A stretch of DNA of 64,000 nucleotides, taken from contig DAIMCS010000001.1 of assembly GCA_036726225.1 (NCBI GenBank), forward strand, positions 69,776 through 133,775, written 5' to 3'. This document shows, in pieces, positions 1 through 64,000 of the stretch. Below the pieces are notes generated by a model. It saw only the letters and a program-made list of their open reading frames with translations. It had not been told where the DNA came from and made no database searches. The position numbers and the translations under genes were made by a program. Source of the DNA: Patescibacteria group bacterium (GTDB lineage: Bacteria > Patescibacteriota > Doudnabacteria > UBA920). How positions within the stretch are numbered: the first letter of the stretch is position 1; the number at the start of each line of letters is the position of its first letter.

Positions 1-99
1 ACACCTGGCCATTTGCTATGGATGCCGGTATACATACAACGGCATCAAAAGCGTGAGACCAACGGCGCAGAGAATCAAAAACTTCATCATTGAGGAAGT

Positions 100-340
100 A
101 AAAAAACTCCGGAGGTGATACTTTTACAGCCGCGCGAGGCTGATCATCCCACCATAAAGGCAAGTTCGCCTGTCTACCTTCGGTAGACGCACTTGCCTTC
201 CTTCCAAAGTTCATCAATCCCCTCATCCGGCCTTCGGGCCACCTTCTCCCGCCCGCCTGCCGGACGGCAGGCAAGAGGAGAAGATGATAATGAAAATCTT
301 TTGTAAATTTTGGAAAGACAACAACAGCACGATTGTAGCG
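100..340 (+). other. GC-rich structured non-coding region with stacked hairpins. Examples are GTCTACC-TTCG-GGTAGAC, GGCC-TTCG-GGCC, and CTTCTCC[GCCTGCC-GGAC-GGCAGGC]GGAGAAG. It may be a 3' UTR or a cis-regulatory RNA. No long ORF occurs in any frame checked.
   Basis: Several perfect UUCG/GNRA-capped stems. A triple in-frame stop TGA-TAA-TGA lies at 285-293. GC is higher than the flanks. Confidence 0.3.
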
Positions 341-342
341 GC

Positions 343-380
343 CGCTACAATCGTGCTGTTTTAATTTTTATGTTTATTTA
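343..380 (+). terminator. Intrinsic terminator AACAGCACGATTGTAGC-GGCC-GCTACAATCGTGCTGTT followed by a T-run
   Basis: Perfect 17-bp stem followed by TTTAATTTTT. Confidence 0.7.
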
Positions 381-387
381 CAAAAGT

Positions 388-416
388 TTAATAAAATGCT
401 AGAATATTAAGTCATT
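388..416 (+). promoter_or_regulatory. Sigma70-like promoter TTTACA-N17-TAGAAT for the 483..866 gene. A 5' UTR hairpin ATTTCTGTTTG...CAAACAGAAAT lies at 421-460.
   Basis: Near-consensus -35 and -10 hexamers with 17-nt spacing. An AGGAGG SD sits before the ATG at 483. Confidence 0.55.
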
Positions 417-482
417 TCTGTTTGGATGCGGAGAGGATTGCAAACAGAAATCAAAAGTTCAATCGTTTAGGAGGAATAACGG

Positions 483-866
483 ATGTCTTCGAAAAGAAAA
501 CCGAAAAAAATGAGCCCGGAGCATATCTTAACTCAACGGTTTGCGGTACTGGGACCAATGGTTCTTGGGCCGGAAGATAGCGACAAAGTTCAGGCCCATT
601 TGAAAAAATGTAAGGAGTGCCAAAAAAATTATTCAGAATTCACAGTGCCTCACTTTCTTATATTCGGGCACAGCATCCATGAAGAACCGGTCAAGCTCTT
701 GGCCTATGCCGCAAGATTCGAGTTCTCTCCACAGGCAATGGGAAAGCTGTCGGGCATTTTGAAACGAGGCGATCTACTCGACATAAAAATGCATTTACCC
801 ATTTGCTTTGGATGTAGAAAGCTCGTCACCGATTTCCGCGATTTTCTAAAGCGGATACGACGCTAA
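483..866 (+). CDS. Small soluble protein with two zf-HC2-type motifs (H-x3-C-x2-C); putative anti-sigma factor-like zinc-finger protein
   Basis: HLKKCKECQ and HLPICFGCRK motifs. AGGAGG RBS. Confidence 0.5.
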   Translation: MSSKRKPKKMSPEHILTQRFAVLGPMVLGPEDSDKVQAHLKKCKECQKNYSEFTVPHFLIFGHSIHEEPVKLLAYAARFEFSPQAMGKLSGILKRGDLLDIKMHLPICFGCRKLVTDFRDFLKRIRR

Positions 867-1015
867 ACACTAATTCTGCACTAAGCCGTATTTCATCCAA
901 CCCAACAATCTGCACACAAGGGAGAAGTATTACATTACTCTCCCTCCTTCCAAAGCACATGATTCATCGTGAATTTTGGAAAGATAAAAAGTTTAATTTC
1001 AAATGGAGGAAATGA

Positions 1016-1336
1016 ATGGAACACCTAACCGACCGGGAACTCACTGATTATTTAGAAGGGATTGTCCCTGAACCAAGGCGCCAGGAAATAGAAGGCCATC
1101 TTCTCTACTGCAAGGATTGCAGAGGTGAATTGGCCCACATAATGCAGATTTTGTGCAAAGAAATTTCCCCCCAGGAGGCTTTTGACCGAGACAAAATCCA
1201 GCAGAAGTGGAATGAGAAAATGATGGAGGTTGAAACCCCCGGCTCAAAAGAGGGGCACAAGCTCCCAAAGCTGACCGTTCCTATCATCATCATTCTGGTC
1301 ATCGCAGCTATTGTTTGGATCGTAAGCCGATTCTAG
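1016..1336 (+). CDS. Membrane-anchored zf-HC2 anti-sigma factor-like protein (N-terminal H-x3-C-x2-C, C-terminal TM helix)
   Basis: EGHLLYCKDCRGEL motif. C-terminal hydrophobic VPIIIILVIAAIVWIV. GGAGGA RBS. Confidence 0.55.
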   Translation: MEHLTDRELTDYLEGIVPEPRRQEIEGHLLYCKDCRGELAHIMQILCKEISPQEAFDRDKIQQKWNEKMMEVETPGSKEGHKLPKLTVPIIIILVIAAIVWIVSRF

Positions 1337-1361
1337 CAACAGCTGCTCATCCCCAAGAAGC

Positions 1362-1400
1362 GAATATTGCCCCCGGCATATTCGCTTCTTTCTTTTTAAC
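1362..1400 (+). terminator. Hairpin GAAGCGAATA-loop-TATTCGCTTC followed by a T-run
   Basis: 10-bp stem followed by TTTCTTTTT. Confidence 0.6.
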
Positions 1401-1504
1401 TATTTTGCCTGCTCTGTTGGTTACATTAGAATCCTTAAATATCAAAATTATTTCATAAAAAATATCCGGGAGCCAAACCTTTGGCCCCCGGAACAGCTTT
1501 AAGT

Positions 1505-2245
1505 CTAACGAAACGACTCCATAACGTCGGTAGCTTCCTTCAGAGAAAGTCCAAGCTCGGCGGGAGGGATCCAAAACACGGTGAGAGCTGAGCGCAAAAA
1601 CCACCTGTCGTCAAAAGACAACTCCTTTTGCTGCAGAAGCTTTGGAACCACTTCTTTGGCGTATTCAATGACCTTTTGTTTGATTTCCGGGAATTTCATG
1701 ATTAAACGTCTTCCGGAGGCATCTGTTGTTAAATCCTTGGAAACGGCGCCGGTGGGATCATTCAGCAGCCACAAAATATATTCGGCCAACCGAAACGGGT
1801 TCTCCGCCTTAAGCGGGTTGTAAAGCACTCTGCTGTGCCTATCGACCCGCGGAGATATCAAACCGCGCGAATTGTCACACTCAATTGGATAGGTTCGCTC
1901 TGTTTGATTTTCTAAAATATCCGTATAGACAACTGCCAACTCACGACTGACTTTCACCCGTAAAGCGGCCAACTCTTCCTTGCTCTTTCGCAATAATTGG
2001 ACAACGGACAGGGTCCGGCCATTGTAAGTAAGCTGCCGATTCTTTTCGTACTGCCTCTCGAGTATCAGGCTTACCTGATAACGGACATAAGCCGGACAGA
2101 TGTCGTCGGACAACGGGTCAGTTTGTAACGCGGCCAGTGAGTTTAAAAGCTCTTGGGCGCTTGGCTCTTCGTCTGAAGACTGCCCTGCAGAAGTTAACGG
2201 AATCAAAACTACCAACAACACGACGACGAAAAATGTTCTAAACAT
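1505..2245 (-). CDS. Secreted hypothetical protein (signal peptide MFRTFFVVVLLVVLIPLTSA)
   Basis: Long ORF with a signal peptide. AAGGGGGAAGT RBS. Downstream hairpin 1469-1497 followed by a T-run. Confidence 0.5.
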   Translation of the reverse strand: MFRTFFVVVLLVVLIPLTSAGQSSDEEPSAQELLNSLAALQTDPLSDDICPAYVRYQVSLILERQYEKNRQLTYNGRTLSVVQLLRKSKEELAALRVKVSRELAVVYTDILENQTERTYPIECDNSRGLISPRVDRHSRVLYNPLKAENPFRLAEYILWLLNDPTGAVSKDLTTDASGRRLIMKFPEIKQKVIEYAKEVVPKLLQQKELSFDDRWFLRSALTVFWIPPAELGLSLKEATDVMESFR

Positions 2246-2383
2246 ACTTCCCCCTTATGGTTTTGAGTCATCTAAATGGAAGTTTAGAACAAAATTAGAT
2301 AATTTGTCCAGATTCAACTACCTCGACAAGAGACTTATTTTTATGGTAATATTACAAAGATTTAACACACAATAAAGAAAGGA

Positions 2384-2436
2384 TTCCCAAAAATCAGGAG
2401 CGCAGTCTCAAAGAGACGAGCACGGATTTTTGGGAA
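2384..2436 (+). repeat. Copy A of the hairpin-repeat family: TCCCAAAAATC-AGGAGCGCAG-[TCTC AAAG AGA]-CGAGCACG-GATTTTTGGGA. It lies about 65 nt upstream of tRNA-Ser.
   Basis: Same outer stem and conserved internal strands as the copies at 10808, 21056, 49463, 50001 and 58751. Confidence 0.7.
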
Positions 2437-2503
2437 AAAGGAGTAAACGGCATACTGTAGCAGCCTGCGGAGCAGGATGCGGAAGTGATGCCGATTACGA
2501 CGT

Positions 2504-2593
2504 GGAAGCGTCGCATAGTGGTCTAGTGCACACGCTTGGAAAGCGTGCAACCTGTCAAAGGGTTCGAGGGTTCGAATCCCTCCGCTTCCGCCA
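2504..2593 (+). tRNA. tRNA-Ser (anticodon GGA), type II with a long variable arm
   Basis: Acceptor GGAAGCG/CGCTTCC. 3-bp D stem. Anticodon loop TTGGAAA. Variable arm AACC-TGTCAAAG-GGTT. T arm GAGGG-TTCGAAT-CCCTC. Discriminator G followed by CCA. Confidence 0.85.
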
Positions 2594-2595
2594 AA

Positions 2596-2628
2596 AAATC
2601 CCGACATGATGTCGGGATTTTTTGTTTT
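2596..2628. terminator. Bidirectional intrinsic terminator AATCCCGAC-ATGAT-GTCGGGATT with T/A runs on both sides
   Basis: Perfect 9-bp stem. It sits downstream of the tRNA-Ser 3' end and downstream of the ppsA stop. Confidence 0.75.
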
Positions 2629-5083
2629 ACCTACCAAGTTTATCTTCTACTGCCTTGATGTTTATGGAAGCTTTTAAGACTGTGTCGGGGTTAAGTGATA
2701 TTGAGTCGATCCCTAGGCCTACCAAAAATTCACCAAAGTCCGGGAAGTCAGAAGGCCCCTGGCCGCAAATGCCCACCTTCAGGCCTTTGGCATGGGCCGC
2801 AGGAATTAAAATACCAATTAATTTTTGCACGGCTTTGTTGCGCTCGTTGCCAATGTGAGCAATGAGTTTGCTGTCGCGATCAAGTCCCAAAGTTAACTGC
2901 GTAAGATCGTTTGAGCCAATTGAGAAACCATCAAAAATTTCAGCGAATTCGTCCACCTGTAAAATGTTGGAAGGAATTTCTGCCATAACCCAAATCTCAA
3001 GTCCTTCTATTGGTTCCCCATTTTTTTTGTTTTTACGGGCTTCGGGTGTAATGCGGTTGGTAAGGCCGTGGCGGTTAATAATTTCCACAACTTTCTTCCC
3101 CTCTTCCGGCGTGCGGCAAAACGGCACCATAACACTTAAATTCCAAAGTCCCATTTCTTCGCGCACTTTTTTTACAGCCGCAACTTCCAAAGAAAACGCT
3201 TTTTCAAAACTCGGGTCGTAGTAGCGGCTTGCGCCTCTCCAGCCCATCATTGGGTTTTCTTCAATCGGTTCATAAAGTTTGCCGCCAATTAGGCCGGCAT
3301 ATTCGTTACTTTTGAAATCTGAAAATCTAAGCAACACGTCATACGGATAAAACGCCGCCGCCAGCTGGCCTACGCCGTAAGCAAACTTGTCCAAGTAGTA
3401 TTGCACTTTGTCTTTATAGCCGGCAGTTAATTCATCAATTTGCTGTTTAACGCCCATATCGGTCAATTTCTCGTAGTCTATTAAAGCGTTAGGATGAATT
3501 TTAATAAAATTAGAAATAACAAATTCCACGCGCGCCAAACCTACACCGCGATGAGGCAGGAAAGAATAGTTAAATGCCAGTTCCGGGTCAGCGGCAATCA
3601 TTTTTATGTCTGTCTTTGGGGGCTGGAAGTTAGTTAAGTCTGTCCTGTCCACTCTAAATTTTAAAAGCCCTTCGTAAACTTTCCCCACTTCACCTTCTGC
3701 GCAAGACACTGTAACTTCCATTCCGCCGGAAATTGCCTCTGTGGCATTGCCGGTGCCGACTACAGCAGGAATACCGAGCTCGCGCGAAACTATGGCCGCG
3801 TGAGATGTACGCCCACCCGCGTTAGTTACAATAGCCGAAGCAATTTTCATAATTGGTTCCCAGTCAGGGTCAGTAATTTCTGTAACCAAAACTTCGCCCT
3901 TTTGAAAATCACTTAACTGCGAGGCGTCTTTAATATAGCGCGCTTTGCCCTGGCCAATTTTGGCTCCCACAGCCGCGCCTTTGGCAATAATTTTTCCGGT
4001 TTGTTCCATTACAAACTCTTCCAAAACTTTACCGGTTTTCCTGGCCTGTACTGTCTCGGGGCGGGCTTGGACTACGAACAATTCCTGCATAAAACCGTCG
4101 TAAGCCCATTCAATATCCATTGGCCTTTGGTAATGTTCTTCTATAATTACCGCCCATTTGGCAAGTTTTAAAATTTGGCCGTCGTCCAAAGTAAAGCGGT
4201 GGCGGTCAACCGGGTCTACCCCCTGCTCCGTGGTAGGCTCCACGCCGCCGTGGGCATACACCAACTTTTTTTCCTTGCTGCCCATTCTTTTGCTGATAAT
4301 AGATTTAAAACCTTTTTTGAGTGTAGGTTTAAAAACTTTAAACTCGTCGGGTGTAACCATTCCTTTTACCACAAACTCCCCAAGGCCCCAGGACGAGTTA
4401 ATTAAAACCAAATCTTTAAATCCGCTTTCTGTATCGAGCGTAAAAATAACGCCGCTGGAGCCGCGGTCACTGCGGGCCATTTTTTGTACTGCGACCGATA
4501 AGGCCACGTTGAAGTGGTCGTAATTTTTGTCCTGTCTGTAGGAAATAGCGCGGTTGGTAAACAGGGACGCAAAAGCTTTTTTTATGGACTCCAAAAGCTC
4601 GTGTTCACCGCGGACGTTTAAATAACTTTCCTGCTGTCCGGCAAAAGAAGCGTCGGGCAAATCTTCTGCAGTGGCCGAAGACCTTACAGCCACGTCTAAA
4701 TCTGCTGGCGAAAGTTTAAGTTTATCGCCCAGAGTTTTAAAAGCCGCTAAAATATCTTTTTGTAAATCTTGCGGGAAAGGCACGCTTAAAATTAGCTCCC
4801 TTACCTTTTGGCCACACTCTTCTAACTGTTTAATATTATGGGTATCTAAGCCGGCGAGCGCGTCCCTAATTTTTTGGTCCAAATTATTTTCTTTTACAAA
4901 ATGCCTGTAAGAATGGGCAGAAACCGCAAAACCAAAGGGCACAGAAATTTTTTCGCCCGGGAAAAGTTTGCTTTCCGCGCCGGTTAAATTCCTGTACATT
5001 TCCCCCAAGTTTGCGTTCTTGCCTCCTACCAACCCTACGTCGTCTTTGCCAATTTCGTCGAACCAAAAAATGAATTTATCCAT
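2627..5083 (-). CDS. ppsA: Phosphoenolpyruvate synthase (pyruvate, water dikinase)
   Basis: 818 aa. PEP-utilizing mobile domain GGRTSHAAIVSRELGIPAVVG. N-terminal ATP-grasp-like domain and C-terminal TIM barrel. Confidence 0.85.
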   Translation of the reverse strand: MDKFIFWFDEIGKDDVGLVGGKNANLGEMYRNLTGAESKLFPGEKISVPFGFAVSAHSYRHFVKENNLDQKIRDALAGLDTHNIKQLEECGQKVRELILSVPFPQDLQKDILAAFKTLGDKLKLSPADLDVAVRSSATAEDLPDASFAGQQESYLNVRGEHELLESIKKAFASLFTNRAISYRQDKNYDHFNVALSVAVQKMARSDRGSSGVIFTLDTESGFKDLVLINSSWGLGEFVVKGMVTPDEFKVFKPTLKKGFKSIISKRMGSKEKKLVYAHGGVEPTTEQGVDPVDRHRFTLDDGQILKLAKWAVIIEEHYQRPMDIEWAYDGFMQELFVVQARPETVQARKTGKVLEEFVMEQTGKIIAKGAAVGAKIGQGKARYIKDASQLSDFQKGEVLVTEITDPDWEPIMKIASAIVTNAGGRTSHAAIVSRELGIPAVVGTGNATEAISGGMEVTVSCAEGEVGKVYEGLLKFRVDRTDLTNFQPPKTDIKMIAADPELAFNYSFLPHRGVGLARVEFVISNFIKIHPNALIDYEKLTDMGVKQQIDELTAGYKDKVQYYLDKFAYGVGQLAAAFYPYDVLLRFSDFKSNEYAGLIGGKLYEPIEENPMMGWRGASRYYDPSFEKAFSLEVAAVKKVREEMGLWNLSVMVPFCRTPEEGKKVVEIINRHGLTNRITPEARKNKKNGEPIEGLEIWVMAEIPSNILQVDEFAEIFDGFSIGSNDLTQLTLGLDRDSKLIAHIGNERNKAVQKLIGILIPAAHAKGLKVGICGQGPSDFPDFGEFLVGLGIDSISLNPDTVLKASINIKAVEDKLGR

Positions 5084-5121
5084 AGTTTACTTTAATATTA
5101 AATTAATTATACCAATTTGGC

Positions 5122-6465
5122 TTAAAATAAAGCAACTTGCTTACCCTTTTTACTTAGTTTTTCCCGCTCTTTGTCTGAATAAATATGGATCTTACCAAAA
5201 ACCCCGTCGTAGCCGCCTTCTATATTTACCTTGCCCTCCCTTACGCGGATAATTGACTGTGCAATTTGCGGAGTGCTGATTTTCGCGATTTCATTTTCTG
5301 ATAAATCTAAAAGGATAGAAAATTCATCACATAACTCCCCCTCGCTTCGCTCTCCCCCTCTTAATTTAAGAGGGGGCCGGGGGGAGTTAACCATTTGTTC
5401 GTATAAAACCGAAACTTTTTTACTGCTCACGCCAACATCTAAAGTATCGGCGATAACTTCTTCCAGCGGAATAACACTTTTAAACGGAATAGCTTTTGGT
5501 GGTGTAAATCCAAGTTCCCTGTCTGCCAACTCATCAACTCTATTTAATACACCGACCAATAATTTTTTCCCGCACACCGGACATACGCCGCCCAATTTTT
5601 TGGTCTGGGAAGGCAGGCAGGAAAATTTACAGTCCCTATGCCCGTCTAAATGGTATTTGCCTTCTTCAGGAAAAAACTCAATGGTATACAAAAATTCTTT
5701 GGGATTTTTACTATAAAGCACGCGGATAATTTCAGAGTAGGATAATTTCTTTTCGTCGATTTCGAAACAGTTAGCTTCCCTGCCAATCTTCCTTAAACTG
5801 TGAGCATCGGAATTAGAAGTTAGGGAATATTTATCTAACCCCGATATTTGCCAATTCATTTTAGGGTCGCTTGATAAGCCTGTTTCGATCGCATGGATAT
5901 ATTTGGCTTGATCGCCAAACGCTTCTTCTACGCTATTAAAGCCGGACAAAGACCCAAATACTCCAAAATGCGGCGTCCAAGCGTGAGCTGGGATAACTTC
6001 CGCTTGAGCGTCTGCATCTTTAACTATTTTTACTAATTCATCACAATGGATGCCCATAATTGGCCGGCCGTCTGCTTTCAAGTTGGCACCTCTCTTTTCT
6101 AAACCACTGATGATTCTATCCACCGCTTCAAAGTTCGGCGCAAAAATCATACTGTGCACGCGCCTTACTTTGTCGCCTTGTTTATATATAGAGGAAACTT
6201 CCGAAGTCAGCATAAAATGCGCCCTCACAGAGGATTCCCCTCTTGCAAGAGGGGAATCCTCTGCTTTGAGCTGATACAGTCCGGGTTTGGTTTCCTCGAG
6301 CGCGGATTTTAATTCAGCTAACCACCCGGGATGAGTGAAATCCCCGGTGCCAATAACTCCTATGCCCTTTTTGTCCGCCCACACTCCGATGTTAGGCGGG
6401 GTTAAATCCTGTGAGCAAGCTCTTGAATATTTACTATGAATTTGAAGATCTGCGATAATGCGCAT
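5122..6465 (-). CDS. PHP-domain metal-dependent phosphoesterase with a zinc ribbon (EndoQ / TIGR00375-like putative nuclease)
   Basis: N-terminal IADLQIHSKYS and TGDFTHPGW PHP motifs. CPVCGKK zinc ribbon. Two in-frame palindromic insertions (see repeats). Confidence 0.55.
   Translation of the reverse strand: MRIIADLQIHSKYSRACSQDLTPPNIGVWADKKGIGVIGTGDFTHPGWLAELKSALEETKPGLYQLKAEDSPLARGESSVRAHFMLTSEVSSIYKQGDKVRRVHSMIFAPNFEAVDRIISGLEKRGANLKADGRPIMGIHCDELVKIVKDADAQAEVIPAHAWTPHFGVFGSLSGFNSVEEAFGDQAKYIHAIETGLSSDPKMNWQISGLDKYSLTSNSDAHSLRKIGREANCFEIDEKKLSYSEIIRVLYSKNPKEFLYTIEFFPEEGKYHLDGHRDCKFSCLPSQTKKLGGVCPVCGKKLLVGVLNRVDELADRELGFTPPKAIPFKSVIPLEEVIADTLDVGVSSKKVSVLYEQMVNSPRPPLKLRGGERSEGELCDEFSILLDLSENEIAKISTPQIAQSIIRVREGKVNIEGGYDGVFGKIHIYSDKEREKLSKKGKQVALF
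5331..5388. repeat. Nested palindrome inside the PHP-gene CDS: AACTCCCCC...CCCCCTCTTAA-T-TTAAGAGGGGG...GGGGGGAGTT. It is in frame and encodes PPLKLRGGERSEGEL.
   Basis: Seen directly. Core at 5354-5376. Confidence 0.6.
6228..6263. repeat. 36-nt perfect palindrome CAGAGGATTCCCCTCTTGCAAGAGGGGAATCCTCTG inside the PHP-gene CDS. It is in frame and encodes EDSPLARGESS.
   Basis: Seen directly. It shares the CCCCTCTT...AAGAGGGG core with the 5354-5376 palindrome. Confidence 0.6.
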
Positions 6466-6496
6466 ATTATTTGTCTTTATAGATCGGTCAGATTAT

Positions 6497-6557
6497 TCTT
6501 CGACCTTGTGGAGAAGATAATCTTACGATATGTTCTCGACAAGCTCGAACAATATTG
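6497..6557. promoter_or_regulatory. Conserved bipartite element CTTCGACCTTGTGGAGAAG ... GTTCTCGACAAGCTCGAACAATATT, upstream of the PHP-ppsA transcription unit
   Basis: Near-identical copy at 8411-8457, upstream of gap. Confidence 0.5.
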
Positions 6558-6603
6558 TCAGACGGACTCCTCGCAATGACGATTATCTGTTATAATACCC
6601 CAT

Positions 6604-7368
6604 ATGAATAATGAAAAATATCTTAAAGTTGCAATTTTAGCTGCCAAAAATTCCGGAAAAATTTTTAAAAAATATTTTGGCAAACCCAAGGACATTCAAA
6701 TGAAAAACGGGGATCCGCGGAATTTGGTAACTGAAATAGACAAAAAAATTGAAACCCAAATTCGAAAGTTAATTTTAAAAAATTTTCCTGCTCATAAAAT
6801 TATTGGCGAAGAGTTTGGCAGCCACAAGCTAAAAAAAGATGATCTTGTTTGGATTATTGACCCTATAGACGGCACCATAAACTTTATTCAAGGTCTGCCC
6901 CTTGGCTGCATTTCCATTGCCCTGTGGGACAAAAATGGGCCGGTTGTCGGGGTAATTTACAACCCGGTTTTAAATTATCTATTTTCATCCCTCAAAGGAC
7001 ACGGCGCATTTTTAAACGGTAAAAAAATTAAAGTTTCCAATAAACAGCATTATGGAGGGTTTGGCTGGGGAAGGAGACCGAAAAAGGCTGCTAAAATTTT
7101 TCCGGTCATAGTCCATCAACTTCCCAAAATACGGGCTCTGGGGTCATGTACATTGGAGTTTGCTTTTGTGGCTGCCGGGATTTTCGATTTTCATGTGCAG
7201 GCTGAAATTAATGTTTGGGATTTTGCTGCTGCTACTTTGTTAGTTGAGGAAGCAGGCGGACGCATTACAGATTGGAAAGGGCGTAAAATTTCCATGAGCA
7301 CAACTCATGTGGTTGCGGGAAATAAACAAGTGCATCAAAAATTGGTCCGGACCTTAAAAAAGTTTTAG
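6604..7368 (+). CDS. Inositol monophosphatase family protein (SuhB/IMPase-like)
   Basis: WIIDPIDGTINF metal-binding motif. 254 aa. Confidence 0.8.
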   Translation: MNNEKYLKVAILAAKNSGKIFKKYFGKPKDIQMKNGDPRNLVTEIDKKIETQIRKLILKNFPAHKIIGEEFGSHKLKKDDLVWIIDPIDGTINFIQGLPLGCISIALWDKNGPVVGVIYNPVLNYLFSSLKGHGAFLNGKKIKVSNKQHYGGFGWGRRPKKAAKIFPVIVHQLPKIRALGSCTLEFAFVAAGIFDFHVQAEINVWDFAAATLLVEEAGGRITDWKGRKISMSTTHVVAGNKQVHQKLVRTLKKF

Positions 7369-7370
7369 CC

Positions 7371-8396
7371 TCAAATTTTTTTTGCTATGTGTTCAACCAA
7401 ATAAACTGCCTGCTTAACATAGCCCATCTCATTGTCATACCAGGCAATTAAGTTAAGCAAACTGCCGTTAACTACTTCTGTAGCAAGCAAGTCTACTATT
7501 GCGCCGTTTTTGTTGGCCCTAAAATCCGTAGAAACTAAAGGCAAGTGACTCACCGCAAGGTGATTTTTTAATTCTCCTAATGAAGCTTTAATAAAAGCTT
7601 TGTTTACGCTATCTTTACTGGCGTGTTTTTTAAGTTCAGCTGTATAAACAATAACCGAAGGGTTTAACACAGGCACGCGCAAGGAAAGCGCTGAAACCTT
7701 GCCATGCAGGTGCGGGTAAATTTTACCAATGGTTTTACTCACGCCGGTGGAGGTGGGAATAATGGATTGTGAGGCGGTCCTGGCTCTGCGCAAATCTTTA
7801 TGTGTGCCGTCCAGCAAACTTTGGTCAGAGGTGAAGGCATGGATGGTATTAATAAAGCCCTGCTTTATACCAAAATTTTCTTCTAAGACCTTGGTGGTTA
7901 ACATACTGCAAACCGTGGTGCAGGAAGCCGCGGAAATAATTTTGTGGATTTGGGGTTTAAAATTTTTGTGGTTGACTCCAAAAACAAAAGTCTCGTCTGC
8001 GTCATCCATGGGCGTGGTGCACACCATATATTTTGCACCGGCATTTAAATGTTTTTGGGCCTGTTCTTTTTTGGTATACGCGCCGGTGGCATCAACAACA
8101 ATATCTACTTTTAACTTTTTCCAGGGAAAATGACCGTCTTTGTCTTGAACAAAGGGAATGGCCTGATTACCAATAACAAGTTTATTGTTTTTCACTGCCA
8201 CCTCTTTGTCCCAAACTCCGTAGGTGGAATCGTACTTTAAAAGATGCGCGTAAGTTTCAAGGCCGGAGCGGCTGGAAACTGCGGCAATTTCAAAATTTTT
8301 ATTTTGGTGAGCCAGGCGCAAAAAAACACGGCCAATGCGGCCAAGTCCATTTATTGCTATTTTTGTTTTTCTTTTAGACGATGTTCTTGCCTTCAT
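7371..8396 (-). CDS. gap: Glyceraldehyde-3-phosphate dehydrogenase
   Basis: INGLGRIGR NAD-binding motif. ASCTTVC active-site motif. Confidence 0.9.
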   Translation of the reverse strand: MKARTSSKRKTKIAINGLGRIGRVFLRLAHQNKNFEIAAVSSRSGLETYAHLLKYDSTYGVWDKEVAVKNNKLVIGNQAIPFVQDKDGHFPWKKLKVDIVVDATGAYTKKEQAQKHLNAGAKYMVCTTPMDDADETFVFGVNHKNFKPQIHKIISAASCTTVCSMLTTKVLEENFGIKQGFINTIHAFTSDQSLLDGTHKDLRRARTASQSIIPTSTGVSKTIGKIYPHLHGKVSALSLRVPVLNPSVIVYTAELKKHASKDSVNKAFIKASLGELKNHLAVSHLPLVSTDFRANKNGAIVDLLATEVVNGSLLNLIAWYDNEMGYVKQAVYLVEHIAKKI

Positions 8397-8410
8397 ACTT
8401 AAATTTTAGT

Positions 8411-8457
8411 CTTCGACCTTGTGGAGAAGCTAAAATTTGTTCTCGACAAGCTCGAAC
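8411..8457. promoter_or_regulatory. Second copy of the CTTCGACCTTGTGGAGAAG ... GTTCTCGACAAGCTCGAACCATATT element, 15-60 nt upstream of the gap start codon
   Basis: 19+19 nt identical to the 6497-6557 copy, with a variable linker. Confidence 0.5.
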
Positions 8458-8461
8458 CATA

Positions 8462-9301
8462 TTAATGATTATTGTTTATTTGCTTAACAGCCTGTTTATA
8501 CGCCGCACTGTTTGAAATATCCAGCCATAATCCTTCGTAAGGATAACCAAATAACTTTCCTTCCTCCGCCAGCCTTGGAAAAACATCACTCTCCAGCTTG
8601 TCTGCTTTGCCAATAAAACTGAAAATTTGCTGCTCCATCATATAGATGCCGGCATTAACCAGGCGAGAAAAAGTTTTTGGCTCTTTAGGTTTTTCTTCAA
8701 ATGCCACTATTTTATTGCCCTGCAACTTGGCCAGGCCCCACTGTTCTACCGCATCCGTACTTGCCAAAGCAATGGTACACACAGAAGACTTTTGGCCGCG
8801 ATGAAATTCCACAAAATCCCCAAAATCAACGTCCGAGAGCACGTCGCCGTACAAAAGCAGGAAACTGCCGTGCATATAGTCTTTGGCTTGCATTAAGGGC
8901 TGCGCATTGCCCCCGTTGCCGGCTGTCTGGTGAAGGTAAGTAATATCCATACCCATTCTGCCGCCGTCGCCAAAATAGTCGGTTATGGTTTCCCCGCCCT
9001 CACCTATGGAAATATATACTTCTGTAAGCTTGGCGGCTTTAAGGCGCTGTAAAGTTTGCTCAAGGAGCGGCTTGCCTGCAATTTTTACCATAGCTTTGGG
9101 CAAACTTTTTTTCTCACTTTCAAAATAAACGGGTTTGCCGCCAGCTAAAATTAAAACTTTCACGGCTTTAAGCCCCAAAGAGCGCGACAAAAAATACTCA
9201 ATAGCATGGCTGCGGTTACGCAGGCGCTGCCCGTCAATTTCACTGTCAAGCGCTTTAAGCAAATCGTTTCGTAATGTAATTGTAAGTCTTTCCCTATTCA
9301 T
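8462..9301 (-). CDS. Sugar-phosphate nucleotidyltransferase with an N-terminal ribbon-helix-helix (CopG-like) domain
   Basis: N-terminal MNRERLTITLRNDLLKALD is RHH-like. NTP_transferase-like LILAGGKP...GKPLLE follows. Confidence 0.55.
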   Translation of the reverse strand: MNRERLTITLRNDLLKALDSEIDGQRLRNRSHAIEYFLSRSLGLKAVKVLILAGGKPVYFESEKKSLPKAMVKIAGKPLLEQTLQRLKAAKLTEVYISIGEGGETITDYFGDGGRMGMDITYLHQTAGNGGNAQPLMQAKDYMHGSFLLLYGDVLSDVDFGDFVEFHRGQKSSVCTIALASTDAVEQWGLAKLQGNKIVAFEEKPKEPKTFSRLVNAGIYMMEQQIFSFIGKADKLESDVFPRLAEEGKLFGYPYEGLWLDISNSAAYKQAVKQINNNH

Positions 9302-9364
9302 ATTGTGTCATTCCGAACGAAGTGAGGAATCCCTTAAAATATTTTAGATGCTTCACTTTATCCA

Positions 9365-9381
9365 GTATGATAATATCATAC
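9365..9381. promoter_or_regulatory. Perfect 17-nt palindrome GTATGATAATATCATAC in the promoter region of the RHH-nucleotidyltransferase gene (candidate autoregulatory operator)
   Basis: Seen directly. It overlaps the putative -35/-10 region on the minus strand. Confidence 0.4.
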
Positions 9382-9406
9382 ATTTTATTTTTTCTCTAGA
9401 AAATTG

Positions 9407-9445
9407 GGTGGTGATGGTTTGCGGGGAACGCAAGCCACCACCACA
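9407..9445 (-). terminator. Long hairpin GTGGTGATGGTTTGCG-GGGAAC-GCAAGCCACCACCAC downstream of the aminotransferase gene
   Basis: 15-bp stem (one G-U wobble). Confidence 0.5.
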
Positions 9446-9470
9446 TCCGAATTCCAAAAGAGGGGCTAAT

Positions 9471-10646
9471 TCAAGCGTACTGGCGAACCAATTCATGTGC
9501 CACTTCGGCTACACGAATTATTGAACCGTCCGGGCCTGATATGCGATACCGGATGTACTTACCGGTGCCCGAAAACATCAAATCGGTATAGCTCACGATG
9601 CCATGTTGTGCCAAAGCCATCGCGAACTCATACGAATTTTTCCCAGCCCTGAGCCAACCCTCCGGTAAGAGGATATACAAAAAGATACTCGCAAGCCACT
9701 GCGGAACTTCCTTCCATCCAGCTTCATTGAAGAGCTCGAACGTTCTGTCCCCAAGAGTCGTGTAAATCTTGCGGGTCTCTTCAATTGCGTTGGGGCTAGT
9801 CAGACAGCCATTGAGACCGGCAGCAAAACCAACCTGGGCGCTGCGGCTGCCGCCTTCAAATTCGCTGCGATTAATTGCTTTTACCTGACTAACTACGTGC
9901 TGGTCTCCCATAAGGCCTCCGCTCATCAAGCCCGGATACCGCAAAAACTTGGAAGCGGAATTGGTTGTTACAACCTTCCTCTGCAAAGCACCCTGTACCC
10001 GCAAAGCGCTTGCGGGAAAAGCTCCTCGGGTGATGTAGCGATAAGCATCGTCAAACCAGGTAATCGCATTAACCCTTTCACTTATCTCAACTGCTCGTTC
10101 TGTTTCCTGCCAAGTCATAATCTCGCCGGTTGGGTTGTCAACAGGAAGATGAACGAAAACGTCGGCAGCAAAATCACCGACAACTTCTTCATCGAGCCTG
10201 TCAACGTATCGGTCCTTGCCAAATTCGTATTCAACGAAACGGCAGATCCCCCCGGCTTTTTCTATTGTTGCAACGTGCCCACCATAGCATGGCTTACGAA
10301 GAACAAAGACCGGCGGTCGTCCTAACTTATTACGAAGAGCGTCAGCTAGTTGACCAGTAAAGCGCCTTGTACCTGCTGCGCCAATCATAATATTGTCGTC
10401 ATCCAGCTCAACACCGTCAATTTGGCTGGAAAAAACTTGTAGGGCTTCAATGCATTTTTGCAATCCCTTTCTGGGAGCATAGTGATGCATTTTTGGCTGC
10501 CGTTTTGCCTCTATCTCTGCTTCGAGTGTGACTGGATCAGGTTCCCCTTCAGGATTACCCAAGCCACTATCGTGATAGAACTTACCGAAAGCCTCGGCCG
10601 TGCTCTCGATATTAAATCTCATGGCTTCTGGACTCAGTTGAATCAA
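9471..10646 (-). CDS. PLP-dependent aminotransferase (class I/II fold)
   Basis: NPTG motif and TNSASKFL (SxSK PLP-lysine motif). GC content clearly higher than neighbours. Confidence 0.65.
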   Translation of the reverse strand: MIQLSPEAMRFNIESTAEAFGKFYHDSGLGNPEGEPDPVTLEAEIEAKRQPKMHHYAPRKGLQKCIEALQVFSSQIDGVELDDDNIMIGAAGTRRFTGQLADALRNKLGRPPVFVLRKPCYGGHVATIEKAGGICRFVEYEFGKDRYVDRLDEEVVGDFAADVFVHLPVDNPTGEIMTWQETERAVEISERVNAITWFDDAYRYITRGAFPASALRVQGALQRKVVTTNSASKFLRYPGLMSGGLMGDQHVVSQVKAINRSEFEGGSRSAQVGFAAGLNGCLTSPNAIEETRKIYTTLGDRTFELFNEAGWKEVPQWLASIFLYILLPEGWLRAGKNSYEFAMALAQHGIVSYTDLMFSGTGKYIRYRISGPDGSIIRVAEVAHELVRQYA

Positions 10647-10807
10647 TTTCTTTCTCCCCTATTTCAAAAATCGTTATTGTCCCTCGTTGAAATTTTTAAA
10701 ATGCCTCAAATTACCCTCTGTTTGGGAGGTAGCGGCACGCGCAAAAATACCAACTAATTCTTGCGCTTACCGCCTAGGCCCCAAAATTTACACCAGAAGA
10801 ATGAGGG

Positions 10808-10980
10808 CTCCCAAAAATCAGGAGCGCAGTCCCGATGACCATCGGGACGAGCACGGATTTTTGGGAATGCGGGGCAATGTCCCGAAGGCTGAAGTGGGCG
10901 AAAAACCTTTCGCACACGTAAGCCGCAGGGACAATTGACCCGCAGTGGCGGGGGCCTAAAAATTTTTGTTTTAGGTCCCC
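10808..10980 (+). repeat. Copy B of the hairpin repeat (10808-10866) plus a ~90-nt structured module homologous (reverse orientation) to the tRNA-Ile and tRNA-Ala 3' flanks. It ends at a tRNA-3'-end-like minihelix GGGGACCUAAAA...UUUUUAGGCCCCCGCCA on the minus strand.
   Basis: Manual alignment: GGGGCAATGTCCCGAAGGCTGAAG...ACGCGTAAGCCG.AG.ATTGACCCG matches the reverse complement of 49928-50000 and 49388-49460. The inner hairpins covary. Confidence 0.65.
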
Positions 10981-11085
10981 ACAACCACTTTCAATCATAC
11001 TTTATCATACAATGTCATACAAAATATTGTCAAAAAACATATTTTGGCTTATGTAAGCCAAAACGATTTGAACAATCCACACCTT

Positions 11086-11817
11086 TTACACCAGCTTTTC
11101 GGCCAGTTTTAAGTCTTCCTGGCTATTTACGCCAATAACTTCACCAGGATCTATGGTCAAATTTACAATATTTTCTCCAACTTCAACCGCTTTCTCTATT
11201 ATGTCGGTCAAATAATATTCTTGTTGTGCATTTTGGTTTTGGATTTTTTCCAAATTTTCCCACAACCACTTGCTGTTGAACATATAAATGCCCGCTATCA
11301 ACTCTTTTATTTCCAGCTCATTCTGCCCGGCGTCTTTGGCTTCAACATTTTTTACAATTTTTCCGTCTTTACGGATTATTCTGCCAAAATTTTTAAACGC
11401 TTCAAATCCCCCTTCAAAATTCGGCACCACGGTTGTAAACAAACTAATGTTGGAATTTTCTTTGTGGTGAAGGGTCATTAATTTTTTTAAACTTTCTGCT
11501 TTTATAAAAGGATGGTCGCCATAGAGAACTAAAATATTTTCTCCGGTGACTTTATGTTTGGCTGCCAGCAAAGCGTGAGCCGTGCCAAGCTGTTTGTCTT
11601 GGATTGCATACAAATAACCGTCTCCCAAAACTTCCCGAACTTTTTGGTACATATACCCCACAACAATAACCGGTTTGGCCAGCTGGTTTATTTTTTCTAC
11701 CTCGTCCAGCAAATGCAAAATCAGCGGCTTATTTTTTAGCATTACCAAAACCTTGGGCACATTTCCGCCCATTCTGGTTCCTTTTCCGGCTGCAAGAATG
11801 ACAATTTGATTCCTCAT
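11086..11817 (-). CDS. Sugar-nucleotide pyrophosphorylase, GlmU N-terminal-domain-like (UDP-GlcNAc pyrophosphorylase family), with no acetyltransferase domain
   Basis: VILAAGKGTRMGGNVPKVL and LGTAHA motifs. 243 aa. Confidence 0.65.
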   Translation of the reverse strand: MRNQIVILAAGKGTRMGGNVPKVLVMLKNKPLILHLLDEVEKINQLAKPVIVVGYMYQKVREVLGDGYLYAIQDKQLGTAHALLAAKHKVTGENILVLYGDHPFIKAESLKKLMTLHHKENSNISLFTTVVPNFEGGFEAFKNFGRIIRKDGKIVKNVEAKDAGQNELEIKELIAGIYMFNSKWLWENLEKIQNQNAQQEYYLTDIIEKAVEVGENIVNLTIDPGEVIGVNSQEDLKLAEKLV

Positions 11818-11875
11818 ACCGCTGATTTGTCGCTGATGAGTACGCCGATTGATAGCCGAACGCTTGAGTCAGCGT

Positions 11876-11896
11876 TATGTCAGCGTACCTATCTGC
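11876..11896. repeat. 21-nt direct repeat GTCAGCGTACCTATCTGCGTC. A second copy (19/21 identical) lies at 12267-12287. The two flank the GNAT gene.
   Basis: Seen directly. Confidence 0.55.
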
Positions 11897-11912
11897 GTCT
11901 CATTCAGCGAAT

Positions 11913-12245
11913 TTAGAAATTAACTCGGTACTCCACTCCCCAGACTTCCAAGCCAAATTTTGCGTAAAATTTTTGCAATTCCGGTTTAGAATTTCTACTC
12001 GTAGCAATGAGCTTATAACAACCTTGTGCTTTTGCTTCGTCAACAGCTCTTTGAACCAGTTGAGACCCTAAACCATGATTTCGGTGCGATTCCTCAACAA
12101 ATACATCTTCCAACAGACCAAAAGGCTCCTTGTGCAATTCGTTTTTTAAAATATAAAGCAAGCACCTGCCCACTACTTTGCCGTCTTCCTGGGCAGTAAT
12201 TTTGATGGCGAAAGTATCTTTTAAAATTTCTTGTTTGAATTCCAT
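11913..12245 (-). CDS. GNAT family N-acetyltransferase
   Basis: HRNHGLGSQLVQRAV acetyl-CoA-binding motif. Confidence 0.7.
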   Translation of the reverse strand: MEFKQEILKDTFAIKITAQEDGKVVGRCLLYILKNELHKEPFGLLEDVFVEESHRNHGLGSQLVQRAVDEAKAQGCYKLIATSRNSKPELQKFYAKFGLEVWGVEYRVNF

Positions 12246-12266
12246 AAATTTTTCAGCGTGGGATCA

Positions 12267-12287
12267 GCGTACCTATCCGCGTGAAAT
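12267..12287. repeat. Second copy of the direct repeat flanking the GNAT gene (ATCAGCGTACCTATCCGCGTG)
   Basis: Seen directly. Confidence 0.55.
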
Positions 12288-12301
12288 CCGCGGTCAAAGG
12301 T

Positions 12302-13261
12302 TTATACTAGTTCCCAAATTAATTTTGAAAGTTTTTTAGAGTCGTGTCGCAGTAAACTTCTGGTTAATTTATCACCGGACTTTTTTTTAAAAATTTGTTC
12401 CGAAAGTAAATCCGCAGCAATAGTTTCGACTGGAGTTTTTGCCAGCTCTTTTACATCCGGCTCAATAAACTTAGATTTTTGTTTAGCGTAGACTTGCAAA
12501 ACTTTTTTGCCAGGACGGCGTTTGTTTACTAAAGCTAGGTCTATTCTACCTTTTAAATACCGCTCCAAAACTTTCACAAAATCGGCAGGTTTATATCCGT
12601 CGCTTTGCCCAAATTTAGTCATAATATTGGTAATTAAGATTTTTTTAGCCCGGGATTTATTAATCGCTTCCGGTATGCCTTTGACTAACAAATTGGGTAA
12701 AGTACTAGTAAATAAGTCGCCCGGACCAAAAATTATTACATCGGCGTTTTTAATTTTTTTCAGGGCTTGTGGGTTTGCCTTCATGCTCGGGCGCAAATTT
12801 AAATTTTTAATTTTAAATTTAAATTTGCCACTTGGCTCATCTATATTATGTTCGCCATGTATCACATGTCCATTTTCTAAAATCGCAGAAAGTTTAGTTG
12901 CTTTAAGAGTTACCGGAATAACCTGACCTTTAACTTTCAAAAATCTGGCAAAATGGGCTATTGCGCGCTCTATACCAAAACGGTATTGATATTGCGCTAG
13001 CGCGACATTCATCACGACATGTCCGTTATCAAATCTGTAAGCCATATTTTCTTTTATGTTTTCCGAAGCGCCTGATAAAGCTAATAAACAAGCGCGAATA
13101 TCGCCGACTGGAACGCCGCCATATTGCTCTCTTAGCCTACCAGTTGAACCGCCATCATCTGCAGTACTAACAACTGCAGATAAATTTACTGGATATTTTT
13201 TCAACCCTACGAGCAGGGTAGAGGTTCCCGTACCGCCCCCGATTATTACAATATTTTTCAT
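12302..13261 (-). CDS. YvcK/CofD (UPF0052) family protein; gluconeogenesis factor / 2-phospho-L-lactate transferase-like
   Basis: N-terminal IVIIGGGTGTSTLL. About 320 aa. Confidence 0.65.
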   Translation of the reverse strand: MKNIVIIGGGTGTSTLLVGLKKYPVNLSAVVSTADDGGSTGRLREQYGGVPVGDIRACLLALSGASENIKENMAYRFDNGHVVMNVALAQYQYRFGIERAIAHFARFLKVKGQVIPVTLKATKLSAILENGHVIHGEHNIDEPSGKFKFKIKNLNLRPSMKANPQALKKIKNADVIIFGPGDLFTSTLPNLLVKGIPEAINKSRAKKILITNIMTKFGQSDGYKPADFVKVLERYLKGRIDLALVNKRRPGKKVLQVYAKQKSKFIEPDVKELAKTPVETIAADLLSEQIFKKKSGDKLTRSLLRHDSKKLSKLIWELV

Positions 13262-13286
13262 TGCGACTACTTTAATAACTTCTGGC

Positions 13287-15668
13287 TTAGGAAGTTTTCC
13301 ACTTCCAGTTTTTCACTTCAGGCATATCCTCGCCGTATGTGTTAACGTATTTCTTGTGCGTGGTAAGTTTTTTATCCATAAGTTTTATAAGCGCCCTTTC
13401 TTTGGCGCCTTTTTTGGGCAAAGAATTGACTACGTACTTGACCAAATGGTAACGGTCTATACCATTTAAAACTGTCATGTCAAAAGGCGTTGTCGTTGTA
13501 CCCTCCTCCATATAGCCGTATACGTGCAGATTTTCGTGATTCGGCCTACTGTAAGTTAGGCGGTGAATGAGAGACGAGTAGCCGTGATAAACAAACGTGA
13601 TGGGTTTTTGCTTCGTAAAGAATTTTTCAAACTCCTTATCCTCAAGGCCATGAGGATGGTTTTTGTGGGGCCTTAAGGTCATTAGGTCTACTACATTTAT
13701 AACACGAAGCTTCAAGTTAGGCAGATATTCTTTTAAAATAGAAACGGCCGCCAGTGTCTCCAAGGTCGGCACGTCGCCGGCGCACGCCAATACCGCATCG
13801 GGCTGTCTGCCTCCATCGGAACTGGCCCAGGGGAGAACGCCAATGCCTTTTTTAAAGTGCGCCGCAGCCTCCTTCATGGAAAACCATTCCGGCATAGGAT
13901 GCTTACCCGCCACGACGATATTTATTTTGTTTGAGCTTTGAAAACATCCATCCATAGCCGCCAAAAGACTGTTGGAGTCAGGCGGTAAGTACGCCCTGAC
14001 GATATCGGCTTTTTTTACATATACGTGATCCAAAAATCCCGGATCTTGGTGAGTAAAACCATTGTGACCCTGCCGCCATACGTGGGAAGTAATGAGATAA
14101 TTTAGCGACGCAATGGGTTTCCGCCACGAGATATCCATGGCGGCATCCAGCCATTTGGCATGCTGGTTGAACATCGAGCTTACAATATGTATGAACGCCT
14201 CGTAGCAGGTGAAAAGCCCATGCCTGCCGGTGAGAAGGTATCCTTCCAGCCATCCTTGGCATTGGTGTTCGCTCAATACTTCCATTACGCGGCCGGAAGG
14301 CGCTACATTGTCATCATCCTTTGTATATGTACCCATCCACTGTCGGTCAGTTACCTCGAAGACCGCGCCAAGACCGTTTGAATTTACTTCGTCCGGACCA
14401 AAAAGTCGAAAATTAGTTTGGTTAATTTTTATAACGTCACGTAAGTATTTCGCAAAGGCGCGCGTCGCTCCTTCTCCCATTTCCCCCCTCTTGTGCACAG
14501 ATACGCCATACTTTTTTAGTTCCGGTAACTTGAGCTTCTTTAGGAGAAGCCCCGCATTCGCATGCAGATTAGCCCCCATACGGCTACGCCCTTTCGGTGC
14601 CAGTGCCAAAAGCTCTGGTACAAGCTTCCCTTTTTTGTCGAAAAGCTCTTCGGGTTTGTAGCTTTTGAGCCACGAAGCAAACTCGTCGAAGTGCTTTTTG
14701 TTGGTCTTAAGGCCCCCGTAGATGACCTGATGTGAGCGATGTGTTCCCGTATTGCGTCTGCCGTCAATGGCTTCTGGCCCTGTCCAACCCTTCGGAGTTG
14801 TTAAAATAATCATTGGCCAACGCGGGCGTTCGGCAGTTCCCCCTTTGCGCGCATTTTTTTGTATACGCCTTATATCTTCTACGGCCGCATCTAAAACTTG
14901 GGCAAATTTTTGGTGCATGCTTTTGGGCTCTTCTCCTTCAACAATGTAGGGCATCCATCCGTAGCCCAAGAAAAGCTCTTGGAGCTCTTTGCGCGGTATT
15001 GAAGCAAGAATGGTCGGATTCGATATTTTATGCCCGTTTAAATGCAGTATTGGTAAAACCGCGCCGTCACTTGAAGGGTTTAGAAACTTGTTAGAATGCC
15101 ACGCGGTTGCCAAAGGACCTGTCTCCGCTTCCCCGTCACCCACCACGCAAGCCACAACCAATTCCGGGTTATCAAACACAGCGCCGAATGCGTGAGAGAG
15201 AGAATAACCAAGCTCTCCACCTTCGTGGATGGAGCCCGGAGTCGCCGGCGTGGCATGGCTGCCCACGCCACCAGGAAATGAGAATTGCTTAAAAAGCTTC
15301 TTCATTCCTTTTTCGGACCTAGTGATGTGTGGATACACTTCACTATACGTGCCTTCTAGGTAAGTGTTCGCGATAACAGCTGGCCCGCCGTGTCCGGGGC
15401 CAGAAATATAGATCATATTGAGATCGTATTTTTTTATTGCACGGTTTAAATGCACGTAAATAAAATTCTGGCCCGGTGAAGTTCCCCAGTGTCCCATAAG
15501 GAGGGGTTTAATGTCTTCCTGCTTTAGTGGGCGCCTCATCAACGGGTTATCATAAAGATATATCTGTCCAATTGAAAGGTAATTGGCCGCGCGCCAATAC
15601 GCATCCATTTTGGTGACGGTATTTTCTGGCAGGTAGTTGCGGGTTTTTTTCATATTCTTGGAGGGCAT
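13287..15668 (-). CDS. xfp: Xylulose-5-phosphate/fructose-6-phosphate phosphoketolase
   Basis: 793 aa. N-terminal [13 protein letters not shown] signature. TPP-binding regions. Confidence 0.9.
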
Positions 15669-16606
15669 TGTGAAGCAATAAGCGTAACTATGTTAACAAT
15701 ATCTTTTGCACTCGCTCCGCGGGAAAGGTCACTCATCGGCTTATTCATTCCTTGCAAAATAGGCCCGAGAGCAACTGATCCGGGTATTAAATTTGCCACT
15801 AGCTTATAGGCAATATTCGCAGAATCAAGGGAAGGAAAAATGAGAATATTTGCCGTGCCAGCGAGGGAACTTTTTGGTGTTTTTCGCTGTGCTATAGAAG
15901 GTATGAGCGCCGCGTCTGCCTGTATTTCTCCGTCAAACAATAGCTTCGGGCGACGTGCGCGCAAAATTTCAGCCGCATTTTTAACGGTGTCAACAGAAAG
16001 GCCGGCTCCGGATCCGTGTGTGCTATACGAAAGAAGTGCTACTCGCGGCTCATCACCTACAACAAGCGAACGCGCATCGACCGAGGCGATTGCTATATCG
16101 GCAAGCTGCTCGGCAGTCGGCTCTGGCACAACAGCACAATCGGCAAAGGTAAAAATTTCTTCTTTATCCCCTCCGCGAAAAACCGGCAGCACCATGTACA
16201 TAGAACTTGAGACTGTTTGTATGCCCTCTGCCTTTCCGATGAGCCATAAGCCCGCTCTAACCACTTCAGCGGTCGTGCGCACAGCTCCAGCCACCAAACC
16301 GTCGGCTTCGCCCAAACGTAAAAGATACATACCATAATAAAGCGGGTCTAAGGCAAGTTCCCGCGCTTTTTCTGGAGAAAGTTCATCTTTAGTCCCCACT
16401 TTTGGCGAACGAATTTCCAGGAGCAGTTTTTCAAGTTCTTGGCTACGTTTTTCGTCTACTTCTACAAACACCGGCTCAGCCAGTTTTTCATCTTTGAGTA
16501 TCCGTGCCGCTTCTTGTATCCGCTCGTCACCCGTTTCGGGTAAAAGTATCTTCCGCAAATACCCTTGAGTGGCACGGGGACGAAGTTGGGTTAAAAAGTC
16601 ATTCAT
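15650..16606 (-). CDS. pta: Phosphate acetyltransferase
   Basis: 318 aa PTA_PTB fold. It lies upstream of xfp in the same orientation with a 19-nt overlap (operon). Confidence 0.8.
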
Positions 16607-16679
16607 GCAAAGGGAAATTAATTAATAATGTCGTGACGTAATATCTCTAAACTAACACTAACCATTTAGTCTTACTCTT

Positions 16680-16708
16680 GTCAAAAATTAGTGCCTTCAT
16701 TATAATTT
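16680..16708 (+). promoter_or_regulatory. Consensus sigma70 promoter TTGTCA-N17-TATAAT
   Basis: Followed by AAGGAGGGG and the ATG at 16731. Confidence 0.6.
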
Positions 16709-16730
16709 TGTTGTTTCTTAAGGAGGGGAT

Positions 16731-17078
16731 ATGTTTTCAGTTATTAAAAACAAGATCCTGTTAACTAAGCGAGAAAGTCGGTACTCTTCGTTCATTTCCC
16801 AATACTGGCCGAGGCCGGGAAAAGTTTTGAACGGCATTTGGACAAGCCCGTTGACTATTTTGGTGCTTGAACCAAACGGCTCCATTAGTTCAGTCCGGAC
16901 TTCGCTGGAGCCGGGACGAAATTTCTACAACGCAGTTATGGCGGTTTTGGAGGAAGAGGGCCACAACCCGGGGACGCTTATAGACGAAGTCTTTCAGTTC
17001 TTGCGGGTGGAGGAACGCCGTCACACGGATGATTGTTTAATTGTTCGCCGTAAATATGTTATGGAGGTAGCGGCATGA
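16731..17078 (+). CDS. Hypothetical protein (115 aa)
   Basis: Strong promoter, strong SD and a downstream terminator. Confidence 0.5.
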   Translation: MFSVIKNKILLTKRESRYSSFISQYWPRPGKVLNGIWTSPLTILVLEPNGSISSVRTSLEPGRNFYNAVMAVLEEEGHNPGTLIDEVFQFLRVEERRHTDDCLIVRRKYVMEVAA

Positions 17079-17106
17079 AACAAACATTGGGGCGATTTTT
17101 GTTGGA

Positions 17107-17150
17107 AGGATTCCAGCAGAAGTCGCCCCTTTCTGCTTTTCAATTTAGCT
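17107..17150 (+). terminator. Hairpin GGGGCGA...TCGCCCC followed by TTTCTGCTTTTC
   Basis: Seen directly. Further hairpins GCAATCT-TTTATT-AGATTGC and GCCCC-ATTC-GGGGC lie at 17190-17235, which is the glmS 3' region. Confidence 0.5.
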
Positions 17151-17245
17151 GTATCTTTTCTTTATTTGTCATTGCGAGGAGCGTAAGCGACGAAGCAATC
17201 TTTTATTAGATTGCCACGCCCCATTCGGGGCTCGCAACGACAGAA

Positions 17246-19075
17246 TTATTCAACAGTAACTGATTTTGCCAAGTTGCGCGGGCGGTCCACGTCGCGGCCC
17301 AAAGCTACCGCCACGTGGTACGCAAATAATTGTAAAGGTATGGTGTTCAGCAAAGGCTCAAGTAATTCCATAGTTTTTGGGACGTAAATAATTTCATCCG
17401 CAACTTCTTTGGCTTCCTCGTCGCCCTCGTTGGCGATAATTAACGTTCTTGCCCCACGAGCGCGAACTTCCTGAATGCTGCTTTTCATTTTTTCATAGAG
17501 CTGGTTTTTGGTCAAAATGGCAACCACAGGAACATCTTTAGAAACCAGCGCCAAAGGCCCGTGCTTAAGTTCCCCGCCGGAAAAACCTTCGGCGTGAATG
17601 TAAGAGGTCTCTTTCAGCTTCATAGTCCCTTCCAAAGCCACCGGATAATTTATGCCGCGGCCAATAAAAAGAATACTTTGATATTGTTTATACTGCTGCG
17701 CAATATTTTTAATAAAATCATCCTGCTTTAAAATTTCATTCATTTTTTCGGGAATTTCCAAAAGGGATTCCAACATTCTTTTTCCCGTGGCCACCGATGT
17801 GCTTTTTAGCCTGCCGAACTGCAAAGCATACAAAAGCAAAACCGCCACCATATTTGTGTAAGCCTTAGTAGAGGCCACAGAAAGTTCCGGTCCTGCGTGA
17901 ATGTAAGTACCAGCACTGGTTTCGCGCGCAATGGTTGAACCAACCACGTTAATAATGCCGCGCACTACCGCGCCTTTTCTTTTGGCTTCCCGCACGGCCA
18001 TTAAAGTGTCTGCGGTTTCGCCGGATTGAGAAATGGCAAAAACTAAAGTTTTTTTGTCTAAGATAGGGTCCCGGTATCTAAATTCAGATGAAAAGTCCAC
18101 TTCTGTGGGCAAGTTTGCCAAACGTTCAAAAGCGTATTTAGCAATAAGGCCCGTGTACCTAGCCGTACCTTCTGCAATTATGACAACGCGATTTATTTTG
18201 CGCATTTCCTCGTCGCTCATGTTCAAACCGCCCAGCCTTGCAGTACCTTCTTCCATGTTCACGCGGCCGCGAATGGCATCTTCAAATACCGTAGGCTGAT
18301 CAAAAATTTCCTTGAGCATAAAATTTTCAAAGCCCCCCTTTTGCGCTTTTTCTTGATTCCAATCAACGATGATTACTTTACCTAAAGGACCTCTAACATT
18401 AATTGGTAAAACATCACGGTCATTTAAAAATTGAACTCTTTTAGTATGAGGTAATAAAGGAGTAACATCACTAGCAATAAATATTTCTCCTTCACCAAAC
18501 CCTATTACAACTGGACTACCTAGCCTCGCTGCGACTAATTCCTCAGGACTATCGACATGCATCACCAAAATTCCATATGTGCCCCTAACTTTATACAAAG
18601 CATTTTTTACCGCATTCTGCAAAATTGGCGATGTTGAATAGCTTTCGCCTTTCTTTTCTAAAAGTTGATACTCCCTTAAAATTAAAGCCCCTAAAACTTC
18701 CGTATCAGTGTCCGATTTAAACTTAACCCCTTCTTTTTCTAATTGCTTTTTCAACTCGCGATAGTTCTCAATTATCCCATTATGGACAATAGCTAGTTTT
18801 TCATCTACGACGTGTGGATGAGCATTGAATTCAGTAACTCCTCCATGCGTAGCCCAGCGTGTATGTGCAATTCCAATATTACCCAGCAAATTTTTACCTT
18901 CAATTTTTTTGGCCAACATTTCTACTTTTCCCACTTCCCGAACTATACCAATTTTGCCATTATCTAAAACCGCCACTCCTGCACTGTCGTAGCCACGATA
19001 TTCCAAATCGCGCAATCCTTGTAAAAGAATTGGCAGAGCTTGTTTATTTCCAATATAACCAACAATTCCGCACAT
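17246..19075 (-). CDS. glmS: Glutamine--fructose-6-phosphate aminotransferase
   Basis: MCGIVGYIG N-terminus. 609 aa with two SIS domains. Confidence 0.9.
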   Translation of the reverse strand: MCGIVGYIGNKQALPILLQGLRDLEYRGYDSAGVAVLDNGKIGIVREVGKVEMLAKKIEGKNLLGNIGIAHTRWATHGGVTEFNAHPHVVDEKLAIVHNGIIENYRELKKQLEKEGVKFKSDTDTEVLGALILREYQLLEKKGESYSTSPILQNAVKNALYKVRGTYGILVMHVDSPEELVAARLGSPVVIGFGEGEIFIASDVTPLLPHTKRVQFLNDRDVLPINVRGPLGKVIIVDWNQEKAQKGGFENFMLKEIFDQPTVFEDAIRGRVNMEEGTARLGGLNMSDEEMRKINRVVIIAEGTARYTGLIAKYAFERLANLPTEVDFSSEFRYRDPILDKKTLVFAISQSGETADTLMAVREAKRKGAVVRGIINVVGSTIARETSAGTYIHAGPELSVASTKAYTNMVAVLLLYALQFGRLKSTSVATGKRMLESLLEIPEKMNEILKQDDFIKNIAQQYKQYQSILFIGRGINYPVALEGTMKLKETSYIHAEGFSGGELKHGPLALVSKDVPVVAILTKNQLYEKMKSSIQEVRARGARTLIIANEGDEEAKEVADEIIYVPKTMELLEPLLNTIPLQLFAYHVAVALGRDVDRPRNLAKSVTVE

Positions 19076-19077
19076 AT

Positions 19078-19431
19078 TTATTGTTTATAATTATCCAACC
19101 ATTCCAAAATTATTCTATTGTGCCTGTCATCTTTCCTTGACTCCACAAAATGCGGCAAAAAATATTTTCCTTGGTTTCCCTTCAAAAAATTCTTTAACTC
19201 TTCTATGCCGCCTAGCGAATGAATTCGTTTTTTAATTTTATTCTCAAGTGATTCTTTCATTTTCATACTTTTCTCATCAGAAAAATTTTCTTTTTCTTCG
19301 TCCATCAAAAGTAAATTAAAAACTTCCTGAAATACCTGCTTAACTTCAGCCACAATCGGGTCTTTCGACTCAGGTTGATAACTTCCTTTTTCAATATTCA
19401 TAAATTTATAATTTCTCCCAGTTAAATTCAA
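19078..19431 (-). CDS. Hypothetical protein, probably starting at the ATG at 19401. It is translationally coupled between the trmB-like gene and glmS.
   Basis: ORF track. 2-4 nt gaps to both neighbours. Confidence 0.4.
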   Translation of the reverse strand: MNLTGRNYKFMNIEKGSYQPESKDPIVAEVKQVFQEVFNLLLMDEEKENFSDEKSMKMKESLENKIKKRIHSLGGIEELKNFLKGNQGKYFLPHFVESRKDDRHNRIILEWLDNYKQ

Positions 19432-20158
19432 AAATTAACTTCTGCGTCTCATAAATTGCTTCATTTTGAATAACTACACCTACCGGATTTTCTTTTTCGT
19501 CCAGTCCCAAATGCGCAACTTTTCCGGCGTAAATAATTTCATGGGTAGACTTTATGTCTTTTCCGCCCGTTGGCATTTGCTTTCTTTCATCCAAACCCGC
19601 CAACTGCCCGCCTTCACCCAGGGAAATAATTTTTACGCTAATTTTTTTTGCAATGCGTTTTTTGCTAAAATCCGGCATAGCCTCGTAAACGTTCTTGCGA
19701 TCTTTTACAGTTGAGGATGAATATAAAGAATATTCTTTATTTTGAAGTTTGGCGACTTCTTGTAAAACATCTTCCAAAATTAATTTAATCCCTTGTCCGC
19801 CTTCGTACAATTTTACCGCCGGCTTGCCTCCCTGTTTTTCAAACAGGGTCTTAATAAGAGGTAGGCTTTGCTCAATGTGCCCACGGACTTCGTCTAAACC
19901 TTCTTTTTTCTGGTCTATTGCAGCCAGTAATTTTTCCGGCGGCTCTGCAATAAAATATTGTTTGGACTCTTTATTGTAATAGGACACTATGCCCATATCC
20001 ATTAGCGCCTTTAAAATATCGTAACTTGTGCCGCGGTTAACTTTGGACTTGGCAGATATTTCCCTAACAGACGAAGGCCCAAGTTCAATAAGCGCCAAAT
20101 ACACGGCAATTTCTTTTTCCGAAAGTCCGAAGTTCTTTAAAATGACTTCTATTTGCAT
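19406..20158 (-). CDS. TrmB-family HTH transcriptional regulator
   Basis: N-terminal LSEKEIAVYLALIELGPSSVREISAKSKVNRGTSYDILKAL. Possibly a leaderless mRNA. Confidence 0.65.
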   Translation of the reverse strand: MQIEVILKNFGLSEKEIAVYLALIELGPSSVREISAKSKVNRGTSYDILKALMDMGIVSYYNKESKQYFIAEPPEKLLAAIDQKKEGLDEVRGHIEQSLPLIKTLFEKQGGKPAVKLYEGGQGIKLILEDVLQEVAKLQNKEYSLYSSSTVKDRKNVYEAMPDFSKKRIAKKISVKIISLGEGGQLAGLDERKQMPTGGKDIKSTHEIIYAGKVAHLGLDEKENPVGVVIQNEAIYETQKLIFEFNWEKL

Positions 20159-20165
20159 ATTTCAG

Positions 20166-20194
20166 ATAATACTCCTTGATTTATATCTTGTCAA
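20166..20194 (-). promoter_or_regulatory. Consensus promoter TTGACA-N17-TATTAT immediately upstream of the trmB-like ATG (leaderless)
   Basis: Reverse complement of 20166-20194. ATG about 7 nt after the -10. Confidence 0.55.
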
Positions 20195-20226
20195 GATTTT
20201 TCCTGCAAAAAATGTGCATAAATTAA

Positions 20227-20254
20227 AATAACCCTTATATAAGGGTTATTTTAA
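20227..20254. terminator. Perfect palindromic hairpin AAAATAACCCTTATATAAGGGTTATTTT
   Basis: Seen directly. It lies downstream of the methyltransferase gene. Confidence 0.6.
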
Positions 20255-20282
20255 TTAGACATTAGATATATATTGCCTACAA

Positions 20283-20813
20283 TTATACCCTATACACATA
20301 AATTTCGTGCTCTTTGGGCAAATGGTATTTTTCCGAATGTATCATATTCGGAAAAGGAAAATCGCGTACTACTGCCACACTGCCCGGTTTCATTTCTGCT
20401 CTGAACTTGTCACAAATCCTGCCCATAAGATGCGGGTATAAGTAGCAGTAAATAATATTTGCCTGCGACCAGTCTTGTTTGAAAAAATCACGCCGTATAA
20501 ATTTGGCTTTGGAGCGCATAAGAATCTTTTGAATGCGAGCCCATAAATGGGTCCACAAGGTTAACTCATAACCCGTAACTTGTGCGCCCGACAACTTTTC
20601 AACCAAAAACACAACTTTCCCGTTGCCGCTGCCTAAGTCATAAAAAGTATCTTTCGATGAAATCTTAAGTTTGTCGACAATTAACTTAATATCGTCAGCA
20701 TAAGTTGGCACAAAAGGCACGCGGGTAATTAAAAAACCAATAAAGGCGCTGGTAACTACAAAAAGCATTAAGATCGCAAAAAATAAAAATAAAACCAAAA
20801 TAACTGTAAACAT
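20283..20813 (-). CDS. Class I SAM-dependent methyltransferase with an N-terminal TM helix
   Basis: FYDLGSGNGKVVF motif I. Confidence 0.55.
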   Translation of the reverse strand: MFTVILVLFLFFAILMLFVVTSAFIGFLITRVPFVPTYADDIKLIVDKLKISSKDTFYDLGSGNGKVVFLVEKLSGAQVTGYELTLWTHLWARIQKILMRSKAKFIRRDFFKQDWSQANIIYCYLYPHLMGRICDKFRAEMKPGSVAVVRDFPFPNMIHSEKYHLPKEHEIYVYRV

Positions 20814-20835
20814 GGCTTTATTATAACATAATAAA

Positions 20836-20866
20836 AAACCCTCGCTTTAGACGAGAGTTTTTTATA
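20836..20866 (-). terminator. Hairpin flanked by A/T runs, downstream of 5S rRNA (end of the rRNA operon)
   Basis: AAAAAACCCTCGCTTTAGACGAGAGTTTTTTAT. Confidence 0.55.
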
Positions 20867-20870
20867 AATA

Positions 20871-20984
20871 AGGCAGCCACCTACTTTTGCACATACATGC
20901 GTATGACTATCATTGGCCCGTGCGCGTTTTACTTCTGAGTTCGGGATGGGATCAGGTAGAGCCGCGCTGGAAATGCCACCCTCG
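20871..20984 (-). rRNA. rrf: 5S ribosomal RNA (ends approximate)
   Basis: The reverse complement contains CCTGATCCCATCCCGAACTCAGAAGTAAAACGC and ...AGTAGGTGGCTGCC, matching the 5S loop C and helix I regions. Confidence 0.65.
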
Positions 20985-21055
20985 TCGTACTTTATTCCGG
21001 GCTTTCGTCCCGATTTATAATCGGGACTCTCGCCCTCCATAAAGTACTCCTCTTT

Positions 21056-21107
21056 CCAAAAAATCCGTACTCGCTCGCTTACGCTCGCTCCGTTCCTGAT
21101 TTTTTGG
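21056..21107 (-). repeat. Copy C of the hairpin repeat, in the 23S-5S spacer: CCAAAAAATC-AGGAACGGAG-[CGAGCG TAAG CGAGCG]-AGTACG-GATTTTTTGG. A related hairpin GTCCCGATTTATAATCGGGAC lies at 21009-21029.
   Basis: Seen directly. Same orientation as the rRNA. Confidence 0.65.
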
Positions 21108-21453
21108 AATCTTGGATAAACCTTTATGGAATAAAATTCAACGAGGATGCACTTAGTTTATGGTCTTATTGCGTTTACTGAATTTTGCGTGGCTATAAAG
21201 AATGCTGCGGTTACAAGCAAAATTAACAAAATAACGCCATAAACCTTTAAGTGTTGTCTCATTGTATATACAAATTAACAAATGGCACAAATGAAACGAA
21301 TAACCACAAATCTGTTAATATCAGTTTCATTTGTGCATCCGTATATTTGTATCTTACACACTCACAAATTGCTAGTCAAAAAAGTTAAAATTTTCGATTG
21401 ATTAGTACTGCTCGGCTGAACACATTACTGTGCTTACACCTGCAGCCTATAAA

Positions 21454-21518
21454 TCAGTAAACAGTTCACAGTACGCAGTATACAGTATTGCTACTGTCTA
21501 CTGTTTCCTGTTTACTGA
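21454..21518 (-). repeat. Palindromic hairpin insertion TCAGTAAACAG...CTGTTTACTGA in the 23S 3' domain
   Basis: Absent from the E. coli-type sequence between conserved blocks. Confidence 0.5.
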
Positions 21519-21865
21519 GCACTGATGAAATACGCGGTAGTCTTCCGCGAATCTGTATTATGTATTGCTACATAAAACGAAACCTAGTTTTGTAGACGGC
21601 TTCACGCTTATATGCATTCAGCGCTTATCCAAACTAGACCTAGCTACCCCGCCATGCCCTTGACAGGACAACGGGTACACCAGAGGTCTATGCATCTCGG
21701 TCCTCTCGTACTAGAGATGCGACTACTCAAGTTTCGAACACCCACAGCAGATAAGGACCAAACTGTCTCACGACGTTTTGAACCCAGCTCGCGTACCACT
21801 TTAATATGCGAACAGCATAACCCTTGGGAGCTTCTTCACCCCCAGGATGTGATGAGCCGACATCG

Positions 21866-22362
21866 TACATAATCCATACTTTCGTATGGGGCAGACTATA
21901 TCTTGTTCTTGTCAGCGGTTTTAGGATCTGTCTCCATAACCTGCTTTTTTTTGACAAGACTCGGCGTATTATGGAAACAAGTATTAGGTATTATGTATAA
22001 CGTATTAAGCGCTGCAGACTGCAGTCGCCTTATACCTTATACTATATACTTTATACCTGCTTACATCTTCCCTTTCGGGTCAGTCGTTACGGGGTCAATG
22101 ACTAGTATTACGTATTATGTATAAAGTATTAGGTGCTGCAGTTGCAGTCACGTTATACCTTATACGTTATACTTTATACTACCCACGACTTCCCACGGTG
22201 TTGCCGGTTACTTCTTGTTTCCACTTAAGTAACTACGGGTTCACCGTTATAAGCCGAATTTATTTTCTTAGAATTATTATCACTCCGACTATTACGTCGG
22301 AGCAGACGGAACTAAGACACTTAGGTATGAGATTGCTCTCAAAGCACCCCGATTGATGGTTA
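21866..22362 (-). other. About 500-nt insertion in 23S domain V. It sits between ...GGTTTGGCACCT and CGATGTCGGCTC, next to the peptidyl-transferase centre. Its AT-rich interior contains two large palindromic hairpins built from GTATAA/GTATTA hexamers around GCTGCAG..CTGCAG loops.
   Basis: Conserved exon-like blocks were identified on both sides. The insert does not end in G, so it is not an obvious group I intron. Confidence 0.6.
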
Positions 22363-23103
22363 AGGTGCCAAACCCTCTCGTCGATGTGGACTCTTGGAGA
22401 GGATCAGCCTGTTATCCCTAGAGTAACTTTTATCCGTTGGGCTTTGCGTCTTCCACTCGAACGCATCGGATCACTAACTTCCACTTTCGTGCCTGCGCGG
22501 GTCGCCGCCCTTGCAGTCAAGCATGCTTATGCGTTTGCACTATCGGCATGATTTCCATCCATGCCTAGCATACCTTAATAAACGCCTCCGTTACCATTTA
22601 GGAGGCAACCGCCCCAGTTAAACTACCCACGAGCCACTGTCCCAAAGTAGGTTAGACTTTGGTTAGCAATTTCACTTCTACAGGGTGGTATTTCACCTGT
22701 TGCCTCCATTTCAGCTGGCGCCGAAACTTCAAAGGCTCCCACCTAGGCTAAACAATAAAAATAAAATTGCAATGACACGCTATAGTAAAGCTTCATAGGG
22801 TCTTTCCGTCTTGCTGCGGGTAGACGGCATCTTTACCGCCATTGTAAGTTCATCGGAATGTTCGTTAAGACAGTCCTCTACTCGTTATGCCATTCGTGCG
22901 GGTCGCAACTTACGCGACAAGGAATTTCGCTACCATAGGACAGTTATAGTTACTGCCGGCGTTCATCAGGGCTTGGCCAACCACCTTGCGGCGGTCGGTT
23001 TAACCTTCTGACACTGGCCAGGCATCAGCCCGTATACATCAGCTTAACGCTTTAGCACGGACCTAAGTTTTTGGTAAACAGTCGGGAGAGGTCTTTTGTT
23101 GCA

Positions 23104-23417
23104 GCCTAAGTCTTTACTTTTTGGAAGTGATGCTGTTGATAAACCCATTTTTCATATGTTAGAAAATGGATTAGTATATGAATAGCATCGCTGATCGTAA
23201 ATGAAAGAAAGGGAGGATCCAAGATGACGCCAACGGTATCAATTATGGTCGGAATAGCGCTGTGTCTATTCGCAATCACCGTTCCGGTGGTTCCTGTTCT
23301 GTGGGACACGCTCAAGGAACGCTAATGCGTTTGATGGCTGTCGAACGGGGTTGCTTCGCAATCCCGTTTTTTCTTTCTTTAAAATCTTTTTCACTTACAA
23401 AAAGTAAAGACTTAGGC
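23104..23417 (-). other. 314-nt insertion in the 23S helix-63 region, bounded by a perfect 20-bp inverted repeat GCCTAAGTCTTTACTTTTTG / CAAAAAGTAAAGACTTAGGC (IVS-like)
   Basis: The flanks match GGCAAAA...GG and GGCTGCAAC...GACGCCTG...GGAAGGTTAA of 23S. Confidence 0.6.
23224..23325 (+). CDS. Candidate 33-aa hydrophobic peptide MTPTVSIMVGIALCLFAITVPVVPVLWDTLKER. It is encoded antisense to the 23S rRNA, inside the IR-bounded insertion.
   Basis: GGGAGG SD 7 nt upstream of the ATG. Intrinsic terminator AACGGGGTTGC-TTCG-CAATCCCGTT followed by TTTTTT at 23344-23372. Confidence 0.3.
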   Translation: MTPTVSIMVGIALCLFAITVPVVPVLWDTLKER

Positions 23418-24087
23418 AAGGTATATACCTAAGGTACACCTGCTTTTTTGCCGAGTTCCTTAACGAACATTGCTCCGGACGCCTTGGGATTCTCTCCCCA
23501 TCCACCTGTGTCGGTTTACGGTACGGACACCATTAAACATGATTACGACGGTTTTCTTGGCACCTTGATTCACACTAATTCCCGTTGCCAGGTTTCTTTA
23601 TACTCTCGAGCTTGAAACCGGCTGCAAGTCCTTTTGGGACCGACAGACAGTAATGAGTTGCGGATTTGCCAACAACTCACCCTACAAGTACAACAACGCA
23701 AATAGTCAGATTACGCTAGTGTTATCATGATGCGTCACGCCTTAAATAATTTAATGGTGGTTATGGAATATCAACCATATTTTCCATCGGGTGAATCCCT
23801 TGGGACCCACTCTTAGGATCGACTAACCCAGGGACGACGATCGTTGCCCTGGAAACCTTGGATATTCGGCGAAGAGGATTCTCACCTCTATATATATTAC
23901 TTATTCCAACATTCTTACTTGTACACTGTCCAGCGCCGCTTACGCATACGCCTTCAGCCTGTGTACAACACTCCTCTACCACCAATGCAATGTTACTCGC
24001 ATTGATCCACGTCTTCGGCACCTAGCTTAGCCCCTATATATTGTCGGCGCAGGATCGCTTGACCAGTGAGCTGTTACGCTTTCTTTA

Positions 24088-24124
<37 letters not shown>

Positions 24125-24517
24125 GGGCAATCCCACATCCTTTGCACTATAGCTAGGATTTGGGGGCCTTAGACGGTGGTGTGGATTCTTCTCCATTTGT
24201 CTCGTGAAGCTTAGACCTCACGGACTGACTGCCGAGATCTTGACCAAAAGAATTCGGAGTTTGGTTGGAGCCTACCGATTGCTCAGCAGGTTTCCATTCA
24301 GTGCTCTACCTCTTTTGGGAACTCTCGACGCTAGCCCTAAAGCTATTTCGAGGAGAACCAGCTATCACCCGGTTCGATTGGAATTTCTCCCCTACGCACA
24401 GCTCATCCCCTATTTTTGCAGCAATAGTGGGTTCGGACCTCCCGTTGCTTTTACACAACGTTCATCCTGGCCATGCGTAGCTCACGCGGGTTTCGGGTCT
24501 AACTCATGCGACATATA

Positions 24518-24603
24518 AGTAGGTATAAAGTATTACGTATTAAGTATTAGGTATCAGGGCAAATGCCGAGATACGTTATACCTTATACTTCATACTTTAT
24601 ACA
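24518..24603 (-). repeat. AT-rich palindromic hairpin insertion in 23S (GTATAAAGTATTACGTATTAAGTATTAGG...ATACCTTATACTTCATACTTTATAC), the same family as 25212-25296 and the pair inside 21866-22362
   Basis: Seen directly. Confidence 0.55.
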
Positions 24604-24721
24604 AACTTATTACGGACTATTCATCCTCGCTTTCACTACACTTTCGTCTTTGTTAAGACTTAAGTAAGCCGCATAAGATTAACTCGTTGGATCATTCTTC
24701 AATAGGCACGCGGTTAGCCAT

Positions 24722-24816
24722 CACAGATACACTGATTTACACTGATTTCGCAGATATATATAGATTTAATCTATATATAAATCTGTGTTATCTGCGTCCA
24801 TCAGAGTATCTGTGAT
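24722..24816 (-). repeat. Palindromic hairpin insertion in 23S (CACAGATACACTGATTT...AGATATATATAGATTTAATCTATATATAAATCT...TATCTGTG)
   Basis: Seen directly. Confidence 0.5.
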
Positions 24817-24878
24817 CGGGCCTTCCACTCCTTGTAAGTATACGGTTTCAGATACTATTTCATTCCCCTTCCGGGGTG

Positions 24879-24919
<41 letters not shown>

Positions 24920-25211
24920 ATATGAGTATTTAGCCTTAGATCTTAGTCGACCTGATTTCCGACCAGATTTCTCGTGTCTGGTCGTACTCAAGAAAAAGTT
25001 AGGAAATTGCATGGTTTTTCGCGATACGGGACTATCACCCTCTTTGGTCCGCCGTTCCAGGCGTGTTCTGCTAAACAGCAAACATAATTCCCTGCCCCTT
25101 TACAGCGGGGCAATAACTTCCACTTATAACACCTAATTAGCAACGACTGTAATCTTTAATTCTCCGCCTTGCGGCTTTGAAAACACTAATTAAGTTTGGG
25201 CTAATAAAGCA

Positions 25212-25296
25212 AGTATAAAGTATTATGTATAACGTATTACGCATCCGGGCAAAAAGCCAAGATACTTTATACCTTATACTCTATACTTTATACAAA
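25212..25296 (-). repeat. AT-rich palindromic hairpin insertion near the 23S 5' domain (GTATAAAGTATTATGTATAACGTATTACG...TTTATACCTTATACTCTATACTTTATAC)
   Basis: Seen directly. Near-identical arms to 24518-24603. Confidence 0.55.
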
Positions 25297-25591
25297 CTCT
25301 ATATACTTCCGCTTTCGCTCGCCACTACTAACGGAATCTCGTTTCGTATTGCTACGAAATTGATTTATTTTCCACGTGCTACTGAGATGTTTCACTTCGC
25401 ACGGTTCCCGCATACTATACCCCACGGCATAGCAGCACATACTCTTCCAGTATGTGGGTTTCCCCATTCGGACATCCACGGATCAAAGCTCTGTTGCCAG
25501 CTCCCCGAGGCTTTTCGTAGGCTCAAACGTCCTTCATCGGCTCATATTACCTAGGCATCCACCGTATACCCTTAACTTATTTTAACTTTTA

Positions 25592-25671
25592 CAAACTGAT
25601 TAACACTTACGAGAACGGATTAACACGGAGTCCGTGTCCTTCCGTTGCCCTCATCTGTGTTCATCTGTTTG
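25592..25671 (-). repeat. 80-nt direct repeat, copy 1, in the 23S leader. It contains the perfect palindrome ACACGGACTCCGTGT. Copy 2 lies at 25892-25971 (78/80 identical).
   Basis: Seen directly. Confidence 0.7.
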
Positions 25672-25891
25672 CTTATATTTGACTAGCAATTTGTGACTAC
25701 CATCCCTCGGCAAGAGTGATGATAAACAAAAAGCTTAAGGATACAATGTTCTAGAATTATCTAGATTAAACTTACATGTCTAAACAACTACTGTTGTTTA
25801 GATCTACCCATAAGTCATCCACGTCTGATTCTAATACGTGGTGACTTATTTTATTTAGTTTTTAAAGATCTGTCCGATTCAAAACCGTAAC

Positions 25892-25971
25892 CAAACTGAT
25901 TAACACTGACGAGAACGGATTAACACGGAGTCCGTGTCCTTCCGTTGCCCTCATCTGTGTTCGTCTGTTTG
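25892..25971 (-). repeat. 80-nt direct repeat, copy 2, in the rRNA leader
   Basis: Seen directly. Confidence 0.7.
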
Positions 25972-26084
25972 TTTTCTTACCACCATATAGCTACTGCTCA
26001 AACCGTTCTGCTAGCCTGATACCCAAAGTAATATTGGTACGCTTAGAGATCCGTGAGCAGTAAATATATAGTGATAAATTTTGA

Positions 26085-26100
26085 TAAAGAGCTATTCTAC
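26085..26100 (-). promoter_or_regulatory. boxA-like antitermination element (GCTCTTTATCA on the rRNA strand). It is preceded by two GC hairpins (26100-26140), a boxB-like arrangement.
   Basis: Similarity to the E. coli rrn boxA GCTCTTTAACAA. Confidence 0.4.
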
Positions 26101-26255
26101 CCCGACGCTGCGGTCGGGGTGCCCCGAAGGGGCACAAAAAAACCGCATTTAGCGGCAGTAAAGGCACAATTTAAATTGGCCGTTTACATAAACCGCTTTT
26201 TGGTGACTAAATTTAATGTTTTTAACATAGGCGCTGCTACCTTTGTTTAATGTAA

Positions 26256-26289
26256 AGATATTCTAAATTATTATGAGGTGGATGTCAAG
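26256..26289 (-). promoter_or_regulatory. Strong promoter TTGACA-N17-TAGAAT on the minus strand with an upstream AT-rich UP-like element; candidate rRNA operon promoter
   Basis: Reverse complement of 26256-26289. About 680 nt upstream of the 23S 5' end. Confidence 0.5.
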
Positions 26290-26444
26290 AGAAACCCTAT
26301 AAAATTTGCCTATTAAATATGCCTTATATAAGAGCTTTTTTATATCCATAAAACACTGTTCCACAGAATAACCACAAGGGTAAGGATGTAGGAATTCGGA
26401 ATTAGGAGATAGACAGGTCACTTATTAATTCCTAATTCCGTCCG

Positions 26445-26473
26445 TTGACTCCCTCCCCGCCTTTTGCTAACCT
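26445..26473 (+). promoter_or_regulatory. STAS cassette promoter P1: TTGACT-N17-TAACCT (extended -10 TGCTAACCT)
   Basis: Same architecture as P2-P4. Preceded by the 11-bp inverted repeat CGGAATTAGGA...TCCTAATTCCG. Confidence 0.5.
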
Positions 26474-26510
26474 CCAAACATTCGAGTTAAAAAACAAAGG
26501 GGGAGTTCAA

Positions 26511-26828
26511 ATGAGCTTTGAGGTATCATTTCCTTTTCTGGTGAAAGTCAGGGGGAGCATTACAACTGAGATAGAAAAAACAAATTTTCTTTCCACACTT
26601 CACAGCCGTGTGCCAAAAGACAGCAATAGGGTGTTTATTGACCTGGGAGAAGACGGTTTAAACGTGACGCCGAAATTAGCTGAAGCGTTGTGGCTCGCAA
26701 AGGAAGTTACTCTTAGGGAACACACGATTGTCTTTCTGGATCGACGAGGTGAAATAAAGAAAACGCTCAATTGCTATAAGGGCATTGGAGACAGCTTTTC
26801 CTACATATCCGATACAAATGAAATATAG
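26511..26828 (+). CDS. STAS-domain-like small protein (105 aa), paralog 1 of 4
   Basis: Start placed at the ATG at 26511, which has a GGGGGAG SD. The ORF-track start at 26445 overlaps the promoter. RVFIDLGE...LNVTPKLAEAL is STAS-like. Confidence 0.5.
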   Translation: MSFEVSFPFLVKVRGSITTEIEKTNFLSTLHSRVPKDSNRVFIDLGEDGLNVTPKLAEALWLAKEVTLREHTIVFLDRRGEIKKTLNCYKGIGDSFSYISDTNEI

Positions 26829-26845
26829 CAACCCTTGTCGCATCC

Positions 26846-26890
26846 AAAACGGCGGGCGGACACGAAATTCGTGTTCCGACCCGCCGTTTT
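26846..26890 (+). terminator. Cassette terminator T1: AAAACGGCGGGCGG-[ACACGAA A TTCGTGT]-TCCGACCCGCCG followed by TTTTTT
   Basis: Conserved outer arms and a covarying inner stem, as in T2 and T3. Confidence 0.65.
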
Positions 26891-26896
26891 TTAATG

Positions 26897-26925
26897 TTGA
26901 CCTCAAGGCAGGCTTTTGCTAACCT
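26897..26925 (+). promoter_or_regulatory. STAS cassette promoter P2: TTGACC-N17-TAACCT
   Basis: Identical to P4 over about 45 nt. Confidence 0.5.
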
Positions 26926-26969
26926 CCAAAGTATCCCGCGCCGCAAAGCACGGTAAAACTGGAGGACCA

Positions 26970-27422
26970 ATGATCTTTAAATTGTCAAAAAAAGAAACTA
27001 ATGGGGTTGTTGTACTGACACTATCCGGTCGCTTAACCAGCCCAGAACCAGATGATGTAATCAATCCGCTACTGGTATTGCGTAATGCTATTGGCGAAGA
27101 AAAAGCCAGAGGTAATAGAAAAATCCTCCTTAATTTGAAGGATGCCACTTATATCAGCAGTGCAGGATTGGGGCAACTGATTACGGCGATAGGAACCATT
27201 ACCCAAATGGTTTGTAGTTCCTGCGGTGTGCCTGTTTCTAGGGACAAAAACGAGAATTTCGAAAAGTGCGCCAACTGCGGCAGTTCGGAACAAAAAAATT
27301 GGGGGCAGGTTAGACTTTCAAATTTACGCCTTCAACCCGAGGACCTAATCAATTTCACCAAACTCAACACTGTCCTCGATATTCACCCCGACGAAGAGGA
27401 CGCACTCGTCAAGTTTACATAG
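26970..27422 (+). CDS. Anti-sigma factor antagonist (SpoIIAA/RsbV-like STAS) with a C-terminal CxxC...CxxC zinc ribbon (150 aa from the ATG at 26970)
   Basis: LSGRL and ISSAGLGQL (the conserved phosphorylatable-serine motif DSSGLG). GGAGGA SD. Confidence 0.6.
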   Translation: MIFKLSKKETNGVVVLTLSGRLTSPEPDDVINPLLVLRNAIGEEKARGNRKILLNLKDATYISSAGLGQLITAIGTITQMVCSSCGVPVSRDKNENFEKCANCGSSEQKNWGQVRLSNLRLQPEDLINFTKLNTVLDIHPDEEDALVKFT

Positions 27423-27446
27423 GCCGAGCGATGACAATCACGAACG

Positions 27447-27497
27447 CAAAACGGCGGGCGGTGTGCCTCTGGCACATCCGACCCGCTTTTGTTTTTG
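27447..27497 (+). terminator. Cassette terminator T2: AAAACGGCGGGCGG-[TGTGCC TCT GGCACA]-TCCGACCCGC followed by a T-run
   Basis: Seen directly. Confidence 0.65.
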
Positions 27498-27499
27498 TA

Positions 27500-27528
27500 T
27501 TGACCTAACGGTAGCGTTTTGCTAACTT
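27500..27528 (+). promoter_or_regulatory. STAS cassette promoter P3: TTGACC-N17-TAACTT
   Basis: Seen directly. Confidence 0.5.
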
Positions 27529-27552
27529 TTTATTAGTGATTAGGAGGTTCTT

Positions 27553-27897
27553 ATGAAGATTGATGAAAAGGTTCTCCGCGTTGTGACTGTTGTTGGAGAG
27601 GAAGAACGAACAGGCCTTGATGAATTGACAAAAGTACTTCGGGAAAATCCAGAAGGCAATACCGTAGTGCTTTTCGACGAGCTGCGCATGAGTCTTCAAT
27701 TCTTCAATGAGCTATGCGACCGCGTAAAAAGCTTCTCCAAGGAGGTCGATGAACATCAGGGCTTTCTTGCAATGGTCGGAGACCGTCTCATATTGAGCGA
27801 CAGAATGAGCGGTAGCGGCATTACAATCTTTCCCACTCTCGAACAGGCTGTGAGCGCCGTTGAGTCCAGCATTTTTCAGCAAGATGACGGTGATTAG
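27553..27897 (+). CDS. STAS-domain-like small protein (114 aa), paralog 3
   Basis: AGGAGG SD. TVVLFDELRMS...GITIFPTLEQAVSAV is STAS-like. Confidence 0.5.
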   Translation: MKIDEKVLRVVTVVGEEERTGLDELTKVLRENPEGNTVVLFDELRMSLQFFNELCDRVKSFSKEVDEHQGFLAMVGDRLILSDRMSGSGITIFPTLEQAVSAVESSIFQQDDGD

Positions 27898-27916
27898 TAA
27901 CCCTTTATCACGAACG

Positions 27917-27966
27917 CAAAACGGCGGGCGGTCTCCCTACAGGAGATCCGACCCGCCGTTTTTTAA
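27917..27966 (+). terminator. Cassette terminator T3: AAAACGGCGGGCGG-[TCTCC CTACA GGAGA]-TCCGACCCGCCG followed by TTTTTT
   Basis: Seen directly. Confidence 0.65.
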
Positions 27967-27968
27967 TG

Positions 27969-27997
27969 TTGACCTCAAGGCAGGCTTTTGCTAACCT
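27969..27997 (+). promoter_or_regulatory. STAS cassette promoter P4: TTGACC-N17-TAACCT
   Basis: Seen directly. Confidence 0.5.
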
Positions 27998-28034
27998 CCT
28001 ATTACCTGTGCGGAGCACGGGTAAAGAGGGGGAA

Positions 28035-28391
28035 ATGATAAAAATCGGGTATATAGAAATCACGAAAGAGTGGATTAACGGTATTATAGTAATTTCTCAT
28101 TCAGGAAGCTTTACCGGCCACAATCTGAACCTGCTTCTGGCTGAATGCCTGCAAGATACAAAGAAGGTCGTGCTGAACCTGAAAGAAGCGGTCATTTATA
28201 AGTGCGGCTTTTCGGAAATAGCTCGCTTCCACAAAGAAAACGCCAAGGACGTTCGGCTGATTGTTGTGGTTGGCCAAGCAGATAAGCTAGCAAAGAAAGG
28301 TAAGGAAATGCTGTTAAGCCAAGACATAACTGTCGATAGCGTCGACGCCGCGATTGAAATCTTAAACCGTGAAGAAGCCCAAGCCTCGTAA
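28035..28391 (+). CDS. STAS-domain-like small protein (119 aa from the ATG at 28035), paralog 4. It lacks the phospho-serine: YKCGFSEIA sits in place of SSAGLG.
   Basis: GAGGGGGAA SD. NGIIVISHSGSFT...VVLNLKEAV aligns with paralog 2. Confidence 0.5.
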   Translation: MIKIGYIEITKEWINGIIVISHSGSFTGHNLNLLLAECLQDTKKVVLNLKEAVIYKCGFSEIARFHKENAKDVRLIVVVGQADKLAKKGKEMLLSQDITVDSVDAAIEILNREEAQAS

Positions 28392-28430
28392 GGGACGGTG
28401 TGCGCAAAAGCACACCGCCCCTTTGTTTTT
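28392..28430. terminator. Bidirectional terminator GGGACGGTGTGC-GCAAAA-GCACACCGCCCC followed by a T-run
   Basis: Seen directly. It lies between convergent genes. Confidence 0.6.
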
Positions 28431-28446
28431 ATTTACTTCAACTGTA

Positions 28447-29652
28447 TTATTTCAAACTATAAATAAATTTATAGAAAACTATAATTTGAAAAGCCTGCAG
28501 TAAAAAAAATACGGCCGCTAAATAATAGGCTGTTCGAATATATTGTTTTTGCAAAAGCTTAAGCCAGCCTAAACCGTAAATAAAAAAAATAAGCGGACAA
28601 AGGGTAAAAAAATAATACAACCTCAATCCGAAAGTGCTCCCCATAGGCAATAGCAAAACTATACTGGGAACTAAAAACCATAGCCACAAAACAAAACGCA
28701 AATTATGTATTGGCGTAAGATTTAAATTCCAGGAGAGAGTTTTGGGATTTTTAATATCAAAACGCAAAAAATATATTATTGGCAGACACAAAATACCCAA
28801 AGCCGCTACAAATTTATAGCCAATTATATCAACAATGTCGAACATTGGGTTAACTAAAATTGCCGGCGAAAGCCAAAAACCAAAATACTCAACTAAGCGC
28901 GTAGAAATAGGAAGATAAATATTATCCCCGCCCGCCAATAAAAATAGTGCTCTGATATTAGAAAAATTATTGGTAAACTCGTAATACAGGTAAGGGCTGT
29001 TAAGGGCTAAGCAAATAACTACAAACAATAACCATAACTTTACAGAAAGTTTTAATTTTTTAAATACAATTACCGAAAGCAACATTAACGGCAAAGCAAC
29101 CATAGGTACAGCGTGAAGTTGAATGGCCACACCAAACCCTGTTGCTAGCAAAAAAACATTTTTATATTCATTTCGCTTTTCTAAAAGCTCAACTAAAGCA
29201 TAAAAGAAAAGTAGCACAAAAAACGGTACGGGATTGGGGTTGGAAATATATTTTTCTGTTTGTACCGTAAATAAAGAAACCGCCATCATTACACAAACCG
29301 TATAGGCCAAAAACGCGTTTTGCCACCATTTTTTTACTACAAAAAACGAGAGCGCAATTGTAGCCAGCGAGAAAAATAAACTTGCCCACACTAAAGAGTA
29401 AGGGGCAAAATTTCCTAAGCGTGCAAACGGAAAAAGTAAATAATAATAGATAGGGCCAAAGTGAAAGCCGCCCATTTGCGAAACCGGCCCCAAAAAAACC
29501 CACTGCCCTTGTCTTAACTGATCTACCACTCCTAAATCGCGGTAAAGCTCGTGAATTGCGTAGGTGGAATGCAGTTGCGGGTCGGGAAAACCTAAAATCG
29601 CCGCTAAAGCTAATATTAAAATTAAAATATTGTATTTTTTTAATGTTTCCAT
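28447..29652 (-). CDS. Polytopic membrane protein, GT-C-fold glycosyltransferase-like (ArnT/PMT COG1807-like), paralog 1
   Basis: ELYRD...LGP.S...GGFHFGPIYYY motif shared with 29652..31115 and 50132..51421. About 10 TM segments. Confidence 0.45.
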   Translation of the reverse strand: METLKKYNILILILALAAILGFPDPQLHSTYAIHELYRDLGVVDQLRQGQWVFLGPVSQMGGFHFGPIYYYLLFPFARLGNFAPYSLVWASLFFSLATIALSFFVVKKWWQNAFLAYTVCVMMAVSLFTVQTEKYISNPNPVPFFVLLFFYALVELLEKRNEYKNVFLLATGFGVAIQLHAVPMVALPLMLLSVIVFKKLKLSVKLWLLFVVICLALNSPYLYYEFTNNFSNIRALFLLAGGDNIYLPISTRLVEYFGFWLSPAILVNPMFDIVDIIGYKFVAALGILCLPIIYFLRFDIKNPKTLSWNLNLTPIHNLRFVLWLWFLVPSIVLLLPMGSTFGLRLYYFFTLCPLIFFIYGLGWLKLLQKQYIRTAYYLAAVFFLLQAFQIIVFYKFIYSLK

Positions 29653-31115
29653 TATTTTTGCTCAACCTTTAAGCATAAATTCCGCTCTTCGCATTGGCTA
29701 ATTTCAAAAATCGTGTACGCTCCCCTGCTTGGCCTGCTTGATACCTCAAGCCCGTTTGTTTTTAAATAATAGTGGAATTGATTTATGTCTAAAGCCTTAT
29801 TTATTATAAGGTATTCATTTTGTCGGCTTAATTTTATTTCCGAAAATATCTTTTGAATATTTTGGTCAGATAACTCGGGCCTGTAAATAAAATTGTAAAA
29901 AACTCCTACGGATACGCCTTGAAGCAAAATATAACAAACCAAAATAAACCAAAAATAATTTTTGGAAAATTCGTAGAGTGAGTTTAGCCACCAGGCAAAA
30001 ACTATAATTGGCAAAGGCCACATAACCAAAAAATAATAGTAAATTGGCTGAACGGGAAATATTAAATACATAGCGAGGCCCGAAAACAACCAGCTAAGTA
30101 ATATAAACTTTCCGGGAAGTAAAATTTCTGCTTGTGGTGGCCTAAAACCTTTTCTCAATATTAGCCAAACCATAGCCAAAATTATTAACCCGGCTAAACC
30201 TATGGCTGTAAAAAACCAGGGCGCGTATGTGGGATAAAAGCTGAATGAACCGTCTTTAAAAATTAGTATACTGCCAAAAAAATTAAACAAACCGCCTATT
30301 ATGCCCAAGCGGCTACCGCCGGCGGTTTGCTCTCCCCCAATGGCAAACAATGCCCTGCTTAAAGCAAAATTATTTTGGAATTCATAAATAATAAAAGGTA
30401 AATAACAAACGCAAAACACAAGCAAAGCTAATATTACATTTAAAACTTTTGGCTTAATTTTATATTTTATTAAAAACGCAAGCAGCATAATTGACATTAT
30501 CACCAAAGCTGTGGTGTGCAGTTGAGTGGCTATGCCTAAAGTTAATCCCAAAGCCAAATAATTAATAACTGAATTGCTTTCTTTAAATTTCGTTAACAAA
30601 TAAGCAAACACCAGCATAAAAAATGGCAAATAGTTTGGGTTGGAAACATAATAAGCATTTTGGATGTCAAATAAACTTAAGGTTAAAAGCCCCACGGCAA
30701 GAATTGCGACGTGGGGATTTTTAAACCATCTTTTACATAATAAATAAAGCACCGGCAAAGACAGTACTGAAAAAAAGGCGCTGGAAAAAGTAGCGCCGTA
30801 TGGCCTAAAGTTAAATAAAGCCACAAACACAGCCTCTATATAATAGTAAACAGCTCCAAAATAAAACCCGCCTAAAGCGGAAGAGGGGCCAAGCAGTGGG
30901 TAAATATGGTTATTATTCAAATCCCAAATTATTTGCAGGTCTCTGTAAAGTTCACCTACCTGCCCATAAGTTGCAACCGGCAGCAAAATCAGTCTTAAAA
31001 TCGCAGCAATAAAAATAAGAACCAATACCAGCCTAACTGGCCGTGATATTGATAAAAGCTTTCTGTTAACAAAACTATAAAGATGCAAGTAACTAAATTT
31101 AATCTTTGACTTCAT
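29652..31115 (-). CDS. Polytopic membrane protein, GT-C-fold glycosyltransferase-like, paralog 2
   Basis: ELYRD...LLGPSSALGGFYFGAVYYY. Confidence 0.45.
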   Translation of the reverse strand: MKSKIKFSYLHLYSFVNRKLLSISRPVRLVLVLIFIAAILRLILLPVATYGQVGELYRDLQIIWDLNNNHIYPLLGPSSALGGFYFGAVYYYIEAVFVALFNFRPYGATFSSAFFSVLSLPVLYLLCKRWFKNPHVAILAVGLLTLSLFDIQNAYYVSNPNYLPFFMLVFAYLLTKFKESNSVINYLALGLTLGIATQLHTTALVIMSIMLLAFLIKYKIKPKVLNVILALLVFCVCYLPFIIYEFQNNFALSRALFAIGGEQTAGGSRLGIIGGLFNFFGSILIFKDGSFSFYPTYAPWFFTAIGLAGLIILAMVWLILRKGFRPPQAEILLPGKFILLSWLFSGLAMYLIFPVQPIYYYFLVMWPLPIIVFAWWLNSLYEFSKNYFWFILVCYILLQGVSVGVFYNFIYRPELSDQNIQKIFSEIKLSRQNEYLIINKALDINQFHYYLKTNGLEVSSRPSRGAYTIFEISQCEERNLCLKVEQK

Positions 31116-32187
31116 TAACTATATTGGGTTTAGAGTCAACCAATATTACATCAAAACGTATACTGCCTATGTGCTGGCCCCGGTCTGTTAAAACATTTAC
31201 CTTCCAGCGTCCGGGCTCGGGGTTAGATTTTATTGAATAAGTCCTAAAGCCTCCCTTACGGCCGCCGACTACGGAAAGGCTTGTTTTGTTTTGGGTTACC
31301 CATTCCCCGGTTTTGTCATCCTTTTTTTGCCACTCATGAAAAATTTGCATTTTAAAAGCCTGGGGTGAAAATATAGCGCTATAAACATATAAGGGCTGAC
31401 CTTTTTGTTTATGGATATCGGGGTACAAACTCAAAAAACTTAAGCGGCCTTTGGGCTCTGCGCCAACCTCATAATTACCCTGCGTATTCCTTCTTAAACT
31501 ATGGTAAACGCCCGCGTCTTTAAGGGACAGCGGAAAGGGAGGGATTAAGTTCGTAAAATAAAGTACGTTCATTACCGCAAAAATACAAAGTATAGAGAGA
31601 ATTAAAATATTTCTGCTTCGAAAAAATTCTTCTTTTGCGGCTGACTTAAGTAGGAAAATAAACAGCGCTATTACTAAAAGTGAAACTAAACCTGAAACAA
31701 TAAACATCCATGCCCCTATTTTGTGTGAAAGTATAGGCACAAAAAATATGGCAAAGGTAAAAATAGACAAAAAATACAAAGAAATTTGGAAAACTAAACG
31801 AACGTAATGGCGCTTAAAAGATTCGTTTGCCCAAAAAGCCAGAGCCAAAATTAATAAAAACGGCCAGCTTACAGATATGTCTGCACTGCGGAAATAAGAA
31901 ACTAAAAAGGTGGAAAGCATACCCCCAAAAAAGAACTGGAGAATGTTGACCAGCCAAAAATGCGCTTTGGAGGGGTTGGCTTCATCGCCCTCATTTTTTT
32001 CCAGCCAGTGGACTAAAATAATACAAGTCCCCACAATTACCAAATTGGCAATAATCCAGACGTTTTGCCAATACAAGCTTACCGCTTGGATTGTAAGAAT
32101 GTCCACAACGAACCCGCCAAGCAAAAATAACGACGAAACCGGCCGTTCGTATTTTCCGTACCAAGTTTTAATTTTCAATATTACCAT
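31099..32187 (-). CDS. Membrane protein with a C-terminal beta-rich soluble domain (DUF-like)
   Basis: 6-7 N-terminal TM helices. C-terminal GRWKVNVLTDRGQHIGSIRFDV. Confidence 0.4.
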   Translation of the reverse strand: MVILKIKTWYGKYERPVSSLFLLGGFVVDILTIQAVSLYWQNVWIIANLVIVGTCIILVHWLEKNEGDEANPSKAHFWLVNILQFFFGGMLSTFLVSYFRSADISVSWPFLLILALAFWANESFKRHYVRLVFQISLYFLSIFTFAIFFVPILSHKIGAWMFIVSGLVSLLVIALFIFLLKSAAKEEFFRSRNILILSILCIFAVMNVLYFTNLIPPFPLSLKDAGVYHSLRRNTQGNYEVGAEPKGRLSFLSLYPDIHKQKGQPLYVYSAIFSPQAFKMQIFHEWQKKDDKTGEWVTQNKTSLSVVGGRKGGFRTYSIKSNPEPGRWKVNVLTDRGQHIGSIRFDVILVDSKPNIVNEVKD

Positions 32188-32189
32188 AT

Positions 32190-32280
32190 TAACTAATTAA
32201 ACTCAAAAATTCTTTTTCATTTAAAATTTTTACTCCTAATTTTTCGTCCCGATAGTAGAAACTTCGTTTCACTACGGGAC
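32190..32280 (-). pseudogene. Short duplicated remnant of the ligA 3' end (...EKLGVKILNEKEFLSLIS*), immediately downstream of the intact ligA terminus (LGVKILSEAEFLKMIE*)
   Basis: Manual translation of the minus strand. Repeated aatttttactcctaa at 32226 and 32318. Confidence 0.45.
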
Positions 32281-32281
32281 T

Positions 32282-34345
32282 TCATTCTATCATTTTTAAA
32301 AATTCAGCTTCGCTTAGAATTTTTACTCCTAAGGAATTCGCTTTTTGCGCCTTTGATCCCGGTTCGCTTCCCACAACAACATAGTCGGTATTTTTGGAAA
32401 CTGATGAAACCCAATCCCCGCCGGCGGCGCGGATTTTTTCTTTTGCCTGGTCTCGCGATAAAGATTCTAATGTCCCGGTAACTACAACTTTTTTGCCCAA
32501 AAGCGGTCCGGATTTTTTTGGAGAGGACTGATGCGCTATTTGCACTCCGTTTTTTAAAAGTTTACGCACGAAATCTAAATTATGCCCGTCCTGAAAAAAA
32601 TTGTAAATAGATTTAGCCACGGCTCCGCCAATGTTTTCTATTGAATCAAATTCCTCAAAACCCGCGCTTTGTAATTTTTCAATGGACCCGAAATGTTCTG
32701 CGAGATCAATTGCAGTCTCTTCGCCTACATGCAAAATACCGAGTGAATAAATAAATTTAGCTAAGGATATTTTTTTGTGGTCGTTAATGGATTTTATAAT
32801 ATTTTCAGCGGATTTTTCCCCAAACCTTTCAAGCGGCTCAATGTCTTCTTTTTTCAACGTAAAAATATCCGCGGCATCACTAATAAGCCCTTCGTCTTTA
32901 AACCGCTCAATAATTTTTGGGCCAATAGTGTAAATCTCAAACGCGTTTACCAGGTGCCCTATGGCGCGAAGATTCTTAGCCGGACAGTTGCGGTTTACGC
33001 AAACCGTGGCTGCGCCTTTTTCGTCGCCGGCTGATATCATTTGCCGCTCCGTAGACGATCCGCATACCGGACATTTTTTGGGCATCTTAAAAATTTTTTC
33101 TTTGCCGCTGCGCATTTTTTGCAGGACTTCAACAATTTGGGGAATAACATCGCCCGCCCTTTGGACGACCACGGTGTCGCCAATTTTAAGTCCCAGGCGG
33201 TTAATTTCATCTTCGTTGTGAAGTGATGCGCGCGCAACAGTAACCCCGCCCACCTCCACGGGCTTCATAATTGCCACAGGAGTTAAATTCCCCTGCCTGC
33301 CGACTTGGACTTTTATATCTTCAACAATGGTAGTAGCTTTTTTTGCGGCAAACTTAAAAGCAATACTGCCGCGCGGCGCTTTGCCTACCACGCCAAGGCG
33401 GTTAAATGTCGCGCGCTCATTAACCTGGACAACTATGCCGTCTATTTCAAAAGATAATTTGTCGCGTAATTTTTCTATTTCTTTTTTATAAACAAAAACT
33501 TCAGCCAAATTCCTGCAAACTTTGCTGTGCTTATCTGTCACAAAACCCAAAGCCTGGGCCATAAAATGTTCCTGTTCATGAGTTTGCTGGCCTAAATCTG
33601 TAACCAAGGCATAGGCATGCCAGGAAAGGTCGCGGCTCGAGGAAATTTGCGGGTCCAGCTGCCTGACACTGCCGGCCGCCGCGTTGCGGGGATTTGCAAA
33701 AATAACCTCTCCGTTTTTTTCCTGCCTTCGGTTTAACTCCATAAAAGCCTTTTTGCTCATTAAAGTTTCGCCCCTAAATTCAACGCGTTTATTTTTCGGC
33801 AAATTTTTTTTAAGCATTTGCAAAACTGCGTCCGGAATTTTTTGAGTATTATTTAACTCTAAATTCAGCCTCAAAGGAATGGCGCGTATGGTTTTTAAAT
33901 TCTGGGTAATATCTTCGCCTACAAAACCGTCACCCCGCGTTGCCCCAACTAAAAACCGGCCATCTTGAAAAACCAAACTTGTGGCAAGCCCGTCAAATTT
34001 TAATTCGCACATATAACTCCACGAAGCCGTAGGCTCTAATTTTTTTATGCGGTCTTCCCAGTCCTGCATTTCCTCTTCGGAAAACGCGTCGTTTAAAGAC
34101 ATCATCCTAGAGCCGTGTTTGACCTTAACAAATTTATCCAGCGGCTTGCCGCCAATCCTCTGGGTTGGCGAATTTAAGGAAGTTAAAGCCGGAAATTGCG
34201 CTTCTAATGCTTTTAGCTCCCGGGTCAGTGAGTCATAAACGTCATCGGTAACTTTTGGATCATCTAAAACATGGTAGCGGTAGCGCAAATCTTCTATTTG
34301 GCCGCTTAATTTTTCTATTCTGCTTTTTGCTTCAGATAGGTTCAT
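32282..34345 (-). CDS. ligA: NAD-dependent DNA ligase
   Basis: KxDG adenylation motif CELKFDGLA. Zn finger CPVCGS...C. C-terminal BRCT domain. 687 aa. Confidence 0.9.
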   Translation of the reverse strand: MNLSEAKSRIEKLSGQIEDLRYRYHVLDDPKVTDDVYDSLTRELKALEAQFPALTSLNSPTQRIGGKPLDKFVKVKHGSRMMSLNDAFSEEEMQDWEDRIKKLEPTASWSYMCELKFDGLATSLVFQDGRFLVGATRGDGFVGEDITQNLKTIRAIPLRLNLELNNTQKIPDAVLQMLKKNLPKNKRVEFRGETLMSKKAFMELNRRQEKNGEVIFANPRNAAAGSVRQLDPQISSSRDLSWHAYALVTDLGQQTHEQEHFMAQALGFVTDKHSKVCRNLAEVFVYKKEIEKLRDKLSFEIDGIVVQVNERATFNRLGVVGKAPRGSIAFKFAAKKATTIVEDIKVQVGRQGNLTPVAIMKPVEVGGVTVARASLHNEDEINRLGLKIGDTVVVQRAGDVIPQIVEVLQKMRSGKEKIFKMPKKCPVCGSSTERQMISAGDEKGAATVCVNRNCPAKNLRAIGHLVNAFEIYTIGPKIIERFKDEGLISDAADIFTLKKEDIEPLERFGEKSAENIIKSINDHKKISLAKFIYSLGILHVGEETAIDLAEHFGSIEKLQSAGFEEFDSIENIGGAVAKSIYNFFQDGHNLDFVRKLLKNGVQIAHQSSPKKSGPLLGKKVVVTGTLESLSRDQAKEKIRAAGGDWVSSVSKNTDYVVVGSEPGSKAQKANSLGVKILSEAEFLKMIE

Positions 34346-34451
34346 AATTTAGTATAATTATACAATTTTTCAGCGTAGATATCCACAGCACAATTTGTGT
34401 TAGAATCAAGCTAAGATAACAAACAAAAATAGCTTCAACTAACCAAGACTC

Positions 34452-34832
34452 ATGGCCTTCCGCAAAACAAAATTTGAACTTTCCCCCAGGCTCAAACTCG
34501 GAGTCGGAAGAGGCTATTCCCAAAATCAAATATTGAAACTTGCGGCAATTCTTTGCCTGGTGCTTGCTTTGGGCCTAACGGTTAACGCCATTAGGCTTAT
34601 GGTTAAAGGCAATGGCCAAAAAAGCCCGCAACCGGAAGTTTTAGGGGCAAGTACTGACAATAGCAGTGCGCCGACCATTGAATTTACCAGCTATACAGTA
34701 GAAAAAGGTGATACTTTATTCAACATTAGCCAAAAACTAAACATTAGCTGGACTAGCTTGGCAGCAATAAATAGTTTAAAAAGTCCTTTTTACCTAAAAC
34801 CCGGACAAACTTTAAAGGTTCCCAAACAATAA
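34452..34832 (+). CDS. LysM-domain protein with an N-terminal TM helix
   Basis: YTVEKGDTLFNISQKLNISWTSLAAINSL...PGQTLKVP. Confidence 0.65.
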   Translation: MAFRKTKFELSPRLKLGVGRGYSQNQILKLAAILCLVLALGLTVNAIRLMVKGNGQKSPQPEVLGASTDNSSAPTIEFTSYTVEKGDTLFNISQKLNISWTSLAAINSLKSPFYLKPGQTLKVPKQ

Positions 34833-34840
34833 AAAACAAA

Positions 34841-34873
34841 AAAACCTCCACCGGTCGGTGGAGGTTTTTTTAA
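34841..34873. terminator. Bidirectional terminator AAAAAAACCTCCACCGGTCGGTGGAGGTTTTTTT
   Basis: Perfect stem with A/T runs on both sides. Confidence 0.75.
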
Positions 34874-34879
34874 ATTGCT

Positions 34880-35734
34880 TTAGTCGCTTGGCACTTCTAC
34901 TTTTACTTTCCTGCCAACCTGTCCATTTTCCGTCCTAATAATTACACCTGTCTTGCCTACATAGGGCAGGCCTTTGCCAATGTTGCCGGTGTTGTCGAAG
35001 GTAGATACCGTGTAAAAAATTGTACCCGGGCTGCTGGGGTTGGTAATAATTAATTCTTGCTGCAAATTCGGATTCAAGGTCCAGCTTGCACAATTCATAT
35101 TGGAATTTGGAATAAGCGCAATAGAACCGTTACTACCAAGGTTTGGGACACTAGCGTCAACACCGCATGAAGTCGGGTCTGAAACCGGGGCAATCCAATA
35201 ACCATCGCCGACATTTTCAACGCTGCAAGGCGCACTGGGGTAAGGTCCGTTGGGATTTGGGTCCCACTCACATAAATAAGCAAACAAATAGGAACCGGGC
35301 GGGGCGGAAGAGAATTTCAGCACTATTTTGCCAAAGTCACAGCCGCTATCTTGGGCTCCTGTCGGGCAAAATTCGTATATCTTTTTAGTATTACTAAAGT
35401 GCGAACCGGTTTGGATATAGTCTGAAAAACTGGCATTGGTGGTGGTGCTTAGCTCCGGGGCGCCTTTTAACGATACATTATTGTTAAAGGAACTTATATA
35501 GCTGTCGGGGTCTTCTAGATTCCTGATATAGTTAAAAAATGCCTGCTCCCCAACTCCGGTAGCACCATAAAGAGACCCTTCTGTTTTTAGCAGGTCGCTT
35601 GAGCTTTTTACCTCAATGAAAATAATGGTAGTCAGGCTGAAAGAAATGGCCAAAACTGCCGACAACAATAAAATGCCTAAAATTAAAGTTACGCCTGCCT
35701 GACTGTTTTGATTTTTATTCTTTTGGAAGGTCAT
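34880..35734 (-). CDS. Pilus-associated protein with a single N-terminal TM helix (PilX/minor-pilin-like). The start is probably the ATG at 35734.
   Basis: QAGVTLILGILLLSAVLAISFSL. Position at the distal end of the pilin gene run. Confidence 0.35.
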   Translation of the reverse strand: MTFQKNKNQNSQAGVTLILGILLLSAVLAISFSLTTIIFIEVKSSSDLLKTEGSLYGATGVGEQAFFNYIRNLEDPDSYISSFNNNVSLKGAPELSTTTNASFSDYIQTGSHFSNTKKIYEFCPTGAQDSGCDFGKIVLKFSSAPPGSYLFAYLCEWDPNPNGPYPSAPCSVENVGDGYWIAPVSDPTSCGVDASVPNLGSNGSIALIPNSNMNCASWTLNPNLQQELIITNPSSPGTIFYTVSTFDNTGNIGKGLPYVGKTGVIIRTENGQVGRKVKVEVPSD

Positions 35735-36422
35735 ATTTTGTCGTTGAAACTGAAGTTTGATAATAAATAGGCAATTGCTCGCCTGTGGGAAGCCTAACAA
35801 TAAACTTTGCAACAATTGCCACCATGGGCTGGACTTCGACTAAACCACCGTCATCTATATAAGGGTCTTTAAGCGGCCTAATTAAAAACATTAACTGGTC
35901 TACCACTATGTTAGATGGGTTTAAAATTTGGGGCGAACTTACTCCCGTCTTTTCCAAAACTAAAGTAGAACCGGTGGGTGAGGCAAAAATAGTGGGCACA
36001 CTGCCCGGCGGGGAGTTTACATATACACCGTTGCTGTCGCCGTAATAAAAACATTCCTGTATGTTTTCCGAATTCAAAATGCCTAATTTATTGTCCCTTG
36101 AAGTATAGGTGGGATCGGCGTCTGCCGCCCCTCCCGGAGTGCCGGGAGGCACACACGCGGAAGTGACACTGTTATTTACAGCCCCAATATAAGTATCTCC
36201 ATTTGCAACATAATAGTCAACCTGGCCGTTGCGGATTTCCTTAACTAAAAATTCCATAAAATTACGCACCCCCTGCGAGGCTTGCCTTAAAACTTCTGTG
36301 CGTCTGTTAATTTTTAAAACGTAATTAAAAAGCGAAAGTAAAGATCCGGAAATAATTACAAAAAGTACCGAAGACACTAAAATTTCCATTAAAGTAAACC
36401 CTAATTGTTGTTTTGTCTTCAT
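35715..36422 (-). CDS. Type IV minor pilin (prepilin-type N-terminal cleavage/methylation domain)
   Basis: GFTLMEILVSSVLFVII. Confidence 0.6.
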   Translation of the reverse strand: MKTKQQLGFTLMEILVSSVLFVIISGSLLSLFNYVLKINRRTEVLRQASQGVRNFMEFLVKEIRNGQVDYYVANGDTYIGAVNNSVTSACVPPGTPGGAADADPTYTSRDNKLGILNSENIQECFYYGDSNGVYVNSPPGSVPTIFASPTGSTLVLEKTGVSSPQILNPSNIVVDQLMFLIRPLKDPYIDDGGLVEVQPMVAIVAKFIVRLPTGEQLPIYYQTSVSTTKYDLPKE

Positions 36423-36443
36423 GGTAAGTTTAAGCAGCAGGGG

Positions 36444-37205
36444 CTAATAATTTTTCCAATTAGTTAAATAAGTGTCCAGTTCCATTCTGCAGCTTGGGCT
36501 GGCATTGCTAAAATCAGCTGCCCTGGGACATTTTTTGTCTACCCACCAAACTTGCGACCGGACATACAACAGTGTCATATTGGGATCTTGGTCGTAAGGC
36601 GCATCAGTTTGCTTAGTAATAACAATTTTCCGGCAATAATCTGCCATGCCAGCGGCATTGGCACAGTTAATGTTACCGGGCGTGTAATAATACCCCCTGC
36701 CTGCGGAATTAGTGGAATTAAATGTTAATCCGTACCGGTTATTATTAATTTGTTTTGATAAAATCCAAAAATTTGTTTGGGTGTAATCGAACCCCAGGGC
36801 ATAATTGGTAGTCAGCGCGCCGCCCGAACAATTGACATTCGGACTATTGGTGGGGTCTATACAAAAAGGCAAATCTGGGTCCGGCGGATCGTCTGTCCCA
36901 AGCCATCTTTTATAACACTTGCCGTCCATGCTGTTTGGCGCAGTAAGATCTTCATAGTTGTAGCAATCTTCGTCAATGTCCATATGCTTTAGCCAATTAG
37001 TGTCTCGCATATTCCTAACTGCCTCTATCCCCTCTCTGGCTAAACCGGTGGCAACAATTTGCTTTACAATGCTGGTGGAAGAATTTAAAGCATACACCGC
37101 CAAACCCACCGAAGCGCTGACGCCCGTTACTAAAATAAAGAGCGCTGCCATGGTTTCTATTAAAGTCTGCCCTTTTTGGCCAAAAAATTTACGCATAAGA
37201 ACCAA
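36444..37205 (-). CDS. Type IV minor pilin / pseudopilin-like
   Basis: GQTLIETMAALFILV. Confidence 0.55.
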   Translation of the reverse strand: MVLMRKFFGQKGQTLIETMAALFILVTGVSASVGLAVYALNSSTSIVKQIVATGLAREGIEAVRNMRDTNWLKHMDIDEDCYNYEDLTAPNSMDGKCYKRWLGTDDPPDPDLPFCIDPTNSPNVNCSGGALTTNYALGFDYTQTNFWILSKQINNNRYGLTFNSTNSAGRGYYYTPGNINCANAAGMADYCRKIVITKQTDAPYDQDPNMTLLYVRSQVWWVDKKCPRAADFSNASPSCRMELDTYLTNWKNY

Positions 37206-37208
37206 AAC

Positions 37209-37940
37209 TTAATAACTCTGTTGGCAAGCCCAAGTTGCCGCCTTTGGACAAACCGAACCGGTTACGGCATTGACCATTACTGCAGGAATAGCTGCATTGG
37301 CAGTATGTTTTATAAAAATTCCCAACTTTGAGTCTGTGCTGGCGCTGCAAATTTCAGGATTGTAAGGCGGGAAGCTTAAACAGCCTACACTGTTCTGAAA
37401 ATTAATAATTTTTGCATAGTAATCGTCAGTCGGCACCAAAGTTGCCGGATTAGCCGAATCTGCGACACTACAACCGTCATTGAATATAGTTTTTCCAAAA
37501 GGTGCCGCAAAAGCAAGCAAAACGCAGCCGTTTAAAATGTTTTGAGTAATGGGATTTAATTCACGCACCACGGTAAGTGAATTTATGTTTATGTTGGGCG
37601 GGAAGTTTACTGTCTCAACATCCACTAATTTAGGCGCCGTGCTCACATTGTAGATTGCCTGAATTTTATAGCTTCTGGTATTGCTTAAATTAAACTTTAT
37701 TAAATAAAACTGCGCCAATTCTCCTGAAGGCAAAGCCCTTGAAGAAAGCGTATAGCTTTGGACTTTACGAATATCACTAACAAGTTTATTTACTGCCAAA
37801 CGAGTATCACGGGCAGCCCTGCCTGATGTTAAATTTATGGATACCGCAAGAGTCAAAAGCCCCATAATGGTAATAACTACCATTAATTCTATAAGGGTAA
37901 AGCCTTTTTGGGAATCGGCATAAAATATTTGGTTTGGCAT
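37209..37940 (-). CDS. Type IV pilin-like protein
   Basis: KGFTLIELMVVITIMGLL. Confidence 0.6.
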   Translation of the reverse strand: MPNQIFYADSQKGFTLIELMVVITIMGLLTLAVSINLTSGRAARDTRLAVNKLVSDIRKVQSYTLSSRALPSGELAQFYLIKFNLSNTRSYKIQAIYNVSTAPKLVDVETVNFPPNININSLTVVRELNPITQNILNGCVLLAFAAPFGKTIFNDGCSVADSANPATLVPTDDYYAKIINFQNSVGCLSFPPYNPEICSASTDSKLGIFIKHTANAAIPAVMVNAVTGSVCPKAATWACQQSY

Positions 37941-37994
37941 TTTTCAGGTTTTATTTCAAAAGAAAGATCTCTCAACTTCTACAAAATTATACCA

Positions 37995-38786
37995 TTAAAT
38001 ACCCAAAAGTGCCAAATACCAGGCTATTAACCTGTCTCCATAAAAAAAGGCAATCAGCGCACCAACAGTTAAGAAAGTCCCAAATGGTACGCGGCTTTTT
38101 AAAGTTTTAGAGGCCAGTGCCAGCAAAAATGCGGACACCACTCCCCCCAATAAAATAGCAAGCATAAAACCGGCTAAGACTTTAGGCCACCCTAAGACCA
38201 GACCTAAAAATATGGCAAATTTGACGTCACCAAAACCCAAAGCCCTGCCCCGGGATATATACCATGTAAAAAAGAAAAGCAAAGTTAAAACCAAAGCGGC
38301 AAACAGGCCGGAAATAAAGCGGCTCTCAAAGCCTAAGGCAGGCTTAGTCAATAAATCTAAAACCAAATTTAGCAGGCCTGCCCCAATACAGCCGACCAGG
38401 ACGACTTTGTCTAAAATTAAAAAGTGTTCTAAATCTATTACAAAAACTGCAAGCAAAACACTAATTACAAGCCAGGCATTTATAAGCTGTAAAAATAACA
38501 CTAAAGAGTCGGGCTTAAAAAAACTCCAGGCAAACACAAACAGCAGCCCGGTCAGCAGTTCTATAAAAGCGTACCGCCACGATATTTTCGCTTTGCAGTA
38601 ACGGCACCGGCCTTTTAAAAAAAGAAAACTAAACACCGGCACTAAGTCTAAGGCCGCTAAATTATGTCTGCAAGAAAAACAGTGTGACCGGCCCGTTAGG
38701 GGCTGCTCCATAGGCAGTCTTAAAATTACCACGTTTAAAAAGCTGCCAATTAAAGTACCAAAAATAAAAACTAAAATTGCTTCCAT
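37995..38786 (-). CDS. pilD: Prepilin peptidase (A24 family)
   Basis: N-terminal CxxC...CxxC zinc domain (CFSCRH...CRYCKAK). Polytopic with FGDVKF. Confidence 0.75.
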   Translation of the reverse strand: MEAILVFIFGTLIGSFLNVVILRLPMEQPLTGRSHCFSCRHNLAALDLVPVFSFLFLKGRCRYCKAKISWRYAFIELLTGLLFVFAWSFFKPDSLVLFLQLINAWLVISVLLAVFVIDLEHFLILDKVVLVGCIGAGLLNLVLDLLTKPALGFESRFISGLFAALVLTLLFFFTWYISRGRALGFGDVKFAIFLGLVLGWPKVLAGFMLAILLGGVVSAFLLALASKTLKSRVPFGTFLTVGALIAFFYGDRLIAWYLALLGI

Positions 38787-38788
38787 AA

Positions 38789-40786
38789 TTATTCAACCCT
38801 GCCTAAAGAAAGGCCGACACCAAAAGGCACTTGGCTTATATCCGGCAGGCTCTTGGCTAATTTTATAAGGTTAATAAGGGCAATTTTGTCCCCGTCGTAT
38901 TTTGCCGCCTCCCATAAGGTTTTAATTAGCATTTCGCGGTTGCCTTCAATCTGGTAGAGTTTTGCCAAAAACACTATTGCCTCGACATTTTGAGGATCCA
39001 TTTCCAGCCCTTTTGTCACAGCCGCCTTGGCATTCGGCAAATCTGCAAACGCGAAATAGAATTGTGAAAGTATAAAATAATTACTCCCCGAATGCGGGTC
39101 CAGGCTCATTGCGGTTTTTACATATTCTAAAATCACCTCTTTATATTTTGGGTCCAAAGTTTCATAAAACCTGAGATAATAAATATTTGCCAATGTTATG
39201 TAACTATAGCCTCTGGCTTTATGGAAGCGGGCAACGGCGCGGATATTTTTATTTATTTCCTCCTCCGGCAGCTTTGCACGGATGGAACTAGCTGCTATGT
39301 ATTGATAGTACAAATTATTAACCGGGTTTAAATAAACCGCCGCTTTTGCCAGCTTATTAGAACTAAAATAATCACGCCTGTTGTAAGCTTTTATTGAGGC
39401 AAAAAATAAATGCTCAGCCAGTAAAAAACTAACTGAGTAAACAAGCAATAAGGCAAAAACCGAAGCGCCTGCTATTTTATACACAGCAAGTTTGGGCACT
39501 TGATACGTGAAAGATTTTTCAACAAAACCGCTAAGCAAAAAAACTAAAGCTACATAGCAAGGGACGGCAACGGGCGTAAAAAAAGCCGCTACCATCCAAG
39601 CGCAAACACAGCCCAGCAAAGCAATATTTTGCCACGACCGGTCATTTTTTTCAGCAAAAACCTGTTTTAACGAGCCTAATAGCGGAAAAAAAACTAAAAA
39701 CAAGAATAAAAACAAGAACGGGATTCCCCCGCTAACCGCTAAATACAAAAACAAATTGTGGGGGTCATCAAAAAAACCGCTTTTAATTGAACTTAAATCC
39801 CTATTTTGCTCGAAAACTAATTCAAAGTTACCTAAACCATGCCCAAAGACTGGTTTTCTAAAAATGCTAATCCAGGTCATATCCCAGACCCCGAACCGGG
39901 TTTGGATGTTAGTTTCGTTTAAATTAATTTTGGCCGCAACAGAACCCGGCCTGGAAAAATTTAAAAATGCAAAAATAAGAATGAAAGCAACCCCTAAAAA
40001 AAGTGCGCACCAAAGGGCAAACCGGTTAAAAGCTTTCTTAATGACAAGAGTAAAAAACAGGCACGCCGACAAACCGGCAATTGCAGCCAGCACGCTGCCT
40101 CGGCTGGCAAATGCAACAACTGACCAAATTTGTAAAAAAACACTTAAGGCGTAAAAGACCTTTGACCAAAAATTGCCGGCTGTAAGCAAAAAATAAACGC
40201 CTAAAGGAACAAAAGTCGCCACAAACATACTGGAAAAATTCGGGTTGCCCAAAAAACTGGGTGAAGCCCTGGAAAAAAAATCAAAAGTTTGGCCCTGGTA
40301 ATAGCCTATGCCTAAACTTTGAAGCATACCCCACAGCGCGGTTAGGACTGCGCAAAAAAACAGCAATTTAATTAAGAGCCATAATTGGATTTTATCTAAA
40401 GCCGAGACGAGTAAAAATAAAATTGCCCATAGACTATAAAATAAAAAACCATTGGTAAAACGCGGGTAAAAGCCAAAAAAACTGAAATTTTTATCCTGGG
40501 CCAAAAGTGAGGAAACGAGCGCCCAGGCTAAAAATAGGCACAAACCTAAAAAAAATGTCTTGCTCATCCGCAAGACTAATGGTGAAGACTTCTGTATAAA
40601 ATATCTTTTTACAAACACCAAGCCCGCAACTGCGACTAAAAACATAAGCAGGCCGAACTTAATAATTTCGAAGCTTTCAAAATTATATACGTCAAAGGCG
40701 AGCGGAATTAAAAAAACAATTAACAGCAGGGAACCAAAAAAATAATCGTTACGATAGGGTAAGTGGAGTTTGGGGGGAAATAGCAT
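38789..40786 (-). CDS. Large membrane protein with a Wzy_C/O-antigen-ligase-like domain and C-terminal TPR repeats; candidate pilin O-glycosyltransferase (PglL/PilO-like)
   Basis: Multi-TM N-terminal region with a long loop. C-terminal TPR-like helical repeats. Position inside the pilus locus. Confidence 0.4.
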   Translation of the reverse strand: MLFPPKLHLPYRNDYFFGSLLLIVFLIPLAFDVYNFESFEIIKFGLLMFLVAVAGLVFVKRYFIQKSSPLVLRMSKTFFLGLCLFLAWALVSSLLAQDKNFSFFGFYPRFTNGFLFYSLWAILFLLVSALDKIQLWLLIKLLFFCAVLTALWGMLQSLGIGYYQGQTFDFFSRASPSFLGNPNFSSMFVATFVPLGVYFLLTAGNFWSKVFYALSVFLQIWSVVAFASRGSVLAAIAGLSACLFFTLVIKKAFNRFALWCALFLGVAFILIFAFLNFSRPGSVAAKINLNETNIQTRFGVWDMTWISIFRKPVFGHGLGNFELVFEQNRDLSSIKSGFFDDPHNLFLYLAVSGGIPFLFLFLFLVFFPLLGSLKQVFAEKNDRSWQNIALLGCVCAWMVAAFFTPVAVPCYVALVFLLSGFVEKSFTYQVPKLAVYKIAGASVFALLLVYSVSFLLAEHLFFASIKAYNRRDYFSSNKLAKAAVYLNPVNNLYYQYIAASSIRAKLPEEEINKNIRAVARFHKARGYSYITLANIYYLRFYETLDPKYKEVILEYVKTAMSLDPHSGSNYFILSQFYFAFADLPNAKAAVTKGLEMDPQNVEAIVFLAKLYQIEGNREMLIKTLWEAAKYDGDKIALINLIKLAKSLPDISQVPFGVGLSLGRVE

Positions 40787-40805
40787 GATTAAATTATAGC
40801 CCTTT

Positions 40806-41198
40806 TCACTTATGCTCGCTAATTTTATTCCAACCTTTCTTAAAATTTCCTAAATTCGTTGCCAGACAAAAATCCAGTTCGTAATTTTTTGCAGATACTC
40901 TTTTATAATCAAAATTTGCCAGACAGTTCGAGTTTTTTGAAACATTGTCCGGCAGCTTGGAAAAATAAGTCAGCAAAACATTGGTGTCGGAAAATTCTTC
41001 TACGGAAGGGAAGCGGTCCTGGTCCTTAAAAAAAATATCCAGGCCCTTTTGGAGCTCTATAACTGTGACATTCACATTTTTGGCTTTAGCCACTAAAACT
41101 CCCTTTTGCAATCCCAAGAAAAGGCTAATTAAGAAAAGAACAGTCACCGTAATGACTGCCAAATAAGTTGCATTAAATTTTGGAAGAGACAATGGCAT
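40806..41198 (-). CDS. Small membrane-anchored hypothetical protein in the pilus locus
   Basis: N-terminal TM helix YLAVITVTVLFLISLFLG. Confidence 0.35.
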   Translation of the reverse strand: MPLSLPKFNATYLAVITVTVLFLISLFLGLQKGVLVAKAKNVNVTVIELQKGLDIFFKDQDRFPSVEEFSDTNVLLTYFSKLPDNVSKNSNCLANFDYKRVSAKNYELDFCLATNLGNFKKGWNKISEHK

Positions 41199-41257
41199 AG
41201 GTTACAAAATAGGCGGAAATTGGGCGCCCCATTTTAGGAGCGCCCAATTGAAGTGTA

Positions 41258-41719
41258 CTATTGAATTCCGGCCTGTGTCAAAGTGTGGGTTCCTTGTGAG
41301 TAACCACCGGTAACCGCACCCAGACAGAAAGTTACTGCATAAGTGGCAACTAAGTTACCGCTTCTGTTATCCAACCAGTAATAGTTGTTAGCGCCTTGTG
41401 TTGCTGTGCTGGCGCATGTACCATCAGCTGGGGTTGGAGCATTTGGAATTAAACCAATGTAGTTTGGAACAATGTTTGGGGATCCGATACCTGCTGTTGG
41501 CAAAGCAGCTGCTGCTGCTGTTGGATAACCGTTAATGTCGTTGAAGTAAAGCTCCAATGCTGAAGCTAACTGTCTAACGTCAGCGAGTCTTTTGGCGTCC
41601 CTGGACTTGGCTCGAGCCGAGTTTAGGGCAAGTAAAACCACAGAAGCTAAAAGACCGATTATGGCAATAACCACCAACAATTCAATTAATGTAAAACCTT
41701 TTTCGTTTTTATTTCTCAA
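41258..41719 (-). CDS. pilA: Type IVa major pilin. TTG start preceded by a GGAGGTG SD.
   Basis: KGFTLIELLVVIAIIGLLASVVLLALNSARAKSRDAKRLADVRQL. C-terminal Cys pair. Confidence 0.8.
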   Translation of the reverse strand: MRNKNEKGFTLIELLVVIAIIGLLASVVLLALNSARAKSRDAKRLADVRQLASALELYFNDINGYPTAAAAALPTAGIGSPNIVPNYIGLIPNAPTPADGTCASTATQGANNYYWLDNRSGNLVATYAVTFCLGAVTGGYSQGTHTLTQAGIQ

Positions 41720-41775
41720 TGTTTTTCACCTCCAATCAAGTGAGGAATTGAAATAAATTCAATTTAATTAGTATT

Positions 41776-41804
41776 ATTATAACATTTTGTAAACTAGCTA
41801 ACAA
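41776..41804 (-). promoter_or_regulatory. Consensus promoter TTGTTA-N17-TATAAT for pilA
   Basis: Reverse complement of 41776-41804, about 75 nt upstream of the start. Confidence 0.55.
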
Positions 41805-41880
41805 GGGTACTTATACACATATGTAAGAAAAAACAACAATTTGCGATTAAGAAATAGCGTATGAGCGTTAATGAAGTCGC

Positions 41881-43086
41881 CTATCCTGCCGTACTGGCCA
41901 TGTTGTAAATGGGCAGCAAAATACCGGCCACTAAACCGCCTACAGCCACACCTAAAATTATCATAATAATCGGTTCCAACAAGGTGGTTAATGTTGCGAC
42001 CTTGGTGTCAACTTCTGCTTCATAAAACTTGCCCAACTTTGCCATAATTGCATCTATCTGGGCGGTTTGTTCGCCGACCTTAACCATTTGCGTAACAATG
42101 GAGGGAAACTCAGGGTGACCGGAAAGGCTTTCGCTAATACTTTTGCCGCCTTTTATTTGGACAACTGCATCTAAAATAATATCTCTGTAAACTACATTGT
42201 TAATAATTTCAGCTACAATTTGCAAAGCTTTAATTATTGGGATTCCGCCCATAGCCAGCGTGGCTAAATTGGAAGAAAAACGGGCGAGATAAATTTTTTG
42301 GAAAATATCGCCAATAATAGGGGCGTGGATTTTTAAAGTATCCCAATTATGCCTGCCTGCCGGAGTAGTGATAAAAAATCTCAAGCCTAAAATACCTGCG
42401 GCCATAAGCAATAAAACGACCCACCAAAACTTGTTAAAAAATTTAGTAAAAGCAATAAGCGCCAAAGAGATGGCCGGCAAACTGCCGCCTTGCTCTTCTA
42501 AAACAGAAGTTAGGTTGGGCAAAACGAATTTAAACATAAGCAAACCAATAACCACCAATGCTCCGAGCACGAACACCGGGTAAGTCATGGCGCTTTTCAC
42601 TTTACTTTGCAGCTGATAATTTTTTTCCAGTTGGTCCGCCAAATAGCCCAAAGATTTGTCGAGTGAGCCTGAAACTTCGCCCGACATAACCATGCTCACA
42701 TATACGTTGCCGAACACTTCCTCGTGTTTGGTTAAAGCATTGGACAGGCTGTCGCCGTTTTCCACAGAAGCAATTAAATCACCAATTATTTGGAGCAGGT
42801 ATTTGCTGCCAATTTGTTCGCGCAAAATCCTTAAAGCCTGGATAATTGGCACTCCTGCGGAAATAAGCGTTGCCAGCTGCCTGGAAAATAGAACTAAATC
42901 TTTGCTTTTAACAGACTTGCCGAATGGGTTAAATTTTTCGAATATGCTGGCTTCCTGGACATTTAAAGCGACAATGGCTAAATTATTTTGCGCAAGCAAA
43001 GCCTCGGCTTTATTTTGGTCAGCCGCCAAAACCACACCACTTTGGATGTTGCCGTCTTTGTCCCTGGCTTTGTATGCGAATTTCAT
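41881..43086 (-). CDS. pilC: Type IV pilus inner-membrane platform protein (GspF family)
   Basis: 401 aa with two T2SSF repeats. Confidence 0.8.
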   Translation of the reverse strand: MKFAYKARDKDGNIQSGVVLAADQNKAEALLAQNNLAIVALNVQEASIFEKFNPFGKSVKSKDLVLFSRQLATLISAGVPIIQALRILREQIGSKYLLQIIGDLIASVENGDSLSNALTKHEEVFGNVYVSMVMSGEVSGSLDKSLGYLADQLEKNYQLQSKVKSAMTYPVFVLGALVVIGLLMFKFVLPNLTSVLEEQGGSLPAISLALIAFTKFFNKFWWVVLLLMAAGILGLRFFITTPAGRHNWDTLKIHAPIIGDIFQKIYLARFSSNLATLAMGGIPIIKALQIVAEIINNVVYRDIILDAVVQIKGGKSISESLSGHPEFPSIVTQMVKVGEQTAQIDAIMAKLGKFYEAEVDTKVATLTTLLEPIIMIILGVAVGGLVAGILLPIYNMASTAG

Positions 43087-43173
43087 ATGGAAAGTTAGTA
43101 AGTAAATAAGCCTATAAGTACTTAAGGGAGTCCTTACTTATTACCTTACTCACTTATGTACTTATTCACTTGC

Positions 43174-44244
43174 TTAAGATATTAATGAGAGGAAATATTC
43201 GTTATCCAAAACATAATTTTTCGCCGTATCAAATTCCACTAAACCCTGTTTTACTAAAAGCGCGAGCGTTTTGTCTAAAGGCACCATACCTTCTTCCAGG
43301 CTGGTATGAATAATGTTTGGGATTTCATAAGTTTTATTGTCGCGGATAACGTTCCTTATGGCGTGGTTTACAGTCATTATTTCGTAAGCCGGTACCTGGC
43401 CGCCCCCAATCTTGCGCAGCAACCTTAAAGATACAGCGCCAATAAGCACGCTGGCAAGCTGTCCCCTTATTTGCTGCTGCTGCCCCGGTGGAAAAACGTC
43501 TACAATTCTATCAATGCTCTGGGAGGCGTCGTTAGTGTGCAGGGTGGCAAATACCAGGTGTCCGGTTTCAGCCACGGTTAAAGCGGTGGCAATGGATTCC
43601 AAGTCACGAATTTCACCTACCTGCACAACATTAATATCTTCCCGAAGCGCAGCTCTTAAGGCTGCGGCAAATGAAGGCGTATCCTGATACAGTTCTCTTT
43701 GCGAAATAATAGATTTGTTAGGAGTAAAAACATATTCAACCGGGTCTTCAATAGTTAAAATATGTTCTGCCCGGGTGTTGTTTATTTCATTAATTAAAGC
43801 GGCTAAAGCCGTAGATTTTCCGTGACCCGTAGGTCCGACCATTAAAAACAAACCCTGCTTTCTTTCTATAAATCTTCTTATACTGCTGGGCAGGTTTAAT
43901 TCTTCCAAAGACTTAACATAGTTAGGAATGAGCCTTAGGGCCGCGCTTAGCACACCCTTTTGTTTGTAGGCATTCACCCTAAAACGCACATTGTCCTTAA
44001 AGGCGTAAGAAAAGTCCAATTGCAGTTCTTCTTCAAACTTCTTTTTCTGCTCCGGCCCAAGTAAGACATTCAACAAATCGGCAATGTTGTCGTTGGAAAG
44101 CACCTGGTAGTTATCTAACCTTATTAATTCGGTGTCCACACGAATAACCGGCGGCTCCCCCACCATTAAGTGCAAATCGGAAGCATTTCGTTCCAGCACT
44201 ACCGAAAGTAATTTATTTAGTTCGAGTTCGCTAGCTTTGTACAT
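43174..44244 (-). CDS. pilT: Twitching-motility retraction ATPase
   Basis: 356 aa. Walker A GPTGHGKST. AIRNVIRDNK and PilT-type motifs. Confidence 0.8.
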   Translation of the reverse strand: MYKASELELNKLLSVVLERNASDLHLMVGEPPVIRVDTELIRLDNYQVLSNDNIADLLNVLLGPEQKKKFEEELQLDFSYAFKDNVRFRVNAYKQKGVLSAALRLIPNYVKSLEELNLPSSIRRFIERKQGLFLMVGPTGHGKSTALAALINEINNTRAEHILTIEDPVEYVFTPNKSIISQRELYQDTPSFAAALRAALREDINVVQVGEIRDLESIATALTVAETGHLVFATLHTNDASQSIDRIVDVFPPGQQQQIRGQLASVLIGAVSLRLLRKIGGGQVPAYEIMTVNHAIRNVIRDNKTYEIPNIIHTSLEEGMVPLDKTLALLVKQGLVEFDTAKNYVLDNEYFLSLIS

Positions 44245-44316
44245 AAAAGTTAATAGGTTAATAAGTAGATGAGTTAATAAGCTGGTTAACTAATTAACTT
44301 ACACACTTATTTACTG

Positions 44317-44721
44317 TTAATTAATAATACTTTTTACAATAACCGCTAAATCTGAAGGCCTGGAAAACCTTCTATTAATGTGGCCTAAAACTCCTAATTG
44401 CATTAGTTCTTTAACCCGCTCACCGCCGGCAAAACTTGTACTGACTAAAAGCAGCTGCGGGAAATCCGGTTTCAAATTCAGCAAAAATTTTATTGCCAAA
44501 TCGCCGTCAATGTTAAAAACCAAAACGTGGGGTTTAAATACGTCTACCGCCGGCCTTACTGCGTCCAGAGAACGGGTATGGGAAACTAAAAAGTGCTCCT
44601 TTAAATAAAGCTCGTAAACCCCGGCCAAATATTCTTCCGGTTCAAAAATTAAAACTTTTTTTGAAGCCGCCGGGTTAATTAAGTCGGTAATATTAAACTT
44701 TTGTCTGAAAAGATAAGCCAT
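44317..44721 (-). CDS. Receiver-like (pseudo-receiver) domain protein in the pilus locus
   Basis: REC fold pattern (VLIFEPEE / HVLVFNIDGD / LLVSTS) with a degenerate acidic pocket. Confidence 0.35.
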   Translation of the reverse strand: MAYLFRQKFNITDLINPAASKKVLIFEPEEYLAGVYELYLKEHFLVSHTRSLDAVRPAVDVFKPHVLVFNIDGDLAIKFLLNLKPDFPQLLLVSTSFAGGERVKELMQLGVLGHINRRFSRPSDLAVIVKSIIN

Positions 44722-44778
44722 AAATTAGTTACAAGTGACAAGTTGCAAGTCTTTTCACTTTCAACTTGTCACTTGTCA

Positions 44779-46536
44779 CTATTCTGTTGTCACTCTAATT
44801 ACTTCGTCCATAGTGGTCTCACCGCGCAAAACTTTTATTACCCCGTCCTGCTTCATTGTAATCATACCCATTTTCAAAGTCTCTTCGTAAATTTTGTGCG
44901 CTGAAGCTTTGCCCATAACTAAATCTTGAATTTCCGGCACAATGGGCAAAACTTCAAAAATTCCGTACCTGCCCACATAACCGGTGCGACCGCATTTTTC
45001 GCAGCCCTGGCCTTTGAAAGTTTTTAAGTCGTTTTTGTCGAAACCCTGGAAGTAATCTTCAGGAATGGTGGACAGATTTTTTTTAATTTCCTCCTCCAGA
45101 CCTTTGGACAAAGGCACTTCTATTTTGCAATCCTGGCAAATTTTTCTAACCAGCCTCTGCGCCATAACCACATTGACAGATGCAACCAGCAAAAACGGCT
45201 CAATGCCCATGTCCACCATACGCGGCATAGCGCCAATGGAGTTGTTGGTGTGGAGCGTGGAAAAAAGTAAGTGCCCGGTAAGGGCCGCATGCACGGCAAT
45301 TTCACAAGTTTCCTTGTCCCGGATTTCACCGACCATCACAATGTTAGGGTCCTGGCGCAAAATGCTCCTTAGGCCCGATGCAAAAGTAAGGCCAATATCC
45401 TGGTTAATTTGGCTTTGGTTCGCGCCTTCTAAAAAATATTCCACCGGGTCTTCCAAAGTGACAATGTTAACCGACGGCGTATTTAAAATACTTAAAATAG
45501 AATATAAAGTTGTGGATTTTCCGCTGCCGGTTGGACCGGTAATTAAAAAAATTCCGTGGGTCTTCCTAATATTCTCCTGCACCCATTGCAGGGCCCTGCC
45601 GCGGATGCCTAACTGGTCTAAAGTCGGGGCTTTGGTGGTTTTGTCCAAAATACGCATGACGATTTTTTCGCCATAAATTAAGGGCAAAACGGAAACACGC
45701 AAATCCACCGATTTTCTGCCGACCTCCATATGAAAACGTCCGTCCTGCGGCAAACGGGATTCGTCAATTTTTAGGTTAGACAAAATTTTTATACGGGTGA
45801 CTATAGAAGGCTGGACACTTTTAGGGAGCATTAAAGAAGTATGCAAAATGCCGTCTATGCGGTAACGAACCCTTACATCTTTTTCCGAAGGCTCTACGTG
45901 AATATCAGAAGCATTGGCTTCAATTGCGTTGCTAAGTATGACCTCTACAATCTTAATTATAGGCGCTTCTTCAATAACCTGAGGTGCGGCTTCTTTTTTT
46001 ACTTCTTCCGGCTTTTTCAAACCTTGAGCTGTTGTCTGAATGTCCTTTAAAGCCTCGCCAACTACTGTTTTTAAATTCTGCTTTTTGCTGATGACTGCAT
46101 GAACCGAAGTTTCCGAAGCAAGGTAAAGTTGTACCTGCAAATTTTGCTTAACACCCAAAAATTCCAAAGCTTCGAGCGCAGACAGGTTAGTCGGGTCGGT
46201 AATTGCGACTTTCAAACCTTTGCCCTGCAGCTCAAAAGGGACAAAATTGTAAAAATTTATGGATTCAATCGGAATTAAATTTAAAACCTGGGCAGTAACC
46301 TGAATTTGTCGCAAATCTGCGTAAGGCAAGTTAAAAAAAGCGGCCTTAGCCTTAGTCAGTCCTTCTTCGTCCAAAATTTTCTGGCTTATAAGCAACTGGC
46401 TAAAGTCCTGCGGCTTTTGTTTTTGCAGCTCCTGCAGCTGGCTTAACGCTTCGGCTTTTAAAAATCCGTTATCAACCAAAAATTTTTCAAAACCAACTGT
46501 GGGCGAATTGCCATTTGTTTTTACTATGGAACCCAT
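44779..46536 (-). CDS. pilB: Type IV pilus assembly (extension) ATPase, GspE family
   Basis: 585 aa. Walker A GPTGSGKSTT. C-terminal tetracysteine CEKCGRTGY. Confidence 0.85.
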   Translation of the reverse strand: MGSIVKTNGNSPTVGFEKFLVDNGFLKAEALSQLQELQKQKPQDFSQLLISQKILDEEGLTKAKAAFFNLPYADLRQIQVTAQVLNLIPIESINFYNFVPFELQGKGLKVAITDPTNLSALEALEFLGVKQNLQVQLYLASETSVHAVISKKQNLKTVVGEALKDIQTTAQGLKKPEEVKKEAAPQVIEEAPIIKIVEVILSNAIEANASDIHVEPSEKDVRVRYRIDGILHTSLMLPKSVQPSIVTRIKILSNLKIDESRLPQDGRFHMEVGRKSVDLRVSVLPLIYGEKIVMRILDKTTKAPTLDQLGIRGRALQWVQENIRKTHGIFLITGPTGSGKSTTLYSILSILNTPSVNIVTLEDPVEYFLEGANQSQINQDIGLTFASGLRSILRQDPNIVMVGEIRDKETCEIAVHAALTGHLLFSTLHTNNSIGAMPRMVDMGIEPFLLVASVNVVMAQRLVRKICQDCKIEVPLSKGLEEEIKKNLSTIPEDYFQGFDKNDLKTFKGQGCEKCGRTGYVGRYGIFEVLPIVPEIQDLVMGKASAHKIYEETLKMGMITMKQDGVIKVLRGETTMDEVIRVTTE

Positions 46537-46542
46537 GGGGGT

Positions 46543-46875
46543 TTATTCTTCCTCGACTATTATTATTGGCGTAATTAAATTCTGTTCGTCAATTCCCACC
46601 TCAGTCGAAGGGTTAAGTGTGGGATATTTGGCTATGTTGTACTTAAAACGCACTTCATTTATAGCTGCCTTAAAATCTAACTTCTCCCCGTTAGGCAAAA
46701 TTTCCTGATCCACAGGTACCTCCCCTCCCACTGCGCCCACACCCCCCAGCCCGACCACGCCAAGCTGTGAAGGAACCGGACTAGCTTTGTCTTTAAACAT
46801 TCCGAAATACAAAACCAAGCCGGAAGCGGCGAAGGCAATAATAATAATAATTATTTTTATAAGATTTTTATTCAT
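46543..46875 (-). CDS. Small TM-anchored protein, possibly PilP-like
   Basis: N-terminal TM helix. Position after pilO. Confidence 0.3.
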   Translation of the reverse strand: MNKNLIKIIIIIIAFAASGLVLYFGMFKDKASPVPSQLGVVGLGGVGAVGGEVPVDQEILPNGEKLDFKAAINEVRFKYNIAKYPTLNPSTEVGIDEQNLITPIIIVEEE

Positions 46876-46884
46876 ACCCTTTTT

Positions 46885-47499
46885 CTACTGGCCAAAATAA
46901 TAGCTGTTGATAGTTAACCTTAAATTTAAATCCCCGTTTGTACCGGCGTCTATGCCCACATCAGTAATGTCAATTAACCTGCCGCTGGTTTCTACTTTTT
47001 CTAAAAAGCCTTTGAGCTGATTTAAGGTGCCAATTACAACAACTGAACCGCTTAATTTTTGCAGCTTTCTGTCTACTTTAAAAGGTTTATCCAGCGCAGC
47101 TAAGTCCCCGGCTACCGGCCCTGTGCTTGGGGAGGAAACATTAAGATTGCCCAGTGTAACTCCGGCTTGTTGGGCCAAAGCCTCAATTAAAAAATGAAAC
47201 CTGGTTATTCTACCGTTAAGCGGTAAGGATTGGTCAAGCAGCTCAATTTCCTTTTCGCTGGCATTTAAGGAATCGACCAGTTCTTGCAGCCTGGCCAGCT
47301 GGCCGGCAATTTCGCTTTCCTGTTTTTTTATAACTGCAAGCGCCTCTTGCTTAAGTGCTAAGTCGGATCTTTTAGGCAAAATAATAAACCAGGTAAAAAG
47401 CGCCGAAACCACAATTAACAAAACTATCTCAATCATTGGGTTACGCACACCTGGCATCTTAATGCTTGTGCCTATATTTTTAGAAAGGTTTATAGCCAT
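46885..47499 (-). CDS. pilO: PilO-like pilus assembly protein
   Basis: TM helix, coiled coil and C-terminal domain. Gene order M-N-O. Confidence 0.45.
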   Translation of the reverse strand: MAINLSKNIGTSIKMPGVRNPMIEIVLLIVVSALFTWFIILPKRSDLALKQEALAVIKKQESEIAGQLARLQELVDSLNASEKEIELLDQSLPLNGRITRFHFLIEALAQQAGVTLGNLNVSSPSTGPVAGDLAALDKPFKVDRKLQKLSGSVVVIGTLNQLKGFLEKVETSGRLIDITDVGIDAGTNGDLNLRLTINSYYFGQ

Positions 47500-47511
47500 A
47501 GGGCAGCTGGA

Positions 47512-48084
47512 TTATTTTTCCTCATACTGAATTATTTGGGGATTGTATTTCATATCAACTCTAAACTTAATTGAACTGCCGTCTTTAGTCTGGGCTTTAT
47601 TAAACCCGCCAATTCTAATGTCATTAAAATTTTTGTTAAATTGCGGCAGATCAAAAACCTGCATAAATTTGTCTAAATCAACCAAACTAGGCACTGTTGT
47701 TTCTAAAGAAATTCTGCCGTCGGCCCCGCCCGCGGTTAAACTGGCGTAACTGGCGGTTTTTAAAGTTACTTCTGCAATCTCGGGAAGCAATTGCGACCAA
47801 TAGACATGGCCGCCTACCAAGCCTGTCAAAGCTTTTAGCTGCGCTTGCCTGGTTAAAAGCTCGTCTCTTTCCTCCATCTCTAAAGCTTCTTTCTTTTTAT
47901 TTGCCATTGACTGCTGGAGGGTTTTTGCCTGCTCTTCGATACTTTTAGACTGAAAGTACAGCCAAACATAAAAGCCAACCAGGCAAATTAAAACCAAAAG
48001 CAGCACCCAGGCAAAAATTTTGGGGGCGCTATCGGAAAAACTGCCGCTGCTGGTATTTTGTTTTAATAAATTTATTTCGGGCAT
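47512..48084 (-). CDS. pilN: PilN-like pilus assembly protein
   Basis: TM helix and coiled coil. Gene order M-N-O. Confidence 0.45.
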   Translation of the reverse strand: MPEINLLKQNTSSGSFSDSAPKIFAWVLLLVLICLVGFYVWLYFQSKSIEEQAKTLQQSMANKKKEALEMEERDELLTRQAQLKALTGLVGGHVYWSQLLPEIAEVTLKTASYASLTAGGADGRISLETTVPSLVDLDKFMQVFDLPQFNKNFNDIRIGGFNKAQTKDGSSIKFRVDMKYNPQIIQYEEK

Positions 48085-48103
48085 TTTATTTTACAAAAGA
48101 ACT

Positions 48104-49126
48104 CTATTCGTTCCTTAAAGCAAGGCCTATGGCTATGGAAAGATTCAAAGCGTTGCGTTTTAAAATTGGCTCCAGGCTTTGGCTATAACCGACAGCTGCC
48201 AAAGGGTTACCCAATTCAACTTTTACTTTCAAATCTTCAAAAAAACTTACTATTTCCGGCAAATTTGCGCCGCCTCCCACTAATAAGATTTTTTCTACCT
48301 TTGTGTTTTGTGACTGATAAATGGTCAAAAGCTGCTTGACTTCATTTTTTATTGAATCCAAAACCGGCCTTATGGTTTCCGGGATTAAAGTTGCTTTACT
48401 TACGCCAAAATCTTTTTTAAATTGTTCCGCCCGATAACGGCTGATTTTAAGAGTTTCCGCAATTTTATCTGTAATTGTGTCACCACCCAAGTTCAAATTT
48501 CGTGATAATCTTAAAAATCCGTTTTCTATAATATTAACCCCCGTGGCTCTGGCACCTATATCTATTATAACACAATTAATAGGTAGTCCCCCAATTAATG
48601 ACCGAATAAGCGCAAGAGCTTCAATTTCCCCGGTTTCCGGACGCAAACCCGCCAAAGCAAAAACCTTCATATAGTTTTCCGTAATCTGTTTTGGCACTGC
48701 AGTAAGCAAAACTTTTATTTGCTCATTCGTAGCTCCGCCGGCAATTACCGACCAGCCTAAATTGGTCTCCGATATTGGCAAGGGCACATATTTTTTTGCC
48801 TCAAATTCCACTGCCGAAGCCAGTTCCTTGTTGCTCATTTTAGGCAAACTAATAACCGAGGTAAAAACTGCGCTATTAGGGAGGCTAATGACGCAGCGTT
48901 TGGTGGTAACTCCGGCTCTGGCAAGCAAATCCTTTAAAACATGGGCCATTTGGGCAATTACTTGCTCGTCATTCTTTCCGCCTAACTGGTAATCAACATT
49001 TACTAACCCGTAAGTGTCCAAAACCGGCTTTGGGTTGTGGGAAATTTGGGCAAGTTTAATGTTAGATGTGCCAATATCTACACCTATAATGGATTTTTGC
49101 TTACCAAAAAAATTAGAAAACAACAT
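48104..49126 (-). CDS. pilM: Type IV pilus assembly ATPase-like actin-fold protein
   Basis: IIGVDIGTSNIKLAQIS. 340 aa. Confidence 0.75.
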   Translation of the reverse strand: MLFSNFFGKQKSIIGVDIGTSNIKLAQISHNPKPVLDTYGLVNVDYQLGGKNDEQVIAQMAHVLKDLLARAGVTTKRCVISLPNSAVFTSVISLPKMSNKELASAVEFEAKKYVPLPISETNLGWSVIAGGATNEQIKVLLTAVPKQITENYMKVFALAGLRPETGEIEALALIRSLIGGLPINCVIIDIGARATGVNIIENGFLRLSRNLNLGGDTITDKIAETLKISRYRAEQFKKDFGVSKATLIPETIRPVLDSIKNEVKQLLTIYQSQNTKVEKILLVGGGANLPEIVSFFEDLKVKVELGNPLAAVGYSQSLEPILKRNALNLSIAIGLALRNE

Positions 49127-49307
49127 CGGGCTTTTTTTGTTATTTTGGTTTCAAAAAGTGAAAGGAATCTAATTAATAATAATATAATTTACGAGTATTG
49201 TCAAAATTTCGGATATTTGGTAAAATTTGATGGAATTGGTTTAAAAGGCTCCCAAAAAATCAAGCAACTTTTTAGGAAAAAAGTACTACCACAAATCGGG
49301 ACAACGC

Positions 49308-49382
49308 GCGCGTGTGTAGCTCAGTGGTAGAGCACGTCACTGATAATGACGGGGTCGCAGGTTCGATCCCTGCCACACGCAC
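49308..49382 (+). tRNA. tRNA-Ile (anticodon GAT)
   Basis: D arm GCTC-AGTGGTA-GAGC. Anticodon loop CTGATAA. T arm GCAGG-TTCGATC-CCTGC. 3' CCA encoded. Confidence 0.8.
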
Positions 49383-49387
49383 CACAA

Positions 49388-49516
49388 CAGGTCAATCGTT
49401 CTTTCGGCTTCCGCGTCCTGAAAAATTCAGGCCGCTGCAGCCTGCAGAACGTTGCCCTTCATCACAAAAATCCGTGCTCGATTCGCTTTCGCGAATCTGC
49501 GCTCCTGATTTTTGTG
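49388..49516 (+). repeat. Conserved structured tRNA 3'-flank module, copy 1: GGTCAATCGTTCTTTCGGCTTCCGCGTCC-[CTGAAAAATTCAG]-GCCGCTGCAGCCTGCAGAACGTTGCCC... It ends in hairpin-repeat copy D at 49463-49516.
   Basis: Aligns base for base with 49928-50076 and with the reverse complement of 10808-10942. Confidence 0.7.
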
Positions 49517-49581
49517 AATTAAAGGCTCCGCGTTTTAGGAGCCTTGACAAGCCCTTTAGACTCTAAATTAAAAACAAAAAT

Positions 49582-49803
49582 ATGAGATTTCTTTTTGCCC
49601 CACTATTATTCGCATTAGGCGTGCTGTGCATGAAGTATTCTGTATTTATTACCGACCAATTCACGGGACGAATTGATATGGCGGAAAAAATTTTTGGCGC
49701 CGGGATGGGCGCAGGCACATATACTTGGTGGAAACTTTTTGGTTTAGGCATGTGTATTTTAAGTCTTTTGTGGATTACCGGTTATTTAAAATTTGGAATT
49801 TAA
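49582..49803 (+). CDS. Possible small two-TM membrane protein between tRNA-Ile and tRNA-Ala (no SD; doubtful)
   Basis: ORF track only. Confidence 0.2.
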   Translation: MRFLFAPLLFALGVLCMKYSVFITDQFTGRIDMAEKIFGAGMGAGTYTWWKLFGLGMCILSLLWITGYLKFGI

Positions 49804-49849
49804 AAATCCTCCGCAAAAACGAGGAGCGCAGTTCCGACAAGTCTGACGA

Positions 49850-49925
49850 GGGCCCTTAGCTCATTTGGTAGAGCGCCACATTTGCAATGTGGAGGTGACC
49901 GGTTCGAGCCCGGTAGGGTCCACCA
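49850..49925 (+). tRNA. tRNA-Ala (anticodon TGC) with the G3:U70 identity pair
   Basis: Acceptor GGGCCCT/AGGGTCC. Anticodon loop TTTGCAA. T arm ACCGG-TTCGAGC-CCGGT. Discriminator A followed by CCA. Confidence 0.85.
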
Positions 49926-49927
49926 CG

Positions 49928-50076
49928 GGTCAATCATTCTTACGGCTTACGCGTCCCCGAAAGTCGGGGCCGCTTCAGCCTTCAGAATGTTGCCCCTTAT
50001 CCCAAAAACCCCTGCCTGCCGGCAGGCAGGCGTACTCGTCCCAATGGAAATTGGGACTCCGTTCCTGGTTTTTGGG
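49928..50076 (+). repeat. Conserved structured tRNA 3'-flank module, copy 2. Its inner hairpin CCCCGAAAGTCGGGG covaries with the copy-1 hairpin. It ends in hairpin-repeat copy E (50001-50076), which carries an extra GC hairpin CCTGCCTGCCGGCAGGCAGG.
   Basis: Seen directly. Confidence 0.7.
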
Positions 50077-50098
50077 AACCCTAATATAAACAAAAATT

Positions 50099-50122
50099 AC
50101 CGCCTAATGGGCGGTTTTTTGT
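50099..50122 (+). terminator. Intrinsic terminator ACCGCC-TAATG-GGCGGT followed by TTTTTTG
   Basis: Seen directly. Confidence 0.7.
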
Positions 50123-50131
50123 TATAATTGA

Positions 50132-51421
50132 TTGGTGATAAAAAAATTGATACAAAAATATCCTTTTGAAACTGGCTTTGCGGCGCTGGCAATGCTTAGC
50201 CGCCTGCCCTCATTGTCCAATTTTAATTTTGCCAATTTTCCGGAATTTTACCGCGACTACTATATGGCCGAAAATATTTTGCTGGGGCATATTCCCCTGC
50301 TCGGTCCGCCTTCAATGCAGGCGCATTTTAATTTTGGGCCCGTCTATTACTACATCCTCTCCCCATTTCTGTTCATCTTCGGAGGGCATCCCTCGGCCCT
50401 TATTTTTGCAGGTTTTTTACTTTACACCCTTTCCGCAATAGTTTTTTATAAACTCCTAAAGCTTTGGCTGCACGACGGTTATTCGGCAAAAGTGGGGACA
50501 CTTTTTTACGCCATTGCCATCTATGGAATTCATTTAACTTCTTACATCTCAAACCCAAACTTTTTGCCGCTGTTTGTGCTGCTGTATTTTTATTATCTAA
50601 GTAAGATAGTACAGTTAGAGGAATCCGGCTATAAAAATTATTTTATTTTAGGACTAGTCTTTGGCATAGCTGCCCAACTGCACGTAACTGCCGCTATCCT
50701 GCTTCTTGCTTCAGTCTGGCCGGTTGCAAAAATTTTCAAACATCAAAATTTTACTTCAACTTTAAAAAAAATAGGGGTGGGGTTACTGGGAGTAATTTTT
50801 ATTTCTGCGCCATACGTCTGGTTTGAGCTTACCCACAAATTCCAAAATCTGTTGAGCCTTTTAGGTTTTGGTCAAAACCATTTAACCGGCGGCGGGACCG
50901 CAAACGGCCTTGAAGCAGTTTTAAACTTTTTTTCCGCCGCCATAAACCCCTTTGAGCTCAAAAATAGTTATTCTTATTTAGAACCAAACTTTCTTTATGC
51001 TTTTGTGGCGGTGGCGGCCGCTGCTTTGGCTATGATTGTGATTTTCGCCGCAATAAAAAATAAATCGCCCATTTCAAAGAATAAAATCTTTTCCACAACT
51101 GCGCAAAAAATCCTGCTCGGTTGGTTTGGGTTTGGGTTACTTTTAACTTTACTGTTTAATCGCGGATTGCACGACCACTATTTAATTATTCTTTGGCCTC
51201 TGCCCGCAATTTTAATTGCAGCCGCAGCGCAGTGGCTAAAAAATTGGCTAAACGTTACTTACCCCTTTGTCATATTTATTGCGTTAATCAGCGCTCTGCA
51301 GCTTTACTCTTTTTACCACAAACCCACCTTAAGCTGGCAGGAATTTTTTGGCATCTACCCGGTGCGCTACCAAAACAACCCCAACACCGCGGACATAGGC
51401 TTTTCTCCCGTTCAATGGTAA
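50132..51421 (+). CDS. Polytopic membrane protein, GT-C-fold glycosyltransferase-like, paralog 3. The start is uncertain: a TATAAT box sits 4 nt upstream, so the mRNA may be leaderless.
   Basis: EFYRDYY...LLGPPSMQAHFNFGPVYYY. Confidence 0.45.
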   Translation: MVIKKLIQKYPFETGFAALAMLSRLPSLSNFNFANFPEFYRDYYMAENILLGHIPLLGPPSMQAHFNFGPVYYYILSPFLFIFGGHPSALIFAGFLLYTLSAIVFYKLLKLWLHDGYSAKVGTLFYAIAIYGIHLTSYISNPNFLPLFVLLYFYYLSKIVQLEESGYKNYFILGLVFGIAAQLHVTAAILLLASVWPVAKIFKHQNFTSTLKKIGVGLLGVIFISAPYVWFELTHKFQNLLSLLGFGQNHLTGGGTANGLEAVLNFFSAAINPFELKNSYSYLEPNFLYAFVAVAAAALAMIVIFAAIKNKSPISKNKIFSTTAQKILLGWFGFGLLLTLLFNRGLHDHYLIILWPLPAILIAAAAQWLKNWLNVTYPFVIFIALISALQLYSFYHKPTLSWQEFFGIYPVRYQNNPNTADIGFSPVQW

Positions 51422-51475
51422 GTAAAATAACTTTGATAAGCTGGAAATTTTCATATATAATAGATAAATAAACTA

Positions 51476-53089
51476 ATGCTCCAAACCTTTAAAAAAGCTA
51501 GCGATGTTGCTTTAGCCGAAATAGCCGAAGAAAAAAAAATCCGAAAAACGGATGAACTATTTCTGCTCTTTAGCATGGGCAGCCAGTTTGATCATTTGAT
51601 CAAACAAAAACTCGACGCCTTGGGCGTTTTTTGTTTAGTGGCAGACCCTGCCTCTGTTACGGCCGAAGATGTACAAAAGATTGGGCCGATAGGAATAATT
51701 TTATCCGGCGGCCCGGCTTCAGCTTACGAAGAACCCCCCTTTGACGGAAAAATTTTTAACCTTGATGTGCCAATTTTAGGCGTGTGCCTGGGTTTTCAAA
51801 TGTGGGCGCACCATATTGGCGTTAAAGTTTCTCTTTCTGCCAAGCGGGAATTTGGCACACATACCTTCACTATTTTGAAAAACTCTCCGCTTTTTGAAGG
51901 CTTGCCAAAAGAATCTAAGGCTATGGAAACCCACGGTGACATTATTTCTCCGGATGAAAAGTTAACAGTAATCGGGACCACCGACAACACTCCGGTAGCC
52001 GCAGGCCAATATAAAAATTTATACGGCGTGCAGTTCCATCCGGAAGTTACGGAAACCGAATACGGAAATAAAATTTACGAAAATTTTTGCTTTAAAATTT
52101 GCGGAGCGAAAGATAAATTTCCGGCTTCACAGATTGCTAAAAAGAAAATTGAAGATTTAAAAAACCAAATCGGCGACAAAAAAGTTTTGCTTGCTCTTTC
52201 TGGCGGCACCGACTCATCCGTAGTCGCCTATCTGCTGAAAGAAGCTATCTCCCACCTCCTAATTCCTAATTCCTCTCCCAGCATTTTAGGCGTCTACATA
52301 AAAGGTATTGACCGTCCCGATGACGAAGCCAATGTGGAAAAATATTTTGGTAAGCAGGCCTGGATGGAAATTAAAACCGTGGATGCCACCACTGAATTCC
52401 TCGAAGCACTAAAAGGTAAAACCGGAATGAATGATAAAAGACTGGCAATGAGGGGAATTTATAAAAACATTTTAGAGCAGGAAGCAAAATCTTTTGGGGC
52501 GGATTTTATTGCCCAGGGAACTTTATATACGGACATTTCCGAAAGCGGCGGGGGCTATGACAGCGGCGCTAAAAAAGCGCAAATAAAAATCCACCATAAT
52601 GTGGACCTGAAATTTTCTTTGCCGGAAATTCAGCCTTTGTCGGATTGTGTTAAAGACACAGGCCGACAGCTTGGAAAATCTTTGGGCGTGCCCGATGATT
52701 TGCTGTTAAGGCAGCCTTTCCCCGGCCCCGGGTTGGTGGTTAGAATTGAAGGCGAAGTAACAGCAGAAAAATTACACACCGCAAGATTAGTGGACGGCAT
52801 TTATATTGAGGAAATGCGGAAATGGAAACTTTACGATGAAATTTGGCAAGCCGGCGCAGTAGTTACCAACTCAATGACCACCTGCACTAAAGGCGACGAT
52901 GCTGCCGAAGGCCACGTAATTGCTCTTTGGGCGGTTTGGTCTATTAATGGTTTTACAGCCAGGGCCGCTGAACTTCCCTACGAATTTTTAAAACGTGTTT
53001 CCCAAAGAATGACTAACGAGATAAGGGAAGTTGGCGGAGTAGTTTATAGGATTTCTGACAAACCCCCGGTTACTATTGAGTGGGGATGA
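51476..53089 (+). CDS. guaA: GMP synthase (glutamine-hydrolysing)
   Basis: GATase1 catalytic Cys in GVCLGFQ. PP-loop LALSGGTDSS. Confidence 0.85.
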   Translation: MLQTFKKASDVALAEIAEEKKIRKTDELFLLFSMGSQFDHLIKQKLDALGVFCLVADPASVTAEDVQKIGPIGIILSGGPASAYEEPPFDGKIFNLDVPILGVCLGFQMWAHHIGVKVSLSAKREFGTHTFTILKNSPLFEGLPKESKAMETHGDIISPDEKLTVIGTTDNTPVAAGQYKNLYGVQFHPEVTETEYGNKIYENFCFKICGAKDKFPASQIAKKKIEDLKNQIGDKKVLLALSGGTDSSVVAYLLKEAISHLLIPNSSPSILGVYIKGIDRPDDEANVEKYFGKQAWMEIKTVDATTEFLEALKGKTGMNDKRLAMRGIYKNILEQEAKSFGADFIAQGTLYTDISESGGGYDSGAKKAQIKIHHNVDLKFSLPEIQPLSDCVKDTGRQLGKSLGVPDDLLLRQPFPGPGLVVRIEGEVTAEKLHTARLVDGIYIEEMRKWKLYDEIWQAGAVVTNSMTTCTKGDDAAEGHVIALWAVWSINGFTARAAELPYEFLKRVSQRMTNEIREVGGVVYRISDKPPVTIEWG

Positions 53090-53191
53090 CTTTACGGAGT
53101 ACGGAGAGAACATTACGGATATACGAATTTTAAAAACCACCGGTTTAAGGTGGTTTTTCCGTATATCCGTATGAGTCCGTATTCCGTAAAG
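53090..53191. terminator. About 100-nt extended imperfect palindrome between the convergent guaA and guaB genes, with the central terminator AAAAACCACC-GGTTTAA-GGTGGTTTTT
   Basis: Outer arms CTTTACGGAGTACGGA / TCCGTATTCCGTAAAG and ACGGATATACG / CGTATATCCGT. Confidence 0.6.
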
Positions 53192-54286
<1,095 letters not shown>

Positions 54287-54445
54287 TTAGTAATTAATGA
54301 ATCCTGAAGAGATAAAAAATGTTATTACTTTTCAAAAACGATTAATAACAAAATGAATCTCTAACGGGATCATATTGAAAGGATTCTACCACAACACCTA
54401 CTTCTATGTCAACCGACTTTATAACTTTACAAACTTTAAGAACTT

Positions 54446-55897
54446 TTAACCTGCTCTTACTACCATCGCCTCCCTGCCCGGGCCGGTGCCGACCAACAAA
54501 ACAGGAACGCCGAGATGTTTTTCCAAACGCGATAAAAATTCTTTGGCAGACGGCGGCAATTTTGACTCATCGTTAATTCCAAAAATACTTTCTTCAAAAC
54601 ACGGCCAGTCTTCTTTTATAATTTCTACCGATGATAACTCCCAGGCCGCAGGCAGTTTGCCCGGTGGTAAAATCTCGCCTTTGTATTTATACCCTAAAAC
54701 CACGGGAATTGATTTAAGGCCTGAAAGCATATCAAATCGGGTTAATGCAATATATTTTGGCCCGTTAATGCGGATAGCATACTGCAGCCAGGGAATGTCT
54801 AAAAATCCTACCGATCTACCCCGGCCCGTGGTTGCCCCGCGCTCATCACCCAAAACCTGGAAGTATTGCGACATTTCTGCCGGCGATGCAGATTGGGAAT
54901 TAATTTTTTCAAGCATTGATGATAAAAATTTATCCTTCGCCTCGCCTTTGGAAAATAATTCAAGATGTTCCTTAGCAAAACCCATTGCCGCTTCCCTCTC
55001 CCACATCTCGGACGGAAATGGCCCGTTGCCCACGCGCGTGGGTAAAGTTTTGGCAACTATTATAGCAACCGGAAAATTATCCATAGGCAGTCCCGTGCCA
55101 ATGGAAGCGCCGGTGGCAACAGAGTTGCCTGAAGAGACGAAAGGATATGTCCCCCACCAGGCATCGAGTCCCGTTGCCTGCGCGCCTTCAAACAAAATCT
55201 TTTTGCCTTTTTTTAACTCTTCGTGCAGCAAAAAACCGGTGTCTTCCACAAAATCTTTTATTAAATTCGCTTGATCCAATAATTGCTTTAATACTGAATC
55301 GACAGAAGGAAATTCATCTGTGCCCACTTTTAAAACCTCAACACACGGCAATAAAACTTTATACAAACTTTCTAAGGATGCTTTAAGCAAATCCGGCTCA
55401 AATAAAAACCCGACCAGGGGAGCCAAACGCAGTTTATACAAACCTTCCAAAGGCCCAATGCCTTTGTTGGTGGTGCCGATTTTTTTATTCCCCCGCATTA
55501 CTTCTATGTAAGTTTCCATTAAGCGGTGGTACGGCGTCCACAAGGTGGCTTGTTTGTCTATGTATATGGGCGCAAGCTTGCCGCCTAAAACTGCTTTAGT
55601 TTCCTCCAGCTCCTTAATAAATAATTCCAAATTAAAAAATTCCCCGCGAGCCAGAACGCAAATTTTGTTTTGCGCAAGCCCGCAAGGAATTAAATGACTG
55701 ACTAATTTTTGACCCGTTGGGGTAAAAACCGTATGTCCGGCATTTGAGCCGCCGGAAAACCTGGTAACTATGTCAAAATTCTCCATTATAAGGTCTATGA
55801 CCTTACCTTTGCCTTCATCTCCCCAATTGGCGCCTACGACAATAAGGGTTTGGTAATTTTTGAAAACCTCCCGAAGTTTCTGCTTTGTATCTGACAT
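54446..55897 (-). CDS. purA: Adenylosuccinate synthetase (unusually long, 483 aa)
   Basis: GANWGDEGKGK P-loop. Confidence 0.8.
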   Translation of the reverse strand: MSDTKQKLREVFKNYQTLIVVGANWGDEGKGKVIDLIMENFDIVTRFSGGSNAGHTVFTPTGQKLVSHLIPCGLAQNKICVLARGEFFNLELFIKELEETKAVLGGKLAPIYIDKQATLWTPYHRLMETYIEVMRGNKKIGTTNKGIGPLEGLYKLRLAPLVGFLFEPDLLKASLESLYKVLLPCVEVLKVGTDEFPSVDSVLKQLLDQANLIKDFVEDTGFLLHEELKKGKKILFEGAQATGLDAWWGTYPFVSSGNSVATGASIGTGLPMDNFPVAIIVAKTLPTRVGNGPFPSEMWEREAAMGFAKEHLELFSKGEAKDKFLSSMLEKINSQSASPAEMSQYFQVLGDERGATTGRGRSVGFLDIPWLQYAIRINGPKYIALTRFDMLSGLKSIPVVLGYKYKGEILPPGKLPAAWELSSVEIIKEDWPCFEESIFGINDESKLPPSAKEFLSRLEKHLGVPVLLVGTGPGREAMVVRAG

Positions 55898-56044
55898 GCC
55901 TTAGTAATATACTACAAAAATAAAAAGCGCGCCAATGCCTGTATAGGCACTGGCGCACGAATGTGTACTGCTTAAAGCCCCGGACAAAATTTTCTCCATT
56001 GCTTTTTTGCCTCCTGCCAAGCGTTCCTGTTCTGCTCACCGGAG

Positions 56045-56233
56045 CTACTTTTGTTTCTTAATTTTCCAGTGAGAAAACAAATACTTGTGCCCGCACCTAG
56101 GACATTGCCACGCTCCTTTGACAGGGTCAGCGTCTCGTCCATGGAACATTTCAACTATGAGGTGACAATGCAGGCACATTGTAGGATTGCTTAAAACTTT
56201 ATCCGGTTTAGGTTTCTTTTCCCCGATTCCCAT
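56045..56233 (-). CDS. Small zinc-ribbon protein (62 aa)
   Basis: CLHCH...CPRCGH. AAGGAGGGATT SD. Confidence 0.5.
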   Translation of the reverse strand: MGIGEKKPKPDKVLSNPTMCLHCHLIVEMFHGRDADPVKGAWQCPRCGHKYLFSHWKIKKQK

Positions 56234-56339
56234 AATCCCTCCTTAAGGGATTTAACTATATATCAAAATCTCTCCAAAATCAACAACAAAAAAGCCGCCC
56301 CTTTTAGGCGGCTTACTTAAAAACTTTTAAAAAACTAAC

Positions 56340-57596
56340 TTACCCTGCCCAAAACAGCAGGGCGGCAAAAATTACTACAAAACTGCTGTTTGCAATTAAA
56401 GAAAGATGCTGGACGTGGCGCTTTATTGCAATGGCTAAAATTAACACGGAAAGCAGGCCAGCAATAAAAATTAAATACACTTTGGCTTCAAAACTTTTGG
56501 GGTCAAAAGTCCGGTTTAGAAAAGTTGCGTACGTGGGCGGCGTACTCCCCACGGTATGGTAATTCTGCTGGATGCTGGCCGCAAAGTCAGCCAGCTGCAG
56601 CTGCACACTTTCTCCTTTTATGTCGAAAGCTTTAATTGTTACTTCTTTGTTGCTTTGGGTCAAGCTGCCCAATACCATTTGCCCTACCCAAACATTGCCT
56701 TCCCTGGGCGAAAGCATAACCGCCTGCTGTCCAAAATAGGCAATAACTTTTACGGCCGGGCCTTCGACTTGGGCGGTAATTTCCACATTGTCCCCCAAAA
56801 TTTTTACTTCGCCGCTTTTAACATTTAAAACTTTTAGGATGGGCTGTCGGTTTTCGCTTTGCCCTAAAGCAGAGCCCTGGGCAGGAGCAATATTATTTAT
56901 TGGCGGCGGCACAGCCTCAACCTGCACTACCGTAGGCTCCCCCTCAAGCGCCACTTGCTGCTCTATAGGCGTGCCGAACATTTGGACGACAAAAATCGCC
57001 GCATGCCCCTGGTATTGCCCTTGCGAAATACCAATGCCAATTTCTTCAAAATTTTTATTAAGGATATTGGCTTTATGGCCCGGACTATTCATCCACGCCT
57101 CTTCCACGTCTTCACTTTCCGTAAAATTTACGGCCAAATTCTCCCCGGCCATAATGTAGGTATAACCGGCGGCCTTAATAAATTCCCACGGACTTTTGCC
57201 GTCCGGCGTCAAATGGGAAAAATAGCCTTTTGCCAGCATATCGTCGGCTTTAGCCTGGGCTGCAATATCTAAAACCGAATTTTGGCTTAAAGCGGTTAAG
57301 CCAAAAGCTTTGCGGGATTCATTGGTTAAATTAATAATATTTTGCGCGGTGATGGCGGAGGAAAAAGCTGTCGCCGCCGGGCTTAAAGAAAGCGCGCTTA
57401 AGGTAAAAATTTTAACCCCAACTAAGAGGGCGGACATTAAAGCCAGGTTCCTGTGGCCCAAAATATGGGGATGGTAATTGTTGCGCGGGTGGGGTATGAA
57501 ATGGTCATGCAAATGCGCAGCAAAAACGCCTAAAGGAGCAAACGCTCTTTTTAGGCTTCTGTTTTGAAAGCCAATTAACTGCGCCACATATTCCAT
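56340..57596 (-). CDS. CAP/SCP (PR-1-like) domain protein with TM segments
   Basis: MAGENLA...WMNSPGHKANIL CAP signature. Confidence 0.6.
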   Translation of the reverse strand: MEYVAQLIGFQNRSLKRAFAPLGVFAAHLHDHFIPHPRNNYHPHILGHRNLALMSALLVGVKIFTLSALSLSPAATAFSSAITAQNIINLTNESRKAFGLTALSQNSVLDIAAQAKADDMLAKGYFSHLTPDGKSPWEFIKAAGYTYIMAGENLAVNFTESEDVEEAWMNSPGHKANILNKNFEEIGIGISQGQYQGHAAIFVVQMFGTPIEQQVALEGEPTVVQVEAVPPPINNIAPAQGSALGQSENRQPILKVLNVKSGEVKILGDNVEITAQVEGPAVKVIAYFGQQAVMLSPREGNVWVGQMVLGSLTQSNKEVTIKAFDIKGESVQLQLADFAASIQQNYHTVGSTPPTYATFLNRTFDPKSFEAKVYLIFIAGLLSVLILAIAIKRHVQHLSLIANSSFVVIFAALLFWAG

Positions 57597-57689
57597 TTTG
57601 ATTTTTTCCGCCGAAATTCAGCGGTTTTTGTTTTGGTTTCTTTAAATGAAAATCTTCCAATTATTTTGATTGGAAGATTACTTTATCTA

Positions 57690-57725
57690 TATGTATTATA
57701 GCACACTTTAAATTTTTTGTCTACC
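57690..57725 (-). promoter_or_regulatory. Promoter with the extended -10 AAAGTGTGCTATAAT for the CAP-domain gene. A 5' UTR hairpin CTTCCAATTATTTTGATTGGAAG lies at 57655-57680.
   Basis: The same AAGTGTGCTATA(A/T)T block recurs at 58135-58150 (minus) and 59297-59313 (plus). Confidence 0.5.
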
Positions 57726-57900
57726 CCGTTACGATTTCTCTGATAAAATTTTTAAATAAATTCCTTTTTGCAACAATCGTAGTGACCTTCTGACAGCGAG
57801 GTAACAGAAATTGGTACGGGGTCTACCCCCGGCGCAGAATTTTAGACTTCAATAAAAAAATTGTGATTCTGCCGGACGTTAATGTGGATGCGGTAAAAAA

Positions 57901-58092
57901 TTACTCTTTGTGTCCTGAAATGTTGGCAAAAGCCGGGACATCACTTTCAGTCGTGTCGCTTAAAACAATGTAGCCAACTAAAGAAATTCCGGTTACCACC
58001 AAAAAAACAATTGTCCACACAAACCAGCGGGCGTCGTAACCGTTTTGCGCTCCCGACACACTTACCGGATTGACTCCGTTATAAGTTCCCAT
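57901..58092 (-). CDS. Small membrane protein (63 aa)
   Basis: ORF track. Single TM helix. Own copy of the TGCTATAAT promoter at 58135-58150. Confidence 0.35.
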   Translation of the reverse strand: MGTYNGVNPVSVSGAQNGYDARWFVWTIVFLVVTGISLVGYIVLSDTTESDVPAFANISGHKE

Positions 58093-58159
58093 AATTTTAC
58101 AAGGTTAATTTTATATTTATTTTAGCTTACTGTATTATAGCACACTTTTTTAAAATTTG

Positions 58160-58585
58160 CTAAAGTGGATTATTTTCTGACTTATGTTCAATGTTAATGT
58201 CCAAAATAAATAAAATGATGTTTAAGACATCGACCACCAGGCAGTACTGGCAAACTTTTTTAAGGACAAAAAATTGGATGCCGAGCAGGACCAAGGAAGA
58301 CAAAGCGCCAAAACCGAGCAAAAAAGTCAGTAATTTACGCCAATTTGGGTAGTGATTGGCCATTAAAGCGCTTATAATTACGCCAAAAAAGTAAGCCGAG
58401 CCCCAAACTGAAAGCGGCAAACCAAGGAAAGATGAATATTTGCTGTTTAATACCACTTCGCAGCCTCCGGTTATGTCGCAAGGAACGGCAATGCCTAAAT
58501 AATGGCTAACAGCCAAATAAACACTAACCCCAAAACCGACTACCGCTAAAATTACAATAATATCGTATTTATGTCTTTTATACAT
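58160..58585 (-). CDS. Vitamin K epoxide reductase (VKOR) family protein; DsbB-like disulfide oxidoreductase
   Basis: Four TM helices. CDITGGC (CxxxxC loop cysteines) and the CQYC active site. Confidence 0.6.
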   Translation of the reverse strand: MYKRHKYDIIVILAVVGFGVSVYLAVSHYLGIAVPCDITGGCEVVLNSKYSSFLGLPLSVWGSAYFFGVIISALMANHYPNWRKLLTFLLGFGALSSLVLLGIQFFVLKKVCQYCLVVDVLNIILFILDINIEHKSENNPL

Positions 58586-58750
58586 AAAAATATATTAGCA
58601 TAAAAAAACTCCCCCAAAAAGGAGGAGTTTAAATCGTAAGATTTATAGCGCCGAGGGGACGGATTCATTCCGTGCCCGAGGCAACTTTGCGAAAAAGATA
58701 GGATTCGCCCGAAGGGCGAATGTTTGGAAAGAAAAACAGTTTTCAAGGGT

Positions 58751-58777
58751 TCCCAAAAATCCAATGGATTTTTGGGA
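58751..58777 (-). terminator. Minimal copy F of the hairpin repeat, TCCCAAAAATCC-AATG-GATTTTTGGGA, in the 3' UTR of the RRM gene; probable terminator
   Basis: Followed on the minus strand by the T-rich CTGTTTTTCTTTCC. Confidence 0.55.
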
Positions 58778-58807
58778 TGAAACTTAGTTTTGTCTTTCCA
58801 ATAATCT

Positions 58808-59140
58808 TTAATAGCTGTCGCGTCGGCCGTAACCGCCGCCACCGCTACCGCCGCGTCCGCCGCGGTCACCAAAGCTTCTCTTTGGCCTGTCTTCGAGGGG
58901 CCTTGCTTCCTTGACTACCAAGGTGCGGCCGCCGAAGTCGGAGTTGTTCAAAGCAGATGCAGCTGCATCGGCTTCAGCGTCGTTTTCGAATTCTACGAAT
59001 CCGAAACCGCGACTTCTGCCGGTCATTTTGTCAGTGATGACAGTCGCCGAAGCGATAGTCCCGTGCTGACTGAATAATTGCTGCAAATCGTCAGAAGTGG
59101 TTGCCCAAGGGATACCACCGACGAAAAGTTTCTTAGCCAT
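58808..59140 (-). CDS. Glycine-rich RNA-binding protein with a single RRM
   Basis: RNP-2 KLFVGGI and RNP-1 RGFGFVEF. C-terminal RGGRGGSGGGGYG. Confidence 0.8.
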   Translation of the reverse strand: MAKKLFVGGIPWATTSDDLQQLFSQHGTIASATVITDKMTGRSRGFGFVEFENDAEADAAASALNNSDFGGRTLVVKEARPLEDRPKRSFGDRGGRGGSGGGGYGRRDSY

Positions 59141-59338
59141 TTTTTATAGGCTTTCTATTGAAGAGCTCACCTTACACTCTTTCTAACTATTTAAAATAAA
59201 CTTTAAATGCTACTCTTGAGCTCTTTTTTAGAGGCCTTACGATTGACACTTAAACTTAAGATGATAAAGACAGTATAGCCTATTTAGCCAATAAAAGCAA
59301 GTGTGCTATATTTAGCTTAGCTTCTTAGGGAGGAAGTT

Positions 59339-59485
59339 ATGAATATCAACAACAAGAAGATTTACAACCCAAATCCGCTGTGGTTTCTTATCCCGTTCCT
59401 TGCCGTAACAATTCTAATGAGCATTTACATAGGAAACAAAATAGCACCTTTGGTGGAGTTTCTTTTATGGAAATTGTTCCGATAA
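59339..59485 (+). CDS. Small membrane protein, 48 aa (MNINNKKIYNPNPLWFLIPFLAVTILMSIYIGNKIAPLVEFLLWKLFR), missed by the 60-aa ORF track
   Basis: TGCTATATT promoter at 59305-59313. GGGAGG SD 7 nt upstream. Terminator hairpin followed by CTTTTTTCTTTT at 59487-59535. Confidence 0.45.
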   Translation: MNINNKKIYNPNPLWFLIPFLAVTILMSIYIGNKIAPLVEFLLWKLFR

Positions 59486-59547
59486 TGCTTGAGGGGAAAA
59501 GCGCTTGCGCAATCCCGCTCAAGCCTTTTTTCTTTTCCCGTTTTGTG

Positions 59548-60291
59548 TCATTCCAACAAAAGCAGCAAAGCCATTGCAGCTATGCCTGCTAAAAACCAAA
59601 TTAGCTGCCAGAAAGATTTTTTGGCAACTGTTTCTAAATGGAGCTGCGGCACAATGTCGGAAAGCGAAATGTAAATAAAACTTGCCGCACCCAAACACAG
59701 AAGCCAGACCGGCGCGCCGGCTTGGGATTTGAAAAAAAGCAAGACTATTACTGCGCCCAAAACAGCAAAGAGCGCGGAAACAAAATTGTACAAAAGCGCC
59801 TTGTTTTTACTCCAGCCTCCGTGAAGTAAGATGGCAAAATTGCCTATTTCCTGGGGAATTTCGTGAAAGATTACCGCAATTGTAGTGGCTATACCAACAT
59901 GCGGGCCGGCCAAAAAACTTCCCGCAATAATAAGGCCGTCAATAAAATTATGCAGGCTGTCGCCAACCTGGGTTAAATACACCAAACTATGGACATGCTC
60001 TTCGTGCTGCCCGTGCCTGTGCTGCCACAAAATAAATCTTTCTAAAACAAAAAATATAACCAGGCCCAAAAGTATGTACAACCCTTCCTTTGCCCCAAAA
60101 CTTATTTCTGAAATTTCCGGCAGCAAATGTAAAAACACGTCGCCCAAAAGCGCTCCGGCAGAAAAGCTGACTAAATAAGTCAGCCATTTTTTTAGCCTGT
60201 ACTCGTTTATAGACAAAGTTACAACCCCGACTAAAGAAATTAGGCTAACAATAAATACGCTAATTAATGTATACACCCACAAATTTAACAT
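59548..60291 (-). CDS. ZIP-family metal (zinc) transporter
   Basis: HEIPQEIGNFAIL and HNFIDGLII motifs. 247 aa, polytopic. Confidence 0.7.
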   Translation of the reverse strand: MLNLWVYTLISVFIVSLISLVGVVTLSINEYRLKKWLTYLVSFSAGALLGDVFLHLLPEISEISFGAKEGLYILLGLVIFFVLERFILWQHRHGQHEEHVHSLVYLTQVGDSLHNFIDGLIIAGSFLAGPHVGIATTIAVIFHEIPQEIGNFAILLHGGWSKNKALLYNFVSALFAVLGAVIVLLFFKSQAGAPVWLLCLGAASFIYISLSDIVPQLHLETVAKKSFWQLIWFLAGIAAMALLLLLE

Positions 60292-60326
60292 AGCTACAAT
60301 ATTTTAACATTATTATGCTCTTTTGC

Positions 60327-60662
60327 TCAACTATTTATTTCCCTTTGTAGCAATTTTAAATTTCTGCGGTTGGTCTTAAACCAGGCGCCAAAAAAGTCGC
60401 CGACTATTGGCACCAGGCCAATTAAAAAGCTAATAAAAATATTTAGCAGCATCCTAAACTTTATCCAGGTGGAAACTTTGTATTTTATAGCCAGGTTAAA
60501 AACATAAAAATCCAAAATCGGGGCAATTACATCCCCCACTCCCGGAACAAGGTCTATTAACAAACTTAAACCAAACCTAAAACCAAAAACTTCGAACTGA
60601 TCGTCCAAAAGGGCGGTTAAATTTTCAATTTCCGGATAAATTCTTCTAATATTTTCTTGCAT
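60327..60662 (-). CDS. Small membrane protein, DUF4112-like
   Basis: LIDLVPGVGDVIAPILDFYVFNLA. Confidence 0.4.
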   Translation of the reverse strand: MQENIRRIYPEIENLTALLDDQFEVFGFRFGLSLLIDLVPGVGDVIAPILDFYVFNLAIKYKVSTWIKFRMLLNIFISFLIGLVPIVGDFFGAWFKTNRRNLKLLQREINS

Positions 60663-60737
60663 ACAAACTGTAACGTTTAAAAATTGCTTTTAAGTTCAAG
60701 GATTTGAAAAACCCATCTTTTTGATGGGCTTTAAGGC

Positions 60738-61109
60738 TTACTTTAGATTCAATTTTTCCTTCACCCTTTTAACCAGGTCCTTGGGGTTCCAGTCACTTTT
60801 GACCAAAAAATCATACACGCCGCTTTGTAAAGCCTGCTCAATAGTTTTGTTGTCGTTTAAGTTAGTGAGAATAATAGCCGGAGTATTGGCTAGTTTAGAA
60901 TTTTGCCGAATTTTATTGAGCATAGTTATGCCGTCCATTTTCGGCATTAAAATGTCAACTAAAATTACGTCCGGCAATTCTTTTTGTGCCGTTGCCAAAC
61001 CTTCACTGCCGTCTTTAGCCAACAAAGCCGAAAATCCGGCGTGGGTAAATTCGTCCCGCAAAACTTCTAACAGTAACGCTTCATCCTCGACAATTAAAAT
61101 TTTCTTCAT
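60738..61109 (-). CDS. Stand-alone response-regulator receiver (CheY-like)
   Basis: ILIVEDE...VILVDILMPKMDG...LTNL...KPF-like pattern. Confidence 0.75.
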   Translation of the reverse strand: MKKILIVEDEALLLEVLRDEFTHAGFSALLAKDGSEGLATAQKELPDVILVDILMPKMDGITMLNKIRQNSKLANTPAIILTNLNDNKTIEQALQSGVYDFLVKSDWNPKDLVKRVKEKLNLK

Positions 61110-61122
61110 GGTATTTTTCGTT

Positions 61123-63522
61123 TTATACGAAAGATTCGTTTAAATCTTTTGCCCCGGTTCTGGCCTTCATTCTTAAAGGAAGTTTAACATAAAAGGTGGT
61201 ACCTTTGTCAACTTTGGATTCAAACCAAATTTTCCCCTTTACCTCGTTAACTATGGCTTTGACCACATACATTCCCAAACCGTTACCGTTAGGGTCAATT
61301 TGCCTGGCAGCTTCGGTCCTGAAAAATTTGTTAAAAATTTTGTCCTGGTCCTCGGGCAAAATGCCGACGCCGGTGTCCGTAATTGTAAATAACACTTCGT
61401 CTTTTACCGTCTCAATTTTAATTGAAATTTGGCCTTTGGGAGGGGTGTATTTAATTGCATTGGTTAATAAATTTTGGAACACAATCCTAACTAACCTCGG
61501 GTCCAAAAGCGATTTGGTGCTACCGGTAGGGTAACTTTTCCTCAATTTGAATTTTTTCATTTGTATTTCTTCTTCCATCTCTTCCAAAATCCCGTCCACA
61601 ATTTCCTGCAGGGAAATTTCCACCGGCTCTACGGCCAGTGTGCCCAACTCAATTTTGGAAATATTTAAAATCGCGTTGACCAGCTCAATCATTCGCTCGT
61701 TAGTTGTGTAAACATTTTGGGCCCTTTTGTGGTAATTTTTAAAATCTAACTTTTCTTCCGCCTCTTCAAGCTCGTTCACCAGTTGGGATGACTGCCATTT
61801 CATTATGGTCAAGGGCGTGCGCAACTGGTGGGAGGCTAAAGACACAAATTCGGTCTTGGCTTTGTCAATTTGCTTTTCCACTGTAATGTCGCGCACGACT
61901 TTAATGCCACCAATAATTTTGTCATTTAACAACAAAGGTGTGGCGGTAATGGAAGCGGGAAATTTGGATTTATTTTTTTTGGACAGGTAAAAATTTCCGG
62001 TAATTTTTTTGCCGCTGGCAAGAGCCAGCCTCATAGGTCGGTCGGACTCTAACACCGGCTTACCGACTTCCTCTTCCATAGAAATTAATTGGGTAAGTTG
62101 TTTGCCCGTAACTTCCGAAGCCTGCCAGCCAAACAAATCTTCAAAAGCTTTATTGACCAAAATAATCCGGCCTTCGTTGTCCGTGGCTACAATGCCTTCC
62201 CCAATGCTGGCAAGCAGCACCTCTGCTTTGGCTTTTTCTTCAGCCAACCTTTGGGCAAAAGCGACCAGTTCACCCTGGGACCTTTTGTTCTCACTAATAT
62301 CCCGGTAATTTACCACCAACGCCCCGACAGCCGGCTCGTGCAATAAATTTGTTAAAACGGCTTCCACCCATATCCATTTCCCGTCTTTGCGCCTGATGCG
62401 GGTTTCTAAATCCAGAACTTTGCCTTGCGAACTGACTAAATCTTTAAGCAAATGGGATATCCTCTCTTTGTCGGCCGGGTCCACCAATGACAGCCCGTTC
62501 ATTCCCACAAATTCCTCGGGCGAAAAACCCAAAACCCTCAAGGTGGAAGGGCTGGTATAAAGCACATTGGTTTGTAAATCTATTAAAGTAATTGCGTCGG
62601 AACTGTTTTCAATAAGTCCGCGGAAGCGGCCTTCCAATTTTTTACCTTCCCAAATAGCCGAACTTAAAGCCAGGGAAACAATTGACATTATTATGGTGAA
62701 AGCCTGCAGCAGCAATAAAGATTCATTTGAGCTGGGGCGGGAAAACGGGCCAAAGCCCTGTAAAGTTCCGTGTACAGCTAAGGTAGCAAGAACAATAATG
62801 GCAGTTGCCGATTCCTTTCTGCCAAAACGTAAAGCCACCCACAAAATAACCGGAAAGGTTAAAAAAGCTACGGGATAATTTTGTATTCCAAAAACAGACA
62901 AATCACTAAACACGGCCTGGCTGACCACCAGCAAAATAAACAACACCACCGCCGCCTCTAAAACTTTTAAAGGTTTAAAGCGATTAAAAGTTTCCACAAC
63001 CCACAAAATTAAAAACGGGGTCACCACTAAAGCCCCGCCCATATCTCCAAGCCACCAGGTAAACCAAATAGCATGGTACTGATTAAGTTCGGCCAAGCCG
63101 CCTAAAACTAAAACGCTTACGCCAATACTTGCGCTTATGGCAGGGGCAACGATGCCGACAAAAAGCACGAATTTAAAAATATTTAGAGGTTTACTGAAAA
63201 CCTCCCTGCCCGAAGCGTAACGGTTTATTAAATACACCCCCACCACGCCTTCTGCAGTGTTACCAAAGGCAATACCTAAAGAAGTCGGGATATCACCGGA
63301 AGTAGTAAGATTAACTAAAAAAGCGCCTAAAAATATTGCCGGCCAAAAACGGAAACCCAAAATAAGCAGGGCGGCTAAAGCAATCCCGGTGGGAGGCCAG
63401 ACCGCGCTGGCGCTTTCGTTAACAAAAGCTAAAGACAGACCCAATTTTCCGGCAAAAAAATACGCAACTAAAAGAGCTGCGCCAATAGCAACATTTTTTA
63501 AAATGTGCCGGTAGTTTTTCAT
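61123..63522 (-). CDS. Sensor histidine kinase: MASE1 membrane domain, two PAS domains, HisKA and HATPase_c
   Basis: N-terminal ASAVWPPTGIALAALL (MASE1-like). H-box SHQLRTPL. N/G boxes NLLTNAIKYT / DTGVGI. Confidence 0.75.
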   Translation of the reverse strand: MKNYRHILKNVAIGAALLVAYFFAGKLGLSLAFVNESASAVWPPTGIALAALLILGFRFWPAIFLGAFLVNLTTSGDIPTSLGIAFGNTAEGVVGVYLINRYASGREVFSKPLNIFKFVLFVGIVAPAISASIGVSVLVLGGLAELNQYHAIWFTWWLGDMGGALVVTPFLILWVVETFNRFKPLKVLEAAVVLFILLVVSQAVFSDLSVFGIQNYPVAFLTFPVILWVALRFGRKESATAIIVLATLAVHGTLQGFGPFSRPSSNESLLLLQAFTIIMSIVSLALSSAIWEGKKLEGRFRGLIENSSDAITLIDLQTNVLYTSPSTLRVLGFSPEEFVGMNGLSLVDPADKERISHLLKDLVSSQGKVLDLETRIRRKDGKWIWVEAVLTNLLHEPAVGALVVNYRDISENKRSQGELVAFAQRLAEEKAKAEVLLASIGEGIVATDNEGRIILVNKAFEDLFGWQASEVTGKQLTQLISMEEEVGKPVLESDRPMRLALASGKKITGNFYLSKKNKSKFPASITATPLLLNDKIIGGIKVVRDITVEKQIDKAKTEFVSLASHQLRTPLTIMKWQSSQLVNELEEAEEKLDFKNYHKRAQNVYTTNERMIELVNAILNISKIELGTLAVEPVEISLQEIVDGILEEMEEEIQMKKFKLRKSYPTGSTKSLLDPRLVRIVFQNLLTNAIKYTPPKGQISIKIETVKDEVLFTITDTGVGILPEDQDKIFNKFFRTEAARQIDPNGNGLGMYVVKAIVNEVKGKIWFESKVDKGTTFYVKLPLRMKARTGAKDLNESFV

Positions 63523-63545
63523 CTAAAAAAATATTTTTTTAGCCG

Positions 63546-63896
63546 TTATTTTTCTTTTTTCCTTCCTCTTGGCTCTGACTCCCGGTTTTCCAGCCTGGCG
63601 CTAACGCCCTGGGCCTGTGCCCTATTTTTTAAATCAAAAATTTCCTTGTCTAAATCTTTTGCCGACTGCTCCCTGCCCCTTTGCCTTAATTCAACCTGCG
63701 CCGCTTCTACCGCGCTGACTGCCTCATCAATCGCTTTCCTCGCCTCAATCTTGGCCCTGCTTTCAATTTCAGATTCCGCGCGGCTGTTTTTTAAATTTTC
63801 TCCGGACAATTTAGAAGCAGGCTCATTGGCTTGCTCACCATTTTGGGCGGGCAGGCTTTCTTGTTCGGGCATTTTTGGGCCTGAAATTATTTGCAA
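63546..63896 (-). CDS. Coiled-coil, charged hypothetical protein. The N-terminus may extend beyond the listed Met toward the window edge.
   Basis: ORF track. Confidence 0.3.
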   Translation of the reverse strand: MQIISGPKMPEQESLPAQNGEQANEPASKLSGENLKNSRAESEIESRAKIEARKAIDEAVSAVEAAQVELRQRGREQSAKDLDKEIFDLKNRAQAQGVSARLENRESEPRGRKKEK

Positions 63897-64000
63897 CTCT
63901 GCAAGCCTCTCCTGCGCTTGCTTTACCTTTAGCCCTGCCTTGTTCTCATTTGAGCTGGCAATCTGTAATTCAATTTTTTCCTTAAAACGCTTTACGCCGT

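What the first reader, a model, noticed from the sequence alone, without database searches (positions are those of the whole stretch)
2384..58777. A six-copy family of structured hairpin elements with covarying inner stems, placed next to stable-RNA genes
Six loci share the outer stem (T)CCCAAAAATC ... GATTTTTGGG(A): 2384-2436, 10808-10866, 21056-21107, 49463-49516, 50001-50076 and 58751-58777. Five of them also share the single-stranded blocks AGGAGCGCAG (or AGGAACGGAG) and CGAGCACG (or CGAGTACG) on either side of an inner hairpin. That inner hairpin changes by compensatory substitutions: TCTC/AGA, TCCCGATG/CATCGGGA, ATTCGC/GCGAAT and TCCCAAT/ATTGGGA. Compensatory change with conserved unpaired blocks is the signature of selection on an RNA structure. 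Simple terminators or DNA palindromes do not show it. The locations are non-random: 65 nt upstream of tRNA-Ser, in the 23S-5S spacer about 55 nt before 5S, and downstream of tRNA-Ile and tRNA-Ala. A truncated form sits directly before tRNA-Ala (AGGAGCGCAGT...GACGAG fused to the tRNA 5' end). The minimal form is the terminator of an RRM-protein gene. I do not recognise this as a known named motif.
Basis: seen in the sequence. Interest (0 to 1): 0.75.

Follow-up and report, generated by a model that had tools for sequence, protein, structure and literature searches.

The report
Shared structured flanks of stable-RNA genes
A small-genome (Patescibacteria) bacterium wraps many of its tRNA and 5S rRNA genes in one shared, previously undescribed family of folded leader and trailer RNA modules, which most likely guide how precursor transcripts are cut to size.

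Summary
Five full copies and one minimal copy of the hairpin sit at the stated coordinates, against about 0.01-0.02 pattern matches expected by chance. No Rfam family matches. Twenty distinct copies from the window and metagenomes show strong compensatory change.

The hairpin is only the first module of a unit of about 130-150 nt. The order is hairpin A, then an AGGRGC box, then a second long hairpin B with purine-rich GNA/GNA internal loops. In 5' leaders the unit follows a promoter and ends GACGN exactly at tRNA position +1 (10 of 10 tRNA leaders). It also precedes 5S rRNA, a 16S exon and one glmS gene. In 3' trailers (E2, E4, E5) the same unit lies inverted and is transcribed as its complement.

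Leader and trailer copies are predicted to pair over 33-39 bp around tRNA-Ala and a metagenomic tRNA-Gly. My best reading (confidence 0.5) is a lineage-specific set of precursor-processing modules: an RNase III-type stem plus a clamp that sets the 5' end. The main rival is a selfish repeated palindrome, because orthologous loci in related genomes lack the unit. E6 is not a canonical terminator. I rate it a new variant of a known kind, interest 0.6.

The parts
2323..2352 (+). Promoter-like site (TCGACA-18-TGnTAATAT) about 25-30 nt upstream of E1
   Evidence: Metagenomic leader copies have similar -35/-10 boxes 20-30 nt upstream of hairpin A.
2384..2436 (+). E1, hairpin A in sense form, in the tRNA-Ser leader
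   Evidence: 74.9 bits
2437..2503 (+). E1 module B. AAAGGAGUAA opens a long hairpin with GNA-type loops, and the module ends AUUACGACGU directly at tRNA-Ser +1.
2504..2593 (+). tRNA-Ser(GGA), followed by an A-tract/U-tract terminator hairpin at 2592-2624
10808..10866 (+). E2, hairpin A. It lies in the 5' UTR of the minus-strand aminotransferase gene, so it is transcribed as its complement.
   Evidence: 82.9 bits; minus-strand promoter 11033-11004
10868..10941 (+). E2 module B, trailer type (GGGGCAAU ... AAUUGACCCG). It is followed at 10942-10985 by a hairpin ending GCCAC on the minus strand, possibly the remnant of a tRNA 3' end.
21056..21107 (-). E3, hairpin A in sense form, variant loops AGGAACGGAG/CGAGUACG, in the 23S-5S spacer
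   Evidence: 65 bits
20984..21055 (-). E3 module B. AGAGGAGUAC opens the hairpin. Inside are a GGA/GGA loop, a GGGC/GCCC helix, a GAGA/GAAA loop and a terminal hairpin. The module ends GUACGACGA within 2 nt of the 5S 5' end.
   Evidence: The same arrangement precedes 5S in L142 and L164.
49198..49226 (+). Promoter-like site for the tRNA-Ile / ORF73 / tRNA-Ala transcript
49247..49278 (+). Half-copy (CUCCCAAAAAAUC arm) in the tRNA-Ile leader
   Evidence: 15.9 bits
49385..49462 (-). E4 module B, trailer type. It begins 3 nt after the CCA end of tRNA-Ile on the opposite strand (the unit's GACCUG end is followed by UUG, then the tRNA complement).
49463..49516 (-). E4, hairpin A, transcribed as its complement in the tRNA-Ile trailer
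   Evidence: (74.5 bits)
49820..49849 (+). Minimal leader of tRNA-Ala: AGGAGCGCAG, a short hairpin, then GACGA directly before position +1. It is identical to the interior of hairpin A up to CGAG.
49926..50000 (-). E5 module B, trailer type. It starts directly after the CCA of tRNA-Ala on the opposite strand.
50001..50076 (-). E5, hairpin A, variant loops, with the inserted palindrome CCTGCCTGCCGGCAGGCAGG at 50011-50030. It is predicted to pair over 33 bp with the tRNA-Ala leader.
   Evidence: (40 bits)
50099..50115 (+). Intrinsic terminator that closes the tRNA transcript beyond E5
58751..58777 (.). E6, outer stem only, in the 3' UTR of the RRM-protein gene. It has no U tract.
   Evidence: (28.6 bits)

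Best explanation
These are cis-acting maturation modules built into precursor transcripts in one Patescibacteria lineage. PilM homologues point to relatives of Candidatus Doudnabacteria.

Leader form. A complete 5' leader runs in this order: promoter, about 20-30 nt, hairpin A, an AGGRGC box, hairpin B, then GACGN directly before the mature RNA. The 5' AGGA and the 3' GACG close hairpin B through a G-C pair and tandem G.A pairs. This clamp leaves a single nucleotide before position +1.

Trailer form. 3' trailers carry the same kind of unit inverted. In the RNA, the trailer copy (A') is complementary to a leader copy (A).

Inferred mechanism. Hairpin A on its own forms about 22-25 quasi-continuous base pairs. 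The long-range A:A' duplex forms 33-39 bp. Either one would serve as a double-strand-specific (RNase III-type) cleavage site that releases the precursor, as happens in rRNA operons. Module B then presents or protects the 5' end for final trimming, by RNase P for tRNAs.

What is shown: the structures, their covariation, their positions relative to promoters, mature ends and terminators, and the leader-trailer complementarity.

What is inferred: that cleavage occurs, and which enzymes do it.
For: Structure and covariation
- Hairpin A: 93% of cells paired, 13 of 22 pairs with changes on both sides, 0 of 500 shuffles reach this, and slid-partner controls are far lower.
- Trailer module B: 25 predicted pairs, 16 with compensatory change.
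- All 14 leader and all 8 trailer B modules fold to the same plan: closing stem, 3x3 GNA/GNA loop, a helix of about 4 bp, a second purine-rich loop, terminal hairpin.

Position
- Leader copies lie 20-30 nt after sigma-70-like promoters.
- Leaders end GACGN (or CACGCGN) exactly at tRNA +1 in 10 of 10 tRNA leaders, covering eight tRNA isotypes.
- The same unit precedes 5S in the window and in L142 and L164. In L155 it precedes 16S exon 2.
- Of 24 distinct copies, 22 flank a tRNA, a tRNA remnant, 5S or 16S.

Transcription of the trailers
- The plus-strand terminator lies beyond E5. pilM has its own promoter.
- E2 lies downstream of a minus-strand promoter.

Long-range pairing
- Whole-precursor folds give 33 leader-trailer pairs for tRNA-Ala and 39 for the L139 tRNA-Gly.
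- The 23S gene in the same window has a classical 19-bp processing stem (25696-25678 with 21380-21362). This organism therefore does use leader-trailer stems.

Wobble pairs
- Leader hairpins contain G.U pairs in the transcribed sense.
Against: - No RNA-end data exist, so cleavage is entirely inferred.
- tRNA-Ile shows no long-range pairing in the minimum-free-energy fold.
- E1 and E3 have no trailer partner.
- Trailer B modules fold 0.1-8.6 kcal/mol better (3.5 or more in seven of eight) in the strand that is apparently not transcribed. They also carry 5 G.U against at most 2 A.C pairs in that strand. A purely RNA-level role in the tRNA-sense strand does not predict this.
- Many tRNAs on the same contigs lack the unit.
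- Orthologous tRNA-Ile/Ala loci in four related genomes lack it altogether, so it is dispensable.
- Two trailers are separated from the CCA end by 3 nt and 20 nt.
- The copies were retrieved with a pattern that fixed the loop sequences, so loop conservation is partly built in by the search.
Confidence: 0.5

Rival explanations
1. A selfish repeated palindromic element, MITE/REP-like and comparable to Neisseria Correia elements. It would have spread into the flanks of stable-RNA genes and be tolerated there. Any effect on RNA would be a by-product.
For: - It is multi-copy and nearly identical between unlinked loci: five full copies in 64 kb.
- The variant loops are shared by a leader (E3) and a trailer (E5).
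- Short-read contigs break inside E2.
- It is absent from orthologous, syntenic tRNA-Ile/Ala loci in four related genomes with about 72-74% PilM identity.
- It occurs in both orientations relative to transcription.
- Other mini-palindromes are nested inside it: CCTGCCTGCCGGCAGGCAGG in E5, L176 and L163, and UCCCGA..UCGGGA hairpins in many places.
- An AGGG/AGGRG-like sequence lies on both sides of hairpin A and could be a target duplication.
- The stability and G.U bias of trailers follows the element's own strand, not the host transcript.
Against: - Placement is not random. 22 of 24 distinct copies flank a stable RNA.
- Orientation follows the side of the gene exactly: sense upstream, antisense downstream.
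- The leader junction is exact to the nucleotide at ten different tRNAs with unrelated 5' sequences.
- Leader-type and trailer-type B modules are distinct and each is conserved across three lineages.
- The location before 5S is conserved across lineages.
- No transposase was found among 20 window ORFs scanned, including those next to the elements.
- Orientation does not follow replication direction. GC skew has one sign across the whole window.
Confidence: 0.22
2. A dedicated cassette that defines 5' ends. The motif AGGAGC, hairpin, GACGN would be recognised by a specific endonuclease, or would cleave itself, one nucleotide after the clamp. This would create the 5' end of whatever RNA follows. 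Hairpin A would carry an internal copy of the same site (CGAG|CACG).
For: - The same motif ends exactly at the first nucleotide of unrelated downstream RNAs: ten tRNAs, 5S, 16S exon 2 after a group I intron that cannot splice to it, and 2-3 nt before the glmS AUG.
- The interior of hairpin A is identical to the minimal tRNA-Ala leader up to CGAG.
- AGGA and GACG stay invariant while the adjacent pairs covary.
Against: - No known ribozyme family matches.
- RNase P alone explains the tRNA junctions.
- The 5S boundary is known only to within about 2 nt.
- The 16S and glmS cases are single observations.
- Trailers carry the motif in the non-transcribed sense.
Confidence: 0.12
3. A transcription-level signal. 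Hairpin A would act as an intrinsic terminator or attenuator, or as a promoter-proximal antitermination element of the put or boxB type for stable-RNA operons.
For: - The outer stem is an A-tract/U-tract pair like those of bidirectional terminators.
- The tRNA-Ser terminator (2592-2624) has the same A6/U6 arms.
- Leader copies lie just after promoters.
Against: - No hairpin A is followed by a U tract, and none is called terminator-like except through the inserted GC palindrome.
- A terminator between a promoter and its tRNA would be counter-productive.
- This reading explains neither module B, nor the exact junction, nor the inverted trailers.
Confidence: 0.08
4. A binding site for an abundant RNA-binding protein, such as a ribosomal protein or the RRM protein encoded in the window. 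The protein would coordinate or protect stable-RNA precursors.
For: - The conserved purine-rich internal loops (tandem G.A, GNA/GNA) are typical protein-recognition motifs.
- A minimal copy lies in the 3' UTR of the RRM gene.
Against: - There is no direct evidence.
- Antisense copies would present different loops.
- E6 lacks the loops altogether.
Confidence: 0.08

Closest known systems
rRNA-operon processing stems (bacterial RNase III sites flanking 16S and 23S; phage T7 R1.1-type hairpins with internal loops)
   Same: Leader and trailer segments are complementary and enclose the mature RNA. Hairpin A has the form lower stem, internal loop, upper stem. The 23S gene in this window has a classical stem of this kind.
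   Different: Here a single sequence family is shared by many unlinked tRNA, 5S, 16S and even glmS loci. It can act as a local hairpin without a partner. It is coupled to a second conserved module that ends exactly at position +1. Cleavage has not been shown.
Repeated extragenic palindromes and miniature elements (REP/BIME, Neisseria Correia elements)
   Same: Both are short, multi-copy, imperfect palindromes in intergenic DNA, with compensatory change. They are co-transcribed with neighbouring genes. Correia hairpins are known RNase III substrates. Presence varies between related genomes.
   Different: There is no 5' GTAG and no RAYT or transposase in view. Placement and orientation are tied to stable-RNA gene ends. 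The junction with the mature RNA is fixed. Leader and trailer subtypes are distinct.
Archaeal bulge-helix-bulge processing stems around rRNA and tRNA
   Same: Inverted repeats flank stable RNAs. Module B has two 3-nt loops separated by a 4-bp helix.
   Different: The loops are symmetric 3x3 G.A-closed loops, not opposed bulges. The organism is a bacterium. No splicing endonuclease is known or was tested.
Intrinsic (bidirectional) terminators
   Same: The stem is flanked by an A tract and a U tract. E6 and the tRNA-Ser terminator share these arms.
   Different: In hairpin A the A and U tracts are paired with each other. No free U tract follows. Conserved asymmetric internal loops are present.

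Membership tests
Any Rfam 15 family (including all self-cleaving ribozyme classes) | Covariance-model score at or above the gathering threshold, or at least a suggestive E-value | tested here: not met
   Whole window at gathering thresholds: only 23S, 5S and 3 tRNAs. E<=10 scans of the E2, tRNA-Ile/Ala and E1 flanks, and an E<=0.001 scan of the L155 16S-intron region, gave only noise on the element, for example mir-1323 at 17.5 bits against a gathering score of 98. The E3 flank was scanned only at gathering thresholds.
REP/BIME (RAYT-associated) | A 20-40-nt imperfect palindrome preceded by a conserved GTAG, with a RAYT (Y1 transposase) gene in the genome | tested here: not met
   No GTAG lies at the 5' foot of any copy. 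No Y1 transposase was found among the 20 window ORFs scanned. The rest of the genome is unavailable.
REP/MITE-type repeat | Dispersed placement without regard to the type of neighbouring gene | tested here: not met
   22 of 24 distinct copies flank a tRNA, a tRNA remnant, 5S or 16S. Orientation depends on the side of the gene.
MITE (Correia-like) | Terminal inverted repeats plus a target-site duplication | tested here: inconclusive
   The outer stem is an 11-12-bp inverted repeat. AGGG upstream and A(R)AGGRG downstream recur but are not exact duplications, and they are absent in E4, L144 and L173.
MITE (Correia-like) | Presence/absence polymorphism at orthologous sites | tested here: met
   The syntenic pilM / tRNA-Ile / tRNA-Ala / guaA loci L200-L203 have the tRNAs but give no hit to model R1.
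RNase III-type processing stem | About 20 bp or more of duplex formed by sequences flanking the mature RNA, or an equivalent local hairpin | tested here: met
   33 long-range pairs for pre-tRNA-Ala and 39 for the L139 pre-tRNA-Gly. Hairpin A alone forms 22 pairs. The test is not met for tRNA-Ile.
RNase III-type processing stem | Staggered double-strand cleavage by RNase III in vivo or in vitro | not testable with these tools
   No transcript-end data or enzyme assay is available.
Intrinsic terminator | GC-rich stem immediately followed by a U tract | tested here: not met
   The scans flag none of E1-E4 or E6. E5 is flagged only through the inserted GC palindrome followed by GGUUUUUGGG.
Kink-turn | A 3-nt bulge followed by tandem G.A/A.G pairs between a C stem and an NC stem | tested here: not met
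   Tandem G.A pairs are present (AGGA/GACG), but no 3-nt bulge lies next to them. This was judged by reading the sequences.
Group I intron peripheral domain | Lies inside an intron, with a terminal G at the 3' splice site | tested here: not met
   Only L155 lies next to a group I intron. There the unit follows P9 and ends ...GACGA before exon 2, so the last base is not G. All other copies have no intron.

The most novel reading that the evidence does not exclude
The AGGAGC / hairpin / GACGN clamp is a portable, sequence-independent signal that generates 5' ends. It would be either a new self-cleaving RNA or the target of a dedicated endonuclease. The cell would use it to cut out tRNAs, 5S rRNA, fragments of intron-interrupted 16S rRNA, and a near-leaderless glmS mRNA. 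Hairpin A would carry a second copy of the same site. This would be a maturation route partly independent of RNase P, and a natural 3'-cutting insulator.
Probability: 0.12. Interest if true: 0.88.

Novelty: new variant of a known kind. Interest (0 to 1): 0.6.

Why it matters
Patescibacteria (CPR bacteria) have pared-down ribosome-biogenesis and RNA-processing machinery, unlinked rRNA genes, and rRNA genes full of insertions. How their stable RNAs are matured is largely unknown.

This element is a shared, modular leader/trailer system that ends exactly at mature 5' ends and can zip leader to trailer. It gives a concrete, testable handle on that question. It offers defined substrates for RNase III, RNase P or an unknown nuclease. 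It links to how intron-interrupted 16S rRNA might be released. If the clamp itself directs cleavage, it could also serve as a compact natural part for producing RNA ends.

The element is also a caution for metagenome assembly, because contigs break inside it.

Tried and rejected
1. The genome-contig scan used too loose a pattern (CAGGARCGSAG..CGAGYACG).
2. Viral-contig scans found 0 hits for hairpin A. The 5 hits for the trailer pattern were all in unrelated coding DNA. There is no phage link.
3. Known RNA families and ribozymes were rejected by Rfam.
4. An IS200/IS605-like single-stranded-DNA element oriented by replication was rejected. GC skew keeps one sign across the window while element orientation switches with the neighbouring gene, and no transposase is nearby.
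5. E4 and E5 as leaders of the minus-strand pilM operon was rejected. pilM has its own promoter downstream of tRNA-Ile.
6. Kink-turn and bulge-helix-bulge readings of the loops were considered and not met.
7. A coding or Shine-Dalgarno reading of AGGAG...AUG was rejected. L165 has AUG followed directly by UAG, and E3 lies inside the rRNA spacer. In L173 the box might still bridge to the glmS AUG across hairpin B.
8. E2's neighbour as a free tRNA-like minihelix was rejected, because its CCA is predicted to be paired. 'tRNA 3' remnant' remains only plausible.
9. Literature searches found no description of this element.

Full report
**1. The observation**

All six loci carry the described sequences. 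In the orientation with AGGAGCGCAG at the 5' side they are:
- E1, + strand, 2384-2436
- E2, + strand, 10808-10866
- E3, - strand, 21056-21107
- E4, - strand, 49463-49516
- E5, - strand, 50001-50076
- E6, 58751-58777, which is the outer stem alone

The arm pattern CAAAAAYC...GRTTTTTG occurs at 5 distinct sites over the two gap ranges searched, against 0.01-0.02 expected. AGGAGCGCAG occurs exactly four times. Each full copy folds far better than shuffled sequence, with z from -4.9 to -6.5.

Rfam finds only 23S, 5S and three tRNAs in the window. Permissive scans of the E2, tRNA-Ile/Ala and E1 flanks and of the L155 16S-intron region give nothing credible on the element.

**2. Relatives elsewhere**

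A metagenome scan used a pattern that fixed most loop bases but left the 3' arm, the outermost arm and the inner stem free. It returned 69 loci. Twenty of them carry a perfectly matching 3' arm and are real. The rest are chance hits in coding DNA.

Two loci (L170, L190) come from the same organism as the window. The others fall into at least three arm types: GGTTCCC, GGCCCCC and GGTCCCCG.

On 20 distinct copies the three-helix structure is 93% paired. Thirteen of 22 pairs show changes on both sides. No shuffle out of 500 reaches the observed values, and slid-partner controls are much lower. The 2-bp helix between the two 'single-stranded blocks' changes from G:C to A:U in E3; E5 shows the same change but was left out of the 20-copy count.

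A covariance model (R1) run without filters finds only E1-E5 in the window (40-83 bits). It also finds E6 (28.6 bits) and a half-copy in the tRNA-Ile leader (15.9 bits).

PilM homologues place the organism in Patescibacteria. Named relatives are Candidatus Doudnabacteria, at about 71-72% identity.

**3. The hairpin is one module of a larger unit**

Reading the flanks of all real copies shows conserved sequence downstream of hairpin A. There are two configurations.

*Leader type.* The order is: a sigma-70-like promoter, about 20-30 nt, hairpin A, R-AGGAGC, a long hairpin B, then GACGN, then the mature RNA. Examples of the promoter are E1 at 2323-2352 and L129, L144 and L152.
- The junction with tRNA position +1 is exact in 10 of 10 tRNA leaders. 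These cover Ser, Ala (two genes), Lys (two genes), Gly, Asn, Glu, Met and Arg.
- The same arrangement precedes 5S rRNA in the window (E3) and in L142 and L164.
- In L155 the unit lies between the P9 hairpin of a group I intron and 16S exon 2 (...GACGA|GCCAGCAGC).
- In L173 it lies 2-3 nt before the glmS start codon.

*Trailer type.* The same orientation of hairpin A is followed by AAGGGGCAAY, then hairpin B, then AUUGACCCG. After that comes the complement of a tRNA, usually starting at its CCA end. Examples are E5, L139, L143, L150, L168 and L176; in E4 three nucleotides separate the unit from the tRNA. Spacers of 3 and 20 nt occur in two further cases.

*E2.* E2 is a trailer-type unit next to a hairpin that ends GCCAC. 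This may be a displaced tRNA 3' fragment.

*The truncated form before tRNA-Ala (49820-49849).* This is a minimal leader: AGGAGCGCAG, a short hairpin, then GACGA directly before +1. It is identical to the interior of hairpin A up to CGAG.

**4. Architecture of module B**

All 14 leader and all 8 trailer B modules fold to one plan. The plan is a closing stem, a 3x3 GNA/GNA loop, a helix of about 4 bp, a second purine-rich loop (GNA/GNA or GNRA/GNRA), and a terminal hairpin.

Trailer modules show 25 consensus pairs, 16 of them with compensatory change.

In leaders, AGGA and GACG stay invariant while the neighbouring pairs covary (GC/GC, AG/CU, GU/AC, AC/GU). I read this as a clamp of one G-C pair with tandem G.A pairs, sitting one nucleotide before the mature 5' end. 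Hairpin A contains the same motif, one base shorter (AGGA/ACG).

**5. Which strand is RNA?**

Leaders are transcribed in the AGGAGC sense together with their tRNA or 5S.

Trailers are transcribed as the complement:
- tRNA-Ile has a promoter at 49198-49226.
- The only plus-strand terminator lies at 50099-50115, beyond E5.
- pilM has its own minus-strand promoter.
- E2 lies downstream of a minus-strand promoter at 11033-11004.

Yet every trailer B module folds better in the AGGAGC sense, by 3.5-8.6 kcal/mol in seven of eight and 0.1 in L150. In that sense the trailers also carry 5 G.U pairs against at most 2 A.C pairs. This asymmetry is not explained by a simple trailer-RNA function. I leave it open.

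**6. Leader-trailer pairing**

Folding whole precursors gives the following:
- 33 long-range pairs between the tRNA-Ala minimal leader and the distal half of E5
- 39 pairs between a degenerate leader copy and the trailer copy around the L139 tRNA-Gly
- none for tRNA-Ile

The 23S gene in the window has a textbook 19-bp leader-trailer stem, 25696-25678 with 21380-21362.

The conservation of the 'loop' blocks in antisense trailer copies makes sense if they must stay complementary to leader copies.

**7. Interpretation**

The best-supported reading is a lineage-specific set of precursor-maturation modules. Hairpin A, or the A:A' duplex, would be a double-strand-specific cleavage site. Module B, with its AGGA/GACG clamp, would present or protect the 5' end. 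Cleavage and the enzymes involved are inferred, not shown (confidence 0.5).

The main rival is a selfish repeated palindrome:
- Four syntenic tRNA-Ile/Ala loci in related genomes lack the element.
- Assemblies break inside it.
- Other mini-palindromes nest inside it.
- It occurs in both orientations.

Against the rival:
- Placement and orientation are non-random.
- The junction with the mature RNA is exact.
- Leader and trailer subtypes are distinct and conserved.
- The position before 5S is conserved across lineages.
- No transposase is nearby.
- Orientation does not follow replication direction.

The two readings are not exclusive. A functional cassette can spread by recombination.

A terminator role is not supported. 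The boldest reading not excluded is that the clamp itself directs cleavage, as a new ribozyme or the site of a dedicated nuclease.

**8. E6**

E6 shares the exact 11-nt arms. That match is unlikely by chance: about 0.03 exact occurrences of one 11-mer are expected in 64 kb counting both strands. E6 has no loops, no module B and no U tract. Two canonical terminator-like hairpins follow it on the minus strand, at 58721-58703 and 58630-58606.

A minimal hairpin A of the same kind heads a bona fide trailer in L168. E6 is therefore probably a reduced family member in the 3' UTR of the RRM gene, not its terminator.

**9. Caveats**

- The retrieval pattern fixed the loop bases, so their invariance is partly built in.
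- Only 64 kb of the genome is available.
- Several metagenomic copies may come from one population, so the covariation counts are not counts of independent events.
- The G:C to A:U change is shared by E3 and E5 and may be a single event.

**10. Verdict**

The finding is real and not in Rfam. Four full-text literature searches found no description of it. I rate it a new variant of a known kind (precursor processing stems / repeated structured flanks), with interest 0.6.

Noticed in passing
window 21381-25587 (- strand): The 23S rRNA gene spans 4207 nt against a 2925-nt model. It carries several insertions, for example about 168 nt near model position 273 and about 90 nt near position 583. No 16S gene and no spacer tRNAs are linked to it, so the rRNA genes are unlinked. 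None of the 23S insertions contains the hairpin family.
   Followed up: partly
window 25696-25678 with 21380-21362: A perfect 19-bp complementarity links the 5' and 3' flanks of 23S. This is a classical processing stem.
   Followed up: partly
window 25970-25892 and 25670-25592 (- strand): A direct repeat of about 75-80 nt occurs in the 23S leader, 300 nt apart. It contains GAUGAGGGCAACGGAAGG..., which resembles the AGGGGCAAC box of the trailer modules. A strong promoter (TTGACA...TAGAAT) lies near 26290-26260.
   Followed up: no
window 49582-49803 (+): A 73-aa hydrophobic ORF lies between tRNA-Ile and tRNA-Ala. It is conserved at the same position in related genomes (L200-L203 show the same ...TDQFSGKIDMAEKYLG...TWWKLFG... 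sequence). It appears to be co-transcribed with the two tRNAs.
   Followed up: partly
window 50011-50030; L176; L163: A 20-nt GC palindrome, CCTGCCTGCCGGCAGGCAGG (or a near-identical variant), is inserted at the same point of hairpin A in E5 and L176. It also occurs inside a tRNA-Ser leader in L163. This is a second family of mini-palindromes.
   Followed up: no
window 10830-10847, 21005-21028, 2600-2618; many loci: The small hairpin (G)UCCCGA-loop-UCGGGA(C) recurs in three roles: as the inner stem of hairpin A, as the tip of module B, and as the tRNA-Ser terminator. AUUCGC..GCGAAU recurs in E4 and at 58703-58721. Hairpin tips appear to be exchanged as modules.
   Followed up: no
L155 10467-12516 (- strand): A 16S rRNA gene carries a group I intron (11656-12067) after ...CUCUGU (E. 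coli position ~516). Between the intron's P9 and exon 2 lie about 180 nt made of hairpin A plus module B. The intron cannot splice directly to exon 2, because the last base is A. This suggests a fragmented 16S rRNA.
   Followed up: partly
L173 590-730: A complete leader unit of the tRNA-Ser type ends GACGA, then AUAUG..., which is the start of glmS. This would give either a near-leaderless mRNA or a Shine-Dalgarno box bridged to the start codon across hairpin B.
   Followed up: partly
L188, L200, L202, L163, L143: tRNA genes in these genomes are often preceded by partial duplicates of their own 5' end, or are interrupted by insertions. A further repeat, ccttcgctaaagctacgg / gtagctttagcgaagg, recurs beside tRNAs in relatives that lack hairpin A.
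   Followed up: no
L123, L125 (contig starts) versus window ~10833: Two independent short-read assemblies of this organism start a contig 187 nt upstream of the aminotransferase gene, which falls inside E2. This is as expected for a multi-copy repeat.
   Followed up: partly
window 49176-49226: Back-to-back divergent promoters lie here for pilM (- strand, TTGACA-17-TATTAT) and tRNA-Ile (+ strand, TTGTCA-17-TGnTAAAAT).
   Followed up: no

What the first reader, a model, noticed from the sequence alone, without database searches (positions are those of the whole stretch)
5331..6263. Two related palindromic elements inserted in frame inside the PHP-domain gene
Two loci lie within one CDS. The first, at 5331-5388, is the nested palindrome AACTCCCCC ... 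CCCCCTCTTAA-T-TTAAGAGGGGG ... GGGGGGAGTT. The second, at 6228-6263, is the perfect 36-nt palindrome CAGAGGATTCCCCTCTTGCAAGAGGGGAATCCTCTG. Both are read through in frame and add short peptide segments with a similar composition: PPLKLRGGERSEGEL and EDSPLARGESS. They share the CCCCTCTT/AAGAGGGG core and are much more GC-rich than the host gene. This matches the behaviour of Rickettsia palindromic elements (RPEs), which insert in frame into protein-coding genes.
Basis: partly seen in the sequence, partly recalled or inferred. Interest (0 to 1): 0.55.

Follow-up and report, generated by a model that had tools for sequence, protein, structure and literature searches.

The report
In-frame mobile hairpin repeats in EndoQ
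Two short DNA palindromes sitting in frame inside a DNA-repair gene of an uncultured CPR bacterium are copies of dispersed, apparently mobile hairpin repeats that also occur between genes, in other genes and in phage genes, and are tolerated because they land in protein surface loops.

Summary
Both palindromes are real. The 36-nt one is at 6228-6263. They lie in frame in a 447-aa endonuclease Q (EndoQ) family gene (5122-6465, minus strand) of a Patescibacteria genome, probably Candidatus Doudnabacteria. Both are lineage-specific insertions. The commonest ortholog length is 421 aa, Pyrococcus EndoQ has gaps at both places, and in an AlphaFold model both fall in loops. About half of 120 orthologs carry some insert at these same two loops. 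The inserts belong to many unrelated sequence families, mostly hairpins. The elements are dispersed repeats. An identical 36-nt copy lies between genes downstream of ruvB in the same organism, and one relative has only a 10-nt spacer there. The nested element belongs to a family found in frame in another gene of a related genome and in 25 uncultured-virus contigs, including portal and head-protease genes. The hairpin of the 36-nt family is kept by compensatory changes. This behaves like Rickettsia palindromic elements (RPEs) and intragenic REPs (repetitive extragenic palindromes), but the elements are shorter and lack the GTAG and CGTC end tags. No transposase was found in the window, so the mobilising mechanism is unknown. 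I call it a new variant of a known kind, of moderate interest.

The parts
5122..6465 (-). Host gene: an intact 447-aa endonuclease Q (EndoQ / TIGR00375) family protein.
   Evidence: ORF listed. It matches solved Pyrococcus EndoQ over its full length (5zb8, 7k30; E about 1e-38). TIGR00375 scores 152.8 bits, below the curated cut-off of 326.6. It has 120 close homologs at 70-79% identity, some of them named endonuclease Q family / Candidatus Doudnabacteria by their sources.
5332..5389 (.). Element 1: a 58-nt nested palindrome. Outer arms are 5332-5341 and 5380-5389 (TAACTCCCCC / GGGGGAGTTA), the inner hairpin is 5354-5376, and an unpaired 12-nt spacer lies on one side. It is read in frame as NSPRPPLKLRGGERSEGEL and adds a net 17 codons at loop 'site B'.
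   Evidence: Searches show the structure. Searches show it is absent from insert-free orthologs and from Pyrococcus EndoQ. One search places it in a loop between helices 349-359 and 381-387. Family members elsewhere are shown (L047:984-1013; viral contigs).
6228..6263 (.). Element 2: a perfect 36-nt palindrome built as AGAGG-N-CCTCT twice. It is read in frame as (A)EDSPLARGESS and adds a net 9 codons at loop 'site A'.
   Evidence: Searches show the palindrome. Searches show it is an insertion. One search places it in a loop between strands 63-66 and 83-96. An identical copy lies downstream of ruvB in the same organism and is absent from the orthologous spacer of L070. Covariation across six orthologous-site copies is shown.
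44726..44781 (.). A related phenomenon rather than part of the finding itself: an intergenic hairpin whose arms are tandem heptamers (ACAAGTN). Its left arm belongs to the same family as the in-frame EndoQ site-B insert of another genome (L063, peptide SVTSDKLQMT).
   Evidence: repeat I5; AGTTACAAGTGACAAGTTGCAAGT against AGTTACAAGTGACAAGTTACAAAT.

Best explanation
The two palindromes are copies of small, dispersed, hairpin-forming repeats. These are selfish or near-neutral mobile DNA of the REP / RPE / miniature-transposon kind, and they populate Patescibacteria (Doudnabacteria) genomes and some uncultured phages.

Shown: copies land between genes, in protein-coding genes, and inside one another.

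Inferred: inside genes, only insertions survive that add a whole number of codons, are read in the one stop-free phase, and fall in structurally permissive surface loops. This would explain why EndoQ orthologs carry a changing assortment of such inserts at the same two loops, and why the window's gene has one at each. The encoded peptides (PPLKLRGG.., EDSPLARGESS) are by-products of translating C/T-rich then G/A-rich stems and are probably not functional modules.

Shown: the hairpin itself is what is conserved, through compensatory changes. Inferred: it matters for propagation, for example recognition as single-stranded DNA by a transposase supplied in trans, or the two arms are homogenised by hairpin-templated repair.

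Not shown: the enzyme and the integration chemistry. A single-strand, hairpin-dependent route like the RAYT/IS200 route used by REPs (REP-associated tyrosine transposases), leaving no target duplication, is my leading guess.
For: Insertion:
- Pyrococcus EndoQ has gaps at both places.
- 24 of 120 close homologs are 421 aa, and 447 = 421 + 9 + 17.
- All orthologs at 50-65% identity lack both segments.

Permissive loops:
- In the AlphaFold model both sites lie between regular secondary-structure elements, and local pLDDT dips to 65-71 against about 90 in the flanks.
- The gene is intact and its family-invariant residues are kept.

Dispersal and mobility of element 2:
- An identical 36-nt copy, with identity ending exactly at the palindrome ends, lies downstream of ruvB (locus L052).
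- That RuvB and the window's EndoQ occur in the same sample series. In one sample both are present, on different contigs, and both protein clusters have a longest contig of 507,895 bp.
- The orthologous spacer in L070 is only 10 nt and has no palindrome.

Dispersal of element 1:
- A copy 93% identical over 30 nt lies in frame in a 428-codon ORF (dehydrogenase-like by eye, not scanned) in L047.
- Its inner hairpin occurs in 7 viral contigs and its 5' architecture in 25.
- Some of those copies are in frame in portal and head-protease genes.
- 13 of 15 intragenic viral copies use the same PPL..RGG phase as the window.

Generality:
- 61 and 58 of 120 orthologs carry inserts at sites A and B, from many families.
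- 21 of 38 inserts fold with z below -2, against 6 of 114 control pieces of coding sequence.
- The same families appear at site A, at site B and in other genes.
- Nested insertions exist.

Hairpin conservation:
- Across six orthologous-site copies of element 2, 97.9% of cells pair and 6 of 16 pairs change on both sides. The covariation score is 0.462 against 0.183 in shuffles (0 of 500 reach it) and at most 0.13 when partners are slid.

Precedent:
- Intragenic REPs and RPEs are documented, many of them in replication and repair genes.
Against: - No transposase, RAYT or integrase is present among the 50 window ORFs scanned.
- No target-site duplication or shared target motif flanks the two identical copies of element 2.
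- Only two or three copies are seen in about 85 kb of this organism, so copy number may be low.
- The concentration of inserts at two loops of one gene is stronger than a simple 'random insertion plus selection' model predicts. Neighbouring IMPase has 0 of 32 and GAPDH 0 of 15.
- At both sites, removing the element leaves the loop 2-3 residues shorter than in insert-free orthologs, so these are not clean insertions into the modern empty allele.
- Palindromic symmetry could be maintained by templated repair rather than by any role in mobility.
Confidence: 0.8

Rival explanations
1. The palindromes were generated locally and are not mobile. Replication template switching or hairpin-templated (quasipalindrome) mutation at two fragile loops of the gene repeatedly creates palindromic sequence de novo. 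Similar sequences would then arise by convergence on C-run/G-run stems.
For: The two sites are hypervariable across orthologs and hold many unrelated sequences, including tandem direct repeats such as L015_B and L049_A that look like slippage products. Removing either element leaves the loop shorter than in insert-free orthologs. The palindromes are perfect or nearly perfect, as templated correction would produce.
Against: An identical 36-nt copy sits at an unrelated locus of the same organism, with identity stopping at the palindrome ends. Copies 92-94% identical over 36-56 nt occur in different genes and different genomes. The whole element 1 architecture recurs in 25 viral contigs. Convergence cannot produce this.
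Confidence: 0.06
2. The hairpins are selected cis-regulatory structures of the EndoQ mRNA or gene, for example RNase III or other processing sites, translational pause sites between folding units, or protein-binding cruciforms. They would be kept for that function rather than being selfish DNA.
For: The hairpins are very stable, at -35 to -39 kcal/mol. Compensatory changes preserve the stem of the element 2 family at the same site in six orthologs. About half of orthologs have some structured insert at each site.
Against: 24 of 120 close orthologs and all the more distant ones lack both inserts. Many inserts at the same sites do not fold at all, such as L008_B, L011_B and L017_B. The same sequences occur between genes, in unrelated genes and in phage structural genes. 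Neither copy of element 2 is followed by a terminator-like T-run.
Confidence: 0.08
3. The inserted peptides are adaptive additions to the protein, new surface loops that give EndoQ a new interaction or regulation. The palindromy would be incidental.
For: Both peptides are Pro/Gly/charged-rich, loop-like and in frame, and the gene remains intact.
Against: The peptides at each site differ completely between close orthologs, and the same DNA families give similar peptides in unrelated proteins. What is conserved is base pairing, not amino acids. Compensatory changes alter the peptide, for example EDSPLARGESS against EGAPLSRGVPS.
Confidence: 0.04
4. The palindromes are sequencing or assembly artefacts.
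For: Palindromes can be created by chimeric reads. One ortholog from a Nanopore-derived MAG (L047) has a frameshift inside its site-A insert.
Against: A protein identical to the window's, carrying both inserts, is encoded on 16 contigs from independent JGI, ENA and NCBI assemblies. The ruvB-locus copy is present in five independent contigs.
Confidence: 0.01

Closest known systems
Rickettsia palindromic elements (RPE-1 to RPE-8; Ogata et al. 2000, as cited in PMC3184786 and PMC3733652)
   Same: They are dispersed palindromic repeats found between genes and in frame inside intact protein-coding genes. The inserted peptides lie in tolerated positions. They are interpreted as selfish DNA.
   Different: RPEs are about 105-146 bp, specific to Rickettsia, and defined by sequence families. 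The short RPE-4 and RPE-6 carry a CGTC tag. The window's elements are 36 and 58 nt, sit in a Patescibacteria genome, have no CGTC tag, and one family is shared with phage contigs.
Intragenic GTAG- and CGTC-tagged REPs (Di Nocera et al. 2013, PMC3733652)
   Same: They are 20-40-bp stem-loops that are mostly extragenic but sometimes lie entirely inside ORFs. Many of those sit in replication and repair genes such as uvrABCD and recBCD, some at about the same site in related species. More than half are dimers or groups encoding 20-30 aa. EndoQ is a repair gene, and element 1 relatives occur as double hairpins.
   Different: Neither window element carries GTAG/CTAC or CGTC/GACG at an end. Their stems of 16-18 bp and 11+10 bp are longer than the 5-13 bp given for REPs. 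Sister families in related genomes do look tagged (GTAGGGG..CCCCTAC, CCGTCTCGCC..).
REPINs / RAYT-mobilised REPs (Bertels & Rainey 2011, PMC3116915; RAYT model summarised in PMC3733652)
   Same: They are hairpin repeats thought to move as single-stranded DNA through an HUH/Y1 transposase supplied in trans, leaving no target duplication. This matches the lack of duplication around the two copies of element 2.
   Different: No RAYT or IS200-like gene was found among the 50 window ORFs scanned, and there is no GTAG cleavage motif. The link is an inference only.
MITEs with a TA target duplication (Correia / IS630-Tc1-like; general knowledge and the PMC10969869 review, not examined in detail)
   Same: Copies of the element 1 family always begin TAAC and end GTTA, so a TA..TA duplication is possible.
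   Different: The elements are far shorter than typical MITEs, and the whole element is a hairpin rather than two terminal repeats around a core. Element 2 shows no duplication. No empty site is close enough to settle the question.
Cyanobacterial small dispersed repeats and heptameric STRR repeats (recalled from my own knowledge: Elhai et al. 2008; Mazel et al. 1990; not checked here)
   Same: They are very short (about 20-30 nt) mobile hairpin repeats that insert into one another. Heptamer-periodic repeats also resemble the heptamer-armed hairpins seen in this window.
   Different: The host phylum differs, and I compared no sequences. This is a lead, not a test.

Membership tests
Rickettsia palindromic elements (RPE) | Repeated, dispersed copies in a genome. 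| tested here: met
   Element 2 has two identical copies at unlinked loci of the same organism. The element 1 family occurs in other genes and genomes.
Rickettsia palindromic elements (RPE) | Palindromic, able to form a stable hairpin. | tested here: met
   z-scores -4.6 and -7.8; covariation.
Rickettsia palindromic elements (RPE) | In-frame, lineage-specific insertion in otherwise conserved ORFs. | tested here: met
Rickettsia palindromic elements (RPE) | Length of about 105-146 bp and sequence membership in RPE-1 to RPE-8. | tested here: not met
   The elements are 36 and 58 nt, against the sizes. Sequence comparison with RPE consensus sequences was not possible because none was available.
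CGTC-tagged REPs (includes RPE-4 and RPE-6) | CGTC tetranucleotide at one end, stem of 8-9 bp, loop of 4-5 nt. | tested here: not met
   Neither element contains CGTC or GACG (sequence). Stems are 16-18 bp and 11+10 bp.
GTAG-tagged REPs / REPINs | GTAG tetranucleotide at one end. | tested here: not met
   There is no GTAG or CTAC at either end of either element. A sister family in other genomes has it at both ends (L002_B).
GTAG-tagged REPs / REPINs | Association with a RAYT (HUH/Y1) transposase gene. | tested here: inconclusive
   None was found among 50 window ORFs scanned against Pfam. Only 64 kb of a contig of at least 508 kb was available.
MITE | Terminal inverted repeats together with a target-site duplication. 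| tested here: inconclusive
   The two identical copies of element 2 share no flanking duplication. Element 1 family copies end TA..TA, which could be either terminal repeat or duplication. No close empty site exists.
Endonuclease Q (host gene) | Full-length similarity to solved EndoQ. | tested here: met
   Matches 5zb8 and 7k30 at E about 1e-38 over residues 3-431.
Endonuclease Q (host gene) | NCBIfam TIGR00375 score above the curated cut-off. | tested here: not met
   152.8 bits against a cut-off of 326.6. The protein is a divergent member. Pfam gave no hit at E <= 0.01.

The most novel reading that the evidence does not exclude
Patescibacteria and a set of uncultured phages share an undescribed, active system of ultra-short (about 24-60 nt) hairpin elements. 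These elements would integrate without target duplication, preferentially into exposed single-stranded loops. That would explain why they nest inside one another, pepper the 23S rRNA gene and recur at the same few gene positions. Phages would act as vectors between genomes. The mobilising enzyme would be a new or unrecognised hairpin-specific single-stranded-DNA transposase, and the elements would drive rapid diversification of protein surface loops in these small genomes.
Probability: 0.2. Interest if true: 0.75.

Novelty: new variant of a known kind. Interest (0 to 1): 0.55.

Why it matters
Selfish palindromes that live inside intact protein genes are documented mainly for Rickettsia and for a scattering of REP-bearing bacteria. 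I found no paper describing them in the Candidate Phyla Radiation.

- **Annotation.** Ortholog lengths here vary from 420 to 478 aa for this reason alone, and spurious 'PPLKLRGG'-type peptides will appear in protein databases.
- **Protein evolution.** The elements provide natural loop-insertion scans of EndoQ, portal proteins and other proteins.
- **Mobile-element biology.** One family is shared between a CPR bacterium and phage structural genes, and it has no tag, no duplication and no known transposase.
- **Strain markers.** Because the inserts turn over quickly between close relatives, they could serve as strain markers in metagenomes.

Tried and rejected
- **More copies in the window.** There are none beyond the two.
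- **Target-site duplication or shared target motif.** I found none for the two identical copies of element 2.
- **'Always after GAC' rule.** For the sister CCGTCTCGCC family, three instances at two sites follow GAC and two others follow AAC and GCC, so I dropped the rule as strict.
- **Transposase or RAYT in the window.** Five Pfam scans of 50 ORFs found none.
- **Rfam family for the hairpins.** Nothing was reported there. The scan returned only 23S and 5S rRNA and three tRNAs.
- **Frameshift in L047.** It sits in the site-A insert, but the assembly is a Nanopore-derived MAG and the shift falls in C/G runs. I treated it as a probable homopolymer error, not as evidence of recoding.
- **Apparent frameshift in L004.** This was a mis-set start caused by a partial upstream duplicate of the 5' end of the gene.
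- **Metagenome scan for the element 2 core.** It gave only 4 loci. Three share just the 18-20-nt core, sit in unrelated GC contexts and are uninformative.
- **Element 2 in viral contigs.** Both the 20-mer and a looser pattern gave 0 hits.
- **Element 1 consensus in cultured collections.** There was no match in INPHARED phages or PLSDB plasmids, though the low-complexity filter may contribute to this.
- **DNA for P0004 and P0086.** It could not be fetched.
- **Phylogenetic mapping of gains and losses.** I made only a rough neighbour-joining ordering, which is too weak to count events.
Full report
**Observation.** The gene is a 447-codon ORF on the minus strand at 5122-6465. Element 2 is a perfect 36-nt palindrome at 6228-6263. 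Element 1 has an 11-bp inner stem with a 1-nt loop at 5354-5376. This is enclosed by outer arms TAACTCCCCC and GGGGGAGTTA, with an unpaired 12-nt spacer on one side. The shared core CCCCTCTT..AAGAGGGG occurs only at these two places in 64 kb and never in 100 shuffles. Coding-strand folds are -34.9 and -38.9 kcal/mol, with z-scores of -4.6 and -7.8. In a 60-nt sliding fold of the plus strand across the window, these are the two most stable windows inside any genuine coding sequence. GC content is 0.59 and 0.56 against 0.43 for the gene.

**Host gene and organism.** The protein matches solved Pyrococcus endonuclease Q over its full length at E about 1e-38. It hits TIGR00375 below the curated cut-off. 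Its closest 120 homologs are 70-79% identical. Their sources name them endonuclease Q family or TIGR00375 proteins of Candidatus Doudnabacteria or the Patescibacteria group. The family-invariant residues are kept.

**Both segments are insertions.**
- Against Pyrococcus EndoQ, the element 1 peptide falls in a 16-residue gap and the element 2 peptide in a gapped, variable stretch.
- Among the 120 homologs the commonest length is 421 aa (24 proteins), and lengths range from 420 to 478 aa.
- A MAFFT alignment shows two main insertion hot spots. Site A follows query residue about 70 and is occupied in 61 of 120 homologs. Site B follows residue about 366 and is occupied in 58 of 120.
- The window's protein equals the 421-aa form plus 9 codons at site A and 17 at site B.
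- All orthologs at 50-65% identity are empty at both sites.
- In an AlphaFold model (mean pLDDT 75, pTM 0.78), site A is the loop between strands 63-66 and 83-96. Site B is the loop between helices 349-359 and 381-387. Confidence dips locally at both.

**What fills the two sites in other genomes.** I obtained codon-level DNA from 50 ortholog loci.
- The inserts are a mixed collection. They include C-run/G-run hairpins of many sequence families, nested or double hairpins, tandem direct repeats, and arrays with 7-8-nt periodicity.
- 21 of 38 inserts fold with z below -2 and 18 with z below -3. The figures for control pieces from the same genes are 6 and 1 of 114.
- The same family can sit at site A in one genome, at site B in another, and in a different gene elsewhere. 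GTAGGGGAGGG..CCCTCCCCTAC (peptide VGEGFKPSPT) is one such family. It occurs at both EndoQ sites of P0022, at site B of L002, and in a 429-codon ORF at L002:6228-6263 that looks Kbl-like (2-amino-3-ketobutyrate CoA ligase) by eye but was not scanned.
- The L022 site-B element is 93% identical over 56 nt to an insert in the homologous ORF of L049.
- Elements also nest. In L064 a 42-nt CCGTCTCGCC..GCCGAGGCGGGC element sits inside a heptamer-repeat insert. The same family lies at a third EndoQ site in L003 and L049 and in two other genes.
- Neighbouring genes carry far fewer inserts: IMPase 0 of 32, GAPDH 0 of 15, PEP synthase 3 of 29.

**The window's own elements are dispersed repeats.**

Element 2:
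- A metagenome scan for the element 2 core found a contig (L052) with the identical 36-mer. Identity stops exactly at the palindrome ends. The copy lies in the spacer between a small ORF downstream of ruvB and a membrane-protein gene.
- That RuvB is 100% identical to one whose cluster has a longest contig of 507,895 bp, the same figure as for the window's EndoQ cluster. Both proteins occur in the same sample series, and in one sample both are present on different contigs.
- The copy is present in five independent contigs. A related genome (L070) has only a 10-nt spacer there.
- Element 2 therefore has at least two identical copies in one organism, one in a gene and one between genes, with no flanking duplication.

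Element 1:
- A copy 93% identical over 30 nt, with the same arm-hairpin-spacer-arm layout, lies in frame in a 428-codon ORF of L047 that looks dehydrogenase-like by eye but was not scanned.
- Orthologous-site relatives with one or two inner hairpins occur in L046, L044, L005 and L021.
- The inner hairpin occurs in 7 IMG/VR contigs, and the 5' architecture TAACKCCCCC-N(1-5)-CCCCCTCTT-N(3-7)-AAGAGGGGG occurs in 25.
- Several of these copies are in frame in phage portal and head-maturation-protease genes.
- Of 37 core hairpins in 27 viral loci, 15 lie in open frames of at least 150 codons. Thirteen of those 15 are read CCC CCT CTT .. = PPL..RGG, as in the window. In loops that contain TTAA, the other two phases hit TAA.

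**The hairpin is what is conserved.** Six site-A elements of the element 2 type (WIN, L015, L065-L068) share invariant AGAGG/CCTCT blocks and a variable middle block that changes on both arms together. In this alignment 97.9% of cells pair and 6 of 16 pairs have double-sided changes. The covariation score is 0.462, against 0.183 in shuffles (0 of 500 reach it) and at most 0.13 when partners are slid. The encoded peptides change freely. This points to a constraint, or a homogenising mechanism, acting on base pairing and not on the protein.

**Mechanism.**
- Shown: lineage-specific in-frame insertion in loops; dispersal within and between genomes and into phages; nesting; hairpin covariation; phase bias.
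- Inferred: selection filters insertions by frame, by stop codons and by loop tolerance.
- Not shown: how the elements move.
  - No transposase, RAYT or integrase is present among the 50 window ORFs scanned.
  - There is no duplication around element 2.
  - The TA..TA ends of element 1 are ambiguous.
- A hairpin-dependent single-strand route like that proposed for REPs and RAYTs is the best available analogy.
- Templated repair between the two arms could equally explain the perfect symmetry.
- The strong concentration at two EndoQ loops is only partly explained by tolerance. Turnover at already occupied sites through nesting or replacement is a plausible contributor.

**Comparison with known systems.** The behaviour matches RPEs and the intragenic GTAG/CGTC REPs. 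Di Nocera et al. reported many of those in replication and repair genes, sometimes at the same site in related species, and often as dimers encoding 20-30 aa. Membership fails on the defining features that could be tested. The sizes are 36 and 58 nt against about 105-146 bp for RPEs, and there is no GTAG or CGTC tag. RAYT association is unresolved. Searches of the paper library found no description of such elements in CPR bacteria, nor of these sequence strings. Cultured-phage and plasmid collections gave no match.

**Verdict.** This is a new variant of a known kind, of moderate interest. The interest is raised by the family shared with phage structural genes, by the nesting, and by the parallel hairpin insertions in the 23S rRNA gene noted in passing.

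Noticed in passing
window 21381-25587 (minus strand): The 23S rRNA gene spans 4207 nt against a 2925-nt Rfam model, so it carries about 1.3 kb of insertions. At least six of them are roughly 65-100-nt hairpins whose arms are tandem heptamers. Four copies of a (GTATNNN)n family lie at 21968-22061, 22092-22184, 24515-24610 and 25204-25302. Two others lie at 24720-24816 and 21454-21518. This looks like the RNA-gene counterpart of the in-frame protein inserts.
   Followed up: partly
window 44726-44781: An intergenic hairpin with heptamer-repeat arms (ACAAGTN). Its arm matches the in-frame EndoQ site-B insert of another genome, L063 (peptide SVTSDKLQMT). The same family is therefore intergenic here and coding elsewhere.
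   Followed up: yes
window 2376-2445, 10800-10870, 49455-49525 (reverse orientation): Three copies of an intergenic family with a constant outer stem, CCCAAAAATCAGGAGCGCAG..GAGCACGGATTTTTGGG, and a different self-complementary inner hairpin in each copy. Two of the copies lie next to tRNA genes.
   Followed up: partly
window 26830-26900, 27435-27505, 27900-27970: Three terminator-like hairpins, CAAAACGGCGGGCGG-[variable, self-complementary]-CCGACCCGCCGTTTT, lie after successive small genes. The outer stem is constant and the centre is variable but still paired.
   Followed up: partly
window 6228-6263: Element 2 is a double palindrome: AGAGG and CCTCT alternate four times. Each 18-nt arm can therefore also fold on itself, giving two small hairpins in place of one long one.
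   Followed up: partly
L072 (IMG/VR contig, 11 kb): A Mu-like phage contig carries 12 GC-rich hairpins of these C-run/G-run types (13 were listed, one of a different type). Among them is a two-hairpin module of about 90 nt present twice, at 2760-2838 and 10072-10150.
   Followed up: no
L003:10949, L049:10943, L064:4099, L003:7802, L002:7750: A sister family, CCGTCTCGCC..GCCGAGGCGGG(C/T), which starts with a CGTC-like tag, is inserted in five places in three genes plus once inside another insert. It is always read in the same phase (PSR..AEAG) and follows GAC, GAC, GAC, AAC and GCC.
   Followed up: partly
L004:10052-10117: A 22-codon partial duplicate of the 5' end of the EndoQ gene (MLVIADLQIHSKYSRAC..) lies about 110 nt upstream of the real start in one ortholog locus.
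   Followed up: no
L047:10001-11298: This EndoQ ortholog has a frameshift inside its site-A hairpin insert. The assembly is Nanopore-derived and the shift lies in C/G runs, so it is probably a homopolymer error, but a real disruption is not excluded.
   Followed up: partly
window 6442-6444 (codon 8 of the EndoQ gene): The first histidine of the N-terminal H-x-H motif of Pyrococcus EndoQ (DLHIHS) is glutamine (DLQIHS) in the window protein and is invariant in the 54-sequence alignment. A few more distant orthologs keep histidine.
   Followed up: no
window 54446-55897 (minus strand): Adenylosuccinate synthetase is 483 aa, and residues 19-479 cover only 416 Pfam profile positions, so it has about 45 extra residues. 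I did not check whether this is another repeat-derived insert.
   Followed up: no
window 226-285 and 50001-50030: Two GC-rich palindromes share the core CCTGCC(T)GCCGG.CGGCAGGC(AGG). They may belong to another small intergenic family.
   Followed up: no

Follow-up and report, generated by a model that had tools for sequence, protein, structure and literature searches.

Four small open reading frames, p1–p4, are arranged in tandem on the plus strand of the window (the whole 64-kb stretch of DNA analysed here), and their coordinates and strand agree exactly with the original prediction, which had read the locus as an array of four STAS paralogs. All four carry a strong Shine–Dalgarno sequence 6–9 nt ahead of the ATG, and the array is neighboured by rRNA, glycosyltransferase and ligase genes. 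The features of the locus, with promoter and terminator functions as predicted from motifs and folding, are the following:

21381-25587, minus strand: 23S rRNA
26260..26288, minus strand: divergent sigma-70-type promoter, TTGACA-17-TAGAAT
26391..26443, plus strand: AT-rich hairpin, closely 5' of P1 (fold -19.7 kcal/mol, z -3.9)
26445..26473, plus strand: P1, promoter-like, TTGACT, 17-nt spacer ending TTTTGC (extended -10 TGn), TAACCT
26511-26828, plus strand: p1, orphan protein of 105 aa
26846..26890, plus strand: terminator T1 (-32.4 kcal/mol, z -6.9)
26897..26925, plus strand: P2, promoter-like, identical to P4
26970-27422, plus strand: p2, STAS-domain-only protein of 150 aa, with a Pfam STAS match
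27207..27299, plus strand: zinc-ribbon insertion CxxC-N14-CxxC in the STAS domain of p2, about aa 80-110
27448..27492, plus strand: terminator T2 (-29.0 kcal/mol, z -4.3)
27500..27528, plus strand: P3, promoter-like, TTGACC ... TTTTGC TAACTT
27553-27897, plus strand: p3, orphan protein of 114 aa
27918..27962, plus strand: terminator T3 (-32.3 kcal/mol, z -6.5)
27969..27997, plus strand: P4, promoter-like, identical to P2
28002..28024, plus strand: 10-bp hairpin at the 5' end of the p4 leader (-13.8 kcal/mol, z -5.1)
28035-28391, plus strand: p4, 118 aa, highly diverged paralog of p2
28390..28423, plus strand: terminator T4, 3' of p4 (-23.7 kcal/mol, z -5.4), from a terminator scan

The composition of the array is native (GC and GC3 z <= 1.3); a foreign composition of its units was therefore rejected, and there is no mark of horizontal acquisition.

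A conserved promoter had been proposed ahead of each gene, and a promoter-like block is indeed found in 4/4 cases and is specific to the array. The pattern TTGAC-N12-TTTTGCTAAC occurs four times in the 64 kb, always inside the array, whereas 0.46 occurrences are expected by shuffling and 0/100 shuffles reach four; another 20 kb flanking the window contain no copy. Together with two instances from a relative (see below), the promoter block is invariant in 6/6 cases, and the spacer is variable. When the 15-base promoter pattern was searched for in genome contigs, only single chance matches in unrelated taxa were present among the matches listed. The divergent promoter at 26260..26288, which presumably drives the 23S-5S rRNA operon, differs from the array type.

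The terminator hairpins fold at -27 to -32 kcal/mol, T1–T3 at -29 to -32 kcal/mol with z between -4.3 and -6.9. In T1, the outer arms AAAACGGCGGGCGG and TCCGACCCGCCGTTTT enclose the inner stem ACACGA/TCGTGT and are followed by a T-run; T3 has the same outer arms around TCTCC/GGAGA, and T2 combines the 5' outer arm of T1 with the inner stem TGTGCC/GGCACA and a shortened 3' arm, CCGACCCGC, followed by TTTTG. Thus, the common outer arms and compensatory inner stems proposed for the first three genes hold, except that the 3' arm of T2 is shorter than had been stated. There are exactly three copies of the 5' outer arm AAACGGCGGGCGG, all of them in the array. In a gapless alignment of T1–T3, 95% of cells pair, compared with 42-50% when the partners are slid; all six inner pairs change on both sides, the 11 outer pairs never vary, and this pairing pattern is equalled by only 1/500 shuffles. 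Two bulged bases of the 3' arm are conserved across T1–T3. Beyond the three terminators named originally, p4 also has one, T4, which resembles T2 read in the opposite direction (I2, an inverted repeat of 16 nt with 88% complementarity).

The junctions from terminator to next promoter are 79-88% identical to each other, whereas the open reading frames are mutually unrelated except for p2 and p4. J12 and J34 share 88% identity over 83 nt, with mismatches at 10/15 positions of the inner segment of the hairpin (its tip) and at 0/68 positions outside it. Because all ten mismatches fall within this 15-nt segment, the promoters P2 and P4 are identical over 53 nt, somewhat further than the approximately 45 nt noticed at first. 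In metagenomes, the junction pattern was found only in the same strain and in one relative (L140, on the same contig as L127), and the 15 other metagenome loci that matched it are unrelated promoter-like sites. Scans of viral sequences with the terminator and with p2 gave no match. The 3' flank of the AT-rich hairpin upstream of P1, TTCCGTCCG, has a counterpart in the first terminator of the relative, in its 3' arm (L127 809-858), and this hairpin is therefore possibly a remnant of a lost upstream unit.

The assignment of p2 to the STAS family is straightforward. It scores 29.2 bits against Pfam STAS (PF01740; cut-off 22.6), and its local alignment with the PDB structure of TM1442 spans the SAGLG loop. 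In the canonical system, a partner kinase phosphorylates the serine of the (D/S)-S-x-G-L-G loop (PMC8256260). The phosphorylatable serine is kept in p2 as S64 of ISSAGLG, in the loop before helix alpha-2. This agrees with the claim that p2 alone has the phospho-serine motif, since p4 has K56/C57 at this position, for which KCGFSEIA had been given, and p1 and p3 cannot be aligned there. By contrast, the zinc ribbon of p2, originally placed at the C-terminus, is an insertion within the STAS domain with cysteines C82, C85, C100 and C103: zinc-ribbon Pfam models match aa 76-112, STAS is matched as two stretches, and removal of the ribbon restores a collinear STAS alignment, in which p2 aligns over its full length to 121-aa STAS proteins with 38% identity.

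The other three proteins are orphans among billions of proteins. p1, p3 and p4 have no match in Pfam STAS or NCBIfam, so that only p2 passes the Pfam check that had been proposed for all four, and failure of three of the four in this check had been named beforehand as refuting the array of STAS genes; single-sequence PDB searches with the three proteins found nothing, and PADLOC, PHROGs and NCBIfam gave nothing meaningful for them or for ORF-X of the relative. Among 1.84e9 representatives, p4 matches only itself. Nevertheless, p4 aligns with p2 with a Smith–Waterman z of 7.0 (0/2000 shuffles as good) and with a STAS profile with an hhalign E of 0.004, and its score against a local STAS HMM, which includes SpoIIAA and RsbV sequences, is reached by 2/1000 shuffles. 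On these alignments, p4 is a true, very distant and non-phosphorylatable homolog of p2. For p1 and p3, comparison with STAS profiles found nothing. p1 is a real gene, because it is under purifying selection (dN/dS 0.28 between the window and the relative). Its predicted structure, a low-confidence model, is closest to RsbV, SpoIIAA and RsbR, MinC-N excepted, suggesting that p1 is possibly STAS-like. In the low-confidence model of p3, strands and helices follow the order beta-alpha-beta-alpha-beta, which the STAS fold would allow; fold searches with p3 gave only non-specific matches, and its assignment to STAS has no support from sequence, profile or fold. The C-terminus of p3, DRMSGSGITIFPTLEQAV, looks by eye like the STAS C-terminal signature; this resemblance was dropped, as the score in the same HMM-versus-shuffle test is matched by 593/1000 shuffles. 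Of the proposed four paralogs, therefore, p2 is a STAS protein by Pfam, p4 is probably one through its distant homology to p2, p3 has no support, and p1 has a low-confidence STAS-like model.

Partner genes were sought in the window and 10 kb beyond each of its edges; this covers about 84 kb, and the contig is at least 496 kb long. Within these ~84 kb, there is no RsbW/SpoIIAB-type kinase (HATPase_c_2), no PP2C phosphatase and no group-3 sigma factor. The sole HATPase_c domain belongs to a MASE1-PAS-HisKA sensor kinase 33 kb from the array, and the sole sigma factors are RpoD, which lies ~4 kb ahead of the window, and one of the ECF type closely past the window end. Domain searches thus bear out the absence of a partner kinase or sigma factor from the window, although such unpartnered antagonists are less unusual than had been supposed, as the nearest canonical STAS relatives of p2 are stand-alone genes as well. 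A connection with the two zf-HC2 genes (483 and 1016), which had also been suggested, was rejected: these genes have promoters and terminators that bear no relation to the array ones, and no regulatory sequence is shared.

The sole relative found in the searched collections comes from related soil samples and carries an array at the same locus (L127/L128), where the upstream spacer is homologous at about 68-73% identity. The units there run X, p1, p3, and p2 is missing. ORF-X, encoding a TM segment and a zinc ribbon, is unrelated to any open reading frame of the window array. The comparison of synteny that had been recommended thus reveals a different unit set in the one relative, and STAS content is not what defines the array. 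This bears directly on the possibility that all four genes are tandem-duplicated, far-diverged paralogs of one STAS antagonist that together form either a partner-switching hub with several inputs or a STAS family put to a new use, and that act on a kinase or anti-sigma factor encoded elsewhere. The bona fide phospho-serine loop of p2, the homology of p4, the unbiased p1 model with RsbV, SpoIIAA and RsbR nearest apart from MinC-N, the fitting order of elements in the p3 model, and an intergenic scaffold that is homologous between units throughout, as tandem duplication predicts, are all consistent with such a family. However, p1, p3 and p4 fail Pfam and NCBIfam, p1 and p3 find nothing in STAS profiles and have low-confidence models, the fold matches of p3 are non-specific, no kinase, phosphatase or group-3 sigma factor lies within ~84 kb, and the relative lacks the sole phosphorylatable member while carrying a non-STAS open reading frame in the same frame of regulatory sequence. 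We therefore consider a four-member STAS family rather unlikely.

The junctions of the relative are informative in a different way. Its p1–p3 junction equals J12 of the window up to TCCGACCCGC and J23 from there on, so that the p2 unit is a 602-bp indel bounded by terminator repeats, with the breakpoint inside the conserved terminator arm. Synonymous divergence between the window and the relative is 0.276 for p1 and 0.045 for p3 (six-fold; Fisher p = 0.002), implying that neighbouring units have different histories. Furthermore, the P3 spacer, next to the nearly identical p3 gene, is identical between the two at only 7/12 positions. Ordinary tandem duplicates, in which gene conversion and selection on promoter and terminator keep the intergenic regions alike and the relative reflects one accidental deletion, with neither ongoing exchange nor a special role of the junctions, would readily yield an indel of exactly one repeat unit between direct repeats, as is classically seen with unequal or RecA-type recombination. 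Native composition also fits this explanation, as does the occurrence of TGn extended -10 elements and long perfect hairpin terminators elsewhere in the same genome. Yet the six-fold gap in divergence needs exchange beyond deletion, the relative has an extra unrelated open reading frame in its frame, the concentration of mismatches in the hairpin tip is not explained by point mutation with uniform gene conversion, and promoter spacers differ strongly between the lineages beside a near-identical gene. Such an origin accordingly appears unlikely.

The reading that we favour, at a probability of roughly 0.55, is that the locus is a swap-prone array of autonomous, insulated expression cassettes by the 23S-5S rRNA operon in an uncultivated bacterium from soil; it looks like a set of self-contained cassettes and not a proven four-member anti-sigma-antagonist family. 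Each unit would comprise a sigma-70-type promoter (-35 TTGACC, T-rich extended -10 with TGC, -10 TAACYT), a strong Shine–Dalgarno sequence, one small cytoplasmic open reading frame and a long intrinsic terminator. The terminator–promoter junction would be the conserved, repeated part, and the open reading frame with its hairpin tip the variable parts. Recombination in the repeated junctions would add and remove units and exchange them among close lineages, with the 3' outer arm of the terminator as one crossover point. Cassette contents would be mixed, with p2 a phosphorylatable STAS protein, p4 its diverged paralog, p1 possibly STAS-like and p3 unassigned. The common promoter type would co-regulate all units, yet each would be transcribed separately. 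We infer that p2 could serve as a partner-switching-type binding module for a kinase or phosphatase encoded elsewhere in the genome, and p4 might be its constitutive variant. Cassette turnover is suggested by one comparison, in which a single deletion between direct repeats would look alike, and the contents would not be heterogeneous if p1 and p3 were extremely diverged STAS proteins, with which the p1 model is compatible.

A bolder proposal, which we regard as improbable, is that the junction is a dedicated cassette-shuffling device of an undescribed kind: the bulged hairpin, its outer stem fixed and its tip specific to the unit, would be both terminator and crossover site, the invariant promoter would ensure expression at once of any open reading frame dropped in, and the array would be a promoter-carrying counterpart of integron arrays, integrase-independent or with an unknown recombinase. 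Were it true, the device could let a soil bacterium with a small genome try out and swap orphan small proteins, diverged STAS modules included. Very improbable is an integron-like site-specific system proper, in which a recombinase encoded elsewhere would act on the bulged hairpins as attC-analogous sites, recognising them in their folded single-stranded form: the attC-resembling architecture (an outer stem that is conserved, a variable tip, and on one arm two extrahelical bases that are conserved too), the cassette boundary within the hairpin 3' arm and the small orphan genes in an array that differs between close relatives speak for it, but no RYYYAAC/GTTRRRY core site flanks any hairpin, neither the roughly 50 ORFs of the window nor its flanks encode an integrase or other recombinase, every unit has its own promoter, the A-tract, GC stem and T-tract are canonical features of intrinsic terminators, and metagenome, viral and flank scans found the element nowhere else.

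If the cassette reading is correct, a bacterium with few regulators could assemble and reshuffle individually expressed small proteins on one reusable promoter–terminator scaffold, a natural case of the insulated expression units designed in synthetic biology. Invariant junctions alongside unrecognisably diverged open reading frames would offer a clean case for studying the origin or replacement of orphan genes in a conserved regulatory frame. Moreover, p2 with its zinc-ribbon insertion and the non-phosphorylatable p4, with no linked kinase, are additions to the poorly understood non-canonical STAS-only proteins.

Among known systems, SpoIIAA/RsbV-type STAS-only proteins (PF01740) resemble p2, which passes the Pfam threshold, aligns end to end and keeps the loop serine, and, distantly, its homolog p4. 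Unlike them, p2 has a zinc ribbon of ~30 aa (CxxC...CxxC) after helix alpha-2, absent from all retrieved relatives of p2, p4 lacks the serine, and p1 and p3 are not assignable to the family. In contrast to partner-switching modules, the array genes appear monocistronic and have no kinase, phosphatase or sigma gene in an operon with them. Integron arrays likewise consist of tandem small, mostly orphan open reading frames between imperfect hairpins with conserved outer stems, bulges and variable tips, with a boundary in the hairpin 3' arm and contents that vary between close relatives; the present array differs in lacking R''/R' core sites at 4/4 hairpins and an integrase, in having promoters within its cassettes, and in hairpins with canonical terminator features. 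Phage morons are transcribed independently, each from its own promoter and up to its own terminator (PMC3594210). Similarly, each array unit is predicted to be a single small gene between its own sigma-70-type promoter and factor-independent terminator, and the presence of units differs between otherwise collinear relatives. However, the array is not part of phage or prophage DNA (PHROGs and viral contigs gave no match), its GC content is native, whereas morons are usually GC-deviant, and its units are in tandem with one common junction sequence. To our knowledge, tandem arrays with a common junction sequence are not a described property of morons. In the stressosome, several STAS proteins (RsbR paralogs and RsbS), phosphorylatable and not, are encoded together; these genes share a transcript with that of the RsbT kinase, and their products bear sensor domains. 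The array differs in having no kinase, in its apparently insulated transcription and in that no more than two of its four proteins are demonstrably STAS; as in stressosome sets, however, a phosphorylatable STAS protein (p2) and a probable non-phosphorylatable one (p4) are encoded together.

Four small open reading frames (ORFs) form a tandem array, and were recovered at the coordinates originally predicted:

26511-26828, + strand, ORF p1
26970-27422, + strand, ORF p2
27553-27897, + strand, ORF p3
28035-28391, + strand, ORF p4

All four have a ribosome-binding site of the GGAGG or GGGGG type 6-9 nt 5' of the ATG and are native in composition. Longer ORFs starting at upstream TTG or ATG codons, such as the 141-aa version of p4 called by some pipelines, overlap the promoter boxes, from which we infer that they are less likely than the short ones. 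At the sequence level, the proposed promoter and terminator frame is confirmed far beyond chance by shuffle tests and compensatory inner pairs. TTGAC-N12-TTTTGCTAAC has four matches in 64 kb, all directly before p1-p4, versus 0.46 expected from shuffles (0/100 shuffles with four). The promoter-like block can be parsed into a -35 box, TTGAC(C/T), a 17-nt spacer ending in a T-run and TGC (extended -10), and a -10 box, TAAC(C/T)T. The 5' terminator arm AAACGGCGGGCGG is present in exactly three copies, all within the array, and neither element was found in the 10 kb beyond each window edge. The hairpins following p1-p3 (T1-T3) fold at -29 to -32 kcal/mol (z -4.3 to -6.9). Their variable inner segment is always 15 nt long and the alignment is therefore gapless; on it, pairing cells reach 95%, versus 42-50% for slid partners, 11 outer pairs are invariant and 6/6 inner pairs are altered on both sides, a result equalled by 1/500 shuffles. 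Two bulged bases are conserved in the 3' arm. Thus, the predicted shared outer arms and complementary inner stems stand, although the 3' arm of T2 is shorter than stated, and terminators are not limited to the first three genes: p4 is followed by T4, which resembles T2 in inverted orientation.

Each junction consists of a terminator and the next promoter. Those between p1 and p2 (J12, 26845-26927) and between p3 and p4 (J34, 27917-27999) are 88% identical over 83 nt, with 10/10 mismatches in the 15-nt hairpin tip (10/15) and 0/68 in the flanks. The tips look block-replaced rather than mutated, and such tip-confined differences are not explained by simple drift and conversion. In the tips of T1, T2, T4 and of T0 in a divergent relative, purines and pyrimidines alternate (ACACG, TGTGC, GTGTGC, ACACACA). 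At its predicted 5' end, the p4 mRNA carries a separate 10-bp hairpin (28002-28024, +; -13.8 kcal/mol, z -5.1), which could be a transcript stabiliser or regulator; in the homologous p2 leader its version is weak and non-significant. In unrelated metagenome contigs, the promoter-like string recurs as TTGACT-N11-TTTTGCTAACTT right behind a tRNA 3' end (L134 8118-8161, L137 1092-1135, L145 27-70), and TTGACC-N11-TTTTGCTAACCT is found downstream of hairpins (L138, L143); some uncultivated lineages may therefore use the T-run with TGCTAAC as a recurrent form of the extended -10.

The original prediction regarded all four genes as STAS genes, which holds for p2 by Pfam and for p4 through homology to p2, but has no sequence support for p1 and p3, which show no similarity to one another, to p2/p4 or to STAS profiles. 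The sole Pfam STAS match is that of p2 (29.2 bits, cut-off 22.6); it is split into two stretches with zinc-ribbon matches between them (aa 76-112). Without residues 80-109, p2 can be aligned over its full length to canonical 121-aa STAS proteins (38% identity), implying that the CxxC...CxxC ribbon is an insertion after helix alpha-2; the predicted ribbon is thus present, but internal rather than C-terminal. As predicted, p2 retains the phospho-serine motif, the serine of its S-S-A-G-L-G loop (S64) aligning to the DSAGLG loop of TM1442. By contrast, p4 has no Pfam match. However, its Smith-Waterman score against p2 (z 7.0) was reached in 0/2000 shuffles, hhalign against a STAS profile gave E 0.004 on the KILLNL strand, and its local STAS HMM score was equalled by 2/1000 shuffles, indicating true, if distant, homology of p4 to p2. 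With K56/C57 at the phospho-site position, it would be a non-phosphorylatable variant. p1, p3 and p4 are near-orphans: exhaustive HMMER of 1.84 billion representatives matched p4 to itself only, and among 5.8 billion clusters p3 matched only itself and p1 itself and one 79%-identical relative, against which it evolves as a protein (dN/dS 0.28). The predicted model of p3 is poor (pLDDT 56), with fold matches limited to generic alpha/beta folds.

Consistent with the prediction of no visible partner, Pfam searches of ~50 window ORFs and precomputed annotation of 10 kb beyond each edge revealed no RsbW/SpoIIAB-type kinase, PP2C phosphatase or group-3 sigma factor. This is not as unusual as had been supposed, since the nearest canonical relatives of p2 are likewise stand-alone STAS genes without an adjacent kinase. 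Most plausibly, p2 is a partner-switching-type STAS module (mechanism reviewed in PMC8256260), with its kinase and phosphatase, if any, elsewhere. Array genes had no phage, defence-system or viral-contig matches. Two small, adjacent, monocistronic zf-HC2 (anti-sigma-type zinc finger) genes (483-866 and 1016-1336, +), previously linked to the array, are present, but their promoters and terminators are unrelated to those of the array. Upstream of the first, which is served by an extended -10 promoter of its own (TTTACA-17-TGC-TAGAAT), there is a terminator with a perfect 17-bp hairpin (323-360), and neither gene of the pair directly adjoins a sigma factor gene. RpoD is encoded ~4 kb before the window start. 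A signalling cluster (60738-63522, -, and about 63546-64966, -, past the window end; L164 8557-12785) encodes a MASE1-PAS-PAS-HisKA-HATPase_c histidine kinase, a single-domain response regulator and, immediately beyond the window end, an ECF sigma factor and a DUF5667 protein. With a GAF-PAS-GGDEF-EAL protein ~9 kb before the window start (L163 1-289), the signalling repertoire is fairly rich for an otherwise reduced-looking genome. A large type IV pilus/pseudopilin cluster (35715-49126, -) comprises several N_methyl prepilins, an A24 prepilin peptidase, T2SSF, two T2SSE ATPases, PilM and PilO, and contains a Wzy_C O-antigen-ligase-like gene.

The window corresponds to about 69,844-133,843 of a 496-kb metagenome contig, and the array is flanked by convergent membrane glycosyltransferase genes and, on the other side, by a divergent 23S-5S rRNA operon (promoter TTGACA-17-TAGAAT). 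The 23S match (21381-25587, -) spans 4207 nt versus a 2925-position model, implying ~1.3 kb of insertions; there is no ORF of at least 100 aa on the 23S strand and no Rfam intron family at threshold. The 16S gene is not adjacent to the 23S-5S pair (5S 20868-20983, -), and tRNA-Ile(GAT) and tRNA-Ala(TGC), usually sited in the rRNA spacer, stand alone 24 kb away (49310-49925, +). The rRNA, unlinked and bearing insertions, recalls that of candidate-phyla-radiation bacteria. The presumed rRNA leader contains an 83-nt direct repeat (25592-25674 and 25892-25974; 96% identity, 300-nt spacing) immediately before the 23S 5' end.

Other public contigs with array genes represent the same strain (99.9-100% identity), except for one divergent relative (L127/L128), sampled twice in the same soil series. 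The locus is the same, as the spacer upstream shares about 68-73% identity with 26131-26376. In the relative, synteny is partly kept: counterparts of p1 (p1', 79% aa identity) and p3 (p3') follow in order, each preceded by a terminator and promoter, but p2 is missing and the first unit is an unrelated ORF:

L127 485-805, + strand, ORF-X, 106 aa, N-terminal hydrophobic segment and two CxxC pairs

ORF-X has no match in Pfam, PADLOC, PHROGs or NCBIfam; its promoter (TTGTAT-17-TATAAT) is unlike the array type, whereas its terminator is family-type. Between the p1 stop codon and TCCGACCCGC, hairpin tip included, the p1'-p3' junction equals J12; from this 10-mer onward it matches J23 (p2/p3), so that the p2 unit is a 602-bp indel bounded by terminator direct repeats. 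In the junction alignment, the hairpin tip goes with the upstream gene and the 5' UTR with the downstream gene. All six promoters of window and relative share TTGAC and TTTTGCTAAC unchanged, with variable spacers. Furthermore, synonymous divergence is 0.276 for p1 and 0.045 for p3 (66 codons available; Fisher p = 0.002), pointing to different histories of adjacent units.

Collectively, the original observation is confirmed and its interpretation partly supported. We conclude from sequence comparison that what is conserved and repeated is probably the junction, made up of terminator 3' arm, T-run, -35 and T-rich extended -10, with ORFs as its apparently interchangeable contents. Junction repeats would provide the homology by which units are gained, lost and exchanged, and the hairpin arm is demonstrated as a breakpoint in one inter-lineage comparison. 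On that single comparison, and with promoter and terminator functions predicted from sequence, the proposed cassette-like architecture is unusual. With an outer stem, bulges, a variable tip and a boundary that falls in the 3' arm, the hairpins superficially resemble the attC sites of integrons, but an integron-type system is very unlikely, since no core sites flank them, ~50 window ORFs and the 10-kb flanks encode no integrase, promoters lie inside the cassettes and the features of the hairpins are those of canonical terminators. Phage morons are likewise single genes with their own promoter and terminator (PMC3594210), whereas the array units, each with a predicted promoter and terminator, are chromosomal, compositionally native and in tandem on a single scaffold. 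STAS-only proteins and autonomous promoter-gene-terminator units are already known kinds, and the array is a variant of both.
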